The notes below the pieces were generated by a model, which was given only the letters and a program-made list of their open reading frames with translations, made no database searches and was not told where the DNA came from. The position numbers and the translations under genes are program-made. From Nitrospirota bacterium (GTDB taxonomy: Bacteria > Nitrospirota > Thermodesulfovibrionia > Thermodesulfovibrionales > Dissulfurispiraceae), in contig CAVPZX010000009.1 of assembly GCA_963710375.1 (NCBI GenBank), forward strand, positions 32,001-96,000: DNA of 64,000 bases, given 5' to 3'. Position 1 is the first letter of the stretch. Each line of letters starts with the position of its first letter. Of this stretch, positions 1 through 64,000 are shown piece by piece.

Positions 1-271
1 AAGCAAGGCAAAATTGAAAGAAGGACTGCGGGGCTACCGGGAAATAAATGCCATGGCCATGAGCATCATCAGTCAGAAAGGTCTCCTCGCCACGTCATCA
101 TGCTCACACCACGTAGATAAAACGGCCTTCCTCGATATGCTTCAACACGCTGCAAGGGATGCCGGCAAGAATGTCAGGGTTCTCGAAATGCGTTCTCAGG
201 GGCGGGACCATCCGGTCTTGCTGTCAATGCCCGAGACGGAATATCTAAAGTGCGCTTTTCTCGTTATATAA
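1..271 (+). CDS. Class I SAM-dependent rRNA methyltransferase (RlmI-like), C-terminal fragment; gene starts before the window
   Basis: Translation contains GLLATSSCSHH and DHPVLLSMPETEYLKC, typical of RlmI/YccW C-termini. Confidence 0.8.
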   Translation, partial: SKAKLKEGLRGYREINAMAMSIISQKGLLATSSCSHHVDKTAFLDMLQHAARDAGKNVRVLEMRSQGRDHPVLLSMPETEYLKCAFLVI

Positions 272-322
272 TCCGCCACTGCATCTTCAAGAAACCTCAG
301 CGAGGCATGGTGTGAGGAGTAT

Positions 323-3300
323 ATGGGAGAACCGGTTTTAATAAAAGATACAGATTTGAAGTTCCCCCACTTCACGGTCCTTAAGGCGTCGGCCGGTTCA
401 GGGAAAACTCATGCCCTCACAGAAAGGTTTGTCCAGTTTCTTCTTTCCGGTAAAGTCCCAAGGAACAGTCTGAGGAACATGCTTGCCATAACCTTTTCGA
501 ACAATGCCGCAAAAGAAATGAAGGAAAGAACACTCTCGCGCCTGAAGGAGGTTTACTTCGGGGACGAGGCAAAGATACGGGAACTCTCGAACATAACCTC
601 TCTTGATATTGAAAACATGAGAGAGAAGGCCGGCCTCTTGATCGGAGAGATACTCGACAGTTACTCGGATTTCCAGGTGAAGACGATCGACAGTTTCATG
701 ACAACCGTTTTTAAGGCCTCTGCTATCGACTTTGGGTATAACCCGGACTTCGATATCTTAATGACCAACGATTTGCTGATGAGTTACTCCTTCAATCTAT
801 TTATGCGAAATGTCAAACACGGTACCGCCGAGGCAGCCTGTATCGAAGCGATCGTGGACCAGTTGCTGGAGCAGAAGAAGGTTACTGATGCCTACTTGTG
901 GGATCCGTCAACAACACTTCTTGACGAGATAAAGAAGATATACCGGAAGCTTTCATCGAGAGGGAAATTGGCTGAAATCGAGGATTACAGTAAAGACCTT
1001 AACGAATCAAAAGACAAAATAAGTGCGCTTATTGACGACATTGAAAAAGAGATCGAAGCCGCCGGACTGAAGAGACACGGCAATTCATCTTACAAGACTA
1101 TCTTGCCCATAATAAGGGAAAAAAGATTCCCTGATCTTATCGGGAAGGGCTTTGCCAACCCTCCAGTGATCAAGCCGAAAAAAAGTGCAGGCGATGAACA
1201 GACTGCATATAGCAGGATATTAAGTTTGTGGTCTGATGTAGCGGAATGGACCTGTCACTACACTGTCTATTTCGTTCGCACCCGATGTATGCCATACGTG
1301 AAGGCATTTCAGGCCTTCAGCGAGACTGTGAATATGGTCAAGAGGCAGCAGGGCAAGGTCTTCATCGAAGATATCAACATGCAGCTCGCCGAATACCTCA
1401 GCAGTTCCATAGTCCCTGACGTCTATTTCCGACTTGGCGAGACCATCTTCCATTTCCTCATCGATGAGTTTCAGGACACCTCGCCCATACAGTGGCAAAA
1501 TCTCATGCCACTCATCGAGAACTCGCTTTCCCAGGGAGGAAGCCTGTTTGCAGTCGGTGACACAAAACAGGCTATTTACGGCTTCCGTAATGCAGACTAT
1601 ACAATCATGAAAGGGCTCGAAAAAACGAATCCATTTCCTTCAGCAGAGCATGCAGTCAGGGAGCTTGACACTAACTACAGGAGCAGAAAGAGGATACTTG
1701 AGTTCAACGAGAGAGTTTTCAAAGAGAAACTTGCGGGGATCGATGAATACAGGGAGGCCGGTAATAGAAGCGGCCTTACCGAATACATACAAAAGCCAAA
1801 AGAAGATAAAGACGTCGATGGATACGTAGAGGTCTCTCTTCTTGAAAGGAACGACGAAGAACCTGCCGAGCGTGAAAAGATCCAGGACCTCATAGAAGAG
1901 TTGCACATACGCGGGTACCGGTACGGTGATATGGCCGTGCTTACACAGACTAACGAAGTTGCAGTCAGCGCCACAACATGGCTGAACGAAAGGGAAATAC
2001 CATTTATCTCTTACAGCAGCCTCGATGTGAGGAGGCGGAAGATAACCGGAGAGATTATAGCACTTATGAACTTCCTTGATTCGCCTACAGACGACCTTTC
2101 ATTCGGCGCCTTCATCCTGGGAGATGTTTTCACAAATACGATTGCGGAAGATGATTCCGGCTGCGGTATCGATAAGCTAAGGGCGTTCTGTTTCATGCAT
2201 AGAAAGAACCCTCCCCTGTACAAGGCATTTCAGGAAAAGTTCAGTGGCCTTTGGGAACAGTACTTCGAAAGTCTTTTCAAGGCAGCGGGGTTCCTGCCCT
2301 TGTACGACCTGGTCACAGAGGTTTTTGCGGTGTTCAGTGTTTTTGAGAACATGCCTGAAGAGGAGGCTGCACTCATCAAGATACTTGAAGTGGTCAAAAA
2401 CTTCGAAGGAGGAGGATTCAACAGCCTCAAGGATTTTCTCCAGGCCGTATCAGATGATGACAACAGCGAGGCTGAATGGGACATGGCCGTCCCCAAGACC
2501 ATTGACGCTGTGCAGGTGATGACCATACACAAGGCTAAAGGGCTGGGGTTTCCGGTCGTACTTGTCCTCCTCTATGAAGTAAGAAACAGGGGCTTTGAAT
2601 ACATCGTCGAGGAAAAGGGTGAGACTGTCTGCCTCCTCAAGATCAACAGGACCACAGCTGCCTGTGACGAGACCCTCCAGCGTCTCTATGATAAAGAGAG
2701 GATGAGTGAGATGGTGAACAGGCTTAACAGCCTCTATGTGGGGTTCACCCGTCCCGAGAGAGAACTTTACGTGATCGGGGTAGAAAGCAATGACAAGGGT
2801 TACCCGTTTGTCCTGCTCCCGGCCGATGAATTCCCCCCTTCAGCCAAACCTGAATACGTTCCGGGCATCCGACTATCAGCACCAGGGACTCCAGCTCCTT
2901 GCCGGCTGCTTCACCGTAGCGGTCAGCTGAAATTCCAGGCCGGTCCCGAGACGTTCCTGACCATAGATGAAAGAAGGAGGGGCGAGTTTATCCACAGAGT
3001 ATTGTTCTTCGTCAACTACTTGAAGGATGGGTTTGAAACTGAACTGCAAGAGATCATAAGTCGTGTCAGGGATGAGACCGGATCGGATTATTCCGACATA
3101 GAAATCAAAGCTCTCGTTCTTGCGATAGTAACCAACAAGGAGATAGAAAGGTATTTTACCAAGGCGCCAGGGCGGCTGATCAGGAAAGAGCAGGAGTATT
3201 CTGACAGTTTTGGCAGGCTTTTCAGGATGGACAGGGTGGTAATAGACAGTGACAGCGTCACTGTGATCGATTATAAAACAGGAAAGGACAAGGAAGCGCT

Positions 3301-3421
3301 GGACCAATACAGGGCTCAATTGAAGAACTACATGAGCATACTCCGTGATGTCTATACCGGAAAACCCGTCAAGGGTGTTATTGCTTTCGTTGACCTGGCC
3401 GAAATGGAGAGGATTGGATGA
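323..3421 (+). CDS. addA: AddA/RecB-like UvrD helicase with C-terminal PD-(D/E)XK nuclease
   Basis: Walker A ASAGSGKT, LIDEFQDT, VGDTKQAIYGFR, MTIHKAKGL, YVGFTR; C-terminal MDRV...IDYKTG nuclease motif; 1032 aa. Confidence 0.9.
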   Translation: MGEPVLIKDTDLKFPHFTVLKASAGSGKTHALTERFVQFLLSGKVPRNSLRNMLAITFSNNAAKEMKERTLSRLKEVYFGDEAKIRELSNITSLDIENMREKAGLLIGEILDSYSDFQVKTIDSFMTTVFKASAIDFGYNPDFDILMTNDLLMSYSFNLFMRNVKHGTAEAACIEAIVDQLLEQKKVTDAYLWDPSTTLLDEIKKIYRKLSSRGKLAEIEDYSKDLNESKDKISALIDDIEKEIEAAGLKRHGNSSYKTILPIIREKRFPDLIGKGFANPPVIKPKKSAGDEQTAYSRILSLWSDVAEWTCHYTVYFVRTRCMPYVKAFQAFSETVNMVKRQQGKVFIEDINMQLAEYLSSSIVPDVYFRLGETIFHFLIDEFQDTSPIQWQNLMPLIENSLSQGGSLFAVGDTKQAIYGFRNADYTIMKGLEKTNPFPSAEHAVRELDTNYRSRKRILEFNERVFKEKLAGIDEYREAGNRSGLTEYIQKPKEDKDVDGYVEVSLLERNDEEPAEREKIQDLIEELHIRGYRYGDMAVLTQTNEVAVSATTWLNEREIPFISYSSLDVRRRKITGEIIALMNFLDSPTDDLSFGAFILGDVFTNTIAEDDSGCGIDKLRAFCFMHRKNPPLYKAFQEKFSGLWEQYFESLFKAAGFLPLYDLVTEVFAVFSVFENMPEEEAALIKILEVVKNFEGGGFNSLKDFLQAVSDDDNSEAEWDMAVPKTIDAVQVMTIHKAKGLGFPVVLVLLYEVRNRGFEYIVEEKGETVCLLKINRTTAACDETLQRLYDKERMSEMVNRLNSLYVGFTRPERELYVIGVESNDKGYPFVLLPADEFPPSAKPEYVPGIRLSAPGTPAPCRLLHRSGQLKFQAGPETFLTIDERRRGEFIHRVLFFVNYLKDGFETELQEIISRVRDETGSDYSDIEIKALVLAIVTNKEIERYFTKAPGRLIRKEQEYSDSFGRLFRMDRVVIDSDSVTVIDYKTGKDKEALDQYRAQLKNYMSILRDVYTGKPVKGVIAFVDLAEMERIG

Positions 3422-6249
3422 ACACGCTTATCATTCCATCCGACAAGAGCTTGATAGAAGAAGTCCTGTCTCATTTGGCAGGGAATGAAAGGGATTACTC
3501 TTCATCCATGGTGGTCTTCCCCGGCAAAAGGCCGTCTCACTTTCTGAGAAAGGCGCTGGCAGCAAAGGTCGGGGCAAGCTTCATCCCGCCTATGGTTTTT
3601 TCGATGGATGAGTTCATCGATTCGCTATTCGATGAGTCAAGTCCAGCAAAGAAGATTGAGACCATAGATGCTGTCGCCCTGCTCTACAATATCCACAGGA
3701 AGGCCCCGACGCCGCTTGGCGGAAAAGGGTTCATGACTCCTGACAGTTTTTTCCCCCTCGGGCTAAAAATATATCGTGACATCGAGGAGTTGACCATTGA
3801 AGGCATCAATCCCCAGATGGTAAAGGGAATCGAATTCTTCATTGCGGAAGGCATGCCTGAGCAGACGATAGAAAGATTACAGTCCCTGTCTTATTTCTAT
3901 GACCAGTTCTATAGAGAAATCAGTGCATTGGGCTTTACGACCAGGGCAAGGAGATATCAGACTGCTGCTGAGAAGATAGACAAAGCCGGACTCAGCAAAT
4001 TGCAGAGTATAATCTTCGCCGGCTTCTTTGCTCTCACCAAGGCAGAAAAAACCCTGTTTCAAAAGCTGCTAAATTACGACAATACAGTATTTGCCTTCCA
4101 GCATGGGAACGGACTCAATGAGAAACTTAAGGAGCTTGGCATCACCTGCGACATGAAGGAAAGTATAGACACAGCCCCGGAGGTGCACTTCTACAGCAGT
4201 CCCGATGCTCACGGCGAGGTCCTGGCGCTGGGGAAAATACTTGAGACGAACCTCGCAGCAGGTAATGATCTTGACGAGAACACAGTGATTGTTCTGCCTT
4301 CGTCAGAGACCCTTTTCCCTCTCTTGCGTCAAGGGCTATCGTCTATCCCCGAGGATGACTATAATGTATCATTAGGGTATCCGTTACATCGCACCCCGGT
4401 CTTCGGTTTTCTCAATAACCTGATGGAACTGGTCAATTCAATGGACGGGGACAGGATCTATATCCCCGACTACCTGAAATTCGTTCTTCATCCTTACACG
4501 AAGAACATTTATTACAGGGGAAAGTCCGAGACGACACGCGTGATGTTCCATACAATTGAGGAAGATCTACTCGAGCACAAGGCCCTGACCTTCACCACTA
4601 TCGAAGAGATCGAGAGCAGCGAAACCCTTTTTATGGACATCCTGAGAAAGCTGCCAAAAGACGAAACGGGGATCAGGGAAGAACACCTCAAGGCACACCT
4701 GAAGGCCATTCACAAAAATACAATAGAAAGATTCATTTCCTTCAAAAACATCAGTGACTTTGCCGGTAAGTGCATCGACATACTCCTTTTTATCTTCAAT
4801 AACAGCACTGCAAGGCTTCACCCACTCTTTTATCCATTTTCAGAGTCCTTCATAACATCTCTTGACGTCCTTCTGCGCTCTATGATGAAGGAAGTCGCCT
4901 TCTCGGAAAGGTCCAGCTATTTCATATTCTTCAAAAAATATATAATGACCGGCCATACCCCTTTTTCAGGCACGCCTGTCAAGGGGCTGCAGGTCCTGGG
5001 GTCACTTGAGACAAGGAGCCTGAAGTTCGATACGGTCTTCGTCCTGGACGCTAATGAGGACATCCTGCCGGATACGAGAAAAGAAGAGACTCTCCTTCCC
5101 TTCAAGGCCCGGGAGATATTGGGGCTTCCTACTTATATGGATAGGGACAAGCTCGCCGCATATTATTTCGACACACTCCTTAAAGGGGCAAAGAAGGCAC
5201 ATCTTTTCTTCATTGAAAACGACAAAACAGAACGGTCGAGGTTTGTTGAGAAGCTTCTATGGGACAGGCAGAAAAGGGACAATACAACCGACGTCAGGTC
5301 CTACGTCAGACCTGTCCAGTATCAGGTGAAACTAATAAACAGCGCTCCCGGCCCGATTGGAAAAACTGATGAGATCGTGGCCTTCCTTAAAGACTTTAAG
5401 TACAATGCAACCGCGCTGAACAGCTATCTCAAGTGCCAGCTTCAGTTCTACTATAGCTTTGTCCTCGGACTTAGCAGGAAAGAGGAGATGACAGGGGACA
5501 TCGAGCGTGACGACCTGGGAAATTTCGTCCACGCTGTCTTGATGCGCTATTTTTCCAACAAGAAAGGCAGGTCTTTAAAGGAAACAGACATAGTCTTCAG
5601 ACAAATGGACGCTATTGTGGAAGAACTCTTTGAGGAAAAATATGGTAAAGACCCATCTGGAGCTCTCTATTTTCTAAAGAGGCAGGTAAAGAGACACTTG
5701 GCTGATGTTCTTAAATATTACTATCTTCCTCTTGTGAAGGAAAGAACAGTGACTATTTTGGAAAGCGAGGAGCTGATACGGGTAAAGGCAGACTCCTTTA
5801 ATTTGAGCGGAAGGCTTGATAGCGTTGAACAGAGAGATGATAAGACGGTCATTGTTGATTACAAGACAGGCTCAAGCCCGAATTATCTGAAGATAGACCT
5901 CGAAAAGCTTGACACTGCCAGGAGAGAGACTTGGGACCAGGCCATAGGAAGCCTTCAGCTTCCATTCTACCTCCTGCTTTATACTGAAAAGAAAAGCAGG
6001 CCGATAGACGATCTGGAAGCTATTTTCTTGCTTTTAGGCCGCTCAAAAATAAGCGGAGATGTTGAACTTCCACTCTTCGGCGGTTCATCTCCGGCAGAAA
6101 TGTTCGAACTTATGAAAATAGTGATCTTCAAACTGCTTAGAGAAATAATAGACCCTCTGGTCCCATTCATCCAACCTAATGACAAGAAGAAGGTTTGCCC
6201 ATCATGTGATTTCCAGTACATCTGCGGCACCCAGTGGGTTGTGAGATAA
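3418..6249 (+). CDS. addB: AddB-like PD-(D/E)XK nuclease with Fe-S staple
   Basis: Overlaps the addA stop (ATGA); GRLD...VDYKTG; YLKC plus C-terminal CPSCDFQYIC cysteines. Confidence 0.85.
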   Translation: MNTLIIPSDKSLIEEVLSHLAGNERDYSSSMVVFPGKRPSHFLRKALAAKVGASFIPPMVFSMDEFIDSLFDESSPAKKIETIDAVALLYNIHRKAPTPLGGKGFMTPDSFFPLGLKIYRDIEELTIEGINPQMVKGIEFFIAEGMPEQTIERLQSLSYFYDQFYREISALGFTTRARRYQTAAEKIDKAGLSKLQSIIFAGFFALTKAEKTLFQKLLNYDNTVFAFQHGNGLNEKLKELGITCDMKESIDTAPEVHFYSSPDAHGEVLALGKILETNLAAGNDLDENTVIVLPSSETLFPLLRQGLSSIPEDDYNVSLGYPLHRTPVFGFLNNLMELVNSMDGDRIYIPDYLKFVLHPYTKNIYYRGKSETTRVMFHTIEEDLLEHKALTFTTIEEIESSETLFMDILRKLPKDETGIREEHLKAHLKAIHKNTIERFISFKNISDFAGKCIDILLFIFNNSTARLHPLFYPFSESFITSLDVLLRSMMKEVAFSERSSYFIFFKKYIMTGHTPFSGTPVKGLQVLGSLETRSLKFDTVFVLDANEDILPDTRKEETLLPFKAREILGLPTYMDRDKLAAYYFDTLLKGAKKAHLFFIENDKTERSRFVEKLLWDRQKRDNTTDVRSYVRPVQYQVKLINSAPGPIGKTDEIVAFLKDFKYNATALNSYLKCQLQFYYSFVLGLSRKEEMTGDIERDDLGNFVHAVLMRYFSNKKGRSLKETDIVFRQMDAIVEELFEEKYGKDPSGALYFLKRQVKRHLADVLKYYYLPLVKERTVTILESEELIRVKADSFNLSGRLDSVEQRDDKTVIVDYKTGSSPNYLKIDLEKLDTARRETWDQAIGSLQLPFYLLLYTEKKSRPIDDLEAIFLLLGRSKISGDVELPLFGGSSPAEMFELMKIVIFKLLREIIDPLVPFIQPNDKKKVCPSCDFQYICGTQWVVR

Positions 6250-6487
6250 AATGCGTTGTCAGTTAGCTGTTGTTAGACTCAGTCGCTTGTGAAGATTTGT
6301 AGCTAAAGTTGATTGTCTCACCTCCTCACAGAACACCTCGTTAGTTGCAATTTTTTTCTAACTGATCATTCCGTCCCGAATTGTGCGTAGTCTAACCATG
6401 TCCAGAGAGTGCTATCGTCTTTCCGATATGAAAGAACCCAGGTTTTCCTCTATGCGCAATACTGGTAGTACTTTTCACAGAGGACAG

Positions 6488-6516
6488 TTGACAATATGTA
6501 CCAATTAAGGTACATT
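6488..6516 (+). promoter_or_regulatory. Sigma-70 promoter of the TA operon overlapped by a palindromic operator
   Basis: TTGACA (6488-6493), 17-nt spacer, TACATT (6511-6516); perfect inverted repeat ATGTACC-aattaa-GGTACAT (6496-6515). Confidence 0.75.
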
Positions 6517-6521
6517 ACTAT

Positions 6522-6872
6522 ATGGAGCATAGAGAACCTGTTCTGCGAGTAATTTTCTATCGAAGTGAAAGCGGCTCCGAACCTGTGAGGGAATGGCTCA
6601 AAGAGTTGAGGAGAGAAGATCGAAAAGCCGTCGGCGAGGATATCAAGACGGCTAAGTTTGGCTGGCCACTCGGCATGCCCCTTATCAGGAAAATTGAGAA
6701 GGACCTTTGGGAAGTTAGATCAAATATCACCGACGGCATTGCCAGAACGTTCTTCACGGTAGAGGAAAATACCATGGTGCTTCTGCATGGGTTTGTTAAG
6801 AAATCACAGGAAACTCCGCAAAGTGAACTGCGGACAGCCAGGCGGCGATTGAGGAATATCCTCGGAGGTTAA
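6522..6872 (+). CDS. RelE/ParE-superfamily (HigB/Gp49-like) toxin
   Basis: FYRSESGSEPVREWL...GWPLGMPLIRKIEKDLWEVR...LLHGFVKKSQETP is the Gp49/DUF891 signature; lies upstream of an HTH gene. Confidence 0.85.
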   Translation: MEHREPVLRVIFYRSESGSEPVREWLKELRREDRKAVGEDIKTAKFGWPLGMPLIRKIEKDLWEVRSNITDGIARTFFTVEENTMVLLHGFVKKSQETPQSELRTARRRLRNILGG

Positions 6873-6873
6873 C

Positions 6874-7155
6874 TTGAAAAACAAACATTGCGGCAGTGAT
6901 TTTGACGATTTTCTTAGAGAGCAGGATATACTCTCTGGGGCGGAGGCCGTTGCGGCAAAGCGTGTGCTCTCTTTCCAGATCGAAAAAGAGATGAGAAAAA
7001 AGGGATTGACCAAGGTTGAGATGGCGACTCGTATGCGGACGAGTAGGTCGGCTGTAGACCGGCTGCTGGATCCTGCGAATGTTTCGGTCACATTAAATAC
7101 TCTGGAGAAGGCCGCACTTGTGCTCGGCAAGAGGTTGAGCATCAGGCTCGGGTAA
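6874..7155 (+). CDS. XRE-family HTH antitoxin (HigA-like)
   Basis: TTG start after GGAGG; HCGSDFDDFL...MATRMRTSRSAVDRLLDP...VTLNTLEKAA. Confidence 0.85.
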   Translation: MKNKHCGSDFDDFLREQDILSGAEAVAAKRVLSFQIEKEMRKKGLTKVEMATRMRTSRSAVDRLLDPANVSVTLNTLEKAALVLGKRLSIRLG

Positions 7156-7527
7156 AGTGCTGTCCAGGCACCGTTGAAACCTACGCTTCTTGCGGAATGC
7201 GTCCTACGTTGTACGACATGTACTCCTCGAACTGGCGCCATCCAGTAGACGTTGGGTTTCTCACAGTATTCCCCACCGGACGGCGGTCGGCTGAGACTGA
7301 ATGTTTCCTGCGGGAAAATAACGCGCACAAGTCTGTTCTCAGTCAAACCTGTTTTTGTGACAGGTAATCTCGGTACGACCTTCTCCTAGTAACTTCTCGT
7401 TTAAAGATGCAGTAATAGCAAGAATAAGAAGAACCCCTGCTCCAAATGTGCCGATCTGCCACCAAAATTATAGGCTGAAACAATCTTGGTTTAAGCCACT
7501 CACTGCCATATTGTGCATTATGTCTAA

Positions 7528-8776
7528 TTACTCGTATATCTTCTCTCCTTCTGCGTCCGCATTTAGAGCATCTTCTTCAACATTACGGATGTCTTCTTTT
7601 GAAAGGACATTGAGGTATTCTTTATACCATTCGTTTTGTATGATGCTCTGCATGATTTCGTTGCTACCCACCCATATCATGGACAACCTGATATCTCGGA
7701 CAATGCGTTCGAGAGGGTAAACATTGGTGTAGCCAATACCACCCATTGTCTGCATACATTTGTTTGCTATATCCCATGCGGCTTCAGTGACGAACTTCTT
7801 GGATTCGGATACCAGGCGTCTTACTCTGTTCGGATGGGCTTTCCCAGAATCAACAGCTAGGCAAGTTGAGTATACCATTGACCGTGCGGTATCCAGTAGC
7901 ATAACGCAATCTGCTATTTTGAACCCCACTGCCTGGAAACTCTGGATTGGGACTCCGAATGCCTTTCGTTTGGAAGTATACATGGTCGCAATTTCTATTG
8001 CGGGTCTTACGGAACCTAGAGTCATGGCCGCTGTCCCAAGTCGTTCAGGAATCATCATCCTGACAAAGACATCAAAACCACCATTTATGCCATTCAACGC
8101 ATAGCGTTCCGGCACTCGAACATCTTTTAAAACGAGTCTACCAGCCCCACCGCCCCGTACCCCCATGAGACCATATATATATTTCGACTCGACGCCTTTG
8201 GTCCTAGGAACAATGAAGGCTGTCATGCGCTTGTGAGGAGGGGCATCAGGGTTAGTTACTGCATAGACAAGAAACCAATCTGCGCCTTCTGCGCCTACTA
8301 TAAAACGTTTCTGTCCATTTATGATCCAGTCATCACCATCTTTTTTTGCATAGGTCGTTGCGCCGAAAAAATCAGATCCGCCTCTTGGTTCAGTCAATCC
8401 TTCTGCTGCAAAAGTTTCCCCCTTTAGTAAGGGTATTACAACTGCCTGCTTCAGCTCTTTATTGCCGAACAGGGAGATTGCATCGCAAACTATATCAGCA
8501 CCCACACCCCATAGGCAGGCCAAAGAATAGCTTGCTACACCTACCTCCTCGGCAACTATTGCATCCTCCACCCAACCAAGGCCTCTTCCTCCTAATTCTT
8601 TAGGAATCCTTATGCCCAGCAAATTTCTTTTTCCTGCCTCTTGCAGATATTCTCGAGGAAACTGGACCTTCTCGGCATCCATGTCTAGTATGAGTCTGTT
8701 TAGGCACCCATTTTGTGAAGGCTCTTGCTTCATTTCGTAAATTTTTCTGTTCATCCGTCATGATGTAGTCGAACAC
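7528..8776 (-). CDS. Acyl-CoA dehydrogenase; apparent +1 frameshift at 8695
   Basis: AGGAGG then GTG at 8776 gives MFDYIMTDEQKNLRNEARAF; removing T8695 joins it to the main ORF (GLTEPRGGSD, INGQKRFI, GGIGYT), 415 aa. Confidence 0.85.
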
Positions 8777-9155
8777 TGTTCCTCCTACATAAAGAATTGT
8801 TGTTAAATTATTTATTTATGTTATAAATTTGTCAAGCTCTCTGATCAATACGAATTGACTCACAAAAAATGTTACCGAAGGGAGGAGCGTGAAACAAGTA
8901 GGCATAAATAACTATTCCACCAACCACGGCTTCTAGTAACAGGCTCAGCAAAAACTGACTCGACGGTAGCGCGGCAGGAAAGAAAAATATCGACAGCAAA
9001 TACGGAACCGTCGAAGGGTCAGACCGGGGTCTAGACTTGATTATTGATTTTCGTTAGGAAGCAAAAAGGTATTTTGAGGGTTTCAAACGGAAACCAACGA
9101 CGTCGCTGACATGTCTCATGTGCCACTCTCAGGTCAAGTGAGAACCCTTCACGAT

Positions 9156-10301
9156 TCACTTTTCACGCTTCAAGAGTTTTGTGCGCTTGTAAAAAAAAGG
9201 TTTCAAAACCTTTAATCCGACAACTCCTGCTACAGGTTTGACCAGCCACGACGCGACGTCCCTGCTCCCCAGGCACCGCTTGCAATAAGGGTGCTCAAGC
9301 CTGTAGTGTCTGAAGCCTTCGACTATTTTCCCAAGCCTGTCAGATGAAAGTATCTCTTCCAGCGATGAGTCATAAAGGTTTCCCACTTTCGTATTTCCGT
9401 CAAAATCCATGCAGCAGAGTACTACATCGCCGTTATAGAGAATGCCAAAGTGGTCGCGCATCCCGAAACAGTAACCGCCCCAGGCTTCACGAATTTTTTC
9501 ACCCTCAAATGCATGTCCCCAATCATCCAGCACATATGTTTCGAAAAAAACATTCGGGTATATTTCAACCACATTCCATTTGTAGGACACAAGGTTTTCG
9601 ATGCCCCGCATTGCCGCATCCCGGTCTTCCTGCGCAACTCCTAACAGTTCATATATACGCCCGGCCCAGAAAGCGAATGTCTTCCTTAGTTCTTCTGAGG
9701 AGGAGATGACATTTATCATGCCTATCCTGTCCTCCATTGCTTTTTTCCTGAAACGGGTATTTAAAAACCGGAATTTAAATACGGTATCCCTGTGTTTCAC
9801 ATGGTATGCCCGGAAGAATTCGAGTATGCCCTCAAGGTAGGATTCAAAGGTCCTGGTCCCGGCCTTCCTGTAAGCGAACGAACGTTCATCGGGTGTCTGG
9901 AGTGAAATATCAATCTGGTGGAGCTCATAATCGAGGAGCCGCCTGCCTATCTCACCACCGAGACCTCCCCCATTGGTAGTAAGTCCGACGTTCATCTTTT
10001 GCCTTTTTGCATGGTCAAGTATCTCGAAAAAGTCCTTATGCAGCGTCGGCTCGCCCATGACATGAAAAGTGATCTTTTCACAGATGTTGCGGGCCTTGAG
10101 TTCAGTAATAATCTCTTTGGCAAGCCCTGTCTGCATGTAGCCGTAGGGCCGTTTCATTGCAGACTTGGGGCAAAAGATGCAATTGAAATCACAAATATTA
10201 GTCAGCTCAATATGTACGCGCTTGAGCGGGATTTCTATGTGCCCGAATGTTTTCATGACATATTTATTATACCTTATGACAGACTTTTCCATAAATTGCA
10301 T
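9156..10301 (-). CDS. Radical SAM/SPASM-domain protein (start uncertain, possibly 10256)
   Basis: CDFNCIFC (CxxxCxxC), GEPTLH, C-terminal C...GDVVLCC...GNL...CKRC. Confidence 0.85.
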   Translation of the reverse strand: MQFMEKSVIRYNKYVMKTFGHIEIPLKRVHIELTNICDFNCIFCPKSAMKRPYGYMQTGLAKEIITELKARNICEKITFHVMGEPTLHKDFFEILDHAKRQKMNVGLTTNGGGLGGEIGRRLLDYELHQIDISLQTPDERSFAYRKAGTRTFESYLEGILEFFRAYHVKHRDTVFKFRFLNTRFRKKAMEDRIGMINVISSSEELRKTFAFWAGRIYELLGVAQEDRDAAMRGIENLVSYKWNVVEIYPNVFFETYVLDDWGHAFEGEKIREAWGGYCFGMRDHFGILYNGDVVLCCMDFDGNTKVGNLYDSSLEEILSSDRLGKIVEGFRHYRLEHPYCKRCLGSRDVASWLVKPVAGVVGLKVLKPFFYKRTKLLKREK

Positions 10302-10355
10302 AACATTTCTGCCTTGTGTTAGTATATTTACATTTAATTTAGAGGAGAGTGTTTT

Positions 10356-10823
10356 ATGGAAGAGAAGATACAGGCGCTAATAAAAGATTTCAGAGAACAC
10401 GAGGGGAATATAGTCTCCCTTTTGCAGGAAACACAGGAAGCATTCGGGTACGTTCCGGAAGAAGCGGTTTTTCGTCTTTCAAAAGAGCTTGACATTCCTG
10501 CAAGCAACTTCTTCGGCGTCGCCACTTTCTATGCCCAATTTTACCTCAAACCGAGAGGGAAAAATATTATTACCGCCTGTTGCGGCACCGCCTGCCACGT
10601 AAAAGGCTCAGAACGACTGATAAACAATCTAAAGGAAAGCCTGCACCTGACCGGTGAGGAAAACACCACCCCTGACATGAAATTTACCCTTGAGGAGGTA
10701 GCGTGTTTCGGCGCCTGCAGCATCGCGCCCGTGGTTATATTCAACAAAAAAGTACACGGCAATATGACACTCGAAAAGGTAAATAAGGAAGTCAGGATGC
10801 TGAGGGGGGGCTCCCATGAATAA
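10356..10823 (+). CDS. NuoE/HydC-like [2Fe-2S] subunit
   Basis: GVATFY, CCGTACH, VACFGACSIAPV. Confidence 0.9.
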   Translation: MEEKIQALIKDFREHEGNIVSLLQETQEAFGYVPEEAVFRLSKELDIPASNFFGVATFYAQFYLKPRGKNIITACCGTACHVKGSERLINNLKESLHLTGEENTTPDMKFTLEEVACFGACSIAPVVIFNKKVHGNMTLEKVNKEVRMLRGGSHE

Positions 10824-13800
10824 AAACATAACGGTGAAGGTATGCATGGGGACCGGAGGTATAGCCGCCGGCGGCGCTGAAGTGCTTCAGGCATTTCAAT
10901 CAATAATGGCAGAAAAAAACATCTCTGCCGAGTTCAAGAAAGGGTGCCACATGCACAAAGTGGGATGCCGCGGGTTCTGTGCGAGGGACGTTCTTGTGGA
11001 CGTCATTGTTGATGACCAGAGGACTACCTACCAGTATATACAGCCCGTAATGGTTCAGCGGATTATCGATGACCATATTATCGGCGGCAGTCCGGTCGCA
11101 GCATGGCAGGTAACGGAAGAATACCACAGATTCCACGGGAAACAGGTGAAGGTGGTCTTATCGGATTGCGGCCATATTGATCCTGAAGACATCGAAGCCT
11201 ACCGCTCAGTAGACGGTTATTCCGCTGTTGAAAAAGTGTTCTCATCAATGACTCCTGCGGAAGTCATTGATGTAATGAAAAAATCGGGACTGCGCGGCCG
11301 CGGAGGCGCCGGCTTCCCGACAGGCGTTAAATGGGAGGCCTGCCAAAAAGCCCCTGGTGATCAGAAATACATTATCTGCAATGCCGATGAGGGCGATCCC
11401 GGGGCCTTTATGGACCGGGCTGTTATAGAGGGGAACCCTCACGCTGTAATAGAGGGAATGGCAATAGGAGCCTATGCCATCGGCGCAACACAGGGATATG
11501 TATATATACGGGCTGAATATCCGCTTGCTGTGGAGCGGTTGAAAAAGGCAATTACATCGGCACGGGGAAAAGGATACCTGGGTAAAAATCTTTTCAATAA
11601 AGGATTTGATTTCGATATTAAGATAAAGCTCGGCGCTGGAGCTTTTGTGTGCGGTGAGGAAACTGCTCTCATCGCCTCTATTGAGGGGCAGCGTGGAATG
11701 CCAAGGGCAAAGCCACCCTTCCCTGTCCACAAAGGATTATGGGGTAAGCCGACAGTCATAAACAACGTCGAGACACTGGCAAACATCCCTTACATTCTCA
11801 GGAAGGGAGCCGACTGGTTTTCGTCCTACGGAACGGAAAAATCAAAAGGCACCAAGGTCTTCGCTCTTACCGGCAAAGTGAAGAATACCGGACTTGTCGA
11901 AGTGCCCATGGGCATTGCCCTCAGAGAGATCATCTATGATATCGGCGGCGGGACAGAAAATAACAAGAAAGTGAAGGCGGTCCAGACAGGCGGCCCATCG
12001 GGAGGCTGCATCCCTGCCGACATGCTGGACCTCACCGTGGATTACGAGTCACTCGCAAAGGTCGGCTCTATTGTCGGTTCGGGCGGCATGGTTGTCCTCG
12101 ATGAAGATAACTGCATGGTAGATGTGACAAAGTATTTCCTTAACTTTACCCGGAACGAGTCATGTGGGAAATGCGTTCCCTGCAGGATCGGCACCAAACG
12201 TCTCCTGGAAATTCTCGACAGGATAACCAAGGGGCTCGGCAAAGAGGGTGACCTTGAGCTTATAGAAAAACTGAGCAATGACATAAAAGCCACATCGCTT
12301 TGCGGACTTGGGCAGACCGCTCCCAATCCGGTACTGAGCACCCTTAAGTATTTCAGGCATGAGTATGAAGAGCACATAAAAAATAAAAGGTGTCCTTCGC
12401 TCGCCTGCAAGGAGATAGTATCGTCGTCCTGTCAGCATACCTGTCCGATAGGTACCGAGGCCTCGGTTTACGCCGCCTTGATTGCTCAAGGGCGCTTTGA
12501 AGAGGCCATTCAAGTCATAAGAAAGGGGAACCCCCTGGCAAGTGTCTGCGGGCGGGTTTGCCATCATCCGTGCGAATCAAAGTGCAAGGCCGCTGAATCA
12601 GGTAAACCAATCGCTGTGAGGGCACTGAAGAGGTTTGCCGCGGATTATGCGCACGAAAAGGGCATTCAGGTGCAGTTCCCGAAGGAGGGAAGGAAGGAAC
12701 AGAAGGTCGCTGTTGTGGGCTCCGGACCCGCAGGCTTGACCGCGGCTTATTTCCTTTCTCTAAAAGGATATGATGTCACGGTCTTTGAGGCAAAACCCGT
12801 GGTGGGCGGAATGCTAAGAGTGGCGATACCCGAATACCGCCTGCCCCGCGAGGCCTTTGATATCGACGTCGATTTCATGGCGAACGCCGGGGTAAAATTC
12901 CAGACAGATACTGTACTGGGGAAGGACATTTCAATTGACAGCCTTTTCGAAGAGGGATATAAGGCCATATTTGTAGCTATCGGCTCACATAAATCGATGA
13001 AACTCGGAATACCGGGTGAAGATACTGAGGGTGTAATGCCTTCGCTGGCATTCCTCGAAGCTCTGCATCTTTGTAAAGAGTTGCATCCCGGCAAAAGGGT
13101 AGTGGTGGTTGGAGGCGGCAACTCGGCGGTAGATTCGGCCAGGGCCGCGTATCGTATGGAAGGCGTAGAGAAGGTCATCTTACTGTACAGAAGGACCCGC
13201 TCGGAGATGCCCGCATTTAAGGATGAAGTTGATGCTGCTCTGGAAGAGGGTATCGACATTCAATTCCTGACTGCGCCAACCAGGATTATAAGCAAGAACG
13301 GCAAATTCAATGGCGTGAGCTGCATCCGCATGAAACTGGGAGATGCAGATAAGAGTGGGAGGGCAAGGCCAGTCCCAATTGAAGGTTCTGAGTTTACCAT
13401 TGAAGCAGACACGCTCATTGCAGCAATCGGGGAAAAACCTGATACATCCTGCATTGATGAAACCTCGAAGATCGCGGTCTCCGCAAGAAGCACTCTGGTC
13501 GTTGATCCTGATACCCTTGCAACAGCCAGAGAAGGCGTCTTTGCCGGCGGCGATGCAGTGACTGGACCGAATACGGTTGTCTGGGCAATGCACGCCGGGA
13601 AAAAGGTGGCTGAATCGATCGACAGGTATCTCAGCGGAGAAACTTTGCCTATAAGGCATGAGTTAACAAGACCCTCCCGTTATATAGAACCTGTCGAGTT
13701 GACCGATGAGGAGATCATGGAGTTAGAGCGCCCTGAAATGCCGTCTCTTTCCCCGGAAGAGAGAAGGAAGAATTTCAAGGAAGTGGACTTGGGGTTTACG

Positions 13801-13932
13801 GAGGAGATGGCGGTTAAAGAAGCCCGTAGATGCCTCAGATGTGAATTGAGCACATTGGATGGCCAGAACGCTGTCCAGGAAATGAAACGGAAGAAAGTAA
13901 AACAGATGGAGAAGGAGTTAAAGGCATGCTGA
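10816..13932 (+). CDS. NuoF/HydB-like FMN/NADH subunit fused to a GltD/NfnB-like FAD-NAD(P)H oxidoreductase
   Basis: GLRGRGGAGFP, NADEGDPGAFMD, CGEET, GGPSGG, SCGKCVPCRIG; then CQHTCP, CGRVCHHPCE, GSGPAG, GGGNSAVD, YRR, AGGD, EARRCLRC. Confidence 0.9.
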   Translation: MNKNITVKVCMGTGGIAAGGAEVLQAFQSIMAEKNISAEFKKGCHMHKVGCRGFCARDVLVDVIVDDQRTTYQYIQPVMVQRIIDDHIIGGSPVAAWQVTEEYHRFHGKQVKVVLSDCGHIDPEDIEAYRSVDGYSAVEKVFSSMTPAEVIDVMKKSGLRGRGGAGFPTGVKWEACQKAPGDQKYIICNADEGDPGAFMDRAVIEGNPHAVIEGMAIGAYAIGATQGYVYIRAEYPLAVERLKKAITSARGKGYLGKNLFNKGFDFDIKIKLGAGAFVCGEETALIASIEGQRGMPRAKPPFPVHKGLWGKPTVINNVETLANIPYILRKGADWFSSYGTEKSKGTKVFALTGKVKNTGLVEVPMGIALREIIYDIGGGTENNKKVKAVQTGGPSGGCIPADMLDLTVDYESLAKVGSIVGSGGMVVLDEDNCMVDVTKYFLNFTRNESCGKCVPCRIGTKRLLEILDRITKGLGKEGDLELIEKLSNDIKATSLCGLGQTAPNPVLSTLKYFRHEYEEHIKNKRCPSLACKEIVSSSCQHTCPIGTEASVYAALIAQGRFEEAIQVIRKGNPLASVCGRVCHHPCESKCKAAESGKPIAVRALKRFAADYAHEKGIQVQFPKEGRKEQKVAVVGSGPAGLTAAYFLSLKGYDVTVFEAKPVVGGMLRVAIPEYRLPREAFDIDVDFMANAGVKFQTDTVLGKDISIDSLFEEGYKAIFVAIGSHKSMKLGIPGEDTEGVMPSLAFLEALHLCKELHPGKRVVVVGGGNSAVDSARAAYRMEGVEKVILLYRRTRSEMPAFKDEVDAALEEGIDIQFLTAPTRIISKNGKFNGVSCIRMKLGDADKSGRARPVPIEGSEFTIEADTLIAAIGEKPDTSCIDETSKIAVSARSTLVVDPDTLATAREGVFAGGDAVTGPNTVVWAMHAGKKVAESIDRYLSGETLPIRHELTRPSRYIEPVELTDEEIMELERPEMPSLSPEERRKNFKEVDLGFTEEMAVKEARRCLRCELSTLDGQNAVQEMKRKKVKQMEKELKAC

Positions 13933-16593
13933 ACCTAACTATAAACGGCAAGAAAATAACTGCGAGCGAGGGATCAACGGTTCTTGATGCTGCAAAAGCG
14001 TCAGGGATTTCGATCCCAACACTCTGCCATCATCCCAAGCTCACACCATTCGGCGGCTGCAGGCTCTGCATCGTGGAGATAAAGGGGATTCCTCGCCCCG
14101 TCACCTCGTGCACCACACCGGTAAGCGAAGGGATGGAGGTAACGACCTCATCGCCCAAAATCGAAGATTTGCGCAAAACCGTGCTGGAACTTATCCTTTC
14201 CGACCACCCAGCTGATTGCATGATATGCGAACGCGCAGGCGACTGCACACTGCAGGAAATGGCGTATTCTTACGGCATCAAGGAAAACAGGTTCGCCGGG
14301 GAGAGAAGGGTTTACGCAAAAAAGGACGCCAATCCGTTTCTCGAAAGGGACATGGAGAAGTGCATCATGTGCGGAAGATGTGTAAAGGTCTGCGACGAGG
14401 TGCAGGGCGTGGGAGCCATTGACTTTGCTTACAGGGGTTTTAAATCAAAAGTATGCCCGCCGTATGAGAAGCAGCTTGATTGCGAATTCTGCGGTCAATG
14501 TGTATCTGTGTGCCCCACCGGGGCGCTTACCGGTAAGATGTGGTCTCAGAGAGGACGGCAGAAAGACGTAAAAGAAACTGATACGGTCTGCGCCTATTGC
14601 GGCACGGGTTGCAATATAACGCTTAATGTAAAGGACAATAAAGTCATACGGGTCACTTCAAAACCGGATACATGGAATGAGGGCTGGCTGTGCGTAAAAG
14701 GGAGGTTCGGATACGGATTCATCAACAGCCCCGACCGCCTTACAAAACCTCTCATCAAGAGGGATGGCAGGTTTGAAGAAGCCTCGTGGGAAGAGGCTTA
14801 CGAATGCGCTGCAAAAAGGCTGAACAATATAAAAACAGCCCACGGTCCCGATGCGATCGGCGGATTATCTTCAGCGCGTTGCACCAACGAAGAAAATTAC
14901 GCCTTTCAAAAAATGATCAGGGCTGCGGTGGGAACGAATAATGTCGACCACTGCGCCCGTCTCTGACACGCGCCAACCGTGGCCAGTTTGGCCGCAATAT
15001 TCGGTTCCGGCGCAATGACCAACTCCATTAAAGAAATAGAAAATATGGAGGTGATTTTCATTATCGGCTCCAACACAAAGGAGACGCATCCGGTCATAGC
15101 AAATTGGATGATCAAGGCGTACAGAAAAGGGGCCAAAATAATAGTGGCTGATCCCCGTATGGTGCCGATGACCCGTTTTGCCGATACTGTGCTGAACCTG
15201 AAACCGGGCACGGATATCGCCCTGATCAGCGCAATTGCCCATGTCATCATTAAAGAAGGTCTTCATGACAAAGCCTTTATTGAAGAGAAAGCTGAGGGCT
15301 TTGAAGAAATGAAGAGATCGGTCGAAAAATATACTCCCGAATATGCTGAAAAAATAACCGGCATAAGCAAAGACGCTATCATAAGGGCAGCCCGTCTTTA
15401 CGGCAGCTCACGGAAGGCCGCCATTTTCTACACAATGGGAATAACCCAGCATACCTGCGGCACTGAGAATGTCAACGCGGCTGCAAACCTGGCGATCCTC
15501 ACAGGCAATATCGGGAGGGAATCTACCGGAGTGAACCCCCTAAGGGGACAAAATAATGTCCAGGGTGCATCAGATGCGGGTTGCCTGGCGAATGTTTACC
15601 CGGGATACCAAAAAGTGGACGCTCCTGAAACAAAGGCGAAGTTTGAGAAGGCATGGGGCGTGCCTCTCTCTCCGAAGCCGGGACTAACGGCAACAGAAAT
15701 GATACCTGCAGCCCTTGAAGGAAAATTAAAGGCGATGTATATAATGGGAGAAAACCCGGTCATTACCGACCCAAATACCCACCATACAGTAGATGCCCTG
15801 GATAAACTCGATTTTCTGGTCGTGCAGGACATCTTTTTGACCGAGACAGACTGCCCTGGCAGATGTGGTATTCCCGTCAACCTGCTTTGCTGAAAAAGAC
15901 GGCACATTCAGCAATACTGAAAGAAAGGTCCAGAGAGTGCGGAAGGCGGTTGAGCCGCCGGGTGAAGCGCGGGCCGACCTCTCCATAATCATGGAAATGT
16001 CAAAAAGGCTCGGGTATACAATGGACTATAAATCCCCTGAAGATGTCCTGATCGAGTTCGGACAGGTATGGCCAAACCTTGCAGGGATAACGTACCAGCG
16101 TATTGATAGGGAAGGCATTCAGTGGCCATGCCCTGACCGTAACCACCCGGGGACCCCTTATTTATACAAGGCCGGGTTCCCTAAAGGGAAAGTACGTTTC
16201 TCTCTTGTGCCCTTCACAAACCCTGACGAGTCAACTGATAAGGAGTATCCTTTTGTACTGACCACCGGAAGGAATCTGTACCAGTATCATTCCGGCTCTA
16301 TGACCAGACGTGTGGCCCAGATCGAGGCTCACGCCGGCGAACCCTATGTGGAGATCAGCCCCATAAACAGCAAGAATCTCCACATCAAAAACGGGGACAT
16401 GTTGGTCGTTACGTCACGCCGCGGCAGCATCAGAATAAAAGCACGGGTTACGTCAATGGTGCAGGAAGACACGGTATTCATTCCCATGCATTACCACGAG
16501 GCAGCGGCAAATGTTATAACAAATGATGCCCTCGATGCCACCTGCAAAATACCTGAATTTAAGGTGTGTGCGGTGAAAATAGAAGCGGCTTAA
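13926..16593 (+). CDS. fdhF: Formate dehydrogenase alpha subunit, selenocysteine-containing (UGA 14964-14966); apparent +1 frameshift at 15850
   Basis: N-terminal 2Fe-2S/4Fe-4S domains, CAYCGTGC, NVDHCARL-UGA-HAPTVA in frame, RGQNNVQG, AEKDGTFSN, IPEFKVCAV; three ORF-track pieces join into 888 aa after removing A15850. Confidence 0.9.
14979..14995 (+). promoter_or_regulatory. Bacterial SECIS-like hairpin for fdhF
   Basis: GUGGCCA-GUU-UGGCCGC stem-loop starting 12 nt after the in-frame UGA. Confidence 0.65.
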
Positions 16594-16595
16594 TG

Positions 16596-16654
16596 CAGGC
16601 AAGAGGTTATGGGCAATAGGAAAAGACTTTTCTTTACTTATAGCCCATCGCCTG
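16596..16654. repeat. Inverted tandem-heptamer hairpin element A (degenerate GGCAATA type)
   Basis: Left CAGGCAAGAGGTTATGGGCAATAGG, right TATAGCCCATCGCCTG. Confidence 0.55.
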
Positions 16655-16670
16655 TTTTTTGGAGTATTTT

Positions 16671-17192
16671 ATGATTACTGGAAGACCCTTATTTACTACC
16701 GAGCAAATACATGAGAAGGTCGTTGAATTAGCCGGGGCAATATACCGCGACTATAAGGGGAAGGAAGTCCTCGCAGTCGGGATACTGAAAGGAGCGTTTA
16801 TTTTTTTCGCAGATCTCATCAGGGCCCTGAACCTTCCTGTTACTGTAGATTTCATTGTCGCTTCGAGCTATTTTAAAAATGTTACCACAGGTGAAACTAC
16901 CGTATATTATGAGCCCAGGGAGACTGTTCAGGGAAAGAACGTCCTGCTGATAGACGATATAATTGATACGGGGATCTCACTTAATTACATACGGGAGAAA
17001 ATCTTGTCGCTGAGACCCGAGAGTCTCAAAATTTGCGTACTGCTCGATAAAAAAGAAAGACGCATCACTAACGTGCCGGTGGATTATGTGGGATTTAATA
17101 TTCCCAACCAGTTCGTTGTGGGGTACGGCCTCGACTATGAAAACAGATACAGAAACCTGCCTTATATAGCCGCATTCAAAAAAGAAACTTAA
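16671..17192 (+). CDS. hpt: Hypoxanthine phosphoribosyltransferase
   Basis: GILKGAFIFFADL, VLLIDDIIDTG, FVVGYGLDY...YRNLPYI; GGAG upstream of ATG 16671. Confidence 0.92.
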   Translation: MITGRPLFTTEQIHEKVVELAGAIYRDYKGKEVLAVGILKGAFIFFADLIRALNLPVTVDFIVASSYFKNVTTGETTVYYEPRETVQGKNVLLIDDIIDTGISLNYIREKILSLRPESLKICVLLDKKERRITNVPVDYVGFNIPNQFVVGYGLDYENRYRNLPYIAAFKKET

Positions 17193-17196
17193 AATA

Positions 17197-17295
17197 CAGG
17201 TTCAGGCTAAGGTTAAGGTTAAGAAAAATTTAGGACACAAGCAAGAGAGCTATTCCCCTGGCCTCAACCTCAACCTTAACCTGAACCTTAGCCTG
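17197..17295. repeat. Inverted tandem-hexamer hairpin element B (AGGTTA type)
   Basis: Left CAGGTT CAGGCT AAGGTT AAGGTT AAG; right GGCCT CAACCT CAACCT TAACCT GAACCT TAGCCT G. Confidence 0.8.
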
Positions 17296-17314
17296 CCTTT
17301 TTTGGGAGGATTTT

Positions 17315-17686
17315 ATGTATGAATTGATGATAGAAACTGGTTTTGCCTCAGCGCATCAGCTTAGGGGATATAAAGGTAAATGTGAAAACCTGCATGGTCA
17401 CAACTGGAAAGTCCAGGTATTTGTGACCACTGACCGCCTTAATGAAATCGACCTGGCTATCGATTTTCACGAGCTGAAGCGGCTCACCAGCGAGCTGATT
17501 GCTCAAGTCGATCATACATGTCTGAATAATGTATTTCCCTTCACTGAAAGAAATCCATCTTCGGAAAATATCGCGCGGTGGGTATTCGAGTCGTTACGCA
17601 AAAGGCTGGCGGAATACAAGGTAAATGTGTCTGCGGTAACAGTGTGGGAATCTGAAACCGCGTCAGCAACATATTATGAAGAATAG
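17315..17686 (+). CDS. queD: 6-carboxy-5,6,7,8-tetrahydropterin synthase
   Basis: FASAHQLRGYKGKCENLHGHNW, NPSSENIA, VWES. Confidence 0.93.
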   Translation: MYELMIETGFASAHQLRGYKGKCENLHGHNWKVQVFVTTDRLNEIDLAIDFHELKRLTSELIAQVDHTCLNNVFPFTERNPSSENIARWVFESLRKRLAEYKVNVSAVTVWESETASATYYEE

Positions 17687-17775
17687 GCAATGGGCAATAG
17701 GCTATAGGAAAGAGGTCATGAAACAACAAAAATCTTTTTCTTTTCCTATAGCCTATAGCCTATCGCCTATTGCCT
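17684..17775. repeat. Inverted tandem-heptamer hairpin element C (TAGGCAA type)
   Basis: Left TAGGCAA TGGGCAA TAGGCTA TAGGAAA; right TTTCCTA TAGCCTA TAGCCTA TCGCCTA TTGCCT. Confidence 0.85.
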
Positions 17776-17784
17776 GGTTTTGAT

Positions 17785-19119
17785 ATGGACCGGGCTTTCG
17801 CAGTAAAACTATTGGATATAGCCCTTGCACGGGGCGCTGATGAAGCCGAAGTATATATGAAAGCGTCAAAAAACCTCGGAATCGAGGTCAAAGGCCAAGA
17901 GATAGAGACGCTCGAATCCTCTATGACCGCAGGATACGGTGTCAGGGTAATCAAAAACAAACAGTTGGGGTTCTCTTATTCTACAGACCCCGCCGAAATG
18001 TCCAGTGTAGCGGATGCGGCGCTCTCTGTTGCCGGCTATGCAGAACCGGATGATAATCTTGGATTAGCTTTGCCGTTGCAGGCCAGTGGTGTAGATATCT
18101 TCGACAGACGCATAGCCTCAATCACAGAGGATGAAGCTATAGAGCACACCATGCGCATTGAGAAAGCGGCCCTCGATGCTGACGGGCGAATTAAGAAGAT
18201 CAGAAAGGCTGCAGGGGACTTCGGCACGAATGATACATATATTGTCAACTCAAAAGGCGTTGATGCCTTCTACAGTGCTACCGGCTGCTCGGCACATATT
18301 ACTGTAGTAGCCGAAGATGGCGCCGAAAGCCAGCTGGGCTACGACTACGAGGGGAGCAGATTTCTGGATGAGGCGTCATTTGGCCGGGTTGGGAGCAATG
18401 CAGCAAAAAAGGCACTCCAACTTCTCGGTGCAAAAAAAATCTCTCCCATAAAGGGATTCATTCTTCTCGATAGTTCGGTGGCCGTGGAATTCCTTGGCAT
18501 ATTAGCTTATGCGCTGTCGTCGGAATCCGTTCAAAAGGGCAAATCCATGCTCGCGGGAAAAAAAGAAGAGCAGGTGATGAGTCCGCTGCTGAATATAATT
18601 GATAATGGTCTGCTTGCCGGCAAGCTCGGCAGTAAGCCTTTCGATGGCGAGGGTGTGCCGACAACCCGCAAGGCATTGATTGAAAAGGGCGTGCTGACGG
18701 GCTTTTTATATAATATCTATACGGCCCGTAAAGAGGGCGTCCAATCTACCGGCAACGCTGCAAGAGGCGGAGCCTTCGGGCTCCCCGGTGTCGGACCTAC
18801 TAACCTTTATGTAGAGCCGTCATTACCGGAGCACGCGCAGGAATTCCAAAAGCTTCTGAAGTCCATTGACAAAGGCCTTTACGTAATTGAGACCATGGGC
18901 ATGCATACGGCAAATCCTGTATCTGGAGAATTCTCTGTCGGAATATCGGGGTTATGGATTGAAAACGGAGTAGTGCGCTACCCCGTGAAAGAGGCGGCGA
19001 TATCAGGGACCGTGCTGGAATTGTTCAGGCAAGCGGTTATGATTGGCGATGATTTAAGATTTTATGGTAACATAGGTGCTTCAAGTATTCTGATTGAGTC
19101 AATAGATATAAGCTGTTGA
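17785..19119 (+). CDS. pmbA: TldD/PmbA family protein (PmbA/TldE-like)
   Basis: GADEAEV, GVRVI, PFDGEG, STGNA, NPVSGEFS, PVKEAAISG. Confidence 0.88.
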   Translation: MDRAFAVKLLDIALARGADEAEVYMKASKNLGIEVKGQEIETLESSMTAGYGVRVIKNKQLGFSYSTDPAEMSSVADAALSVAGYAEPDDNLGLALPLQASGVDIFDRRIASITEDEAIEHTMRIEKAALDADGRIKKIRKAAGDFGTNDTYIVNSKGVDAFYSATGCSAHITVVAEDGAESQLGYDYEGSRFLDEASFGRVGSNAAKKALQLLGAKKISPIKGFILLDSSVAVEFLGILAYALSSESVQKGKSMLAGKKEEQVMSPLLNIIDNGLLAGKLGSKPFDGEGVPTTRKALIEKGVLTGFLYNIYTARKEGVQSTGNAARGGAFGLPGVGPTNLYVEPSLPEHAQEFQKLLKSIDKGLYVIETMGMHTANPVSGEFSVGISGLWIENGVVRYPVKEAAISGTVLELFRQAVMIGDDLRFYGNIGASSILIESIDISC

Positions 19120-19136
19120 AATACTGGAGGATGTTC

Positions 19137-20294
19137 ATGGATTATTTCTTAACAGAAGAACAGCAGATGGTACGTGATCTTGCGCGGCAGATTGCCGAAG
19201 AGAAAGTCGTACCGGTCAGAGCTGAACTTGATGAAAAAGGCGAGTATCCATGGGAGATTATTAAGGTCCTTGCCCAGTCGGATATGATCGGACTTTTTAT
19301 ACCCGAAGAATATGGCGGCCTTGGCAAGGGATGTTTAGAGCTTTGCCTGGTCGTTGAAGAACTCTCATGTGCCTGCGTCGGTGTTTCAACAACCTATGCG
19401 GCTAACGCCCTCGGAACTTTTCCTCTCATTCTCTTCGGGTCCGATGAGCAAAAGAAACAATACCTGCCCGATGTTGCAACAGGCAAAAGGCTGGTGGCCT
19501 TCGGCCTTACCGAGGCCAATGCCGGCAGCGATGCCAGTGGAATCCAGACTACCGCCAGGCTTGACGGCAATGAATACGTCCTAAACGGCACCAAGCAATG
19601 GATTACGAACGGAGGCGAAGCAGAGATTTACACCATTATCGCGATTACCGATAGATCAAAAGGGGCAAGAGGGGCCTCTGCCTTTGTAGTTGAGAAAGGG
19701 ACGCCAGGCTTCACCTTTGGGAAGAAGGAGAACAAGCTGGGCATCAGGGCATCTTCAACGAGAGAACTGATTTTCGACAACTGCAGGATTCCGAAAAAAA
19801 ACCTTATCGCAAAAGAGGGGATGGGGTTTATTGTTGCGATGAAAACACTCGACCAATCAAGGACCGGAGTCGGCGCACAGGGGGTTGGCGTGGCACAGGG
19901 CGCATTTGAAGAGGCGGTAAAGTTCGCCCGCCAGCGGCACCAGTTCGGACACCCAATAATAAGCTTCCAGGCGATCCAGCACATGCTGGCCGATATGGCG
20001 ATGCAGATTGAAGCGGCGCGCTCGCTTGTGTATTCTGTTGCCAGATATGTCGATAGCGGCGCAAAAGACATATCAAAGGAATCTGCAATTGCTAAGACAT
20101 TTGCTACTGATGTGGGGATGAAAGTTACCATAGATGCTATACAGGTCATGGGCGGGGCAGGATACATGAAGGATTATCCGGTTGAGAAAATGATGCGTGA
20201 TGCAAAGATACTCCAAATCTACGAGGGCACTAACCAGATACAGAGGAACGTTATCGGGCAGTCTCTGATCAAAGAAGCTGCAAAGAAATATTAA
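19137..20294 (+). CDS. Acyl-CoA (butyryl-CoA-like) dehydrogenase
   Basis: GGAGG upstream of ATG 19137; GLTEANAGSD, NGTKQWITNG, GGAGY, QIYEGTNQIQR. Confidence 0.92.
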   Translation: MDYFLTEEQQMVRDLARQIAEEKVVPVRAELDEKGEYPWEIIKVLAQSDMIGLFIPEEYGGLGKGCLELCLVVEELSCACVGVSTTYAANALGTFPLILFGSDEQKKQYLPDVATGKRLVAFGLTEANAGSDASGIQTTARLDGNEYVLNGTKQWITNGGEAEIYTIIAITDRSKGARGASAFVVEKGTPGFTFGKKENKLGIRASSTRELIFDNCRIPKKNLIAKEGMGFIVAMKTLDQSRTGVGAQGVGVAQGAFEEAVKFARQRHQFGHPIISFQAIQHMLADMAMQIEAARSLVYSVARYVDSGAKDISKESAIAKTFATDVGMKVTIDAIQVMGGAGYMKDYPVEKMMRDAKILQIYEGTNQIQRNVIGQSLIKEAAKKY

Positions 20295-20295
20295 C

Positions 20296-20352
20296 GGTTT
20301 CGTAAAAAGTCCATATGCTGCGTAACGCAGCATATGGACTTTTTACGAAACC
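20296..20352. repeat. Perfect 27-bp inverted repeat between convergent genes (REP/MITE-like; likely bidirectional terminator)
   Basis: GGTTTCGTAAAAAGTCCATATGCTGCG-taa-CGCAGCATATGGACTTTTTACGAAACC. Confidence 0.85.
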
Positions 20353-20759
20353 TATTTTTTTGCCGGTGTCTTTAGCCGTGCAAAATTATATTTTTTCAGA
20401 ATTTTTCTGAAGTCCTTTCTGATCTCAACCCATACAGGATGAATAGGACAGGTTTTGCTGCGACCGCAAAGCGTATGATCAAGGGCGCAGACGTTCACTG
20501 AAAGGTCATGCTCTATTGCCTCCACAACATCAAGCAGGCTTATCGCCTCGGGAGGCCTGCCAAGCTGAAAGCCTCCCTTAACACCGCGAAATGACTTAAC
20601 GAGCGATGCACGGGCAAGTTTCTGTACAATTTTCGCCAGGAAGCTCTTCGGTATCTGCATTTCCCTCGCGATATCTTCGACCATGCTTATTTCTCCCTGT
20701 TTGCTCGAAAGGTACAGGATACACCTGATCGCGTAATCTGTTTCACGAGTGATTTCCAT
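20352..20759 (-). CDS. Rrf2-family transcriptional regulator with three Cys (Fe-S type)
   Basis: ITRETDYAIR, SFRGVKGGF, CALDHTLCGRSKTC. Confidence 0.9.
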   Translation of the reverse strand: MEITRETDYAIRCILYLSSKQGEISMVEDIAREMQIPKSFLAKIVQKLARASLVKSFRGVKGGFQLGRPPEAISLLDVVEAIEHDLSVNVCALDHTLCGRSKTCPIHPVWVEIRKDFRKILKKYNFARLKTPAKK

Positions 20760-20793
20760 ATATCAGTTACCTATCCTTTTTTATACTTAGGGC

Positions 20794-21201
20794 TCATGAA
20801 ATTCCCTTGCTGTTTAAAAAAGGTCCATATTTCTTGTCCATCCCCTTGATATGCAGCATCAGCCAATCCTTGAGAAAATTCATCACTTCAATCGTAAGAA
20901 CGGCCTTACCGGAATGAAACTGACTCCTGAAGTCCATTACCTGTCTGGTCAAGTCGGCATGTTTTGCCTTTTGCTGCAGGTATTCAGGAAAACCGTGTGT
21001 CTTCATCAGGTTTTCTTCGGCTGAGAAATGAATACTGACATAATCGGCTAACCCATTCAGAATATTTTCTATCACATCTTTGCCTTTGCCCGACTTCATA
21101 GCTTCGTGCAAATCATTTATCATACCTATAAGTTTTTTATGCTGGTCATCCATCTCCCTTACATTAACGCTATATTCGTCCGACCATTGGATCAATGACA
21201 T
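20794..21201 (-). CDS. Bacteriohemerythrin
   Basis: WSDEYSV, DDQHKKL, HFSAEE, WLMLHIKGMDKKY. Confidence 0.92.
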   Translation of the reverse strand: MSLIQWSDEYSVNVREMDDQHKKLIGMINDLHEAMKSGKGKDVIENILNGLADYVSIHFSAEENLMKTHGFPEYLQQKAKHADLTRQVMDFRSQFHSGKAVLTIEVMNFLKDWLMLHIKGMDKKYGPFLNSKGIS

Positions 21202-21271
21202 TTGACCATCCCCCTCATTATATTAGTTTCCGCTTTTTGTTCCCAATTATCAGCACGCTAAAATCATCTCC

Positions 21272-21311
21272 ATCAGGACTAATATTATCCAGTTTCAAAT
21301 AGATTTGTCAA
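21272..21311 (-). promoter_or_regulatory. Probable promoter and Rrf2-type operator upstream of hemerythrin-rrf2
   Basis: Minus-strand TTGACA (21306-21311); imperfect palindrome ATCAGGA-CTAATATTA-TCCAGTT over the -10 region. Confidence 0.4.
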
Positions 21312-21333
21312 CAACTTTAATACCGGTAAGGTC

Positions 21334-23032
21334 TCAAAACCTTCCAGAGCGGATGATGGAGATAATAAGCCATATGCCCATGAAAAATGCAAAAGTAAAC
21401 GCGGAAATGGCCAGAATGGAAAAACCGAAAATAGTCGGACCGACACCGGCTGTATGCATTATGGCAGAACTCAAAATCATGGCGCTCACTACCATCGCAA
21501 ACGCAATGCGGTTGCTTGAGCGGTCAATATCTTTTGTGAATTCGGGCAGATTGACGTGATACATTTTTACATGTATGTCGTCCTTCAGTATCTTCTTAAT
21601 TATTTGCTTCATCTGCCGCGGCAACATAGATACAAAATCACTGAATTCCCATATATTCTCTTTAGCCGTTTTGTAAAATCTCGAGGGGCTTATCCTCTTC
21701 TGGATAAGTTTGTCGGCATAAGGCTCTGCAGCGGCAAAAAAATTGAACTTGGGATCAAGCTGCCTGCCTATACTTTCGAGTATGAGCATTGCTTTATCGA
21801 TAAGGAGCAGCTTCTGAAGGCGCTCTTAAATTGTGTTTAATCGCCAGATGGGTGATCGTATCAAGATAGAGGGCAAAGTCCACTTCCTGCAAGGTGATGT
21901 CGTAAATCGGTTCCAGAAAATCGACGAGATCAGACTTGAATTCTCTCCTGAATATTTCGATATCTGTGTGTTCGGGAATTATGCCGAGTGCAATATACTG
22001 ATCAATGATACCGTCGAAATCCTTTCTTATTAGGGCCAGGAAAGTACTGGCCATCGTATCCTTCATCTCATTGGAAACCCTGCCTACGATGCCGAAATCT
22101 ACAAACGCAATGGCGCCGGACGGCATTACAAGTATGTTGCCGGGATGGGGATCAGCATGGAAAAATCCGTCTTCCAGTATCTGTTTAAAAAAGGCGTTGA
22201 CCCCTATTTCGGCCAGATGGGCCCTGTCAACACCCATCCTTTCGATCTCAGCTATATTGTCGATCCGTATGCCGTCTATCCATTCCATTACAAAGGCCTT
22301 TTCTGTCACATATTCGGCGTAAATTTTCGGTATATGTATGTTGGGGTCCTGTTCAAAATTTTTTTTGAACCTCGAACAGTTCCTTGCCTCCTCAACAAAA
22401 TTCATCTCTTTCCTGATAGTCCGGGAAAATTCGTCTACAATACCGAGAGGATTGAAAAACCTGCTATCAGGTACATACCTGTCAAGCAGCCTGGCAATCG
22501 TAAAAAGAATGCTGATATCCGCTTCGATGCGTTCCCTGATTTCAGGACGCTGAACTTTCACGATAACATCGGAGCCGTCGATCAGCGTGGCCCTGTGCAC
22601 CTGGGCAATGGATGCGGCGGCAACAGGCTTTTCGTAAAACGCGCTGAAAGTATTTCCGAGCGGACACCCGAACTCAGTCTCGATGATCCGTTTGGCCTCG
22701 TGTGCGGGAAAGGGGGGTACATCATCCTGCAATTTCTTAAGTTCATCGGCAAACTGGACAGTGATCAAATCAGGCCTGGAAGAAAGGAGTTGTCCAAGCT
22801 TTATAAAGGTTGGGCCGAGATCGGCAAAGGCCATCCTTAAACGACCGGGAACATTCGGACTCTTCAAGGCAGGCCAGGCGCCGAAAGACCGCAGCCGTTT
22901 TTTGAAAGGGATATACCTGCCGAGGTGAATCTGTTCGATTATTTGGCCGAAACCGTATTTAAGAAATACGTTTATTATCTGCTGCAGCCTTCTTGCAGAT
23001 TTATAGGTACGTGAAAACCTAGAAGTATCCAC
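21334..23032 (-). CDS. UbiB/AarF (ABC1) atypical kinase; apparent +1 frameshift at 21812-21813
   Basis: LGPTFIKLGQLLS, AAASIAQVH, VKVQRP, FFHADPHPGN, DFGIVG; removing one T joins the two ORFs (APSELLLIDKAML). Confidence 0.88.
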
Positions 23033-23043
23033 CTGAATAGCTG

Positions 23044-23367
23044 CTACTCTTCCTGCCCTTCTTCGGTAACGCCTTCGAGCTTTCTGACCCGGGCAGAGAG
23101 ATTCTGTACCTTTTTATTAAGCCGCTCAAATTCTTCTTTGGTCGGTATATTCATTTTTTCGAGGGTTTTCGACATAAGCTCCGAGAAATTCTTATTCAGG
23201 TCAGAACTGCCTTTGTCCGCCCTCTCACTCCATTCTTTCACAAATTTTGCGCCTTGCGATTCGCTGAGTTCTCCTTTTCTTACCAACTCATCAATAAATT
23301 CCTTCACCTTTTCCTGGATCCCGAATCCAGCAAGAATGGCATTGCGCACAGAGTCAAAAATAGTCAT
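23044..23367 (-). CDS. Phasin-like (polyhydroxyalkanoate synthesis regulator-like) protein
   Basis: ILAGFG...ELVRKGELS...MNIPTKEEF; usual partner upstream of ubiB-like genes. Confidence 0.7.
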   Translation of the reverse strand: MTIFDSVRNAILAGFGIQEKVKEFIDELVRKGELSESQGAKFVKEWSERADKGSSDLNKNFSELMSKTLEKMNIPTKEEFERLNKKVQNLSARVRKLEGVTEEGQEE

Positions 23368-23386
23368 ATAATCCTCCTTCTAACTA

Positions 23387-23445
23387 CAGGTTAAGGTTAA
23401 GAAAGCTAAGACTATTTATCTTAACCTCAACCTTAACCTTAACCT
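23387..23445. repeat. Inverted tandem-hexamer hairpin element D (AGGTTA type)
   Basis: Left CAGGTTAAGGTTAAG; right CTTAACCTCAACCTTAACCTTAACCT abutting the alaS stop. Confidence 0.8.
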
Positions 23446-26090
23446 CATCCCTGACCTTTCTTTTTAACTATATCATAAACCGACTCAAGTGCTTTGTCCA
23501 GAATATCCATACTCTCAAGATTCGAAACGCCGCCCTGTGCCATTTCCGCCTTGCCTCCGCCCTTGCCACCTACCTGTGCTGCAACATTTTTCAGGAGGTC
23601 TCCGGCGCTGAATTGACCTGCCAGGTCCCTGGTCACTGTTGCCAGCATCGCAGCCTGGCCGTTTTTGCCAGAGGCGAGCACAATGATACCGGAACCAAGC
23701 CGGTCCCGCAAATTATCGGCAAATACCCGCAGGTCTTTTTGTTCAAGTCCGTCCACCCGGCATGAGAGGACTTTCACGCCATTAATGATCTGTACCTTAT
23801 CCATCACCGCCGATGAGTTATGAGAAGCGGCTTTTGCCTTCAGCGCGTCGATCTCCCTATCGCGGTCCTTCAGGTCTGAAAGTAGTTTTTCGACCCGATC
23901 GAAGGGTTTGTCGGTTTTGAGCAGTTCGGCTATGTCCCTGAGATCATCACTCCTCTGTCTTAGGTAATCGAAAGCTGCCTTGCCTGTGAACGCCTCGATC
24001 CTCCTGATGCCTGAAGCCACACTGCCTTCAGAAACAATGATAAAGCTCCCGATGTCGCCGGTTGTGCTGCAGTGGGTCCCGCCGCACAGTTCGGCACTGA
24101 AGCCGGGGACTTTGACCACCCTGACTTTCTCACCGTACTTCTCACCAAAAAGGGCCGTAACGCCTGATTTCAAGGCATCATGGATATCGGCAATCTCTGT
24201 CTCCACCCTTATATTATCGAGTATCTTCCCGTTGACGATGGATTCGATGGACTCGATCTCTTTCCTTTCAAGTGCATAGAAATGAGTAAAATCAAAACGC
24301 ATTCTCTCGGGAGCAACATATGAGCCCGCCTGTTTAACATGCTCTCCCAGAACAGTTCTCAATGCCGTATGGAGGAGGTGGGTCGAGGTATGATTACGCG
24401 CCGTGGCCCTCCGCATTTTCTCGTCAACTGAGGAATGTACCATGTCCCATACCTTAAGCGTTCCGCTATTGATCCTTACTGCATGGGCATGCAGACCGAC
24501 CTCTTTTTTAGTAGTAATAACCTCTGCTTCAACTCCCCCTGGCGAACTGATCAACCCCACGTCACCGGCCTGGCCTCCGGATTCACCATAAAAAGGGGTC
24601 TTATCAAGAAATACCTCGACCTCGTCACCAGCCGATGCAACGTTGACCACTTTTCCCTCTTTCAGTATTGCCTTAACAACCGAGTCCGACTCTAATGAAT
24701 CATACCCGACAAACTCCGTCTCGCCGATTTCCGACACAAGCTCCCTGTATATTGATGCAATGGCTTCATCCTCGCCAACCCAGGAGGCCCGTGCGCGCTC
24801 CCGCTGCACTTCCATTTCTTTTTGGAAGCCTTCCTCGTCAACAGACAGATGGTTATCCATGGCAATATCTCTCGCAAGGTCAAGAGGGAAACCAAAGGTA
24901 TCATACAATTTGAAGAGTTCATCGCCCGGAATTAATTTAACGGACGCCTCCTTTAACTTCACCATTATCTCGTCAAGAATTCTCATGCCCTGTTCGAGGG
25001 TCCTGGTAAATCGCTCCTCTTCGAACAGCAATACCTTTGATGCGCGCGCTTGCTCTCGTGCCAGTCCGGGATAGACATCTCCCATGGCTTCGACAACAGA
25101 ATCCATTAACCGGTATAAATGCGGGTCCCCAAGGCCAAGCAATTTTGCATGCCTTGAAGCCCTCCTGATAATGCGCCTTAGGACATATCCGCGGCCTTCA
25201 TTGGAAGGCATAAGCCCATCGGAAAGCAAAAAAGCCGCTGACCTGAGGTGATCAGCAATGACCCTTATCGATACATCATCATCCGTGTTGCGGCCGTAGG
25301 ACTTTCCCGATGCAGCTGCAATCGATGCTATTATAGGAGCGAAAAGGTCCGTGTCGAAATTATTATGTTTACCCTGAAGAACGGCACTAATCCTCTCCAG
25401 TCCCATACCGGTATCGATGCTGGGCCTGGGAAGCGGGGAAAGCACACCGGACAAATCACGGTTGTACTGCATGAAAACGAGGTTCCAGAGTTCCAGATAC
25501 CTGTCGCAGTCGCACCCAATGGCGCAGTCCGGCTTTCCGCACCCTATTCCCTCTCCCTGGTCGATAATGATCTCCGAGCAGGGGCCGCACGGCCCTGTGT
25601 CTCCCATCTGCCAGAAATTGTCTTTGGCGCCGAGCCTTACGATCCTTCCAGGTGCGATGTCGGTAAGGTCTTTCCATAATGTTTCAGCCTCATCATCTTC
25701 CTGGTAGACAGTTGCCCAGAGCTTATCCTTTGGCAGCGCATACCAACCGGTGAGGAGTTCCCAGGCAAAGAGAATCGCGTCTTTTTTAAAATAATCGCCG
25801 AAGGAGAAATTCCCGAGCATCTCAAAAAAAGTATGGTGCCGGGCCGTGTGCCCTACGTTCTCCAGGTCGCTATGCTTGCCGCCGGCGCGCATGCACTTCT
25901 GGCATGATACCGCCCTCGAATAAGGCCTCTTTTCTTCCCCGAGGAACACAGACTTAAACTGCACCATGCCGGCATTGGTAAACAGCAGCGTAGGATCATT
26001 TTGCGGAATAAGCGACGAACTGCCGACCTTCTCATGTCCCTTTGATATAAAAAACTCGATAAATGTATTTCTTACCTCGATGCTCTTCAT
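23445..26090 (-). CDS. alaS: Alanine--tRNA ligase
   Basis: DPTLLFTNAGMVQFK, HHTFFEMLGNFSFGDYFK, DTGMGLER, NHTSTH, ELCGGTH. Confidence 0.98.
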   Translation of the reverse strand: MKSIEVRNTFIEFFISKGHEKVGSSSLIPQNDPTLLFTNAGMVQFKSVFLGEEKRPYSRAVSCQKCMRAGGKHSDLENVGHTARHHTFFEMLGNFSFGDYFKKDAILFAWELLTGWYALPKDKLWATVYQEDDEAETLWKDLTDIAPGRIVRLGAKDNFWQMGDTGPCGPCSEIIIDQGEGIGCGKPDCAIGCDCDRYLELWNLVFMQYNRDLSGVLSPLPRPSIDTGMGLERISAVLQGKHNNFDTDLFAPIIASIAAASGKSYGRNTDDDVSIRVIADHLRSAAFLLSDGLMPSNEGRGYVLRRIIRRASRHAKLLGLGDPHLYRLMDSVVEAMGDVYPGLAREQARASKVLLFEEERFTRTLEQGMRILDEIMVKLKEASVKLIPGDELFKLYDTFGFPLDLARDIAMDNHLSVDEEGFQKEMEVQRERARASWVGEDEAIASIYRELVSEIGETEFVGYDSLESDSVVKAILKEGKVVNVASAGDEVEVFLDKTPFYGESGGQAGDVGLISSPGGVEAEVITTKKEVGLHAHAVRINSGTLKVWDMVHSSVDEKMRRATARNHTSTHLLHTALRTVLGEHVKQAGSYVAPERMRFDFTHFYALERKEIESIESIVNGKILDNIRVETEIADIHDALKSGVTALFGEKYGEKVRVVKVPGFSAELCGGTHCSTTGDIGSFIIVSEGSVASGIRRIEAFTGKAAFDYLRQRSDDLRDIAELLKTDKPFDRVEKLLSDLKDRDREIDALKAKAASHNSSAVMDKVQIINGVKVLSCRVDGLEQKDLRVFADNLRDRLGSGIIVLASGKNGQAAMLATVTRDLAGQFSAGDLLKNVAAQVGGKGGGKAEMAQGGVSNLESMDILDKALESVYDIVKKKGQG

Positions 26091-26443
26091 TGACCTTGCT
26101 TTACCCTTCCAGGCTCTGAGCTGATAACGAAGAAAAGTTTCCCGTCAATGAAGGTAAGCCTCGTTTTCAATGCTCCCATTACGGAAGAATATACCCACTC
26201 CTCTCTTTGCTTCCCGTCTTCCGGAGTGAGGCTCCTAACCTGATCTGGAGATCCCAGGGCATACCGCACCTGCTGGGGCGTCATGCCAGGCAAGATCTCT
26301 CCCTTTGCAATCTTTTCCTGTACCTGGGGTGGATAATCTTTTATCTCCTCAGGAGAATACCGTGCGGTTGACGCACAACCGCCCAAAAAAACAGCCATAA
26401 CAAATAAAAAAAACCACACAGTCCTGACACTGTCCCCTCTCAT
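26087..26443 (-). CDS. Lipoprotein, SmpA/BamE-like fold
   Basis: Lipobox LGGC; GMTPQQVRYALGSP...EEWVY. Confidence 0.7.
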   Translation of the reverse strand: MRGDSVRTVWFFLFVMAVFLGGCASTARYSPEEIKDYPPQVQEKIAKGEILPGMTPQQVRYALGSPDQVRSLTPEDGKQREEWVYSSVMGALKTRLTFIDGKLFFVISSEPGRVKQGQ

Positions 26444-26464
26444 ACCCTTCCTCCTTTTACAAAC

Positions 26465-26551
26465 AATTACGAATTAAGAATCACGAATTAAGAATTCTGG
26501 AAAAAATCTTATATTCACTTATTCATAATTCATAATTCGTAATTCATAATT
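26465..26551. repeat. Inverted tandem-heptamer hairpin element E (AATTACG/AATTAAG type), overlapping the recX 3' end
   Basis: Left AATTACG AATTAAG AATCACG AATTAAG AATT; right ATTCATA ATTCATA ATTCGTA ATTCATA ATT. Confidence 0.75.
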
Positions 26552-27003
26552 TTCTTCAGTACCTGCCGAATCTCATCAGACGTGAAACCGCGCCGCGCAA
26601 GAAGCCCCAACAGACGCCTCTTTATAGTCACGCTGTCCAGACGCCCCATGGAGCGCATTTTCTTTTCCGCAAGCTGCATCGCAGCGCCAAGGTAGTCGTT
26701 GTCCGATTCAGCCATCTCATCTGCAATATCCTTTGCAATACCCCGCCGTATGAGGTAGCTCCTGACACCCTGGGCCCCGAAATGCCTCCTCTCAACAGCA
26801 TCTCGTTTAAGCAGTTCGGCAAGCCTCCGGTCATCTATAAACGCCTTTTCCTCAAGATAAGCGATAGTCCCTTCAACTACATTCTTTGGGAAGCCTTTAC
26901 CAGTCAGCTTTTGGCGCATCTCGCTCATGCTTCTGTCGCGGTAGCCGAGAATCTTCAGCGCATATTTCAGAGCATTGCCAAAACTATCGTCCACTTCATG
27001 CAT
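26530..27003 (-). CDS. recX: Regulatory protein RecX
   Basis: ALKILGYRDRS..EMRQKL, IDDRR, LARRGF; directly downstream of recA. Confidence 0.9.
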   Translation of the reverse strand: MHEVDDSFGNALKYALKILGYRDRSMSEMRQKLTGKGFPKNVVEGTIAYLEEKAFIDDRRLAELLKRDAVERRHFGAQGVRSYLIRRGIAKDIADEMAESDNDYLGAAMQLAEKKMRSMGRLDSVTIKRRLLGLLARRGFTSDEIRQVLKKIMNYEL

Positions 27004-27081
27004 AGGTTAAGGTTGAGGTCAAGGTTGAGGACAAAAGGTTAGTTTTTCGATTTTCTTAACCTCAGCCTTAACCTTAACCTT
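27003..27081. repeat. Inverted tandem-hexamer hairpin element F (AGGTTA type)
   Basis: Left TAGGTT AAGGTT GAGGTC AAGGTT GAGG; right CTTAACCT CAGCCT TAACCT TAACCTT. Confidence 0.8.
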
Positions 27082-27085
27082 CTGT

Positions 27086-28112
27086 TTATTTTCCTGCCTC
27101 AGCCTTCTCTTCCCGCTTCAGCCCGTATGCTTCGATTATTTTCTTCTCTATCTCAGCAGCCACAGAAGGATTATTCTTCAGGTATTCCCGCACATTGTCC
27201 CTGCCCTGTCCTATCCTGTTGCCGCCGTAGCTGTACCACGCGCCGGCCTTTTCAATAATGCCCTTTTCAGCCTCCGAGATCGATAATCTCTCCTGCCTTT
27301 GATATGCCCTCATTAAAATATATGTCAAACTCTGCCTGCCTGAACGGAGGGGCAACCTTGTTTTTCACAATCTTGACGCGGACACGTCCGCCAATTACCT
27401 CCTGGCCGTCCTTGAGGTTGTCGATCCTTCTGATATCAAGCCTCATTGACGAGTAAAACTTCAATGCATTTCCGCCTGTCGTCGTTTCAGGATTTCCGAA
27501 CATAACCCCTATTTTCATCCGTATCTGGTTGATGAATACTATTGTTGTCAGAGATTTTGAGATTGCCGCCGTCAGCTTTCTCATGGCCTGGCTCATGAGC
27601 CTTGCCTGCAGGCCGGGAAGCGAATCACCCATATCCCCTTCGATTTCAGCTTTCGGCACCAGCGCGGCAACAGAGTCCACCACCACTATATCGACAGCTC
27701 CGCTTCTGACTAGAGTTTCAGCAACTTCGAGTGCCTGTTCGCCCGTGTCCGGCTGAGATACCAAAAGGTCTTCAATATTAACACCGAGCCTTGATGCGTA
27801 ATTGATATCAAGCGCATGCTCTGCATCAATAAATGCGGCGACTCCTCCGGTTTTTTGCGCCTCAGCTATCGCCTTCAGCGCAAGAGTTGTCTTTCCCGAT
27901 GACTCAGGCCCATATATCTCGACAACTCTTCCCCTCGGCAAGCCGCCGATGCCGGTGGCAATATCCAGAGAGATTGAACCAGTAGATATAACCTGTATCC
28001 CTTCTGCCACGCCCCCTGAACCGAGACGCATTATGGCCCCTTTTCCGAAGTTTTTTTCGATCTGGGAAATTGCCACTTCCAGGGCCTTTACTTTATCCTT
28101 GTTCATCATCAC
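27086..28112 (-). CDS. recA: Recombinase RecA; apparent +1 frameshift at 27271-27272
   Basis: [30 protein letters not shown]; removing one base restores [20 protein letters not shown]. Confidence 0.97.
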
Positions 28113-28681
28113 GCCTCCGTTTTGCGTTGTCCTAATTTAAAACCGGCTATTTTTGAATATTCTGCCCCGCCCGGTTTCAATGTGCTCTTCATGAGCAGGG
28201 TTTCCCCAACTGTTATAGTACCAAAAACCGAGTCCTTAAATGTAATCCATTCCCTGATTACAGCCTCAAGACCGTCCATGCTCTTTATCCTTCCGATGGT
28301 AAGATGAGGAGAAAACCGCTTCTCTTCCCTTTCAAACCCAAGTTCAGCCATCGACTGTTCGATGTCCCGGTTAAGGAGACTCAAAGGTTCCGACTCATCA
28401 ATGCCCACCCACAAGACATTGGGCCGGCGCAGATTCGGAAATCCTCCACTGCCTCTTACTGTAAGTGCAAACGGGGCGTGCCTACTGCAAAGCAGCGGAA
28501 GCCTCTCCTGTATTTGAAGCAACATAGCGTTGTCTGTCTCACCAAGGAACTTAAGTGTCAAATGTACATGGTCAGGAGGAACCCATCTCACGCCTTTTGA
28601 CAGCCCCCTCATTTGTTCTATTGCCCCGCCGATCGAAAACCGCACCTCTTCAGAGACATCGATGGCGACAAAACATCTCAT
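28109..28681 (-). CDS. thpR: RNA 2',3'-cyclic phosphodiesterase (2H family)
   Basis: Two HxT motifs ([15 protein letters not shown]); ATGA overlap with pgpA. Confidence 0.9.
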
Positions 28682-29133
28682 GCAACTGTCCTCCATAGCT
28701 GCAGAAGGAGGTTTGTCATCAATCCTGCTGCCGCATCATCGAGCATAACACCCAGGCCGCCTTTTACAGCCCGCTCAATATTTCTGATGGGAGAAGGCTT
28801 TAGTATATCGAAAAACCTGAACAAAAAAAAGGCCGCGACCAAATATCCCGCTGTCAGAGGGAGCGAAAAAACAGAGATCACAAATCCGGTAAATTCATCG
28901 ATAACAATGCGGCCGCTATCCTCGCCGAAAATACTTTCAGCAACGTGAGCGGTTACCGTACCCAGCCCAAAAAGAACAACCGCAAGAACGCCTTGCAACT
29001 GTATGTCAGGTTTCAAAAGCCAAATACATATTAAGGCAGCCAGGCTCCCGAATGTGCCCGATGCAATAGGGATATAACCGATAAAGAAGACCGTTGCGAT
29101 AACTTTTGACAGTGATCTGAAAAAACCGTCCAT
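28678..29133 (-). CDS. pgpA: Phosphatidylglycerophosphatase A
   Basis: SGTFGS, IVIDEF, FRFFDILKP, GVMLDD. Confidence 0.92.
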   Translation of the reverse strand: MDGFFRSLSKVIATVFFIGYIPIASGTFGSLAALICIWLLKPDIQLQGVLAVVLFGLGTVTAHVAESIFGEDSGRIVIDEFTGFVISVFSLPLTAGYLVAAFFLFRFFDILKPSPIRNIERAVKGGLGVMLDDAAAGLMTNLLLQLWRTVA

Positions 29134-29368
29134 AGCGTCTTATTTTATCATAAAAATTTCAACCACAGCCGGAATACCTCTTTATATCTGCAGAGGTATA
29201 ATGCAAACTGCGCCTGATAACATTCAAAGACAGGGAGAACCGGTGAGGACTTCCTATATTGCTTTTTTTGTGTCATTAATGATAATTTTCCCAGTATTTT
29301 GATGTCTTCGGCAAAGTGGATCAGGAATTCCCAAGTTGATGGGAATAGAGAGGAATTAGTGATATATA

Positions 29369-31036
29369 ATGCTTGAACGATTTGTTTCAAAGATAGATTT
29401 CACGTCATATGAAGACTTTGTTGAAAACTTCCGCATTGTCGTACCGGACAACTTCAACTTCGCTTACGATGTAGTCGATGTGTTGGCGTTGCGTTATCCA
29501 GACAAAGTCGCGATGGTATGGTGTGACGATAAAGGCGGAGAAGCGACGTTCACCTTTGGTCAATTAAAGGAATACAGTGACAGGGCGGCAAATTTATTCT
29601 CGTCAAGGGGGATACTGAAAGGCGACCCTGTGATGCTTATCCTCAAGAGGCGTTTCGAGTTCTGGATCTGCATCCTTGCTCTCCATAAACTCGGCGCTAT
29701 AGCTATCCCGGCGACACATCTGCTCACTGCAAAAGATATTGCATACCGGAATAACGCTGCTGACATAAGGATGATAGTCAGCGTGGCTGATGCCGATGTC
29801 ATTTCTCACATAGAGGAATCCGAAGCTCAATCCCTCTCGCTTTTTTTGAAGGTACTTGTTGGCGCAAGCCGGGACGGCTGGATCGACTTTAACGCGGAAA
29901 TGGAGCGTGCGCCATCGACTTTTGATCGCCCGCGCGGCAATTCCGCTACTTCAAACAGCGATATCCTGCTGATCTATTTCACATCCGGTACGACGGGTAT
30001 GCCCAAGATGGTACAGCATAACTTTACATATCCTCTCGGCCACATACTAACTGCTAAATACTGGCAGAACGTGCAAGAGGACGGGCTGCACTGCACCCTG
30101 GCAGACACCGGCTGGGCAAAGGCTGCCTGGGGGAAAATCTACGGCCAGTGGATTGCCGGATGTGCGGTATTTGTGCATGACTATGACAAATTCCATCCAC
30201 ACAGACTTATCGATGTACTGGTAAAGTACGGTGTCACTTCTTTTTGTGGTCCGCCTACTGTTTACCGTTTCCTGATCAAGGAAGACCTTTCAAAATATAA
30301 TTTCGGGAAGCTCAATTACTGCACAGTTGCCGGTGAGCCGCTGAATCCCGAGGTCTATTCCCAATTCCTCAAGGCCACGGGGATCAAACTTATGGAAGGT
30401 TATGGGCAGACTGAGACGACCGTCGCTATCGGAACCTTTCCATGGGTGGAGCCCAAACCCGGCTCGATGGGTAGACCGTCCCCTTGGTATGACATCGACA
30501 TTGTCGACGACAAAGGCAATTCCTGCGGTATCGGAGAGGTAGGACAGATAGTGATTCGCACCGGAAAAAGAATGCCGGTTGGGATTTTTGACGGATACTA
30601 CCGGGATTCTGACCGTACGGCGAGTGTTTGGCGGAACGGAATTTATTGCACGGGAGATATGGCCTCGCGCGATGAAGACGGATATTACTGGTTCGTGGGA
30701 AGGGCCGACGATCTCATTAAAAGTTCCGGGTACCGGATCGGGCCTTTCGAGGTCGAAAGCGCCCTTGTGGAGCATCCGGCAGTTCTGGAATGTGCAATTA
30801 CAGCTGTTCCCGACGCGCTAAGGGGTCAGGTTGTCAAGGCATCGGTTGTTTTGGCGAAAGGATACGTCGCGAGCCGTGGGCTTGCAAAGGAACTGCAGGA
30901 ACATGTGAAGAAAGTGACGGCGCCTTATAAATATCCGAGAATAGTTGAGTTTGTAAACGAACTGCCGAAAACGATCAGCGGCAAGATCCGAAGGGTCGAG
31001 ATTCGGGAGAGAGAAAAAAATAAAAATCATTATTAA
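29369..31036 (+). CDS. AMP-forming acyl/acetyl-CoA synthetase
   Basis: [36 protein letters not shown]. Confidence 0.9.
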
Positions 31037-31038
31037 TT

Positions 31039-31539
31039 ATGCAGGAAGAATTACTCGAAATAGTTGATAAAGAAGGCAAGGCCCTGGGAGTTGCTCCGCG
31101 GTCCTCAATACACGGCAACCCTTCCCTGCTCCACAAGGTTGTTCACGTGCTTGTATTTAACAGCCTTGGTGAACTACTGCTCCAAAAACGCTCAATGAGC
31201 AAAGACGTTGAGCCAGGCAAATGGGACACCTCTGTCGGAGGACATGTATCGGCTGCGGAAGAGATATCTTCAGCCGTTGATAGAGAAATGAAGGAGGAAC
31301 TTGGTATTGATACCTGCGAACTACGTTTTTTATACTCCTATATCCATTCCAACACATATGAGAGTGAGCTTGTCTTTACGTACTCCTGCATCCACAATGG
31401 CCCATATTCATTCAATGCAGGGGAAATAGACGCCGTGAAATTCTGGAGAATTGAAGAAATAAAAAATGTCCTCGGAACAGATGTTCTCAGCATCCACTTT
31501 GAAGATGAGTTTGCAAAATACCTGGCTTTCAGTGCTTAG
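31039..31539 (+). CDS. NUDIX hydrolase (IDI/YfcD-like)
   Basis: LLQKRS..KD..PGKWDTSVGGH...REMKEELG. Confidence 0.88.
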   Translation: MQEELLEIVDKEGKALGVAPRSSIHGNPSLLHKVVHVLVFNSLGELLLQKRSMSKDVEPGKWDTSVGGHVSAAEEISSAVDREMKEELGIDTCELRFLYSYIHSNTYESELVFTYSCIHNGPYSFNAGEIDAVKFWRIEEIKNVLGTDVLSIHFEDEFAKYLAFSA

Positions 31540-31548
31540 GGCTAGCCC

Positions 31549-32184
31549 TTAGACCCCTCTCTCTTCAGGGCCATAAATATATTTGTGCAACTGAAGGTTG
31601 AGCCGGGCACGAAGCCTGTCATCGAGCATCCATTTGGAGAGGTCCCTTGGTGAAAATACCCCGAAAACCGGCGACAGCAGGATTGTGCACTTGTCCGACA
31701 GTCCATGCTTTCTTATAAAATCTCTAGTCCATTCATAATCCCTTCTATCGGCAATCACAAACTTGAGTTCATCCTGCGATTTCAATAGTCTTAGATTCTC
31801 AAAGTCCATCATCTCGCACATCCCGCTCCCGGGAGTTTTAATGTCCATAATTATTATTGCCCGGCGGTCCACACCGCCGACGCTTACACTTCCATTTGTT
31901 TCAACCAACACATTAAGACCGCTGTCAAGCAGCCTTTTTATCAGCGGCAATACATCCTTCTGCATCAGCGGCTCGCCACCTGTGATCTCAACAAGGCCTA
32001 TCCCATACGATACCGCCTGCTTAAAGACGTCATCTTCGGTCAGCTCCGTGCCTTCTTCGTACGCATAAGTAGTGTCACAGTAAACACACCGCAAATTACA
32101 GCCGCTCATCCTGATAAAAACGCATGGCAGCCCTGCATAGGTTGATTCACCCTGCATGCTCAAAAAAATTTCACAAACCTTCAC
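31549..32184 (-). CDS. queE: 7-carboxy-7-deazaguanine synthase (radical SAM)
   Basis: EIFLSMQGE, GCNLRCVYCDT, ITGGEP, ETNG, LQLHK; probable GTG start at 32184. Confidence 0.92.
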   Translation of the reverse strand: MKVCEIFLSMQGESTYAGLPCVFIRMSGCNLRCVYCDTTYAYEEGTELTEDDVFKQAVSYGIGLVEITGGEPLMQKDVLPLIKRLLDSGLNVLVETNGSVSVGGVDRRAIIIMDIKTPGSGMCEMMDFENLRLLKSQDELKFVIADRRDYEWTRDFIRKHGLSDKCTILLSPVFGVFSPRDLSKWMLDDRLRARLNLQLHKYIYGPEERGV

Positions 32185-32226
32185 AATCAAACTTTATCAT
32201 GTTCCTTTGAAAATCGTCAAAAGAAG

Positions 32227-32332
32227 AAAATGTGAATGGTGAATAGTGAATAGTGAAAGGTAAAAAATTTTTTTGTGTGTATTGTCTTGGGCCGCTCACC
32301 ACTCACCTTTCACCATTCACTATTCACATTTT
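32227..32332. repeat. Inverted tandem-heptamer hairpin element G (GTGAATA type)
   Basis: Left AAAAT GTGAATG GTGAATA GTGAATA GTGAAAG GT; right CTCACCA CTCACCT TTCACCA TTCACTA TTCACAT TTT. Confidence 0.85.
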
Positions 32333-32473
32333 GGAAGTGCTCCCCTTCTCCTGCCTTCCTTATAGACCCTCCACCTAATTTGTGATAGACCAGCAAAGCC
32401 TGCTACAATATTTAGGGTGGCAGGACAGGGCAACATCGTGGTTTATACCTCACACCAAAAAAGGAGATGCGAT

Positions 32474-32806
32474 ATGAGCGAGTATTACAAAAGCGGTGAC
32501 CTTGAGAGATTCTCGGAAATAGGCAAGCATAATCCTGAGCTCTTCGCGAAATTTATGGATTGGTATTCTTCATCACTCAAGCCGGGGTTGCTCTCGAAGA
32601 GAGAAAAAGTCCTTATCGGGCTTGCCGTGGCCCATGTGATACAATGCCCTTACTGCATTGATGCCTATACGCAGGAATGCCTGGGAGAGGGCTTGGACCT
32701 GGGACACATTACCGAGGCGGTGCATGTGGCCTCGGCAATAAGGGGCGGGGCCTCTCTCATCCATGGTATCCAGGCACATAATTCGGCTGAAAAGATATCG
32801 CTGTAA
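32474..32806 (+). CDS. CMD/AhpD-family protein (arsenosugar biosynthesis-associated peroxidase-like)
   Basis: AAGGAG RBS; LSKREK.LIGLAVAH.IQCPYCIDAY, EAVHVASAIRGGA; upstream of arsS. Confidence 0.85.
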   Translation: MSEYYKSGDLERFSEIGKHNPELFAKFMDWYSSSLKPGLLSKREKVLIGLAVAHVIQCPYCIDAYTQECLGEGLDLGHITEAVHVASAIRGGASLIHGIQAHNSAEKISL

Positions 32807-32817
32807 AAGAGGTTGTC

Positions 32818-33771
32818 GTGTCCGAATTCGATGAAAAGTTACTCTGTGCGCATTCAGGGCCGCTTAGGGCAGTCAGCATTGAGACTTTGCAGCTCAATCT
32901 AGGTTATAAATGTAACATGTCCTGCAAACACTGCCACTTAGATGCAGGCCCTTCAAGGACCGAGCTTATGGACGGAACCACCATCGATGATGCACTCACG
33001 GTCCTCCGTGACAACAATATCGATACTCTCGATCTGACCGGCGGAGCGCCCGAGCTCAACCCTCAGTTAAGAGACATTATCACTCGGACCAGCCGAATGG
33101 GCCGCCGCATTATCGTTAGGAGCAACCTTACCATATATTATGATCCGGGAATGGAAGATCTCCCTGACTTTTATAGCGAAAACAGGGTGGAGATTATAGC
33201 ATCACTTCCGCACTTTGCGGAAACGAACACCGACAGGGTCCGGGGAAAGGGAACATTCTCCAAAAGTATAGCTACACTCAAAAGACTCAACAGTCTCGGC
33301 TATGGCACAGTGCCGGAGAAAAAACTCCACCTCGTATATAATCCGATGGGCGCGTTTCTCCCCCCATCCCAGATCGAGCTGGAAACGTATTACAAAAAGG
33401 AGCTCCAAACATCGTTCGGCATTGTCTTTAACTGCCTATATACGTTTGCAAATATGCCTATCGGGCGTTTCAGGGAATTCCTCCTGAGATCAAATAATAT
33501 AAAACCCTATATGGAAAAGGTAAAAAGCGCCTTTAATCCTGATACCATCGGCAATCTTATGTGCAGTCGCCTGATTAACGTCGGGTGGGACGGCACCCTC
33601 TATGATTGCGATTTTAACCAGGCACTCGGGCTGCCAGTTGGTGAAGATTGCCCGCGCCACATAAGGGATTATGATAATGAAGTATTGTCGGGAAGAAAGA
33701 TAGTAATGGGCAATCACTGCTTTGTATGCAGCGCGGGCCAGGGCTCTACCTGAACAGGCGCAATCAAGTAG
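32818..33771 (+). CDS. arsS: ArsS-family radical SAM selenoprotein (UGA 33751-33753 read as Sec)
   Basis: CNMSCKHC, DLTGGAPELN, YDCDFNQ, HCFVCSAGQGST-UGA-TGAIK-TAG; the UGA occupies the C/U position of the family C-terminal GSS(C/U)GG motif. Confidence 0.85.
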
Positions 33772-33792
33772 CAGGCGGTCGCCTGCATTGAT
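33763..33792 (+). promoter_or_regulatory. SECIS-like hairpin for arsS
   Basis: Upper stem GCAGGC-GGUC-GCCUGC (33771-33786), lower stem AUCAA/UUGAU. Confidence 0.65.
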
Positions 33793-33800
33793 AATAAACC

Positions 33801-33892
33801 AGGCAAAAGGCTAAAGGCAAAGGGTAAAAGCAAATCCGGATTTATAAGTTTAGTCTTTCACCTTTAGACATTAGCCTTTTGCCTTTCGCCTT
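33801..33892. repeat. Inverted tandem-heptamer hairpin element H (AGGCAAA type)
   Basis: Left AGGCAAA AGGCTAA AGGCAAA GGGTAAA AGCAAA; right TTTAGTC TTTCACC TTTAGAC ATTAGCC TTTTGCC TTTCGCC TT. Confidence 0.8.
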
Positions 33893-34012
33893 CAATTTGA
33901 CTTATTGAACACTTGCATGTAAATTAAAATAGCATGAAACAACAATAGGTATTGGGGTTTAGAATTTTTACCTATGCCTATAACCTATAACATGTAATAT
34001 AAGGAGGAAAGC

Positions 34013-34423
34013 ATGAGCTTCTGGACAAAAGTAAAGAAAGATCTGCAGACTGGGGTTGATGAGGGCTTGGCCTTTGTGAAAGAGGGCGCAGCGGTCGTTA
34101 TGAGAAAAGCCGAATCGCTCACAGACGAAGGAAAGAAACGTTACATACTTTATGAGATGAAAGCCAAAGTGCAAAAGGAAATAGCGGATTTGGGCGGTAA
34201 GGTATACGACCTGAGCGCTAAAATGAAAAATCCCATGCTCGACACTAAAATAAAAGAGATCACCTCCCGCATCAAAAAGCTTGAGGCCGAGATACTTAAG
34301 ATCGAGGGAAAACAGGCGCAAGGGGCAAAAAAAACCGTTGTAAAGAAAACCGCTGCAAAAAAAACAGTGTCAAAAAAGACGCCGGTAAAGAAAGCTCCGG
34401 TCACTCAAGTCGCCCCTGAGTAA
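34013..34423 (+). CDS. Hypothetical coiled-coil protein with a Lys-rich pentapeptide-repeat tail
   Basis: Strong AAGGAGG RBS; tail KKTVV KKTAA KKTVS KKTPV KKAPV. Confidence 0.75.
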   Translation: MSFWTKVKKDLQTGVDEGLAFVKEGAAVVMRKAESLTDEGKKRYILYEMKAKVQKEIADLGGKVYDLSAKMKNPMLDTKIKEITSRIKKLEAEILKIEGKQAQGAKKTVVKKTAAKKTVSKKTPVKKAPVTQVAPE

Positions 34424-34452
34424 AGTATTCAGTGCCCGGGACTGATAGTTAA

Positions 34453-35070
34453 GTGGAAGCTTTGCTTGTAGATGCGAGAGGCCTGGGCTGTCCCAAGCCG
34501 TTGCTGCTGGCCGAGGATGCACTGTCGGGACTGGATGAGGGCATCATTGATGTATTGGTCGATAACGAGGCATCGCTAAAAAACCTCACCCGCTTTGCAA
34601 CGAAAAACGGGTTTTATTCTGAAGGGTCCAAAGAGGACGGCTACTGGAAAGTCAGAATCATTAAGGGGTACACTTGCGAAGTCCCTGCCGGACAGTCCGG
34701 ACCCTCACCCAGTACGGCCAATGAAGAACCTGAAAGGGATGTGCTGCTGATTATCGGTTCAGACACAATCGGTAAAGACGAGACGCTCGGGAAAATCCTG
34801 ATGAAGGGATTTTTTGAGACAATGAAAGCGACGAACGAGATTCCCCATACCATTTTTCTCCTCAATACCGCCGTCAAACTCACAACAACCAACGAAGAGA
34901 TGGTCATTATTTTGCAGGACCTTGAAAAAATGGGAGTAGAAATCTTTTCCTGCGGCACTTGCCTTAAACACTACGATCTCGAAAATGCTTTAAAGGTCGG
35001 ACACCGCGGCACAACAAATCATATCGTGGAAGGTATCAAAGATTTCAACAAAACCGTCTGGATAGGATAA
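34453..35070 (+). CDS. yedF: Selenium-metabolism sulfurtransferase-like protein (TusA + DsrE domains)
   Basis: DARGLGCPKP, VLVDN, LGKILMKGF, SCGTCL. Confidence 0.85.
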   Translation: MEALLVDARGLGCPKPLLLAEDALSGLDEGIIDVLVDNEASLKNLTRFATKNGFYSEGSKEDGYWKVRIIKGYTCEVPAGQSGPSPSTANEEPERDVLLIIGSDTIGKDETLGKILMKGFFETMKATNEIPHTIFLLNTAVKLTTTNEEMVIILQDLEKMGVEIFSCGTCLKHYDLENALKVGHRGTTNHIVEGIKDFNKTVWIG

Positions 35071-35090
35071 AACAATAAATTTCTATCGTG

Positions 35091-36497
35091 CTATTTTTTT
35101 TCTGCATCCTTCCGGAACTCTTCTGAAACAATCCCGTATTTTCTCATTATATGCTGGAGGGATTGCCGCTCCAGGCCTGCAGTCTGTGCAGCCAGCGAAA
35201 CATTCCCTTCGGTATGACGCAGCAGGCGCGTTATATATTCTTTGTTGAATACCGACAGGATATTCTTCCGGGCTTCCCTGTAGTCGAGTCCATATATTTC
35301 AGGATTGTCTCCGGTACAAGGAATTATCTGAAGACTCTTTCCGAAATCCTCCGGCGCAAGAAAGTCATTCTTCGAAAAAATCACCGCGCGCTGTATCTCA
35401 TTCTGGAGTTCGCGGGCATTGCCTTTCCACGGCCTGGAAACAAGGAGATGTATCGCGTCTTCAGTAAGCTTTTTCTGGTCTAATCCCATCTCCGCACAAA
35501 ATAAGGAAAGAAAGTGAAAGGCAATAAAGGGGATGTCCTCAGGGATTTCCCTTAGCGGCGGGGTATGAACAGAGACAACGTTCAGTCTATAATAAAGGTC
35601 TGATCTGAAAAGACCTGCTGCAATGTTGCCCTCCAGGTCCCGGTTCGTGGCCGCAATGACGCGTACATCAACCCGGTGGGTAGTGGTATCTCCCAGGGGT
35701 TTGAGTTCCCTTTCCTGCAGCACCCTCAGCAGTTTTGCCTGTAATGGGATAGATATGTCCCCGATCTCGTCGAGGAACAAGGTCCCTTCCTGGGCTGCCT
35801 GGAAAAGCCCTTCTCTGTCAGAGGTAGCGCCTGTAAAGGCGCCTTTGCGATATCCGAAAAGTTCGCTCTCCAGAATGTTTTCAGGAATGGCGGGACAGTT
35901 TACAGCAACAAAGGGTTTGCCGGCCCGGTTGCTGAGTTTGTGAATCATGCGGGCAGCCAGCTCTTTTCCGGTACCGGTCTCGCCTGTGATGAGCACTGTT
36001 ACGTCAGTTTTTGCCACTAACCCCAGGGTGTCGATAAGTTCTTTCATCCTGGGGGATTCTCCAACAAAAAAAGCCTCTTTTTCTTTCTCCAGGATTCTCC
36101 TTTCCAGATCCTGGTTTTTCTGGAGAAGGCTTTGATGTTCCAATGCCCGCCGCACAGTGTGCAGCAGCCGCTCCTCCTCGAAAGGCTTTGTAATAAAATC
36201 GTAGGCCCCTTCTTTCATCGCCTTCACGGCAGACTCGATGGCGCCATATGCGGTCATTATAATCACTGGCAGGAACGCATCCTTTTTCCTGATGTTCTGC
36301 AAAAGCTCAATACCGTCCATTCCAGGCATCTTCATATCGGCGAGGACACAGTTGATGGTGTCTTTATTAATAATGCGCAGGGCCGATTCCGCGCTGTCAG
36401 AGCCGCAGGTCTTCAGATGCAGTTCACTTCCGATGAGCCTTTCGAGAAAATGGATCATATCAGGGTTGTCGTCTACAATCAGAATGGTTTGTTTCAT
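35091..36497 (-). CDS. Sigma-54-dependent response regulator (NtrC family)
   Basis: Receiver domain, GETGTGKE, ESELFG, GAFTGA, C-terminal HTH. Confidence 0.93.
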   Translation of the reverse strand: MKQTILIVDDNPDMIHFLERLIGSELHLKTCGSDSAESALRIINKDTINCVLADMKMPGMDGIELLQNIRKKDAFLPVIIMTAYGAIESAVKAMKEGAYDFITKPFEEERLLHTVRRALEHQSLLQKNQDLERRILEKEKEAFFVGESPRMKELIDTLGLVAKTDVTVLITGETGTGKELAARMIHKLSNRAGKPFVAVNCPAIPENILESELFGYRKGAFTGATSDREGLFQAAQEGTLFLDEIGDISIPLQAKLLRVLQERELKPLGDTTTHRVDVRVIAATNRDLEGNIAAGLFRSDLYYRLNVVSVHTPPLREIPEDIPFIAFHFLSLFCAEMGLDQKKLTEDAIHLLVSRPWKGNARELQNEIQRAVIFSKNDFLAPEDFGKSLQIIPCTGDNPEIYGLDYREARKNILSVFNKEYITRLLRHTEGNVSLAAQTAGLERQSLQHIMRKYGIVSEEFRKDAEKK

Positions 36498-38104
36498 GCC
36501 TTGTCTCTTTCAACGGGGAACCAGATAGTGAAAGAAGCGCCTGAGCCTTCTTCACTTTGCACCGAAATCTCCCCTTTGTGTTCCTTCACAATGCCATAGC
36601 TCACCGCAAGCCCAAGGCCTGTGCCCTGTCCGGGCGGTTTTGTTGTGAAAAATGGCTCAAATATCTTGTCCCTGATCTTTTTAGGGATGCCGCTGCCTGT
36701 ATCTGAAAAAATAATACGTATACCGTTGCCCTCTCTGTCGTACTCGGTCCTGATAGTAATGTGGCCCCCTGCTTTCATGGCCTGAAAGGAGTTGATCAGG
36801 AGATTATTAAAGACCAGTTTCATCTTGTCCTCATCAGCCGACAGAGGGGGCAGGAAAGGATCATAGTGGCGGATTATGCTTACCCTGCCTTGTCGGAACG
36901 TTTCCTCCAGTGAAGCCGCCGCCAGCTCCACAGATATATTCATATCAGTAGGTATATGGTTGGCCTCGGTCTGGCGGGAGAAGTTCAGGAGGTCTTCAAC
37001 GATCTTCTTGCATAGCAGGGCGTTGTTATAGATAATATCCATATCTGCCTTGGATTGCTCATGATCACTGCACTCTTTGCGCAGCAGCTTCGTGTATCCG
37101 AGTATCAGGCTAAGGGGATTGTTTATCTCATGCGCCACGCCTGCGGCCAGTTGTCCGATAGATGCGAGTTTGTCGGCCTGCCGTACCCGCTCCTCCATCT
37201 CCTTCTTTTCCTCTTCGGATATTTTCAGGTATCCCATCATGCGGTTAAAGGATTCAGCAAGGTCTGAAACTTCACCATAATCCCGTGCGTCCAGATGTAT
37301 GTCCAGATCCCGGCGTCTGTTCACCACGTCCTTGAAAAAGGAACTCACTCTTCTCAGGGGCATCACCGCTATCCGGTAATGGAAATAATTAAGAACGCCA
37401 AATAGAGCTACCATGCCGCCCACCCCACAGAGGAAAAGGTAAAGGGCTACATGCCTCAATTGCCTAAAAGTGGCGCTGACCGGAGCCGCGATCGACTCAA
37501 GGCCGACTACCTCACCCACTTTCCAGTAATATCCGTTCACTTTTCCATAGTGGCGGGTAATGGACTCTGGTGCAGAAGCGGGAGATCCGTGGCAAAGCAG
37601 GCACTGGTCCTCCATAACAATCGCCTTTAAATGAAGAAAGTAATCTTCTCCGTTCCTGGTGACCAGACCCTTCCATTGCCTCTTCGAAGCAGGTTCATTA
37701 CTGAACTGCCTGATAAAGCCCTCTTCAAATGCGTCAGCCTTGTCTGCCGGATTCCTTGGATGAAGTGCAACCCTTTTGTAAATGTATCGGGGAAACCTCT
37801 GTTTGAACCTCTTCATTATTCCCATGTTCATAAAGGTACTGGACATGACCTGCTGGATGAAAATGTTCCCGGGCAAAACATGGAATATCTGGGGTCGAAG
37901 TTCATCCCGGGCATACTCCATAGTAGCATCAATATGCCCCAGCACAATATCCGTCTTCTCATAGGCTTCCTGGATGTACATTTTTTTCAAATACGAATAG
38001 GTCAGTAGGGAAACAACAGCGATAACACACAACAGGATGATGCCTAATCCAAACATGAACTTTGCTGTAAGCGATGATCCGCCCTGCTTTATCATACTGC
38101 CCAA
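36494..38104 (-). CDS. Sensor histidine kinase with periplasmic c-type heme (DUF3365-like) domain
   Basis: Two TM segments flanking PRNP...CLLCH; HAMP; AHEINNPL; GTGLGL. Confidence 0.88.
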   Translation of the reverse strand: MGSMIKQGGSSLTAKFMFGLGIILLCVIAVVSLLTYSYLKKMYIQEAYEKTDIVLGHIDATMEYARDELRPQIFHVLPGNIFIQQVMSSTFMNMGIMKRFKQRFPRYIYKRVALHPRNPADKADAFEEGFIRQFSNEPASKRQWKGLVTRNGEDYFLHLKAIVMEDQCLLCHGSPASAPESITRHYGKVNGYYWKVGEVVGLESIAAPVSATFRQLRHVALYLFLCGVGGMVALFGVLNYFHYRIAVMPLRRVSSFFKDVVNRRRDLDIHLDARDYGEVSDLAESFNRMMGYLKISEEEKKEMEERVRQADKLASIGQLAAGVAHEINNPLSLILGYTKLLRKECSDHEQSKADMDIIYNNALLCKKIVEDLLNFSRQTEANHIPTDMNISVELAAASLEETFRQGRVSIIRHYDPFLPPLSADEDKMKLVFNNLLINSFQAMKAGGHITIRTEYDREGNGIRIIFSDTGSGIPKKIRDKIFEPFFTTKPPGQGTGLGLAVSYGIVKEHKGEISVQSEEGSGASFTIWFPVERDKA

Positions 38105-38152
38105 ACTTGTCCCCGGTGCCTGCTGCGCTTTTATTATCTTTTATTATAATCT

Positions 38153-38181
38153 AAAACAAAGAGGGCTGTCACAGCAGCCCT
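38153..38181 (-). terminator. Intrinsic terminator after the ClC gene
   Basis: Minus strand AGGGCTG-ctgtga-CAGCCCT followed by CTTTGTTTT. Confidence 0.55.
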
Positions 38182-38258
38182 GTTCATAGGACAATGATTC
38201 GGCTGGATCAGAGGGAGAAGGCAATGGTGAGGGGATTTAGTAATTTATGGAAAAACAT

Positions 38259-39878
38259 CTAATTGACGGTAACGGATTTCTCTTCACCGGCCAGTTCCTC
38301 TAAACAGGAGTGCACACGGGGAAGCACCGCAGTCCCGGACATCACGATCAAATAATCCCCGGGATAAATAGTGGTATCCGGCGCCGGGATCAATTCTGAG
38401 TCCCCACGTCTGATACCCACCAAAAGACTGTTCTCCGGCCAATCAATATCACATGCTTTTCTGTCACAAACCGGCGCCCCCAGGCTGACCACTTTTTCTA
38501 AGATATGCTTTTCCTCGTCATGTTCCTGAGGGCTCGGCTTCTTGGCCGGTCTTCGTTTAGCCAAAATACGATTTAACAAAACATCATAAATAGGTTTGCC
38601 TTTCAACACATCACTGGCAATATAGGCGGACATGCAAACAGTAACTAAAGCTAATAGCTGCTCCATGTTGCCGGTCATTTCCATAATTAAGATGCTGCCT
38701 GTAATGGGCGCCTTGACAATGGCGCTAAAGTATGCGGCCATGGCCAGGATGATGAAGTTGTTAACATAAATGGGGTCAACATGAAGATACTGGGCCACAA
38801 TGCTGCCGTACAAATTGCCGCTTAAAGCGCCTATGGTTAAAAGCGGCATAAAAATACCGCCCGGCACGCCCGTACCATAGCTCAGCATGGTAAATAAAAA
38901 TTTACCCACAAGAATAACCAGCAGTAGGGTTAGAGCATAATTCATTTGAGGTAACGAATTAATTAACCTGGCGCCGCCACCCAGCACCTGTGGCAGGACA
39001 AACCCGAGGAATCCGGCCGCTACCAAAGGGACGGCCGGCTTTAATTGGGACGGCACGCGTAGTTTCTCGTAAAAAACCTGAAATTTAACCAGGCTCGAAT
39101 TGAACAATACCCCAAAAACTCCGACAAAAAGACCCAAGACCACAACATACAGGTAATACTGAAATGGCAGCAGCGGAATATTATGAAAATCAAACACCGG
39201 ACCCTGCCCGAAAACATAGCGGGTGACAAAATCCGCCGTAACCGAGGCAGCCACAGCAGAGGCCAGCACCACCGGGGAAAAGTTTTTATGCAGTTCCTCC
39301 AGGGCAAACACTACCCCGGCCAGGGGTGCGTTAAAGGCTGCGGACAGCCCTGCACTGGCTCCGCTGGTTAATAAATACTTTTCCTCCATGCTGCTGCGTC
39401 TCAAAAGCCGGCTGATCCCCTGACCCGCCGCCGCCCCCAATTGCACCGAAGGACCTTCCCGACCTAAGGAAAGGCCCGCCCCAATTCCCAATAAACCACC
39501 GACAAACTTTACTCCGATTACTTTAAGCCAGTTCATTCTCAAATGTCCTGCCAGAATGCCCTTCACCTGCGGGATGCCGCTGCCGGTTGACATAGGTACC
39601 ATCTTAATCAGCCAGGACAAAATCAGGCCAATACCAATGAGGGAAACAAAGAATAATGCGGTCCAGCCAAAAGCACTTGACCCCAAAAAAGCAACCAGCT
39701 TAGGCCTTGCCGTACTAGTCCAGGCCAGCATAAGTCTAAAACAAACCACGACCACACCGGCAAAAGCGCCGGTTAAAATACCTTCAAAGAAAAGCTTCAG
39801 GCGGAAATCATGCCAGTGCTCCAGTAAGTTTTTTATATAGCCGTTAGGTGCTGCCATATCCCTTCTCTTCGCTAACAT
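38259..39878 (-). CDS. ClC-family H+/Cl- antiporter with C-terminal TrkA-C domain
   Basis: GSGIP, GREGP, GGIFMP signature motifs; C-terminal VGIRRG...GD. Confidence 0.92.
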   Translation of the reverse strand: MLAKRRDMAAPNGYIKNLLEHWHDFRLKLFFEGILTGAFAGVVVVCFRLMLAWTSTARPKLVAFLGSSAFGWTALFFVSLIGIGLILSWLIKMVPMSTGSGIPQVKGILAGHLRMNWLKVIGVKFVGGLLGIGAGLSLGREGPSVQLGAAAGQGISRLLRRSSMEEKYLLTSGASAGLSAAFNAPLAGVVFALEELHKNFSPVVLASAVAASVTADFVTRYVFGQGPVFDFHNIPLLPFQYYLYVVVLGLFVGVFGVLFNSSLVKFQVFYEKLRVPSQLKPAVPLVAAGFLGFVLPQVLGGGARLINSLPQMNYALTLLLVILVGKFLFTMLSYGTGVPGGIFMPLLTIGALSGNLYGSIVAQYLHVDPIYVNNFIILAMAAYFSAIVKAPITGSILIMEMTGNMEQLLALVTVCMSAYIASDVLKGKPIYDVLLNRILAKRRPAKKPSPQEHDEEKHILEKVVSLGAPVCDRKACDIDWPENSLLVGIRRGDSELIPAPDTTIYPGDYLIVMSGTAVLPRVHSCLEELAGEEKSVTVN

Positions 39879-39904
39879 TATTCAAATTAGCTCTTGAGGA
39901 ATTA

Positions 39905-40828
39905 CTAAACAACACTTATGGCTGTGCGGACCGCCAGCATCAGGATCATCACGGCAAAGCCCTTGCGTAAAATAGTTGTGGGCATCCGGTGGCTGGTATA
40001 AGCCCCCAGCAAACTGCCAGGCAGTATGCCAAGTAATAGAGGTATGCCTAACATCCAGGGGACAGAGGAAGCATGCTCCAGCCGGCCTATTAAGCTAAAA
40101 AAGCCCGCCAGCATCACCAGGGCAAGACCGGTAGTGATGGCCGGCCTGGTAGGAATTTTAAGAAAACGGATCATAAAGGGCACAAGTATAGTACCTCCCC
40201 CTATGCCCACGATGCCTGCCAGAAAACCTCCTGTCAAACAACCGATAACTGTTTTAGTTATCGAATATTCAGGGATATCTTCATGCTCAACCTTCAAGGG
40301 CCAAATCATTAAAGTACCGATAAGGAACAACAGGCTGACGAATGTTGTTAAAATCACATTATGCGGCAGATAGAATTGCACTATCCCTCCTGACAGCGCC
40401 CCAATGGATGCAGAACTGCCGGTTATGATCACAAGCCGCTTTTCTACCTTCCCGTGCCGGCCATGGGCCCAAAAACCCACGGTCCCCGCCACAAAGACGA
40501 AAAGAGTGCAAAGGGCGCTTATTTGATGTATCCCGAGATTCAAATGTACGCCATTTTGAAAATACAAAATGATGGGAATAATGAATATGGCGCCCCCTAT
40601 TCCCAAGAGACTGGATAAAAATGAGCCGCTTAAGCTGCAGCCAAGTAAAAACAGCCAACCTGCCGCCATCGAAATTCCCAACGTATTTTTGAGATTCAGC
40701 ATGGCTGCGTTGACAACGCTTACGTTCAACACCAACATTGTGACTCCAAGCAGAACAGTGGAAAGAATCACCCACTTCCATCTGGGATGCGAGAAAAAAC
40801 GCGAATTAGAAAATTGTAACCTGCCCAT
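39905..40828 (-). CDS. TauE/SafE sulfite-exporter family protein with an MFS-like N-terminal extension
   Basis: Duplicated GIGG motifs (LLGIGGA, GIVGIGGG); hydrophobic throughout. Confidence 0.8.
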   Translation of the reverse strand: MGRLQFSNSRFFSHPRWKWVILSTVLLGVTMLVLNVSVVNAAMLNLKNTLGISMAAGWLFLLGCSLSGSFLSSLLGIGGAIFIIPIILYFQNGVHLNLGIHQISALCTLFVFVAGTVGFWAHGRHGKVEKRLVIITGSSASIGALSGGIVQFYLPHNVILTTFVSLLFLIGTLMIWPLKVEHEDIPEYSITKTVIGCLTGGFLAGIVGIGGGTILVPFMIRFLKIPTRPAITTGLALVMLAGFFSLIGRLEHASSVPWMLGIPLLLGILPGSLLGAYTSHRMPTTILRKGFAVMILMLAVRTAISVV

Positions 40829-40885
40829 TTCCGAATAACTCCCTGTTAAAAATTTAATTTTAGGAATCTAAAAGATCCTTTTTGA

Positions 40886-41197
40886 CTAATTAATCATGTA
40901 TAGCAGGTTCAAGGCCCAGTCATTCGAATCGGTCCCGTGCTCAGTGACAGTACCGTCTTTGACGGCAGGCTTTTTGGCATCTGAGGCGCTTTGTCCTTGC
41001 CCCGTCAACCCATGGCTTGAATCCGCGGGCAAGCTTTGCACTGTCTCCGGAGGAATAAAGCTCGCACTGCTTAACTGGGAAAAGGCAAACATACCCGTGA
41101 CCCCTGTGGCTCCAAGCAGAACAGTGACAAGGATAAACCACTTCCAGCCTGGATGCGACGAAAGTTTTGTCAGCAGATTTTTAATGATGCCGTGCAT
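40886..41197 (-). CDS. Small membrane-anchored hypothetical protein
   Basis: GAGG RBS, one hydrophobic segment, first gene after a sigma-54 promoter. Confidence 0.6.
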   Translation of the reverse strand: MHGIIKNLLTKLSSHPGWKWFILVTVLLGATGVTGMFAFSQLSSASFIPPETVQSLPADSSHGLTGQGQSASDAKKPAVKDGTVTEHGTDSNDWALNLLYMIN

Positions 41198-41236
41198 GCT
41201 TGATTCACCTCATTAGGAGTATTTGTTCGAGGTTAA

Positions 41237-41252
41237 AGCAAGTATAGTGCCA
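41237..41252 (-). promoter_or_regulatory. Sigma-54 (-24/-12) promoter
   Basis: Minus strand TGGCAC-TATAC-TTGCT, matching the consensus. Confidence 0.8.
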
Positions 41253-41479
41253 TTTTATTCGCTGTTAATAAGCGCTTGATAAATAGCATTAAACGAATTG
41301 GCAAAAGATATATTCGGTGGTTTGAAGGCAAAAAAAATATTGCAGTGCATCATTTTTTTTGCAGAGCGCGCATAGATCTCCAGCAGAAAAATATGATGCT
41401 ATTTCTCGAACTAGATGCAGAATTATGAAGTGTGGAAGGGCAGGTGATAATAACCTGCCCTTCATTGACATGCAGTTAT

Positions 41480-42952
41480 TTACTGCGCTGACAGCGTAAC
41501 ATAAAGAACGGAGCCTCCCCGATATATGAGCAGCAGGACGTCCTGATCTGGTTTGATATGATCGGCCATTTTCTCGTAATCCTGAACCGTGTTGATTTTA
41601 TTCCTATCGATCTCGATGATTACATCGTTTCGCATAAGAACACTTCCCGCAGGAGTTCCACCCTCCACATCGGTAACTATGACACCTGTCACACGCGCCG
41701 GGATTCCCAGACCCTTCCTGATTTCAGGGGTCATGTTCTGCGCATGAATTCCCTTCAGGTGATTGTGAAATGAGCCCGATGCTGTTTGTCCCGTAGATGG
41801 CAGTTCAGCGATATCGACTTTTACCTGTTTAGTTTTACCGTCACGGACAATATCGAGCAGGACCTCTTTGCCTACAGGAGTGCTCGCAGTCGTATTTTTC
41901 AACTGCGCCGGATCATTCACCGGGGTACCGTCATACTTGATAATCACATCGCCCCGCTTCAGCCCCGCTTTTTCTGCCGGGCTGCCTTCCACAACATCTC
42001 CGACCAGTGCGCCGCCTTGTTCCTTTAACCCAAACTGTTTAGCAATTTCAGGCGTTAGCGCCTGCACGGAAACCCCCAGCCAACCTCTCACCACTTTGCC
42101 GTTTTTTATAAGGGACTCCATGACGGTTTTTGCCATATTGCTCGGTATGGCAAAGCCGATCCCCTGATCGCCCCCCGATGTACTGAATATGGCGGTATTG
42201 ATGCCTATAAGCTCACCCCGAATGTTTACCAGCGCCCCTCCGGAGTTTCCGGGATTGATCGGCGCATCGGTCTGAATAAAATCCTCGTAATCCGCTATGC
42301 CCATGTTTGCCCTGCCGGTGGCGCTCACAATTCCTGATGTCACTGTCTGGTTAAGACCAAAAGGGTTCCCTATAGCTAACACCCGTTGTCCTACCCGGAG
42401 CCTGTCGGAGTCTCCTATATTTAACACCGGCAGATGATCGGAATTGATCTTGATAACCGCTATATCAGTCTTCTGGTCAGTACCGATCACTTTGCCTTTG
42501 AACTCCCTGCCGTCAGACAGCTTGATCTTGATCTCATCAGCGTCCTTCACCACATGGTTGTTCGTGAGAATGTAGCCTGCTCTATCGATGATGACTCCCG
42601 AACCGAGGCTCGCCTGCTTGTGCTCTCTGGGACCGTTTGCATTTCCAAAGGCGTTGCCAAAAAATTGCCTGAAGAAAGGATCATTGAAAAAAGGATTCAT
42701 TATCCCGGGTGTCTTTATTGTTCTGGTGGTCGAAACGTTTACAACAGCCGGCTTTGCAGCAGCAGCGACCTCTGCCATAGCCTCGTCAGTCTTCGAGAGG
42801 ATATCGACCGCCTCTTTGGATATCCTGGGCTCTTCCGAATATGCCTTTGCATGAATTCCCATACTCGACGAAATGCCGAGTCCGAGGACCAGCCCCAAGA
42901 TTGTGAACAACGCAGCAATAGCATATGTTTTCTTGTTGATTAGTCTGCTCAT
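41480..42952 (-). CDS. degP: DegP/DegQ (HtrA) serine protease with two PDZ domains
   Basis: Signal/TM anchor, LTNNHVV, DIAV, INPGNSGG, two PDZ domains. Confidence 0.93.
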   Translation of the reverse strand: MSRLINKKTYAIAALFTILGLVLGLGISSSMGIHAKAYSEEPRISKEAVDILSKTDEAMAEVAAAAKPAVVNVSTTRTIKTPGIMNPFFNDPFFRQFFGNAFGNANGPREHKQASLGSGVIIDRAGYILTNNHVVKDADEIKIKLSDGREFKGKVIGTDQKTDIAVIKINSDHLPVLNIGDSDRLRVGQRVLAIGNPFGLNQTVTSGIVSATGRANMGIADYEDFIQTDAPINPGNSGGALVNIRGELIGINTAIFSTSGGDQGIGFAIPSNMAKTVMESLIKNGKVVRGWLGVSVQALTPEIAKQFGLKEQGGALVGDVVEGSPAEKAGLKRGDVIIKYDGTPVNDPAQLKNTTASTPVGKEVLLDIVRDGKTKQVKVDIAELPSTGQTASGSFHNHLKGIHAQNMTPEIRKGLGIPARVTGVIVTDVEGGTPAGSVLMRNDVIIEIDRNKINTVQDYEKMADHIKPDQDVLLLIYRGGSVLYVTLSAQ

Positions 42953-42998
42953 TGTTTAACCTCCAGTATTAAATGTGATTTAGATCCATATATCTCCG

Positions 42999-43595
42999 CT
43001 ATACACGCAGAAGATTCAGCGAGCGGTTGTGTTCATTTCTCCAGTTTTCGAGCCATACCCTTACATCAGCTAATGAGGAGAGGCGTTTCCCATTGGAGAT
43101 GTCCTTTATCAACTCTTCGCTGAACGATATGCCATATCCATTATACCCGTACCTTTTCAACTCCACAAAAGGGCAGTTAATTTCGAGCTTCTCGATCCAT
43201 TCGCAAATGGCTTTCGGTATTGCGGCATTGTCATTGAACGCAAAAAGATACCGAGGGATGCCTCTTTGCAGAAAAAGGCTGAATAACTCATCTATTACAT
43301 TTTGAGCGCTTATACTGTGTGCGGCCAGACAGCGCAAATATTCCTGTGTATATTCATCGATGACACTAAATATCCAGATCAGCTGTCCGTGATTTGTCAC
43401 CATCGATATTAAATGGTAACTCCATACACTGTTTCTTGACTGCGGATAGTGTTTTACGCAAGATCTCTTTTGTTTAGAAGCATTGCTGTCAAATGCTATT
43501 TGATGCTTGCTGCAAATGCGGGGCGATTTTCGTGATTTCAAGCCCAAAACATTCTCAGTTTCTATATATGCACTGTATGCTCCATTTTTTCTCAT
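42999..43595 (-). CDS. IS3-family integrase-core (rve) homolog lacking the DDE catalytic residues
   Basis: VWSY...VIDEYT...LF..RG.P...NGY..SF...WR...N pattern of IS3 OrfB; uninterrupted ORF with GGAGGAGG RBS. Confidence 0.7.
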   Translation of the reverse strand: MRKNGAYSAYIETENVLGLKSRKSPRICSKHQIAFDSNASKQKRSCVKHYPQSRNSVWSYHLISMVTNHGQLIWIFSVIDEYTQEYLRCLAAHSISAQNVIDELFSLFLQRGIPRYLFAFNDNAAIPKAICEWIEKLEINCPFVELKRYGYNGYGISFSEELIKDISNGKRLSSLADVRVWLENWRNEHNRSLNLLRV

Positions 43596-43864
43596 AATAC
43601 CTCCTCCGTCTAAGACACATTTATATTTAAAAGCAGCGGCGCAAGCATGAAGGAAGATACACCGCGATTAATGTCTCACCTATGTTTTACCGGAAAGCTG
43701 TACCGCGAACAGCCTTTTCTAAAGTCACGGAATATCCCTGTATACGGACACATTTCATTTCGATAAAAGTAATCAGTGATGACAAATAAGTTTCCGGTGA
43801 CCTGAAAACTCTTATCTCTTAGTCTGACCTTCCGGTCAAATGTAACTGTTTCCGGATAGAAGTG

Positions 43865-44287
43865 CTATGCAAAAGGAGGGGAACGCCTTGAAAAAGACAG
43901 TAGGAAGTCTTGCTGGCATGCCGATGACGGAAGAATTACCCATGAACATCGGCTGTATAAATTCATGTTGTACTCTGCAAACGTTGCAGTATTGTTCAAT
44001 AGTATTATTTTTGTGATCCAGTCTTCCTCAGGGATCATATGCCGCACGCGAACAACTTTTCGGAAAAAAGCATGGGCGGCCCTATCGATCTTTTTCAGGA
44101 ATTCAGAATCAAAATAACTGTCGATGAAACCAAGATGGTCTTCAGATAACAGAGATAATGCCCTGTTCAGCTGGAGATTCTCGTCCTGACCTTTTTTACA
44201 GTAGGCAACTGAAACCGGTAACACCAGACTCACAGCTAAACAAATCAGAAACAGCCGGCCAATGTTATACTTACACCGCAATCGCAT
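43865..44287 (-). CDS. Hypothetical exported protein ending in RSPP (candidate arrest/leader peptide)
   Basis: Basic plus hydrophobic N-terminus; C-terminus FSRRSPPFA; GAGG RBS; own promoter copy. Confidence 0.6.
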   Translation of the reverse strand: MRLRCKYNIGRLFLICLAVSLVLPVSVAYCKKGQDENLQLNRALSLLSEDHLGFIDSYFDSEFLKKIDRAAHAFFRKVVRVRHMIPEEDWITKIILLNNTATFAEYNMNLYSRCSWVILPSSACQQDFLLSFSRRSPPFA

Positions 44288-44340
44288 ATAAACTAAACCT
44301 CACAGTTGCATTTGAACAAATTTCTCGATTTCAGCCTGAT

Positions 44341-44379
44341 GTCATTATATGAAATCAAAGATTACAGGAAGATGAATAC
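44341..44379 (-). promoter_or_regulatory. Response-regulator-dependent promoter, copy 1
   Basis: Minus strand GTATTCATCTTCCTGTAATC...ATTTCA-TATAAT-GAC. Confidence 0.7.
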
Positions 44380-44438
44380 ATGTTCAAAAAAGAGGTTACT
44401 GTCAGACCTTGCGATTCCCGGGAGCTGCGGGTAGATTT

Positions 44439-45863
44439 TTAAATGTAGGTGGCATCTCTGTCTTCTTTCAGATATACGGACACTGTGCTGCCCTCATCCA
44501 CTTTGCTTTTTATCTCTATCCTGCCGTTATGCAATTTAACTATTTCATTGCAGATGCTAAGCCCTAAGCCGGAGCCGCCACTCTCCCGTGATCGGGATTT
44601 GTCCACGCGATAAAAGCGGTCAAATACTTTAGCCAGGTCATTCTCCGGGATGCCGATTCCCGTATCCCTTATTTCGGTCACAGTTAAGTCGGGTTCTTTT
44701 ATGAGATTAATATATATTTTCCCATGAGGCACATTATATTTTATGGCATTGCCTATAAGGTTATTAAACAGCTCGGATAATAATGAGCGGTCTCCAAGAA
44801 CTACAAGCGGATCTGCTGGAGATATATCTATGCTGACTCCTTTATGTTCCGCAAGAGGACTTAACAGTTTTACCGACTCGCTTATAATTTCGATCAGATT
44901 AATCCTTTCGAACCTAAGCTCGAATTTATACGCGCTCAGTTTGGCAATTGTAAGCAGTTTCCGGACTATTTCAGACATCATCATTGCCGCTTCCTTGATA
45001 GCGGAGAGGCTATTGCGGTATTCACCGGCGGTTCTATCCTTCCTGAGCGTTATCTCGCTCTGGCTCAAGATTACTGACAGCGGTGTCCTGAGCTCATGAG
45101 AGGCGTCCGCAGCAAATTCTTTCTGACGGATGAAGGCCATCTCCAGCCTGTCAAAAGTGCGGTTAAAAGAAGACGCGAGGATCCTTAATTCCTGCGGAAT
45201 GTCCTCTATGGATATTCTTTCAGAGAGGTTTGATTCTGAAATTTTATCTATTGTCTCAGAAATGTTTTTTATGGGGGTAAGTGCCCTGCGTGCGATTAAT
45301 AATCCTCCCGATGCTGAAACTACAACGATGGAAAGGATGGAGAGAAAAAGGGTGATCCTGTAGCGTTTCATGAGATTAACCTGATATCTTATATCCTCAG
45401 CGCACTGGATAACCAGGCTTTCTTCTTTATTTTCTGACATATCCAGTTCGCCTTTTTCAATAGGAACATAAAAATTTATAAGCCTTGCAGGACGTCTTCC
45501 CAACCTGACAAATTCAAAACCTGTCTGCCGGTCAAGTGTGGGAACAGGGAGGTCCCTGTTCCCCAGGGATGTCGACTTCTCTATAGTTGTTCCATCGAGT
45601 CGGCGTATTTGGAAAAAACTTCCGGATTTCGGAGAATTGTATTCCCACATTATCTCGTCTGAAAACCTGAATCTTGTTTTATCCCCGACATCCAGGCTTA
45701 CCAGCGTGGCCAGCGCCGTTGCCTTGGACAAAAGGTTCGCGTCAACCGAATCATAGACAATTTTGCTTAGGCTGAAATACAGCAATGCCCCGAGTACTGA
45801 TAGGGTCAGAAAGAGGACAGCCATATAGAATATGATAATTTTTGCCTTTATAGAAGAAAACAT
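44439..45863 (-). CDS. OmpR-class sensor histidine kinase (CusS/heavy-metal-sensor-like)
   Basis: TM-periplasmic-TM-HAMP, ASHELRTPL, NAIKY, FDRFYR, GSGLGL. Confidence 0.92.
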   Translation of the reverse strand: MFSSIKAKIIIFYMAVLFLTLSVLGALLYFSLSKIVYDSVDANLLSKATALATLVSLDVGDKTRFRFSDEIMWEYNSPKSGSFFQIRRLDGTTIEKSTSLGNRDLPVPTLDRQTGFEFVRLGRRPARLINFYVPIEKGELDMSENKEESLVIQCAEDIRYQVNLMKRYRITLFLSILSIVVVSASGGLLIARRALTPIKNISETIDKISESNLSERISIEDIPQELRILASSFNRTFDRLEMAFIRQKEFAADASHELRTPLSVILSQSEITLRKDRTAGEYRNSLSAIKEAAMMMSEIVRKLLTIAKLSAYKFELRFERINLIEIISESVKLLSPLAEHKGVSIDISPADPLVVLGDRSLLSELFNNLIGNAIKYNVPHGKIYINLIKEPDLTVTEIRDTGIGIPENDLAKVFDRFYRVDKSRSRESGGSGLGLSICNEIVKLHNGRIEIKSKVDEGSTVSVYLKEDRDATYI

Positions 45864-45864
45864 C

Positions 45865-46533
45865 TTAACCCCTTAACATATAACCGGCTCCACGCACAGT
45901 ATGGATGAGCCCTTTGTGGAACCCTTTATCAATTTTTGTCCTTATGCGGTTAATAAAAACATCAATGACATTGCTGTCGAGGTTGAAATCCTGGTCATAA
46001 AGATGCTCTGTCAGGGATGTTCTGTTCAGGACCTTATTTTTATTAAGTGCCATGTATTCAAGCAGGGCATATTCTTTAGCAGAGAGTGAGATATTCTTTC
46101 CGCTTCTCGTTACCTCATGAGTTGCCATGTTAATGACAAGGTCTCCAATCTCCATTATGGATGTCTTAACCTCGGAACTTCTTCTTAACAATGCCCGTAT
46201 GCGTGCCAGAAGCTCTTCAAACAGAAATGGTTTTGTCAGGTAGTCATCCGCGCCGCTGTCCAGCCCCGAGACCTTATCAAATAATGCATCCCTGGCTGTC
46301 AACATAAGAACAGGAGACTTAACACCTCTCTTGCGGACTTTTTTGAGAATCGTCATCCCATCGACAATTGGCAGCATTATATCCAGGAGTATAAGGTCAT
46401 ATGGCTCATTTTCAGCCAGGAAAAGACCGTCTTCGCCGTTGTATGCAACGTCTACGGCATATCCTTCCTCACCGAGCCCCTGCTTGATTACGTCAGCAAG
46501 CGGTTTTTCATCTTCAACAATAAGTATGCGCAT
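45865..46533 (-). CDS. OmpR-family response regulator (CusR/CopR-like)
   Basis: MRILIVEDE, LDIMLP, GADDYLTKPF, TVRGAGY. Confidence 0.93.
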   Translation of the reverse strand: MRILIVEDEKPLADVIKQGLGEEGYAVDVAYNGEDGLFLAENEPYDLILLDIMLPIVDGMTILKKVRKRGVKSPVLMLTARDALFDKVSGLDSGADDYLTKPFLFEELLARIRALLRRSSEVKTSIMEIGDLVINMATHEVTRSGKNISLSAKEYALLEYMALNKNKVLNRTSLTEHLYDQDFNLDSNVIDVFINRIRTKIDKGFHKGLIHTVRGAGYMLRG

Positions 46534-46595
46534 AAGAATATTATCTGCTTTTATCATGTCTGTTTACAACAAGTTTTCTCAAAAATACCGGGCAA

Positions 46596-46634
46596 GTCAG
46601 TATATGAAATAATTGATTACAGGAAGATGAATAC
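46596..46634 (-). promoter_or_regulatory. Response-regulator-dependent promoter, copy 2 (autoregulatory)
   Basis: Minus strand GTATTCATCTTCCTGTAATC...ATTTCA-TATACT-GAC. Confidence 0.7.
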
Positions 46635-46697
46635 GGATCAAACAGAAAATGACAAAGATTTCCAAGACCTGTTTAGACGGGGCAGAACCAGGATTTG

Positions 46698-46740
46698 AAA
46701 AAAAGGGGGCCGTGGATATAAGCTACAGCCCCCTTATTTT
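46698..46740 (-). terminator. Intrinsic terminator of ppdK
   Basis: Minus strand AAGGGGGCTGTAG-cttatat-CCACGGCCCCC-TTTTTTT. Confidence 0.8.
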
Positions 46741-46762
46741 GTCGTAACCACTTGAAACAAAA

Positions 46763-49534
46763 CTATTTTTTCAGCGCGGCCTGCGCAGCTGCGAATCTGG
46801 CGATCGGCACTCTGTATGGAGAGCAGCTGACGTAATCAAGACCGATTTCATGGCAGAATGCAACAGACTTCGGTTCCCCGCCATGCTCGCCGCATATTCC
46901 TATTTTAAGATCTTTCCTGGCCTTTCTTCCTTTTTCCACAGCCATGCGCATAAAAGGCCCGACGCCTTCCTGGTCAATAGTAATGAAAGGATCTTCTTTC
47001 AATATGCCGCCCTCAATATAAAACGGCAGGAACCCTCCTGCATCGTCTCTGGACAATCCATAAACTGTTTGAGTAAGATCGTTCGTTCCAAAAGAAAAGA
47101 AATCGGCGTATACCGCAATCTCGTCCGATGTCACGCAGGCACGCGGCAATTCTATCATTGTCCCCACCGTGTACCGGACTTTGACTTTATATTCTTTCTG
47201 CACGCGGTCTGCAGTAGAAATAGTCAATGCCCTGAGCCGCTCAAGTTCATTCACATGGCCAACAAGCGGGATCATGATCTCTGTAATGACCTTTACCTTC
47301 TCCCTGGCAAGCTCGCAGGCTGCTTCCATAATGGCCTGCACCTGCATCTCGTATATTTCAGGATAAGTAACGCCTAGTCGGCAGCCGCGGTGCCCGAGCA
47401 TTGGATTAAACTCATGCAAAAACTTGTTCTTTACATTCAGCCGTTCAAAAGTAACCCCCATTTCCGCTGAAAGCTCATGGAGTTCCGAGTCGGTATTGGG
47501 AAGGAACTCGTGAAGCGGCGGATCAAGAAGTCTGATAGTGACCGGCAGGCCTGCCATAGCCTTGAATATGCCGATAAAATCAGCCTTCTGGAATGGCAGA
47601 AGTTTTGCCAGTGCCCGTTTTCTCCCTTCGACAGTGTCCGAAAGAATCATCTCCCTGACTGCCCGTATGCGGTCCGGGCCAAAGAACATGTGCTCTGTTC
47701 TGCACAAGCCTATTCCCTGAGCACCGAAATTTCTCGCAACAGCGGCATCGTTCGGTGTGTCGGCATTAGTCCGCACTCTTAAAGTTCTGAACTGGTCTGC
47801 CCACTTCATCAATTCCTTGTACCAGGGGTTGCTATCGGGGTCAGCGGGCATAAGCGGGAGTTTCCCTTCGTAGACACGGCCTTTAGTCCCGTCAAGCGTT
47901 ATCCATTCCCCTTCCCTGTAAATTTTACCGTTTACACTCATCTCTTTTTTATGCGCATCGATTTCCAGCGCTGATGCTCCGACAATACAGCACTTGCCCC
48001 ATCCCCTCGCAACAAGTGCTGCGTGGCTGGTCATTCCGCCCCTTGCCGTCAGGATCGCCTCCGCTGCATGCATGCCGTGGACGTCCTCAGGCGAAGTTTC
48101 GTTTCTCACCAATATGACAAGCTCTCCCCTCTTGGCCCATGCCGCTGCATCATCGGCGGTGAAAACTATTTTCCCCTCGGCGCCGCCCGGACCTGCAGGA
48201 AGACCCTTTGCTATTTCCACGGCCTTATTCTCTGCTGCAGTATCGACGCTGGGGTGCAAGAGCTCATCAAGCTGGTCGGGTTTCACTCGCAAAAGAGCGG
48301 TCTCCCTTGTAATAAGCTTTTGTTTTGCCATTTCAACAGCCATGCGTATAGCAGCCTGCCCGGTACGTTTGCCGACTCTTGTCTGAAGCATCCAGAGCCT
48401 TCCGTCCTGTATTGTAAATTCAATGTCCTGCATGTTCCTGTAATGTTTTTCGAGCTTCTTCTGAATGACAAATAATTCCTTATAGAGTTTCGGCATGCTC
48501 TCCTCAAGAGATTGGAGGTGTATGGTATCTTCAGTCTTTCCTGCCTTGTTCACAGGGTTGGGTGTCCTGATGCCGGCTACAACATCTTCACCCTGGGCAT
48601 TAGGAAGCCATTCTCCGAAGAACATGTCCTCTCCAGTTGCAGGATTTCTTGTAAAAGCAACGCCCGTAGCAGAATTATCTCCGGTATTTCCGAAAACCAT
48701 TGACTGGACGGTGACTGCGGTCCCCCAGTCCTCCGGTATTTTCTCAATCCTCCTGTATGCAATGGCCCGCTTACCCATCCATGATTGGAAAACACCGCCG
48801 ATACCGCCCCAGAGCTGCTCCCTGGGGTCATCAGGGAAATCTTGTTTAAGCGTGTCCTTTACAATAACCTTGAACTGATCACAAAGCTTTTTCAGGTCAT
48901 CAACTGTAAGATCGGTATCGCTCTTGTATCCCTTCTCTTTTTTCACCACTTCAAGTGCATGGTCCAGCTTATAACGAACTGCTTGGTCCTCCCTGGCAGG
49001 CTCTAACCCGGCTGCCTTCTCCATGACCACATCGGAATACATCATAATCAGGCGGCGGTATGCATCAAATACAAAACGTTCGTTACCAGTCCTTTTTATA
49101 AGCCCAGGAATTGTTTTTGATGTCAAGCCGACATTAAGCACCGTATCCATCATACCAGGCATCGATCTGCGGGCCCCGGAACGGACCGATACAAGGAGAG
49201 GGTCTTCCACATCTCCGAATTTTTTCCCGATGATTTTTTCGACTTTTGCCAGCGCGGTCTCTACCTGAGACACTAACTCAGAGGGATATTTTCTGTTGTT
49301 TTTGTAATAAAGCGTACAAACTTCAGTGGTTAGAGTGAAACCAGGAGGTACAGGAATACCGAGGTTGACCATCTCTGCAACGTTGGCGCCCTTGCCACCC
49401 AGCAGGTTATTCATAGCAGACTTTCCGTCAGCCTTACCCGCTCCGAAAGAATAAACGTACTTATTCCCCTTTACTTTTTTTGCACTCTTCGCAGTCCGCA
49501 CACTCTTTTTAGACCTCTTACCGACTGTTGCCAT
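46763..49534 (-). CDS. ppdK: Pyruvate, phosphate dikinase
   Basis: LLGGKGAN, LVSVRSGA, GGMTSHAA, FSFGTNDLTQ, GICGEHGG. Confidence 0.98.
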   Translation of the reverse strand: MATVGKRSKKSVRTAKSAKKVKGNKYVYSFGAGKADGKSAMNNLLGGKGANVAEMVNLGIPVPPGFTLTTEVCTLYYKNNRKYPSELVSQVETALAKVEKIIGKKFGDVEDPLLVSVRSGARRSMPGMMDTVLNVGLTSKTIPGLIKRTGNERFVFDAYRRLIMMYSDVVMEKAAGLEPAREDQAVRYKLDHALEVVKKEKGYKSDTDLTVDDLKKLCDQFKVIVKDTLKQDFPDDPREQLWGGIGGVFQSWMGKRAIAYRRIEKIPEDWGTAVTVQSMVFGNTGDNSATGVAFTRNPATGEDMFFGEWLPNAQGEDVVAGIRTPNPVNKAGKTEDTIHLQSLEESMPKLYKELFVIQKKLEKHYRNMQDIEFTIQDGRLWMLQTRVGKRTGQAAIRMAVEMAKQKLITRETALLRVKPDQLDELLHPSVDTAAENKAVEIAKGLPAGPGGAEGKIVFTADDAAAWAKRGELVILVRNETSPEDVHGMHAAEAILTARGGMTSHAALVARGWGKCCIVGASALEIDAHKKEMSVNGKIYREGEWITLDGTKGRVYEGKLPLMPADPDSNPWYKELMKWADQFRTLRVRTNADTPNDAAVARNFGAQGIGLCRTEHMFFGPDRIRAVREMILSDTVEGRKRALAKLLPFQKADFIGIFKAMAGLPVTIRLLDPPLHEFLPNTDSELHELSAEMGVTFERLNVKNKFLHEFNPMLGHRGCRLGVTYPEIYEMQVQAIMEAACELAREKVKVITEIMIPLVGHVNELERLRALTISTADRVQKEYKVKVRYTVGTMIELPRACVTSDEIAVYADFFSFGTNDLTQTVYGLSRDDAGGFLPFYIEGGILKEDPFITIDQEGVGPFMRMAVEKGRKARKDLKIGICGEHGGEPKSVAFCHEIGLDYVSCSPYRVPIARFAAAQAALKK

Positions 49535-49684
49535 CCAATCCCTCCATCCATTATTGTGATTTTATTATTCATTAAGGTAATATGAATTATAATATATATT
49601 TATAGTACATTTGTAAAAAAAAAAATTCAACAAAACATTGAAAACATCGGTAGTGACTTTTTTCGGCAGATATTGTCCGGACAG

Positions 49685-50653
49685 TCATGGGCAGGCAATC
49701 TTCAGCCCGCTCTGCCTGATCAGCTCCAGATCATCACCAAAAGTCCTGCCTGTAGTGGTAAGGTAATTTCCTGTAAGGACAGCATCCGCGCCTGCCATAA
49801 ATACCAGACAGTGGAACTCATTGAGTGCCTGCACCCTGCCGCCGCATACACGTATCTGTTTGTCGGGCAGAATAAACCGGTAAAGACTGATAATTTTAAG
49901 TGCCTCCAGCGGACGTAGCACCGCTTGCTCACCCAGCGGAGTGCCCTGGACCGGTATAAGAAAATTTATAGGCACAGAGTCAACGTCAAGCGCTCTTAGC
50001 GCAAACGCCATATCAACTCTGTCCTGCCACGTCTCACCAATGCCGAAAATGCCTCCAGAGCATACGGAAAGCCCTGCGGACAGCGCCGCTTCAACCGTTT
50101 TCAGCTTTTCATGGTATGTATGGGTGCTGCAAATTTCCGGGAAGAAATTTTCGGATGTTTCAAGATTATGATGATACCTCACAAGGCCGCATGCCCTGAG
50201 ATATGATAGTTCCTCTTTGTCAAGAAGCCCCAGGGTAGCACAAGGCAAAAGGCCGGTGCGCCTTACTTCCCGCACCATGCTGCCCATTTTGGTTAGTTCA
50301 TTATTGCTGACCTTTCTGCCACTCGTGACAATGCAGAACCTCTTAACCCCTGCGTTCCTTGCCTCCATTGCCTTTTCAATAATTTTACTTTCCTCAAGGA
50401 GCGGATAGACCGCGACACCCGTTCTGACCTTCGATGACTGGGCGCAATATGAGCAGTCCTCTGAACACGCCCCTGATTTTGCATTGACGATAGCGCACAA
50501 ATCGATTATGTCGCCCCTGAAGCGCTGCCGTATACTGCTTGCTGCAGCAAAAAGACCGATAATAGCAGCATCCTGAAGTCCGCTAATCCAGAGGGCCTCC
50601 GAAGGTGTAATGGTCCCCCCGGCAATCACCTTATCTCTTAGGGCCTCGATCAT
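49685..50653 (-). CDS. bioB: Biotin synthase (start uncertain; ORF extends to 50704)
   Basis: NAKSGACSEDCSYCAQS, YHHNLETS, CSGGIFG, GNYLTT. Confidence 0.95.
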   Translation of the reverse strand: MIEALRDKVIAGGTITPSEALWISGLQDAAIIGLFAAASSIRQRFRGDIIDLCAIVNAKSGACSEDCSYCAQSSKVRTGVAVYPLLEESKIIEKAMEARNAGVKRFCIVTSGRKVSNNELTKMGSMVREVRRTGLLPCATLGLLDKEELSYLRACGLVRYHHNLETSENFFPEICSTHTYHEKLKTVEAALSAGLSVCSGGIFGIGETWQDRVDMAFALRALDVDSVPINFLIPVQGTPLGEQAVLRPLEALKIISLYRFILPDKQIRVCGGRVQALNEFHCLVFMAGADAVLTGNYLTTTGRTFGDDLELIRQSGLKIACP

Positions 50654-50663
50654 AAAATTACTG

Positions 50664-50939
50664 TCAATGCCTGATCTCGAAATCAGCGAGAACATCATTT
50701 CCATTTTCCCACGTCACGTCTATATCAGCAACCCTTGCTGCAGGAGGTCCCTGCCTGCATTTCAAAATGGCCTTTTCAATTGCTTCACGTGTTCCCTCAA
50801 AAACAGCCTCAACCCTGGTGTCGGGGAGATTCCTTACCCATCCGGCCAGATTCAACGTATTAGCGACATCAGAGACAAACCACCTGTAGCTCACACCCTG
50901 CACACTCCCCGAAACAAAAATATGCGCCCGCGACTTCAT
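50664..50939 (-). CDS. acyP: Acylphosphatase
   Basis: VSGSVQGVSYR, GWVRN, GPP. Confidence 0.92.
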   Translation of the reverse strand: MKSRAHIFVSGSVQGVSYRWFVSDVANTLNLAGWVRNLPDTRVEAVFEGTREAIEKAILKCRQGPPAARVADIDVTWENGNDVLADFEIRH

Positions 50940-51084
50940 CCGATATTCCCAGCCCCCTTGCATCAAACCGTATAGAATAGAATTGTAACAAAAAAACTCC
51001 GCGCATTACTATAGTATGAGAAGGGCATTGGCAGCGCCCTGCTCATACATTGCACCAAACAGCAAAAGGCTGTACAATTACATA

Positions 51085-52824
51085 ATGAACTTATTATCGG
51101 CACTACGTAAGAGAACATTTGTCTCTTTTATCCTGCTTGTCGCCATTCTGGCGGGCTTTTCCGGAGCTTATGCCTTACCTGATTCAAATATCCACATTAA
51201 AATCCTTGCCATTAACGACTTTCATGGCAGGCTGCCTGCAGGACACATGATTGGCAACCGCCCTGTGGGTGGGGCGGCAGTACTGGCATCATACCTCAAA
51301 GCTGCTGAACAGGGCATAGAGCACGACACCCTCATCGTTCATGCCGGTGATCAAGTGGGTGCATCGTCGCCGGTGTCAGGACTGTTGAAAGATGAGCCTT
51401 CAATCATGTTTATGAATACGCTGGCAAATAAGTATTGCCGATATAAAGGCGGCTTAGACCTCATATCTGCCTCAACAAGTCCGGGCCTTTTCGGGGACCC
51501 CAGGTGCAACATGGCAGCCACCATCGGCAATCACGAATTTGACAAAGGGGTGGACGAAATGATGCGCCTCATATTTGGCGGTAATCATCCCGACGGTCCC
51601 TTTCTCGAAAATCCCTGGCGGGGCGCTTTATTTCCCTATGTAGTATCAAATGTGGTCTATGCGAAAAATGGAAAGCACATCCTTCCTCCGTATGTCATCA
51701 AGAAGATAAACGGCTTGCAAATTGCGTTTATAGGCGCTGTGCTCAAGGACACACCCGGCATTGTCACTCCGTCTGCCGTGAAAGGCCTCACCTTTTTAGA
51801 TGAAGCAGAATCTATCAACAAGTGCATACCCGAACTCGGGGCCAAACATGTGAGTGCTATAGTTGTGCTGATACATCAGGGAGGCTACCAGACATCCTAT
51901 CAGGGCGACACACTTCAAGGAGAAAATGTCGATGGTCCCATCGCTGATATCGTTTCACGCCTGGATGATAAGGTCAACGTTGTCATATCAGGTCATACCC
52001 ACACATTCATCAACGCGTTTTTGAAAAATCGGCACGGCAAGGATATACTCGTTACCCAGGCTTATGCTTACAGCACCGCATACGCGGATATCGATCTGGA
52101 AATAGACCGAGCCACCAAAAATATTGTCAGGAAATCGGCATCCATTGTCACCACCTATGCCGACGCCGGCCCTGGACTGACCCCTGATCCTGAGGTTTCA
52201 AAACTCGTTGCAGCTGCTGAAGCAAAAGTCGGACCGATGATCCACCAGGTCGTCGGCCAGGCCACAACAGATATCACAGGAGAGCAAAACAGCGCAGGCG
52301 AATCCGCTCTTGGCAATCTGATTGCCGATGCCCAGAAGTCGTCCTTTGCCGCCGACTTTGCTTTCACAAACCCCGGCGGGATGCGTAGCGACGTCAAAGC
52401 TGGCGCTGTCACATGGGGTGTTATCTATGAGGTGCAACCCTTCAGCAATGATCTCGTAAAAATGACTCTGACCGGCAGCCAAATATATGATCTGCTTAAT
52501 CAGCAGTGGCAGCAGGGGCCTAATGAGTCGCGCCCGCGCATGCTCCAGATTTCCGGCCTTTCTTATATCTGGGACAGCACCCTCCCTGCAGGCAGCCGCA
52601 TAGTCAAGATATTCCGGAACGGCATCCCGATTGATCCTGCTGCCGAGTATACAGTCGTGGTAAACAGTTTCCTTGCCGGCGGAGGTGACGGTTTCAGTGT
52701 ACTTACCAAAGGCACCAGCCGGGCAACGGGTCCTGTTGATCTCGATGCAATGATAACCTATATCCGGAAATTGCCGCAGCCTTTTTCAGCAAAAATCAAC
52801 GGCAGGATCACAAGGGTTAAATAG
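51085..52824 (+). CDS. Exported bifunctional metallophosphatase/5'-nucleotidase
   Basis: Signal peptide, INDFHG, AGD, GNHEFD, GHTH, NPGGMR, FLAGGGDG. Confidence 0.92.
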   Translation: MNLLSALRKRTFVSFILLVAILAGFSGAYALPDSNIHIKILAINDFHGRLPAGHMIGNRPVGGAAVLASYLKAAEQGIEHDTLIVHAGDQVGASSPVSGLLKDEPSIMFMNTLANKYCRYKGGLDLISASTSPGLFGDPRCNMAATIGNHEFDKGVDEMMRLIFGGNHPDGPFLENPWRGALFPYVVSNVVYAKNGKHILPPYVIKKINGLQIAFIGAVLKDTPGIVTPSAVKGLTFLDEAESINKCIPELGAKHVSAIVVLIHQGGYQTSYQGDTLQGENVDGPIADIVSRLDDKVNVVISGHTHTFINAFLKNRHGKDILVTQAYAYSTAYADIDLEIDRATKNIVRKSASIVTTYADAGPGLTPDPEVSKLVAAAEAKVGPMIHQVVGQATTDITGEQNSAGESALGNLIADAQKSSFAADFAFTNPGGMRSDVKAGAVTWGVIYEVQPFSNDLVKMTLTGSQIYDLLNQQWQQGPNESRPRMLQISGLSYIWDSTLPAGSRIVKIFRNGIPIDPAAEYTVVVNSFLAGGGDGFSVLTKGTSRATGPVDLDAMITYIRKLPQPFSAKINGRITRVK

Positions 52825-53675
52825 CAAGATACTGTGCAGGGTTTTGTCTTATGCATTTCTTTATGATACCTTTATCGAACCCCATTTCAATCAGCCTGGA
52901 AGCTGCCTCCGGTATGCTCATGCTTCCACCCATGAGAGTGCCTCTGCTATCCGTAACGCCCAGGGGATGCATGGATTTTTTTGACTCCAGCACCGAATCG
53001 GAGACGATTATTATTCTTGCAGGATTCTTTACTTTAAATATCAAACCAATCGTTGCCTGATGGAGATGAAAGGGATCGGCAATGACTTCAATATAAACCT
53101 CCTGGTTGAGAAGTCCGAATCCCGCAATCCCCGGCTCGCGATGGTGAAAACATCGCATTGCATTAAAAATATGGGTAATGCCACGCGCACCTGCATGATA
53201 TCCGCTCTCAGCTTCACCATATGTTGCTGCCGAATGTCCCATGCTGGGAATAATCCCCTTATCAGCTATTTTTCGTATTATCGCCGCTGCGCCCTTCAGC
53301 CTCAGGAGCAATGGTGATAATTTTTACCATATCCTCAAATCCCTCTATCAGCTTTTGCAAATGGTATTCCGTCGGCTCAAGGAAAGCAGTTGCATCCAGC
53401 GCACCGCACTGTAAAGGATTCAGAAATGGCCCCTCAAGATGCAATCCTATGATCCTCGATTGAGTATCTGCCATGGCCTTCTGCAGCTCCATGGCATTTC
53501 TGACAACATCCATATGTTTTCTCATGACATTTATCTCTGCAGGGTAGATTGCAGGGACGATTTCGGCAACACCCAGGGCGCCATGTGCCGCTGCGATTGC
53601 CAGGATATCTTTTTCGTCAGGCATCCTTGTGTCGTACCCGCCGATACCGTGCGTATGAACATCGATAATTTTCAT
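52817..53675 (-). CDS. nagA: N-acetylglucosamine-6-phosphate deacetylase-like (short form); apparent +1 frameshift at 53300-53301
   Basis: DVHTHG, GLHLEGPF, TIAPE, GHS, THIFNAM, D..H, VSD; removing one base joins the two ORFs into 285 aa. Confidence 0.85.
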
Positions 53676-53729
53676 AAGAATATCTTAGCACAGGGAGAGC
53701 GGCGTGCGAGAGCTGAAAAAGAGCAGATT

Positions 53730-53924
53730 CTGCAATTCAGACACTGGATAAGTCTCTTACGCTCAGGCGCTGCGTCTTGACAGTTCTAACGACTCGTCAC
53801 GCTACAGGCGCAAAATTCAGCCCTTCGGACTTCAGTTTCGCGCCTGCTATACGCTTACTCGCCGAGAACTATTACCAAGACTCCGCGATTCGCTCCGGAG
53901 ACTTATCCAGTGTCTGAATTGCAG
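53730..53924. mobile_element. MITE-like non-autonomous element, 195 bp
   Basis: Perfect 27-bp terminal inverted repeats CTGCAATTCAGACACTGGATAAGTCTC; flanked by AGAGCAGATT / AGAGAAGATT (9/10 direct repeat). Confidence 0.8.
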
Positions 53925-54000
53925 AGAGAAGATTATTATTAGATATTTTGAAATAGCTCCAATGTTTTGGTATAGTTAATTTTACAATTCAGAAATAATC

Positions 54001-54738
54001 TTGATTAGGAGGGAGGAAGCAGTGCTCCTTTTAGGAAAATGGACACTTGACTCATTGGAGGATATGCTGCGGAAATCATCTTCATACAGCACGCCCGGAG
54101 AACGCATACATTACCTTTCCTCCCTTTTTCTTGACACTGCTTATAAAGAATCGACCCTGCTCGGAGACGCAGCTACCCCGGAGGTCTTTGTAATAAATCT
54201 CCAGGAAGTCGACTGTTTTACCTTCATTGAGTATATCGAAGCCATGAGGCTGTCAGGCTCGTTTCATGAGTTTGAAAAGAATCTGGAGATAATAAGATAC
54301 CGCTCCGGAAAAGTCGCCTTTACCGCAAGAAAGCACTTTTTTACCGACTGGAGTGAATTTAATAAGGATTTTGTTGACCATGTCACCAAACGTATAGGAG
54401 GGCGGGAAACAATACTGCTCCGTAAACAATTGAACAGGAAGGAGGATGGAACATCCTTTCTCTTCGGTATTCAGCCGATCAGTCGTGGCATTGAATATAT
54501 TCCTTCCAGTTCACTGGATGGTAAGCTTGTTGACAATCTGAAAACCGGTGACTATATCGGTATTTACTCGGCCGCTCCGGGTCTTGATGTTTCACATGTC
54601 GGTATTTTTATCAAAACCGGAGGCGAAACGTATCTAAGGCATGCTTCATCCGCAAAAGAGCACAGGAAAGTAATCGACCAGGATTTTAAAAACTACATCA
54701 AAACCAAACCGGGCATTATTGTACTGAGGCCGAAATAG
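54001..54738 (+). CDS. DUF1460 / AmiA-like NlpC/P60 amidase-domain protein
   Basis: VDCFTFIE, RKHFFTDW, GLDVSHVG, HASS. Confidence 0.82.
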   Translation: MIRREEAVLLLGKWTLDSLEDMLRKSSSYSTPGERIHYLSSLFLDTAYKESTLLGDAATPEVFVINLQEVDCFTFIEYIEAMRLSGSFHEFEKNLEIIRYRSGKVAFTARKHFFTDWSEFNKDFVDHVTKRIGGRETILLRKQLNRKEDGTSFLFGIQPISRGIEYIPSSSLDGKLVDNLKTGDYIGIYSAAPGLDVSHVGIFIKTGGETYLRHASSAKEHRKVIDQDFKNYIKTKPGIIVLRPK

Positions 54739-54743
54739 CTGCC

Positions 54744-55061
54744 CTATCTCAACCTGCTGCCGCACTTCCTGCAAATGCGCCTGTAAAGATCATTACCCAG
54801 ATATTTATTACATGAAGGACATCTCCAGTTAACGCGGCTGAAACCTATAAACGCAGCGATAACCATAATCTGCGCTCCGAAGAGAGTATTTCTTGAGAAC
54901 TCTCCCAGTACCGTCGGTCGCTTATAAAGCACAGCAAGAAACAACACAAGAAACAGCGTTATCCCTATGGCGATGAGCTGACGCCCCCGCCGCAACTCGA
55001 AATTTTGCATGATATTTTTTTCGTCTCTTTTTAACATCGTTACAAGTTTCCTTTTAAGCAT
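54744..55061 (-). CDS. Small membrane protein with C-terminal zinc ribbon (start uncertain)
   Basis: Two TM segments then NWRCPSC...CRKCG. Confidence 0.7.
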   Translation of the reverse strand: MLKRKLVTMLKRDEKNIMQNFELRRGRQLIAIGITLFLVLFLAVLYKRPTVLGEFSRNTLFGAQIMVIAAFIGFSRVNWRCPSCNKYLGNDLYRRICRKCGSRLR

Positions 55062-55162
55062 ATTATATCATCAGTACTTTCCGAGCTTCCGACTATTTAA
55101 AACTTACAGCGCGATGCTATACTTATTTGCAGCCTTATATTATTGCATGGGAGGATACAACC

Positions 55163-55759
55163 ATGAAGGTCATTGTCATCGGAGCAACAGGAACAATAGG
55201 CAGAGCAATCGTGCAGGCTATCGGGGACCGCCATGAGGTGGTTCCGGTCAGTTTCAGCAAATCAATGATTACGGTTGATATTTCGGACAAGACATCCATA
55301 ACAAAGATGTTCGAGACGACAGGACGAGTCGATGCCGTGATCATTGCGGCGGGACTCGCTAAGTTCGGTCCTATGGATTCCCTTACGGATGCAGACTTTG
55401 CACTTGGCCTCAACAATAAACTGATGGGACAGGTGAACCTGGTGCGCTTAGGATTGGACCACGTAAAAGACAATGGATCATTCACGCTGACGAGCGGCAT
55501 ATTAAGCCGCTTACCAATGAAGGGTTCGACTGCGATCAGTTTAGTGAACTCGGCTATTGAGGGTTTCAGTCGTGCGGCTGCGTTGGAAATGCCGCGAGGC
55601 ATTCGCATAAACACAATAAGTCCCAATTGGGTGATAGATACCCTCAAAGCCTTCAATATGGATGAGTCGATCGGCACTCCCGTTGAGGTGATCGCCCGCA
55701 CTTATGTACTGGCAATGGAAGGCTCCATGACCGGCCAGGTAATTGATGCAGTACAGTAA
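55163..55759 (+). CDS. Short-chain dehydrogenase
   Basis: GGAGG RBS; VIGATGTIG, KLMGQVN, GSFTLTSG, RINTISP. Confidence 0.88.
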   Translation: MKVIVIGATGTIGRAIVQAIGDRHEVVPVSFSKSMITVDISDKTSITKMFETTGRVDAVIIAAGLAKFGPMDSLTDADFALGLNNKLMGQVNLVRLGLDHVKDNGSFTLTSGILSRLPMKGSTAISLVNSAIEGFSRAAALEMPRGIRINTISPNWVIDTLKAFNMDESIGTPVEVIARTYVLAMEGSMTGQVIDAVQ

Positions 55760-56491
55760 GTGCGAGCAGCGAAGGGGGCTTCCATGAATCGACATCCGGC
55801 TCAAGGTTCAGACAGGCAATCTTATAACTCAGATGGCCTTTTTTGTTTCATGGATATCGTCGCAAAGGAGGCTGAAGGATATGCAAAAGACCATACAACA
55901 CCCATGTCGGAATTACTCGAGGAAGTCGAATACTTCACCCTCACAAGGACGATCTATCCAAGTATGCTCACCGGACGGGTCGAAGGGCGGTTTCTGCAGT
56001 TAGCTGCTCAACTATCAGGGGCGCACCGCATTGTCGACATAGGCACATTTACGGGTTACTCGGCCCTTGCCATGGCCGAGGTCCTGCCCGATGACGGCAA
56101 AATCCTGACCATCGAGCAGAATCCGGATCTTGCCAAGATCGCGCAGAATTTCTTCAACCAGAGCCCCAGCGTATCTAAGATCAACCTCCGGATTGGCGAG
56201 GCCCTCGAAATACTCAAGACCCTGCCGGATGAAAAGACAGACCTTGTATTCATCGACGCCGACAAACGCAACTACAGCGCGTATTACAGAGAATCGATGC
56301 GTATTTTGCGAATAGGCGGATTGATACTTGCCGACAATGCCCTGTGGTACGGCGGGATCTTCGATCCGAAAGACGACGAAGACCGGGCAATGGCAGACTT
56401 CAATAAACTGGTGAATGCAGACCACCGGACCGAAAAACTCTTTCTCACTATCCGGGACGGGATTTATTTGATAAGGAAGCGTATCAGCTAG
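55760..56491 (+). CDS. SAM-dependent O-methyltransferase (CCoAOMT-like); start uncertain, possibly 55850
   Basis: DIGTFTGYSAL, FIDADK, ADNALW, IRDG. Confidence 0.88.
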   Translation: MRAAKGASMNRHPAQGSDRQSYNSDGLFCFMDIVAKEAEGYAKDHTTPMSELLEEVEYFTLTRTIYPSMLTGRVEGRFLQLAAQLSGAHRIVDIGTFTGYSALAMAEVLPDDGKILTIEQNPDLAKIAQNFFNQSPSVSKINLRIGEALEILKTLPDEKTDLVFIDADKRNYSAYYRESMRILRIGGLILADNALWYGGIFDPKDDEDRAMADFNKLVNADHRTEKLFLTIRDGIYLIRKRIS

Positions 56492-56532
56492 ATGGTATTT
56501 TTTACATTGATCAGGTTGGTTATAATATCATG

Positions 56533-57093
56533 ATGGGTAAAACCGCAATCATCGACATAGACAATACTTTATGGCAGTTTTGTGATGCCTTTTACGAAGA
56601 ACTGAGAAAGCTTAACCAGGACTTTCCGCCCCCTGAAAACTGGACAGACTGGAATATTTGGGAAGGATATTGTACTGAACAGGAGTTTTACGAGGCAGTA
56701 AATGCTATTCATCTAAACCAGGACAGCGATGAGCATCAGCCTTATCCTGAAGCCAAAGGTTTCCTGTATGCGTTGAAACAGAATTACTACCATATCACAA
56801 TAGCAAGTCACCGATCTCCCGAGTATATGAGCCAGACCGAGAGATGGTTAAAGAAACATGGATTGGTTTATGATGACATCCACCTGTCCCATCATAAGAC
56901 CAGCTTATTTAATAACAGCATTGATGTTGTGGTGGACGACGCACCACAGGTATTGGAAAAAGCGGTAGAGAGCGGAGCTTTAGCCACAGGACTATTATTC
57001 CCGTGGAACCGTACCTATAGTGATAATGGGTTCAGGCTGTGCAGTGACCTCAATGAGATATTAGACTATATCCTGCAGAATAAGCCCTTATGA
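56533..57093 (+). CDS. HAD-superfamily 5'(3')-nucleotidase-like protein
   Basis: IDIDNTL (DxD), TERWL, VVDD. Confidence 0.75.
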   Translation: MGKTAIIDIDNTLWQFCDAFYEELRKLNQDFPPPENWTDWNIWEGYCTEQEFYEAVNAIHLNQDSDEHQPYPEAKGFLYALKQNYYHITIASHRSPEYMSQTERWLKKHGLVYDDIHLSHHKTSLFNNSIDVVVDDAPQVLEKAVESGALATGLLFPWNRTYSDNGFRLCSDLNEILDYILQNKPL

Positions 57094-57767
57094 TTCCGAT
57101 CCGAGATACCGTACCTAATAGAACATTCCCCTCGACCACGTGTATGCTCATAATCCTGTGCGGAATTGTTTTCCTGTTTGAAACCACCTTGCCGCAGGAA
57201 CAACTTGAGAATTTCACATATTATTTTGGGATTGTGCCTGTAGAGTATTCAAAGGGTCATCGTCATGGTCTGCCTCTGGTTCATTACCTGTCATTCCTGA
57301 CCACGATGTTCCTGCACGGGGGATGGCTGCATATCCTGGGTAATATGTGGTTTCTCAAGATATTCGGCAGCAAAGTAGAAGACAACATGGGACATGGCCG
57401 ATTCCTTGTGTTTTATTTGATCGTGGGGGTCTTGGCAAGTATGTTCTACATCCACTTCAGCCCACAATCCTCTATGCCTGTCATAGGTGCCTCAGGTGCG
57501 ATTGCCGGGGTTATGGGCGCATATTATGTGCTGTTTCCACGGGCAAGAATCCTGACGTTCATTCCAATATTTATTATCCCGTGGTTTATAGAGCTTCCAT
57601 CGTTAATTTTTTTGGGGTGGTGGTTCTTGCTGCAGTTATTTGCTGGAACAGTGACCCAGGTGTTGCCTTCATCCGGTGAAGGAGTAGCGTGGTGGGGACA
57701 CATAGGGGGGTTTATAGCCGGGGCTTTGTTGGTGACGTTCTTTAAAAAACCTTCCAGACAATACTGA
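57090..57767 (+). CDS. Rhomboid-family intramembrane serine protease
   Basis: MFLHGGWLHILGNM, GASG, AWWGHIGGF. Confidence 0.92.
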   Translation: MIPIRDTVPNRTFPSTTCMLIILCGIVFLFETTLPQEQLENFTYYFGIVPVEYSKGHRHGLPLVHYLSFLTTMFLHGGWLHILGNMWFLKIFGSKVEDNMGHGRFLVFYLIVGVLASMFYIHFSPQSSMPVIGASGAIAGVMGAYYVLFPRARILTFIPIFIIPWFIELPSLIFLGWWFLLQLFAGTVTQVLPSSGEGVAWWGHIGGFIAGALLVTFFKKPSRQY

Positions 57768-57833
57768 AACCCCCTTCCCTGCTCTCCGCGGCGCCGCACA
57801 AGAACCATCTTTACCCCCAAAGAAGTATTAGTG

Positions 57834-58346
57834 TCAATTTTGGGAAAGCGTCAGCATATCCACTGTTTTCCCTATCAGTCTGTCCATGTCAAGGAGTATT
57901 ATCAGTCTGTCCTCCAGCTTTGCTATGCCCGTTATAAACTCCGTGCCTGCTTCAGCAGCCACCTGAGGTGTGGGATCTACTATGTCTGATGGAATCCTCA
58001 ATACCTCCGATACCGCATCAACTACAAGTCCGACCGTCATGCCTTGTACGTCTATTATCATTATTCTGGATTGTGCATCATTTTCCTTTGAATCAAGTCC
58101 GAATTTTTTCCTTAAATCTATTACCGGCATGACCTTACCCCTCAGGTTAATAACCCCCTCAACGTAGGAAGGCGCATTGGGCACCCTTGTTATTTCTTTC
58201 ATCCTGTTTATTTCCTGTACCTTCAGTATATCCACTGCATATTCCTCACCGCCGAGGCCAAAGGTCACAAGCTGCAGCAAATCGCTTCTCTTGCCTTGCG
58301 CTTTGACCACCACCAAAGAATCCTGCGTTGCTAATAATGCGTCCAT
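57834..58346 (-). CDS. cheW: Chemotaxis coupling protein CheW
   Basis: QLVTF, VQEI, GVINLRG, GLVVDAVSEV. Confidence 0.93.
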   Translation of the reverse strand: MDALLATQDSLVVVKAQGKRSDLLQLVTFGLGGEEYAVDILKVQEINRMKEITRVPNAPSYVEGVINLRGKVMPVIDLRKKFGLDSKENDAQSRIMIIDVQGMTVGLVVDAVSEVLRIPSDIVDPTPQVAAEAGTEFITGIAKLEDRLIILLDMDRLIGKTVDMLTLSQN

Positions 58347-58402
58347 TTAATACCTCCCGTGTCCTTTTCTATAATAGGCTTACCCCATTAATGACTTCCG
58401 TT

Positions 58403-60038
58403 TCAATTGACTCGAAAGTGGTTGACATCTGTTCTTAATTCTACAGCCATCTTTGACAAGTTAGACGATTCCTGCCCTATTTGACAGGACCCGGCACTCG
58501 TCTCCCTTGATACGGTTGCTATAACCTCTATGTCACCGCTTATCTGCTCCGATACTGTTGACATCTCCTCTGTTGCCGACGCTATCTGCTGCACCATGGC
58601 CTGCAGACCGTTAACGCTGTCAACTATTTTACGGAGACCGCCTCCAGCCTGGTTTGCAAGTTCCACCCCTACTTTGACCTTTTTTGTCCCCTCTCCCATC
58701 GAGACAACCGCCTTTTCAGTCTCTGCCTGTATCGCGGTTATCATTTCTCCTATTTCAGATGTCGAATGTGCGGTCTTTTCAGCAAGCTTCCTGACTTCGT
58801 CAGCTACTACAGCGAAACCTCTTCCCTGCTCTCCTGCGCGCGCCGCTTCTATGGCTGCATTCAGGGCAAGAAGGTTTGTCTGGTCCGCTATATCCTTAAT
58901 TACGCCGATTATCTCTCCTATCTGCTTGGAACGGTCGCCGAGGGCAGTCATGATTTTCGCCAGATCTTCCACAGTCGCCGATATCTCCTGCACTTCATTG
59001 ACTGTTTTGCTCACTATAAGCGCGCCATCCTCAGACTGTCTTTAATGTGTCTGCTGATGAAGTTGCTATGTCAGAGCTGTTTTTTGCTATATCGATAACG
59101 GTCTGTGACATCTCTACAGACGCTGTTGCCACCTGATTCGCCTTGTTCGCCTGCTCCTCTACTCTCTTTGTCATCTGGGTCACTGTCGCTGACAGTTCTT
59201 CCGATGACGAGGCAACATGGCTGGCAGTGTCTGAAAACTTCCCTATCATACCGCTTAGCGATTTCTTCATCATGTTCAGGGCCCTGGCTAAAGCGCCTAT
59301 CTCATCCTTTGATCTTACATCCAAATCCTCGCAGGTCAGGTCGCCTTCTGCAATCTTTCCGGCAACTTCAATGCCTTTATGCAATGGCAGGACTATGCTC
59401 CGTGTAATCAATATCGAAATTATTACAGCGAGCACAATTGCAATGCCGCCGATCATAAACATCAATAACACTGCATTTTTGTATGACTTCACTGCTTCTT
59501 CATAACGTTCCTGGTTGCGGAGTTTCTGATAGTTGCTCAACTCATCTGAATCCTCGATCAATTTGCGCACTGCCGGACGCGCTTCCCTGTTCATGAAATC
59601 GACAGCTTCACCGTTCTTGTTTGCCATAGCAAGATCTATCACTTTGTTGTTTAACGGCTTTACAGTTTCTGCTGCGGCCCGCACTTTTTCTACAGCCTCG
59701 CGGCCTTTAGTATCATCCTTAGGCGTCATTTCATCGACCTTTTTCAATCCCTCATCCCGTTTCATCCTGTCGTCGCCCATCACTTTTATCTGCTCTTGTC
59801 TCTTTCCAGGATCCGTTACCAGAAGTATGTTGCGTAAAGATATGGATATTTCACGAGTTCTGTTTGCTATATCTGTGGAATATTCCATGCGAGTATTGTT
59901 GATTTTGACGATCCGTTCAAGATGGTCCTGTATGCGACCCATGCTGTAGGTGCCGATGAAAAGCAAAACTATCATCAGTAAAGTGACTGCGCCAAACCCT
60001 AATCCCAACCTCATCCCGACTTTTAAGTTCTTAAACAC
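58403..60038 (-). CDS. Methyl-accepting chemotaxis protein (4HB sensor); apparent +1 frameshift at 59035
   Basis: GTG start after AAGGAGG; TM-4[42 protein letters not shown]; removing A59035 joins the ORFs. Confidence 0.9.
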
Positions 60039-60234
60039 CTTTTCCTCCTTTGCCGGCATGTTTTAAATCCACGCCTGCTTGTGAATGTTTTATATACACC
60101 TCACAGTCCTCGAAAGCACTGCAACAATAAAACAGCGCTTTAAATATCTTCTGGCTGTTCATGTCAAAGCAATAACAATCCTCATAGGGATTTCCGGTTA
60201 AAGGGCATAAATTATTTTCTGCTTCAGAGTGCAT
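60031..60234 (-). CDS. Small Cys-rich hypothetical protein
   Basis: CPL...CYC...CC....C..Y pattern; lies between a sigma-54-like promoter and the MCP, overlapping the MCP start. Confidence 0.5.
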   Translation of the reverse strand: MHSEAENNLCPLTGNPYEDCYCFDMNSQKIFKALFYCCSAFEDCEVYIKHSQAGVDLKHAGKGGKGV

Positions 60235-60250
60235 CACGAAAATTTGTATT

Positions 60251-60267
60251 ATCAAAAATAATGCCAG
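60251..60267 (-). promoter_or_regulatory. Sigma-54-like promoter (-12 GA variant)
   Basis: Minus strand CTGGCATTATTTTTGAT (GG-N10-GA). Confidence 0.5.
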
Positions 60268-60426
60268 AGCACTCAACAATACTGAGCGTGTTGATTTATC
60301 CAGTAATTAAAGCAAGTTATGACGAAAGGTGAATATGATAGAAATCTTTGACTATCGGGAGAACTGTGTCATGAAACAACTGTATCATGGAACAATATTG
60401 TGTCATTACACGCACTGCGCAGGTGT

Positions 60427-62124
60427 TCAATGTTCTTTTATTTTGTATTCCGCTATCCTTCTATAGATAGTGCTTCTGCTCAGTCCGAGAATATTTGCGG
60501 CTTTCGATTTGTTCCATGCTGTCCTTTCCAGGACCTGAATTATCGATTGTGGATCATCCTTAAGAGGAGTCTCGAAAGCTATCTTGTTCAAGCCGGTAGA
60601 ATGTATTAAATCTGCCGGAAGATCATTTATGGTAATAACCGGTTGCCGGCTCACAACAAAGGCATGCTCCATAACATGCTCCAATTCTCTCACATTGCCA
60701 GGCCATTGATATGTCATAAAAAGTCTCAGGACTTCTGAAGACACATCAATTATCTGTTTGCCCAACTTCTTATTCAGTTTATTCAAAAAATGGGGTATCA
60801 GGGCCGTTATATCCTCTTTTCTTTCCCTAAGAGGCGGCAAATGCAATTCCACGACTTTAAGCCTGTAATACAGGTCTTCTCGGAACCTGCCGAGCCTGAC
60901 CTTCTCTCTGAGATCGGCATTAGTGGCCGCTATGACACGGACATCGACTTTTATCGGGGTGGAATCTCCAACTCTTTCAAATTCCATTTTCTGAAGGACC
61001 CCGAGGAGCCTCAGTTGCATCCTGGAGGATATATCGCCTATCTCATCCAAAAAAATTGTGCCGCCGTCAGCCCTTTTGAACCGTCCTATCTCGTCCCTGA
61101 TGGCGCCGGTAAAGGCCCCTTTTATATGTCCGAACAATTCGCTCTCAAGAAGATCGTCGGACAGCGCCGTACAATTCACTTTCACAAACGGCTTTTCGCA
61201 TCTCGGTCCCCTGTAATGAACTGTCTCGGCCACAAGTCCCTTGCCGGTCCCGCTCTCTCCTGTCAGCAGGACAGTTGCCTCCACACCTGAAAGAGATTCA
61301 ATGAGTGTGTAAATTTTTTGCATATCCTCGCTTTTGCCTATAATATTGTCCATTTGGAATCGCTCATGAAGGTCCCGCTCCAGATTTGTCAAACGTGTTT
61401 CGTCTCTGGCAACCAGAACCACCCCTGACACTTTGCCCTGCTGATACACCAGCGGATATGAATTAAGATTCACAACCTGATGGGGGCGTTCTTTATGCCT
61501 GCATTCAAAGTGATGGATTTCGAGAGGCTGCCCGGTTTCAATGGTCCTTTTAATCACTTCCAGGCATTTCCCGTCGCATCCGCTCTGCGAAGGCGTAAAA
61601 GTCCTTCCAACAATATCCCGGGAATGTCCGCAGATAGCTGTTGCCGCCTCATTGACCTCTATAACGGTTAAATCAGTGTCCACGGTTATAATTGCGTCCC
61701 TTACACTCCTGAAGATCGCGTCGAGGTTGTAGCGGTACTTTTCCTTTTCGAGCGTCAGCGCCTTGAACTGCAGCGCGGTCTGCGCCGCTTTCAGTATGAC
61801 GTCGAGCCTAATAGGTTTAGGGATATAATCAAAGGCGCCAAGTCGAACAGCCTCGGATGCCGAATCGATATCGGGTACCCCTGTAATTATAATCACAGGG
61901 CACGTAATGTCTTTTTCCCTTATTTTGCGCAGTATATCTATCCCTGATCTGTTGCCTAAAATAATATCTGCGAAAATCAGATCGAAGTCGGCTTTGGTCA
62001 CGCAGGTCAGAGCTTCATCATAGGTTGCCGCTGTTGTTACTTCATAGCCTGCATCTGAAAGGATATTATCAAAAGCAAACCTTATGCTCTCTTCATCATC
62101 TATTACAAGGATTTTACTTCTCAT
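60427..62124 (-). CDS. Sigma-54-dependent response regulator with PAS domain
   Basis: Receiver, PAS, GESGTGKG, GAFTGA, WPGNVREL, Fis HTH. Confidence 0.93.
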   Translation of the reverse strand: MRSKILVIDDEESIRFAFDNILSDAGYEVTTAATYDEALTCVTKADFDLIFADIILGNRSGIDILRKIREKDITCPVIIITGVPDIDSASEAVRLGAFDYIPKPIRLDVILKAAQTALQFKALTLEKEKYRYNLDAIFRSVRDAIITVDTDLTVIEVNEAATAICGHSRDIVGRTFTPSQSGCDGKCLEVIKRTIETGQPLEIHHFECRHKERPHQVVNLNSYPLVYQQGKVSGVVLVARDETRLTNLERDLHERFQMDNIIGKSEDMQKIYTLIESLSGVEATVLLTGESGTGKGLVAETVHYRGPRCEKPFVKVNCTALSDDLLESELFGHIKGAFTGAIRDEIGRFKRADGGTIFLDEIGDISSRMQLRLLGVLQKMEFERVGDSTPIKVDVRVIAATNADLREKVRLGRFREDLYYRLKVVELHLPPLRERKEDITALIPHFLNKLNKKLGKQIIDVSSEVLRLFMTYQWPGNVRELEHVMEHAFVVSRQPVITINDLPADLIHSTGLNKIAFETPLKDDPQSIIQVLERTAWNKSKAANILGLSRSTIYRRIAEYKIKEH

Positions 62125-64000
62125 TATCTTCACCCCGCCTCGACGCCGGAAGATCAATTATGACCTTTGTAAAATTTCCTTCAACGCTCTCAATCGTCAT
62201 CATACCGTTATGGTCGGTGATAATACCGTGGCTGATACTCAATCCCAATCCAGTGCCTAAGCCCGCAGGCTTGGTCGAAAAAAAGGGGTCCGCTACTTTG
62301 TCGAGCAAGTCCCTGGATATGCCGGTCCCATTGTCCAGGAATATTGTCCGCACATAGGGCATATTATTCTTTATTATTTTCGCAAATGTGATCCGAATCT
62401 GTTTGTCGCCGGATGTGCCGTCATACTTCTGGGTCAAGGCATATCGTGAATTATTTATGACATTCAAAAAAACCTGCTCTATCTGCTGAAAATTCGCTAT
62501 GACAGGCAGGAGTTCCGGCATACCTGATAACTTGATCTCGACTCCGTCTTTCTTTAACATCGCCTTTGTCAGAGCAAGGACTTCAGAAATAATATCTTCA
62601 ATCCTGACTGGGCGCTTGTCATCACCCCCCTGCCTGGCAAAAGAAAGAAGACCCTTGACAATGTCCGCAACGCGGACGCCTTCTTTTATGATCCGGTTGG
62701 CAATTTCCTTCTCCTTGCTGCCTTCAGCATATTTGTCCAATAACATCTCGGCACAGCTTATGATACCGGTCATGGGATTGTTGATTTCATGCGCCACGCC
62801 GGCAGCCAGTTCGCCAATGGAAGCAAGACGCCCAGTCCTCGCTCTCTCCGACTGCAACTTAGATCTTTCGGCTTCGAGGGTAAACCTGTAAACCGCTTCT
62901 CCAATAATATGGGATAATGACTCGATAGACTCGAGAGTTCGCATCGATAACCTGTTTTCTGTTTTGTCTGCTATATGAATGGCCCCGAGTATGGTATCGT
63001 CATGCCGGATCGGGATTATAGTTACACTCGCAAAGCCATACTTTACACATGTTCCCCTGTATCTCTTCCTTTGCTCGATTGAAAGTCCGGCAACAAAATC
63101 CATCATGTTATTGCAGTGGAATGAGCCGTTGGATGTCACATTGTGCATATCCTGGACTTCAAAATCTCCCTTAACCGTCCGGGTGCAGGCGCATTGGTCC
63201 CCGCGGATTGAAAGTAAATTCTCCGATTCCCAGAATTCCCTGCTGAAGCCGGTATAGCATCCGTATGGTATCATCCCTTCTTCATTCAGCACCCTGATGC
63301 CGACACATTCACAGCCGCTCCAAATACTGATTTTTTTCACAACCTCATCAAAATATTCTTTGGCCGAAGCCTTTTGAGAAAAAAGTTTCAGCAGCTCATT
63401 TGTTGACGCCATATGCTTTTCGATCTCTTTTCGCTTGGCGATATCAAACATTGTGGCACGGCCCATGATGAAATTGCCTTCCGCATCCTTGATAGCGGCT
63501 GAGCTCAGAAGCACCGGCAGTATGGACCCATCCTTGCGGACCATTTCGTATTCCAGGTCACATATCCACCCCTGTTTTTTAAAAACAGGAAACATCGCCT
63601 TGAATAACTTCAGACTTCCGGGTGTGATAATGTCTGGAAACCGCATCTTCCCGATCACCTCATCCCTCGTGTAGCCAAGCCATGAAAGCTCGGTATTGTT
63701 AATTCGTACAAATACTCCGTCCTTGTCCAGAGAGTGATAGCCACACGGGGCATTGTTGTAAAGATCATTTATTTCATCGGCAAACTTCCGCTGCAATTGT
63801 TCCGCCTGCTTCTGCAAGGTTATGTCTCGGATAAAGGCCCACATCCCGGTTGGAGCGCCCTTTTCATTCCTGACGAGATAAGCCGTCAGTTCGACGGGAA
63901 AAATGGTGCCGTCCTTTTTTATATACTCCTTCTGGTAAGGGTCTGAAAAACCCCTCGTCATTACCTGCTCCCTGAGAATCCTGTTCTCAGCGGCGCGCCA
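62114..64000 (-). CDS. PAS/GAF sensor histidine kinase; gene starts beyond the window end
   Basis: PAS/PAC domains, Cys-rich GAF, AHEINNP, GTGLGL; frame is open to the window edge. Confidence 0.9.
   Translation of the reverse strand, partial: WRAAENRILREQVMTRGFSDPYQKEYIKKDGTIFPVELTAYLVRNEKGAPTGMWAFIRDITLQKQAEQLQRKFADEINDLYNNAPCGYHSLDKDGVFVRINNTELSWLGYTRDEVIGKMRFPDIITPGSLKLFKAMFPVFKKQGWICDLEYEMVRKDGSILPVLLSSAAIKDAEGNFIMGRATMFDIAKRKEIEKHMASTNELLKLFSQKASAKEYFDEVVKKISIWSGCECVGIRVLNEEGMIPYGCYTGFSREFWESENLLSIRGDQCACTRTVKGDFEVQDMHNVTSNGSFHCNNMMDFVAGLSIEQRKRYRGTCVKYGFASVTIIPIRHDDTILGAIHIADKTENRLSMRTLESIESLSHIIGEAVYRFTLEAERSKLQSERARTGRLASIGELAAGVAHEINNPMTGIISCAEMLLDKYAEGSKEKEIANRIIKEGVRVADIVKGLLSFARQGGDDKRPVRIEDIISEVLALTKAMLKKDGVEIKLSGMPELLPVIANFQQIEQVFLNVINNSRYALTQKYDGTSGDKQIRITFAKIIKNNMPYVRTIFLDNGTGISRDLLDKVADPFFSTKPAGLGTGLGLSISHGIITDHNGMMTIESVEGNFTKVIIDLPASRRGEDNEK

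Follow-up and report, generated by a model that had tools for sequence, protein, structure and literature searches.

The window analysed here, a stretch of 64,000 bases, holds six genes that each appear to be broken by one extra base, which raises the question of whether the genes are really disrupted or whether the breaks are the footprint of a DNA modification motif. The source of the genome (G000) is a soil microbe. Inspection of the window sequence recovered all six frameshift contexts (Table 1), as a sequence-only reading had described them, and NCBIfam matches on the flanking pieces agreed for five of the breaks (formate dehydrogenase alpha, UbiB, RecA, NagA and MCP); in the case of the acyl-CoA dehydrogenase label, the NCBIfam scan covered the downstream piece only. 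Proteins of congeners, which covered 53,505 of the 64,000 bases (about 10.5 kb lay outside), showed frame changes at five of the six sites. The sole further frame change in this protein-covered part lay near position 700, was seen with the congener G008 alone and was assigned to G008 by filters on coding score, a procedure with at least one known misassignment (C9:47850). The claim that these six are all the frameshifts in the window holds for the bases so covered. Forty-five sites of the form SAGCTS (S = C or G) were intact in the window, and the effect is partial, as had been supposed. A random single-base deletion in the window yields SAGCTS with a probability of 0.0046; since SAGCTS was chosen post hoc, the weight rests on the genome-wide tests.

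Table 1. Features discussed in the text (plain positions refer to the window; bracketed letters are the extra bases)
Feature	Position	Strand	Remarks
GAG[T]CTG	8692..8698	+	extra base 8695 in GAGCTG (SAGCTS); breaks acyl-CoA dehydrogenase
acyl-CoA dehydrogenase gene	about 7528-8776	minus	break near gene start
CAG[A]CTG	15847..15853	+	extra base 15850 in CAGCTG; breaks formate dehydrogenase alpha-like gene
formate dehydrogenase alpha-like gene	14979-16593	plus	TIGR01591 positions 135-424 / 431-672 on two pieces
CAGCT[T]C	21808..21814	+	extra T 21812-3 in CAGCTC; breaks UbiB-like gene
UbiB-like gene	21334-23032	minus	
CAG[C]CTC	27268..27274	+	extra C 27271-2 in CAGCTC; breaks recA
recA	27086-28112	minus	TIGR02012 positions 1-274 / 276-320 on two pieces
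CAG[C]CTC	53297..53303	+	extra C 53300-1 in CAGCTC; breaks nagA
nagA	52817-53675	minus	
CAG[A]CTG	59032..59038	+	extra A 59035 in CAGCTG; breaks MCP gene
methyl-accepting chemotaxis protein (MCP) gene	58403-60059	minus	
M.PvuII-like methyltransferase gene	G000:C2:522189-523358		outside window; PF01555, E 1.3e-36
MTaX1-HNH nuclease gene	G000:C2:523355-524362		MTaX1 + HNH_2; candidate nuclease
XamI-family restriction-modification pair	G000:C2:852376-854889		RE_XamI (PF09572), E 1.9e-119, + PF07669
m5C methyltransferase	G000:C5:474780-476000		with unclassified partner

The window sites at 8695, 15850, 21812 and 27271 were compared with contigs from four public runs of two studies (X3 being the run from the second study). 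The extra bases at 8695, 15850 and 27271 were absent from the contigs in 4/4 runs, and that at 21812 in the 3/3 runs covering the site; the long run contigs, among those listed, differed from the assembly by 0-3 other letters. Comparison with congener DNA gave rows for five sites (none for 8695) and showed one extra window base at 15850 (4 congeners), 21811-15 (5), 27271-3 (5), 53300-1 (4) and 59035 (1). At 53300, congener G005 carries the exact CAGCTC, and five congener proteins also indicated the extra base. At 59035, CAGCTG was found in G002 DNA, and the G002 and G007 proteins also showed the frame change. The extra bases at 8695, 15850, 21812 and 27271 are thus confirmed assembly errors, as the artefact reading had proposed, and those at 53300 and 59035, backed by congeners, are likely assembly errors too. 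The six broken genes are very probably intact, and the six-site footprint is almost certainly an artefact of the assembly.

Four predictions fixed beforehand were checked on the run contigs, and three, at sites on C1, came true, each in 4/4 runs: a G missing in the assembly, where the run contigs restore CAGCTC; an extra base of the assembly inside GAGCTC; and an assembly GTTCAAC where the run contigs read GTCGAC. The fourth failed, because L103:6631 (GAG-G-CTG) was the same in the run contigs as in the assembly, indicating that some of the 40 congener-based SAGCTS events given below are real differences. The run contigs differed from the assembly at six SAGCTS changes in total and carried none of the six.

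The error motif was determined across the genome. Comparison with congeners yielded 110 extra bases, after rows were dropped if the alignment was below 78% identity or shorter than 300 bases, together with gaps that had another gap within 30 columns or flanks below 75% identity. Removing the extra base restores SAGCTS in forty cases (883 intact sites) and another NAGCTN word in five (2487 sites); the odds ratio is 22.5 (p 3e-18), which rules out any AGCT as the motif. A motif-blind ranking of the same 110 gave CAGCTG 15 times (0.43 expected), CAGCTC/GAGCTG 13 times (0.62 expected) and GAGCTC five times (0.16 expected); ACAACT and GACGAC also ranked high and, from their context, are best read as shifted CAG-T-CTG events. 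A genome-wide count of frameshift contexts had been suggested as a check, and it revealed enrichment at SAGCTS.

Reference-free detection was also attempted. A Viterbi frameshift finder was too insensitive (it placed three frameshifts on C9, of which one lay in the window) and a first sliding frameshift score too noisy from natural gene overlaps; both were replaced by a targeted score for SAG-N-CTS words. Over the whole genome, 98 of 3657 such words showed a frameshift signal against 39.8 expected. No excess was seen in the A/T-flanked control words (56/5126 with signal, 55.8 expected), and deletion-type words showed no enrichment by the same approach (177/17414, 181.8 expected). In k-mer counts over the whole genome, the inserted 7-mers showed weak over-representation at best. 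The error motif is SAGCTS, rather than any word with an AGCT core, and it includes GAGCTC, which the earlier CAGCT(C/G) had missed. About 4% of SAGCTS sites are wrong in the consensus, mostly through a single added base at the AG^CT centre and sometimes by an off-centre change or a deletion; the statement that all are +1 insertions applies to the six window sites, and single-base deletions occur too.

The assembly consists of nine contigs of up to 1.07 Mb, suggesting long reads; native nanopore is the likely read type, the platform not being on record. Modification-mediated errors in Oxford Nanopore assemblies are described, in the parts of the two reports consulted, as systematic, strain-specific consensus errors that concentrate on short motifs and are tied to methyltransferase content; short reads or amplification correct them (Chiou et al. 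2023, PMC10687267; Lohde et al. 2024, PMC11610573). Those parts mainly concern mismatches at GCAGC, GCTGG, RACG/CGTY and similar motifs, whereas the errors here are mostly single-base insertions at SAGCTS, on an inferred platform. A direct report of assembly errors at SAGCTS or CAGCTG was not found in the literature, mainly open-access main texts. SAGCTS itself is a known target: M.Ble402III / M.Ble401III of Beggiatoa leptomitoformis are type II enzymes that make m4C at this motif (PMC4675945, PMC5920184), and the consulted part of another report lists it in a Burkholderia strain and Robbsia andropogonis (PMC10589681). The degenerate motif of M.Ble402III is the same, measured there by SMRT kinetics and here read from errors; its likeness to the G000 enzyme described below lies in the motif. 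Artefacts of this class have been published, and so has the motif, so neither is a surprise for the specialist.

The sequence-only reading had placed the methyltransferase responsible elsewhere in the genome, and an M.PvuII-like gene was indeed found on contig C2. The best solved relative of its product was M.PvuII (1boo, E 1.7e-101; next best 4e-13), the nearest characterised relative having been sought among solved structures only, and the match spans residues 13-300 at about 50% identity, as counted on the match line. SPPF is the catalytic motif and DPF-G the SAM-binding motif of such enzymes; here TSPPF lies at residue 46 and DPFAGS at 262, so that SPPF precedes DPF-G. The C2 enzyme thus has the PF01555 domain and motif order of an M.PvuII-like N4-cytosine methyltransferase. 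M.PvuII makes CAG-m4C-TG, according to the part of the source consulted (PMC2614495). Both enzymes belong to PF01555, but the G000 enzyme is longer by about 90 residues at the C terminus, and its inferred target is wider.

The gene lies directly upstream of the MTaX1-HNH nuclease gene, and the pair sits in an island of 43% G+C that follows the tmRNA gene and also carries a Rep-like gene and an integrase; no exact repeat of the 22-base tmRNA 3' end marking the other edge of the island was found. For the MTaX1 domain, the source consulted in part gives only a predicted role. With MTaX1 + HNH_2 as partner, not the PvuII endonuclease, and with errors that reach CAGCTC and GAGCTC, the PvuII restriction-modification system proper was rejected. 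Of 83 homolog loci, 59 had an MTaX1-HNH-type partner. When 80 of these homologous regions were pooled, CAGCTG was avoided (O/E 0.37) and CAGCTC was not (1.10), a weak signal from related loci. None of the breaks or stops in homolog genes at the 83 loci fell at SAGCTS, the amount of DNA being too small for a test.

A second, rarer error motif was GTCGAC. Words derived from it accounted for 5 of the 110 extra bases against a background of 0.15% (p 7e-7), one being confirmed as GTCGAC, and GTCGAC was the most depleted 6-mer. It was first read as GTYRAC, which was abandoned when the run contigs showed GTCGAC; GTTAAAC and GTCAAAC words showed no enrichment in the reference-free test. In the XamI-family pair of G000, a RE_XamI (PF09572) endonuclease gene adjoins an Eco57I-type methyltransferase gene (PF07669), both features being shared with the XamI family. 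We take XamI to recognise GTCGAC; no confirming report was found in the literature. The GTCGAC errors are likely produced in the same way as those at SAGCTS, by this pair. CTCGAG is not an error motif (17/1637, 17.8 expected), despite an XhoI-family system in G000.

Together, these observations make it very likely that base modification caused the errors. We infer that SAGCTS is methylated, with m4C as the mark; likeness to M.PvuII and the published motif point to the C2 enzyme as the probable agent. It would methylate the inner cytosine of SAGCTS at N4, the m4C would disturb the native long-read (likely nanopore) signal and lead to consensus errors, and the extra base would arise at the AG^CT centre, beside the predicted methyl-C. 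The link from enzyme to motif rests on one genome.

An unlikely alternative is that modification drove the errors through another enzyme or mark, such as the C5 m5C enzyme, or through two enzymes sharing CAGCTG and GAGCTC. G000 has at least nine DNA methyltransferase genes including the PvuII-like one, the partner of the C5 enzyme has no Pfam or PADLOC family, and M.PvuII itself recognises CAGCTG only. However, the non-palindromic CAGCTC/GAGCTG is also affected (15 events at 504 sites), for which a single SAGCTS enzyme is simpler, and the M.PvuII likeness and published m4C motif favour the C2 gene.

Less probable still is that the basecaller or polisher errs at unmodified SAGCTS because of the sequence context. 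The effect ends sharply at A/T flanks, and the reference-free test gave no excess in the congeners G003 (10/1665 SAG-N-CTS words, 15.6 expected) and G008 (74% complete; 9/963, 9.9 expected), both with contigs of 1.9 Mb; this control comprises two genomes with platforms not on record and is weaker if their sequencing or polishing differed. The candidate PvuII-like methyltransferase was found in none of nine congeners, nor was the XamI-family system found in G003 or G008; for each error motif, G000 has a matching enzyme that these two controls do not show. It is very improbable that the insertions are real scars, left where blunt cuts at AG^CT underwent error-prone repair and since fixed in the strain or a subpopulation: the breaks do lie at the centre of a restriction-type palindrome, a candidate nuclease gene does adjoin the methyltransferase gene, and the run-contig check, which in the window covers 8695, 15850, 21812 and 27271, could miss a minor subpopulation because contigs drop rare variants, but the scar idea is refuted at those four sites, all six differing SAGCTS changes are absent even from two possibly source-sample runs, no Ku gene was found (genome 98.8% complete) and the confirmed GTCGAC error is an insertion plus a substitution.

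We estimate that roughly a hundred genes, recA included, appear disrupted in this assembly although they are very probably intact, which makes its pseudogene calls unsafe. A finished assembly can thus reveal, with no raw signal at hand, both a degenerate methylation motif and a candidate enzyme, and the footprint yields a testable specificity for the MTaX1-HNH module. Tentatively, the errors may give SAGCTS and m4C as the target of a widespread mobile M.PvuII-like + MTaX1-HNH module. On the same tentative reading, the SAGCTS system could be recent, leaving errors and no site loss, and the XamI system older, which might have left both errors and a real, lineage-specific loss of GTCGAC.

The six extra bases picked out by the sequence-only reading (8695, 15850, 21812, 27271, 53300 and 59035) were present in the contexts it described, and the labels of the interrupted genes (acyl-CoA dehydrogenase, formate dehydrogenase alpha-like, UbiB-like, recA, nagA and methyl-accepting chemotaxis protein) were confirmed. 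The extra base was absent from congeners (about 85-94% identity) at five sites; 8695 had no congener row. The claim that these are all the frameshifts in the window held for the part covered by a protein-level scan (53,505 of 64,000 bases), where frame changes were confined to the five congener-covered sites; one more near 700 was the congener G008's own. Contigs of five public soil metagenome runs containing DNA of the assembly under study (G000) were compared over two stretches; such contigs omit rare variants. Runs X1 and X2 possibly represent the source sample, and X3 is from a different study and year. Over window 8001-28000 (four runs, two studies), the run contigs omitted one base at 8695 (4/4 runs), 15850 (4/4), 21812 (3/3 covering) and 27271 (4/4), and the listed long contigs differed by 0-3 other letters. 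Scars of blunt cutting had been offered as the alternative to sequencing artefact. Because the extra base is missing from the run contigs and no Ku gene was found in G000 (98.8% complete), the scar explanation fails at these four sites, and the artefact explanation is borne out there. For 53300 and 59035 the support is that of the congeners. The run contigs are disrupted by a short repeat (~80 bases, inverted in character) that is scattered through intergenic DNA in many copies, in G000 and congeners alike.

For a second stretch, G000:C1:83501-103500, four predictions were set down before comparison with the contigs of four runs. All four runs showed a missing G whose restoration gives CAGCTC, and likewise an extra base inside GAGCTC. 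All four also differed from the assembly at a word that the reference-free approach had flagged, where GTCGAC had been misread as GTTCAAC. GTCAAC had been predicted as the true word there; the run contigs show GTCGAC instead. The fourth prediction failed, as locus position L103:6631 was identical in the run contigs. In both stretches, which were selected because they contain errors, no listed run-contig change, repeat rows left out, was assigned to the 23 intact SAGCTS (S, C or G), 99 other AGCT, 100 CCWGG or 129 GATC words.

The congener DNA alignment took in 1.08 Mb of G000's 3.19 Mb and yielded 110 isolated extra bases, many of which are real intergenic species differences. A motif-blind ranking placed CAGCTG first (15 vs 0.43 expected), CAGCTC/GAGCTG second (13 vs 0.62) and GAGCTC fifth (5 vs 0.16); the words at ranks 3 and 4 seem to come from these events too, read with a shift. 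SAG-N-CTS held 33/110 extra bases against a background of 1.1%. The predicted genome-wide enrichment at AGCT was found, concentrated at SAGCTS: with off-centre cases included, repair restores SAGCTS in 40 events, against 883 covered sites that are intact, and another NAGCTN word in 5, against 2487 sites (p 3e-18). Missing bases fell at SA-CTS or SAG-TS words in 6/81 cases, close to the background of about 3, and the congener had exact SAGCTS at 4 of the 6. A reference-free test gave frameshift signal in 98/3657 SAG-N-CTS words vs 39.8 expected, compared with 56/5126 vs 55.8 for A/T-flanked controls; deletion-type words showed no enrichment in this test. It picked up 26/33 congener-based SAG-N-CTS events, which suggests ~75 central insertions within genes. 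The total is perhaps ~100 errors, an estimated ~4% of SAGCTS sites. In the window, 6/51 sites were in error (12%). Contig C9, of which the window is positions 32001-96000, seemed richer in these errors than other contigs, and it also had more reference genomes covering it.

The sequence-only reading had placed the responsible methyltransferase elsewhere in the genome. At least nine DNA methyltransferase genes were found in a search of four families, and a fitting one lies at G000:C2:522189-523358. Its 389-aa product matches M.PvuII at E 1.7e-101 (next solved structure, 4e-13). M.PvuII produces CAG-m4C-TG (PMC2614495); a mark of this type at the inner C would adjoin the AG^CT centre, the position of most errors. 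SAGCTS is itself a published m4C type II motif, that of M.Ble402III (PMC4675945, PMC5920184), and is reported from two Burkholderiaceae (PMC10589681); the motif is identical to the one proposed here. The following gene encodes MTaX1 and HNH_2, and MTaX1 is credited with potential discrimination of modified DNA (PMC10853773). Methyltransferase and partner occur together in 59/83 homolog loci; CAGCTG is avoided in the pooled loci (0.37) and CAGCTC is not (1.10). Homologs of one or the other gene in four loci (L188, L193, L203, L207) carry in-frame stops or frame changes, none at SAGCTS; these may reflect either inactivation of the copies or error.

At E 1e-40 or better the candidate was found in 0/9 congeners and 3/67 family members, and no SAG-N-CTS excess was seen in the congeners G003 (1.58 Mb tested) or G008 (0.92 Mb). 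SAGCTS depletion in G000 does not exceed that in either of them, as expected for a system acquired recently. An m5C methyltransferase on C5, facing a gene with no classified product, remains a rival source of the SAGCTS errors. The M.PvuII-like enzyme is a plausible source, its link to the motif being drawn from one enzyme-positive genome.

Locations of methyltransferase systems, run-contig differences and repeat copies
Feature	Position	Remarks
Island, ~7 kb, 43.0% G+C	G000:C2:519942-527345 (L104:9942-17345)	after tmRNA gene; Rep-like gene, M.PvuII-like methyltransferase, MTaX1-HNH nuclease, phage-type integrase
m5C methyltransferase facing 247-aa gene	G000:C5:474130-476000 (L096)	inside integrase-bearing element; 247-aa gene without Pfam or PADLOC match
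XamI-family endonuclease and Eco57I-type methyltransferase	G000:C2:852376-854889 (L163:151-2664)	
XhoI-family endonuclease and PF01555 methyltransferase	G000:C3:40181-41825 (L093)	
Type ISP-like fusion methyltransferase	G000:C1:129331-132438	
N6_Mtase	G000:C6:91870-92805	
534-aa PF01555 protein	G000:C5:62000-63604	
Second m5C enzyme	G000:C5:55455-56666	
Type II-like N6 enzyme	G000:C2:1006843-1008087	
Other run-contig differences	window 9032, 9048, 9062	X1, X3, partly X4; X1 case is a short second contig
Other run-contig difference	window 20339	X1 only, within repeat
Other run-contig difference	window 25800	X4 only
Copies of ~80-base repeat	window 27004-27100, 17200-17300, 20290-20350, 23415-23445	

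The presence of a system does not guarantee an error footprint, since CTCGAG showed no error excess in G000 despite its XhoI-family system; CTCGAG is depleted alike in G000, G003 and G008. GTCGAC is a second error motif of G000, which encodes a XamI-family system: words derived from it held 5/110 extra bases (background 0.15%, p 7e-7), and the reference-free test gave 16/652 vs 7.1 expected. XamI recognizes GTCGAC, although our literature search gave no confirmation. A search for the XamI family gave 2/10 genus genomes, with neither G003 nor G008 among them. The observed/expected ratio of GTCGAC is 0.33 in G000, compared with 0.82 in G003 and 0.83 in G008, and no other 6-mer shows more losses in aligned DNA (167 lost, 30 gained). 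In codon phase 0, silent C>T changes numbered 30 vs 13 amino-acid-changing G>A (three control words: 24:5, 14:0, 14:1); given this silent excess, the loss looks mostly real, and part of it is possibly substitution error. The 6-mers most gained in G000 relative to G003 and G008 mostly contain CTAG (e.g. CTAGGC, 60 gained, 18 lost). CTAG is the most avoided 4-mer, and its avoidance may be relaxing in the G000 lineage.

Contigs of up to 1.07 Mb (9 in all, about 47% G+C) suggest a long-read origin of the assembly, and we infer a nanopore platform. Nanopore errors linked to motifs are already described (PMC10687267, PMC11610573). The literature searched, with most subscription papers outside its reach, held no direct report of SAGCTS or CAGCTG errors. 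The G000 case adds an example to an artefact class already known; its motif is known as well, and the enzyme proposed for it is plausible.
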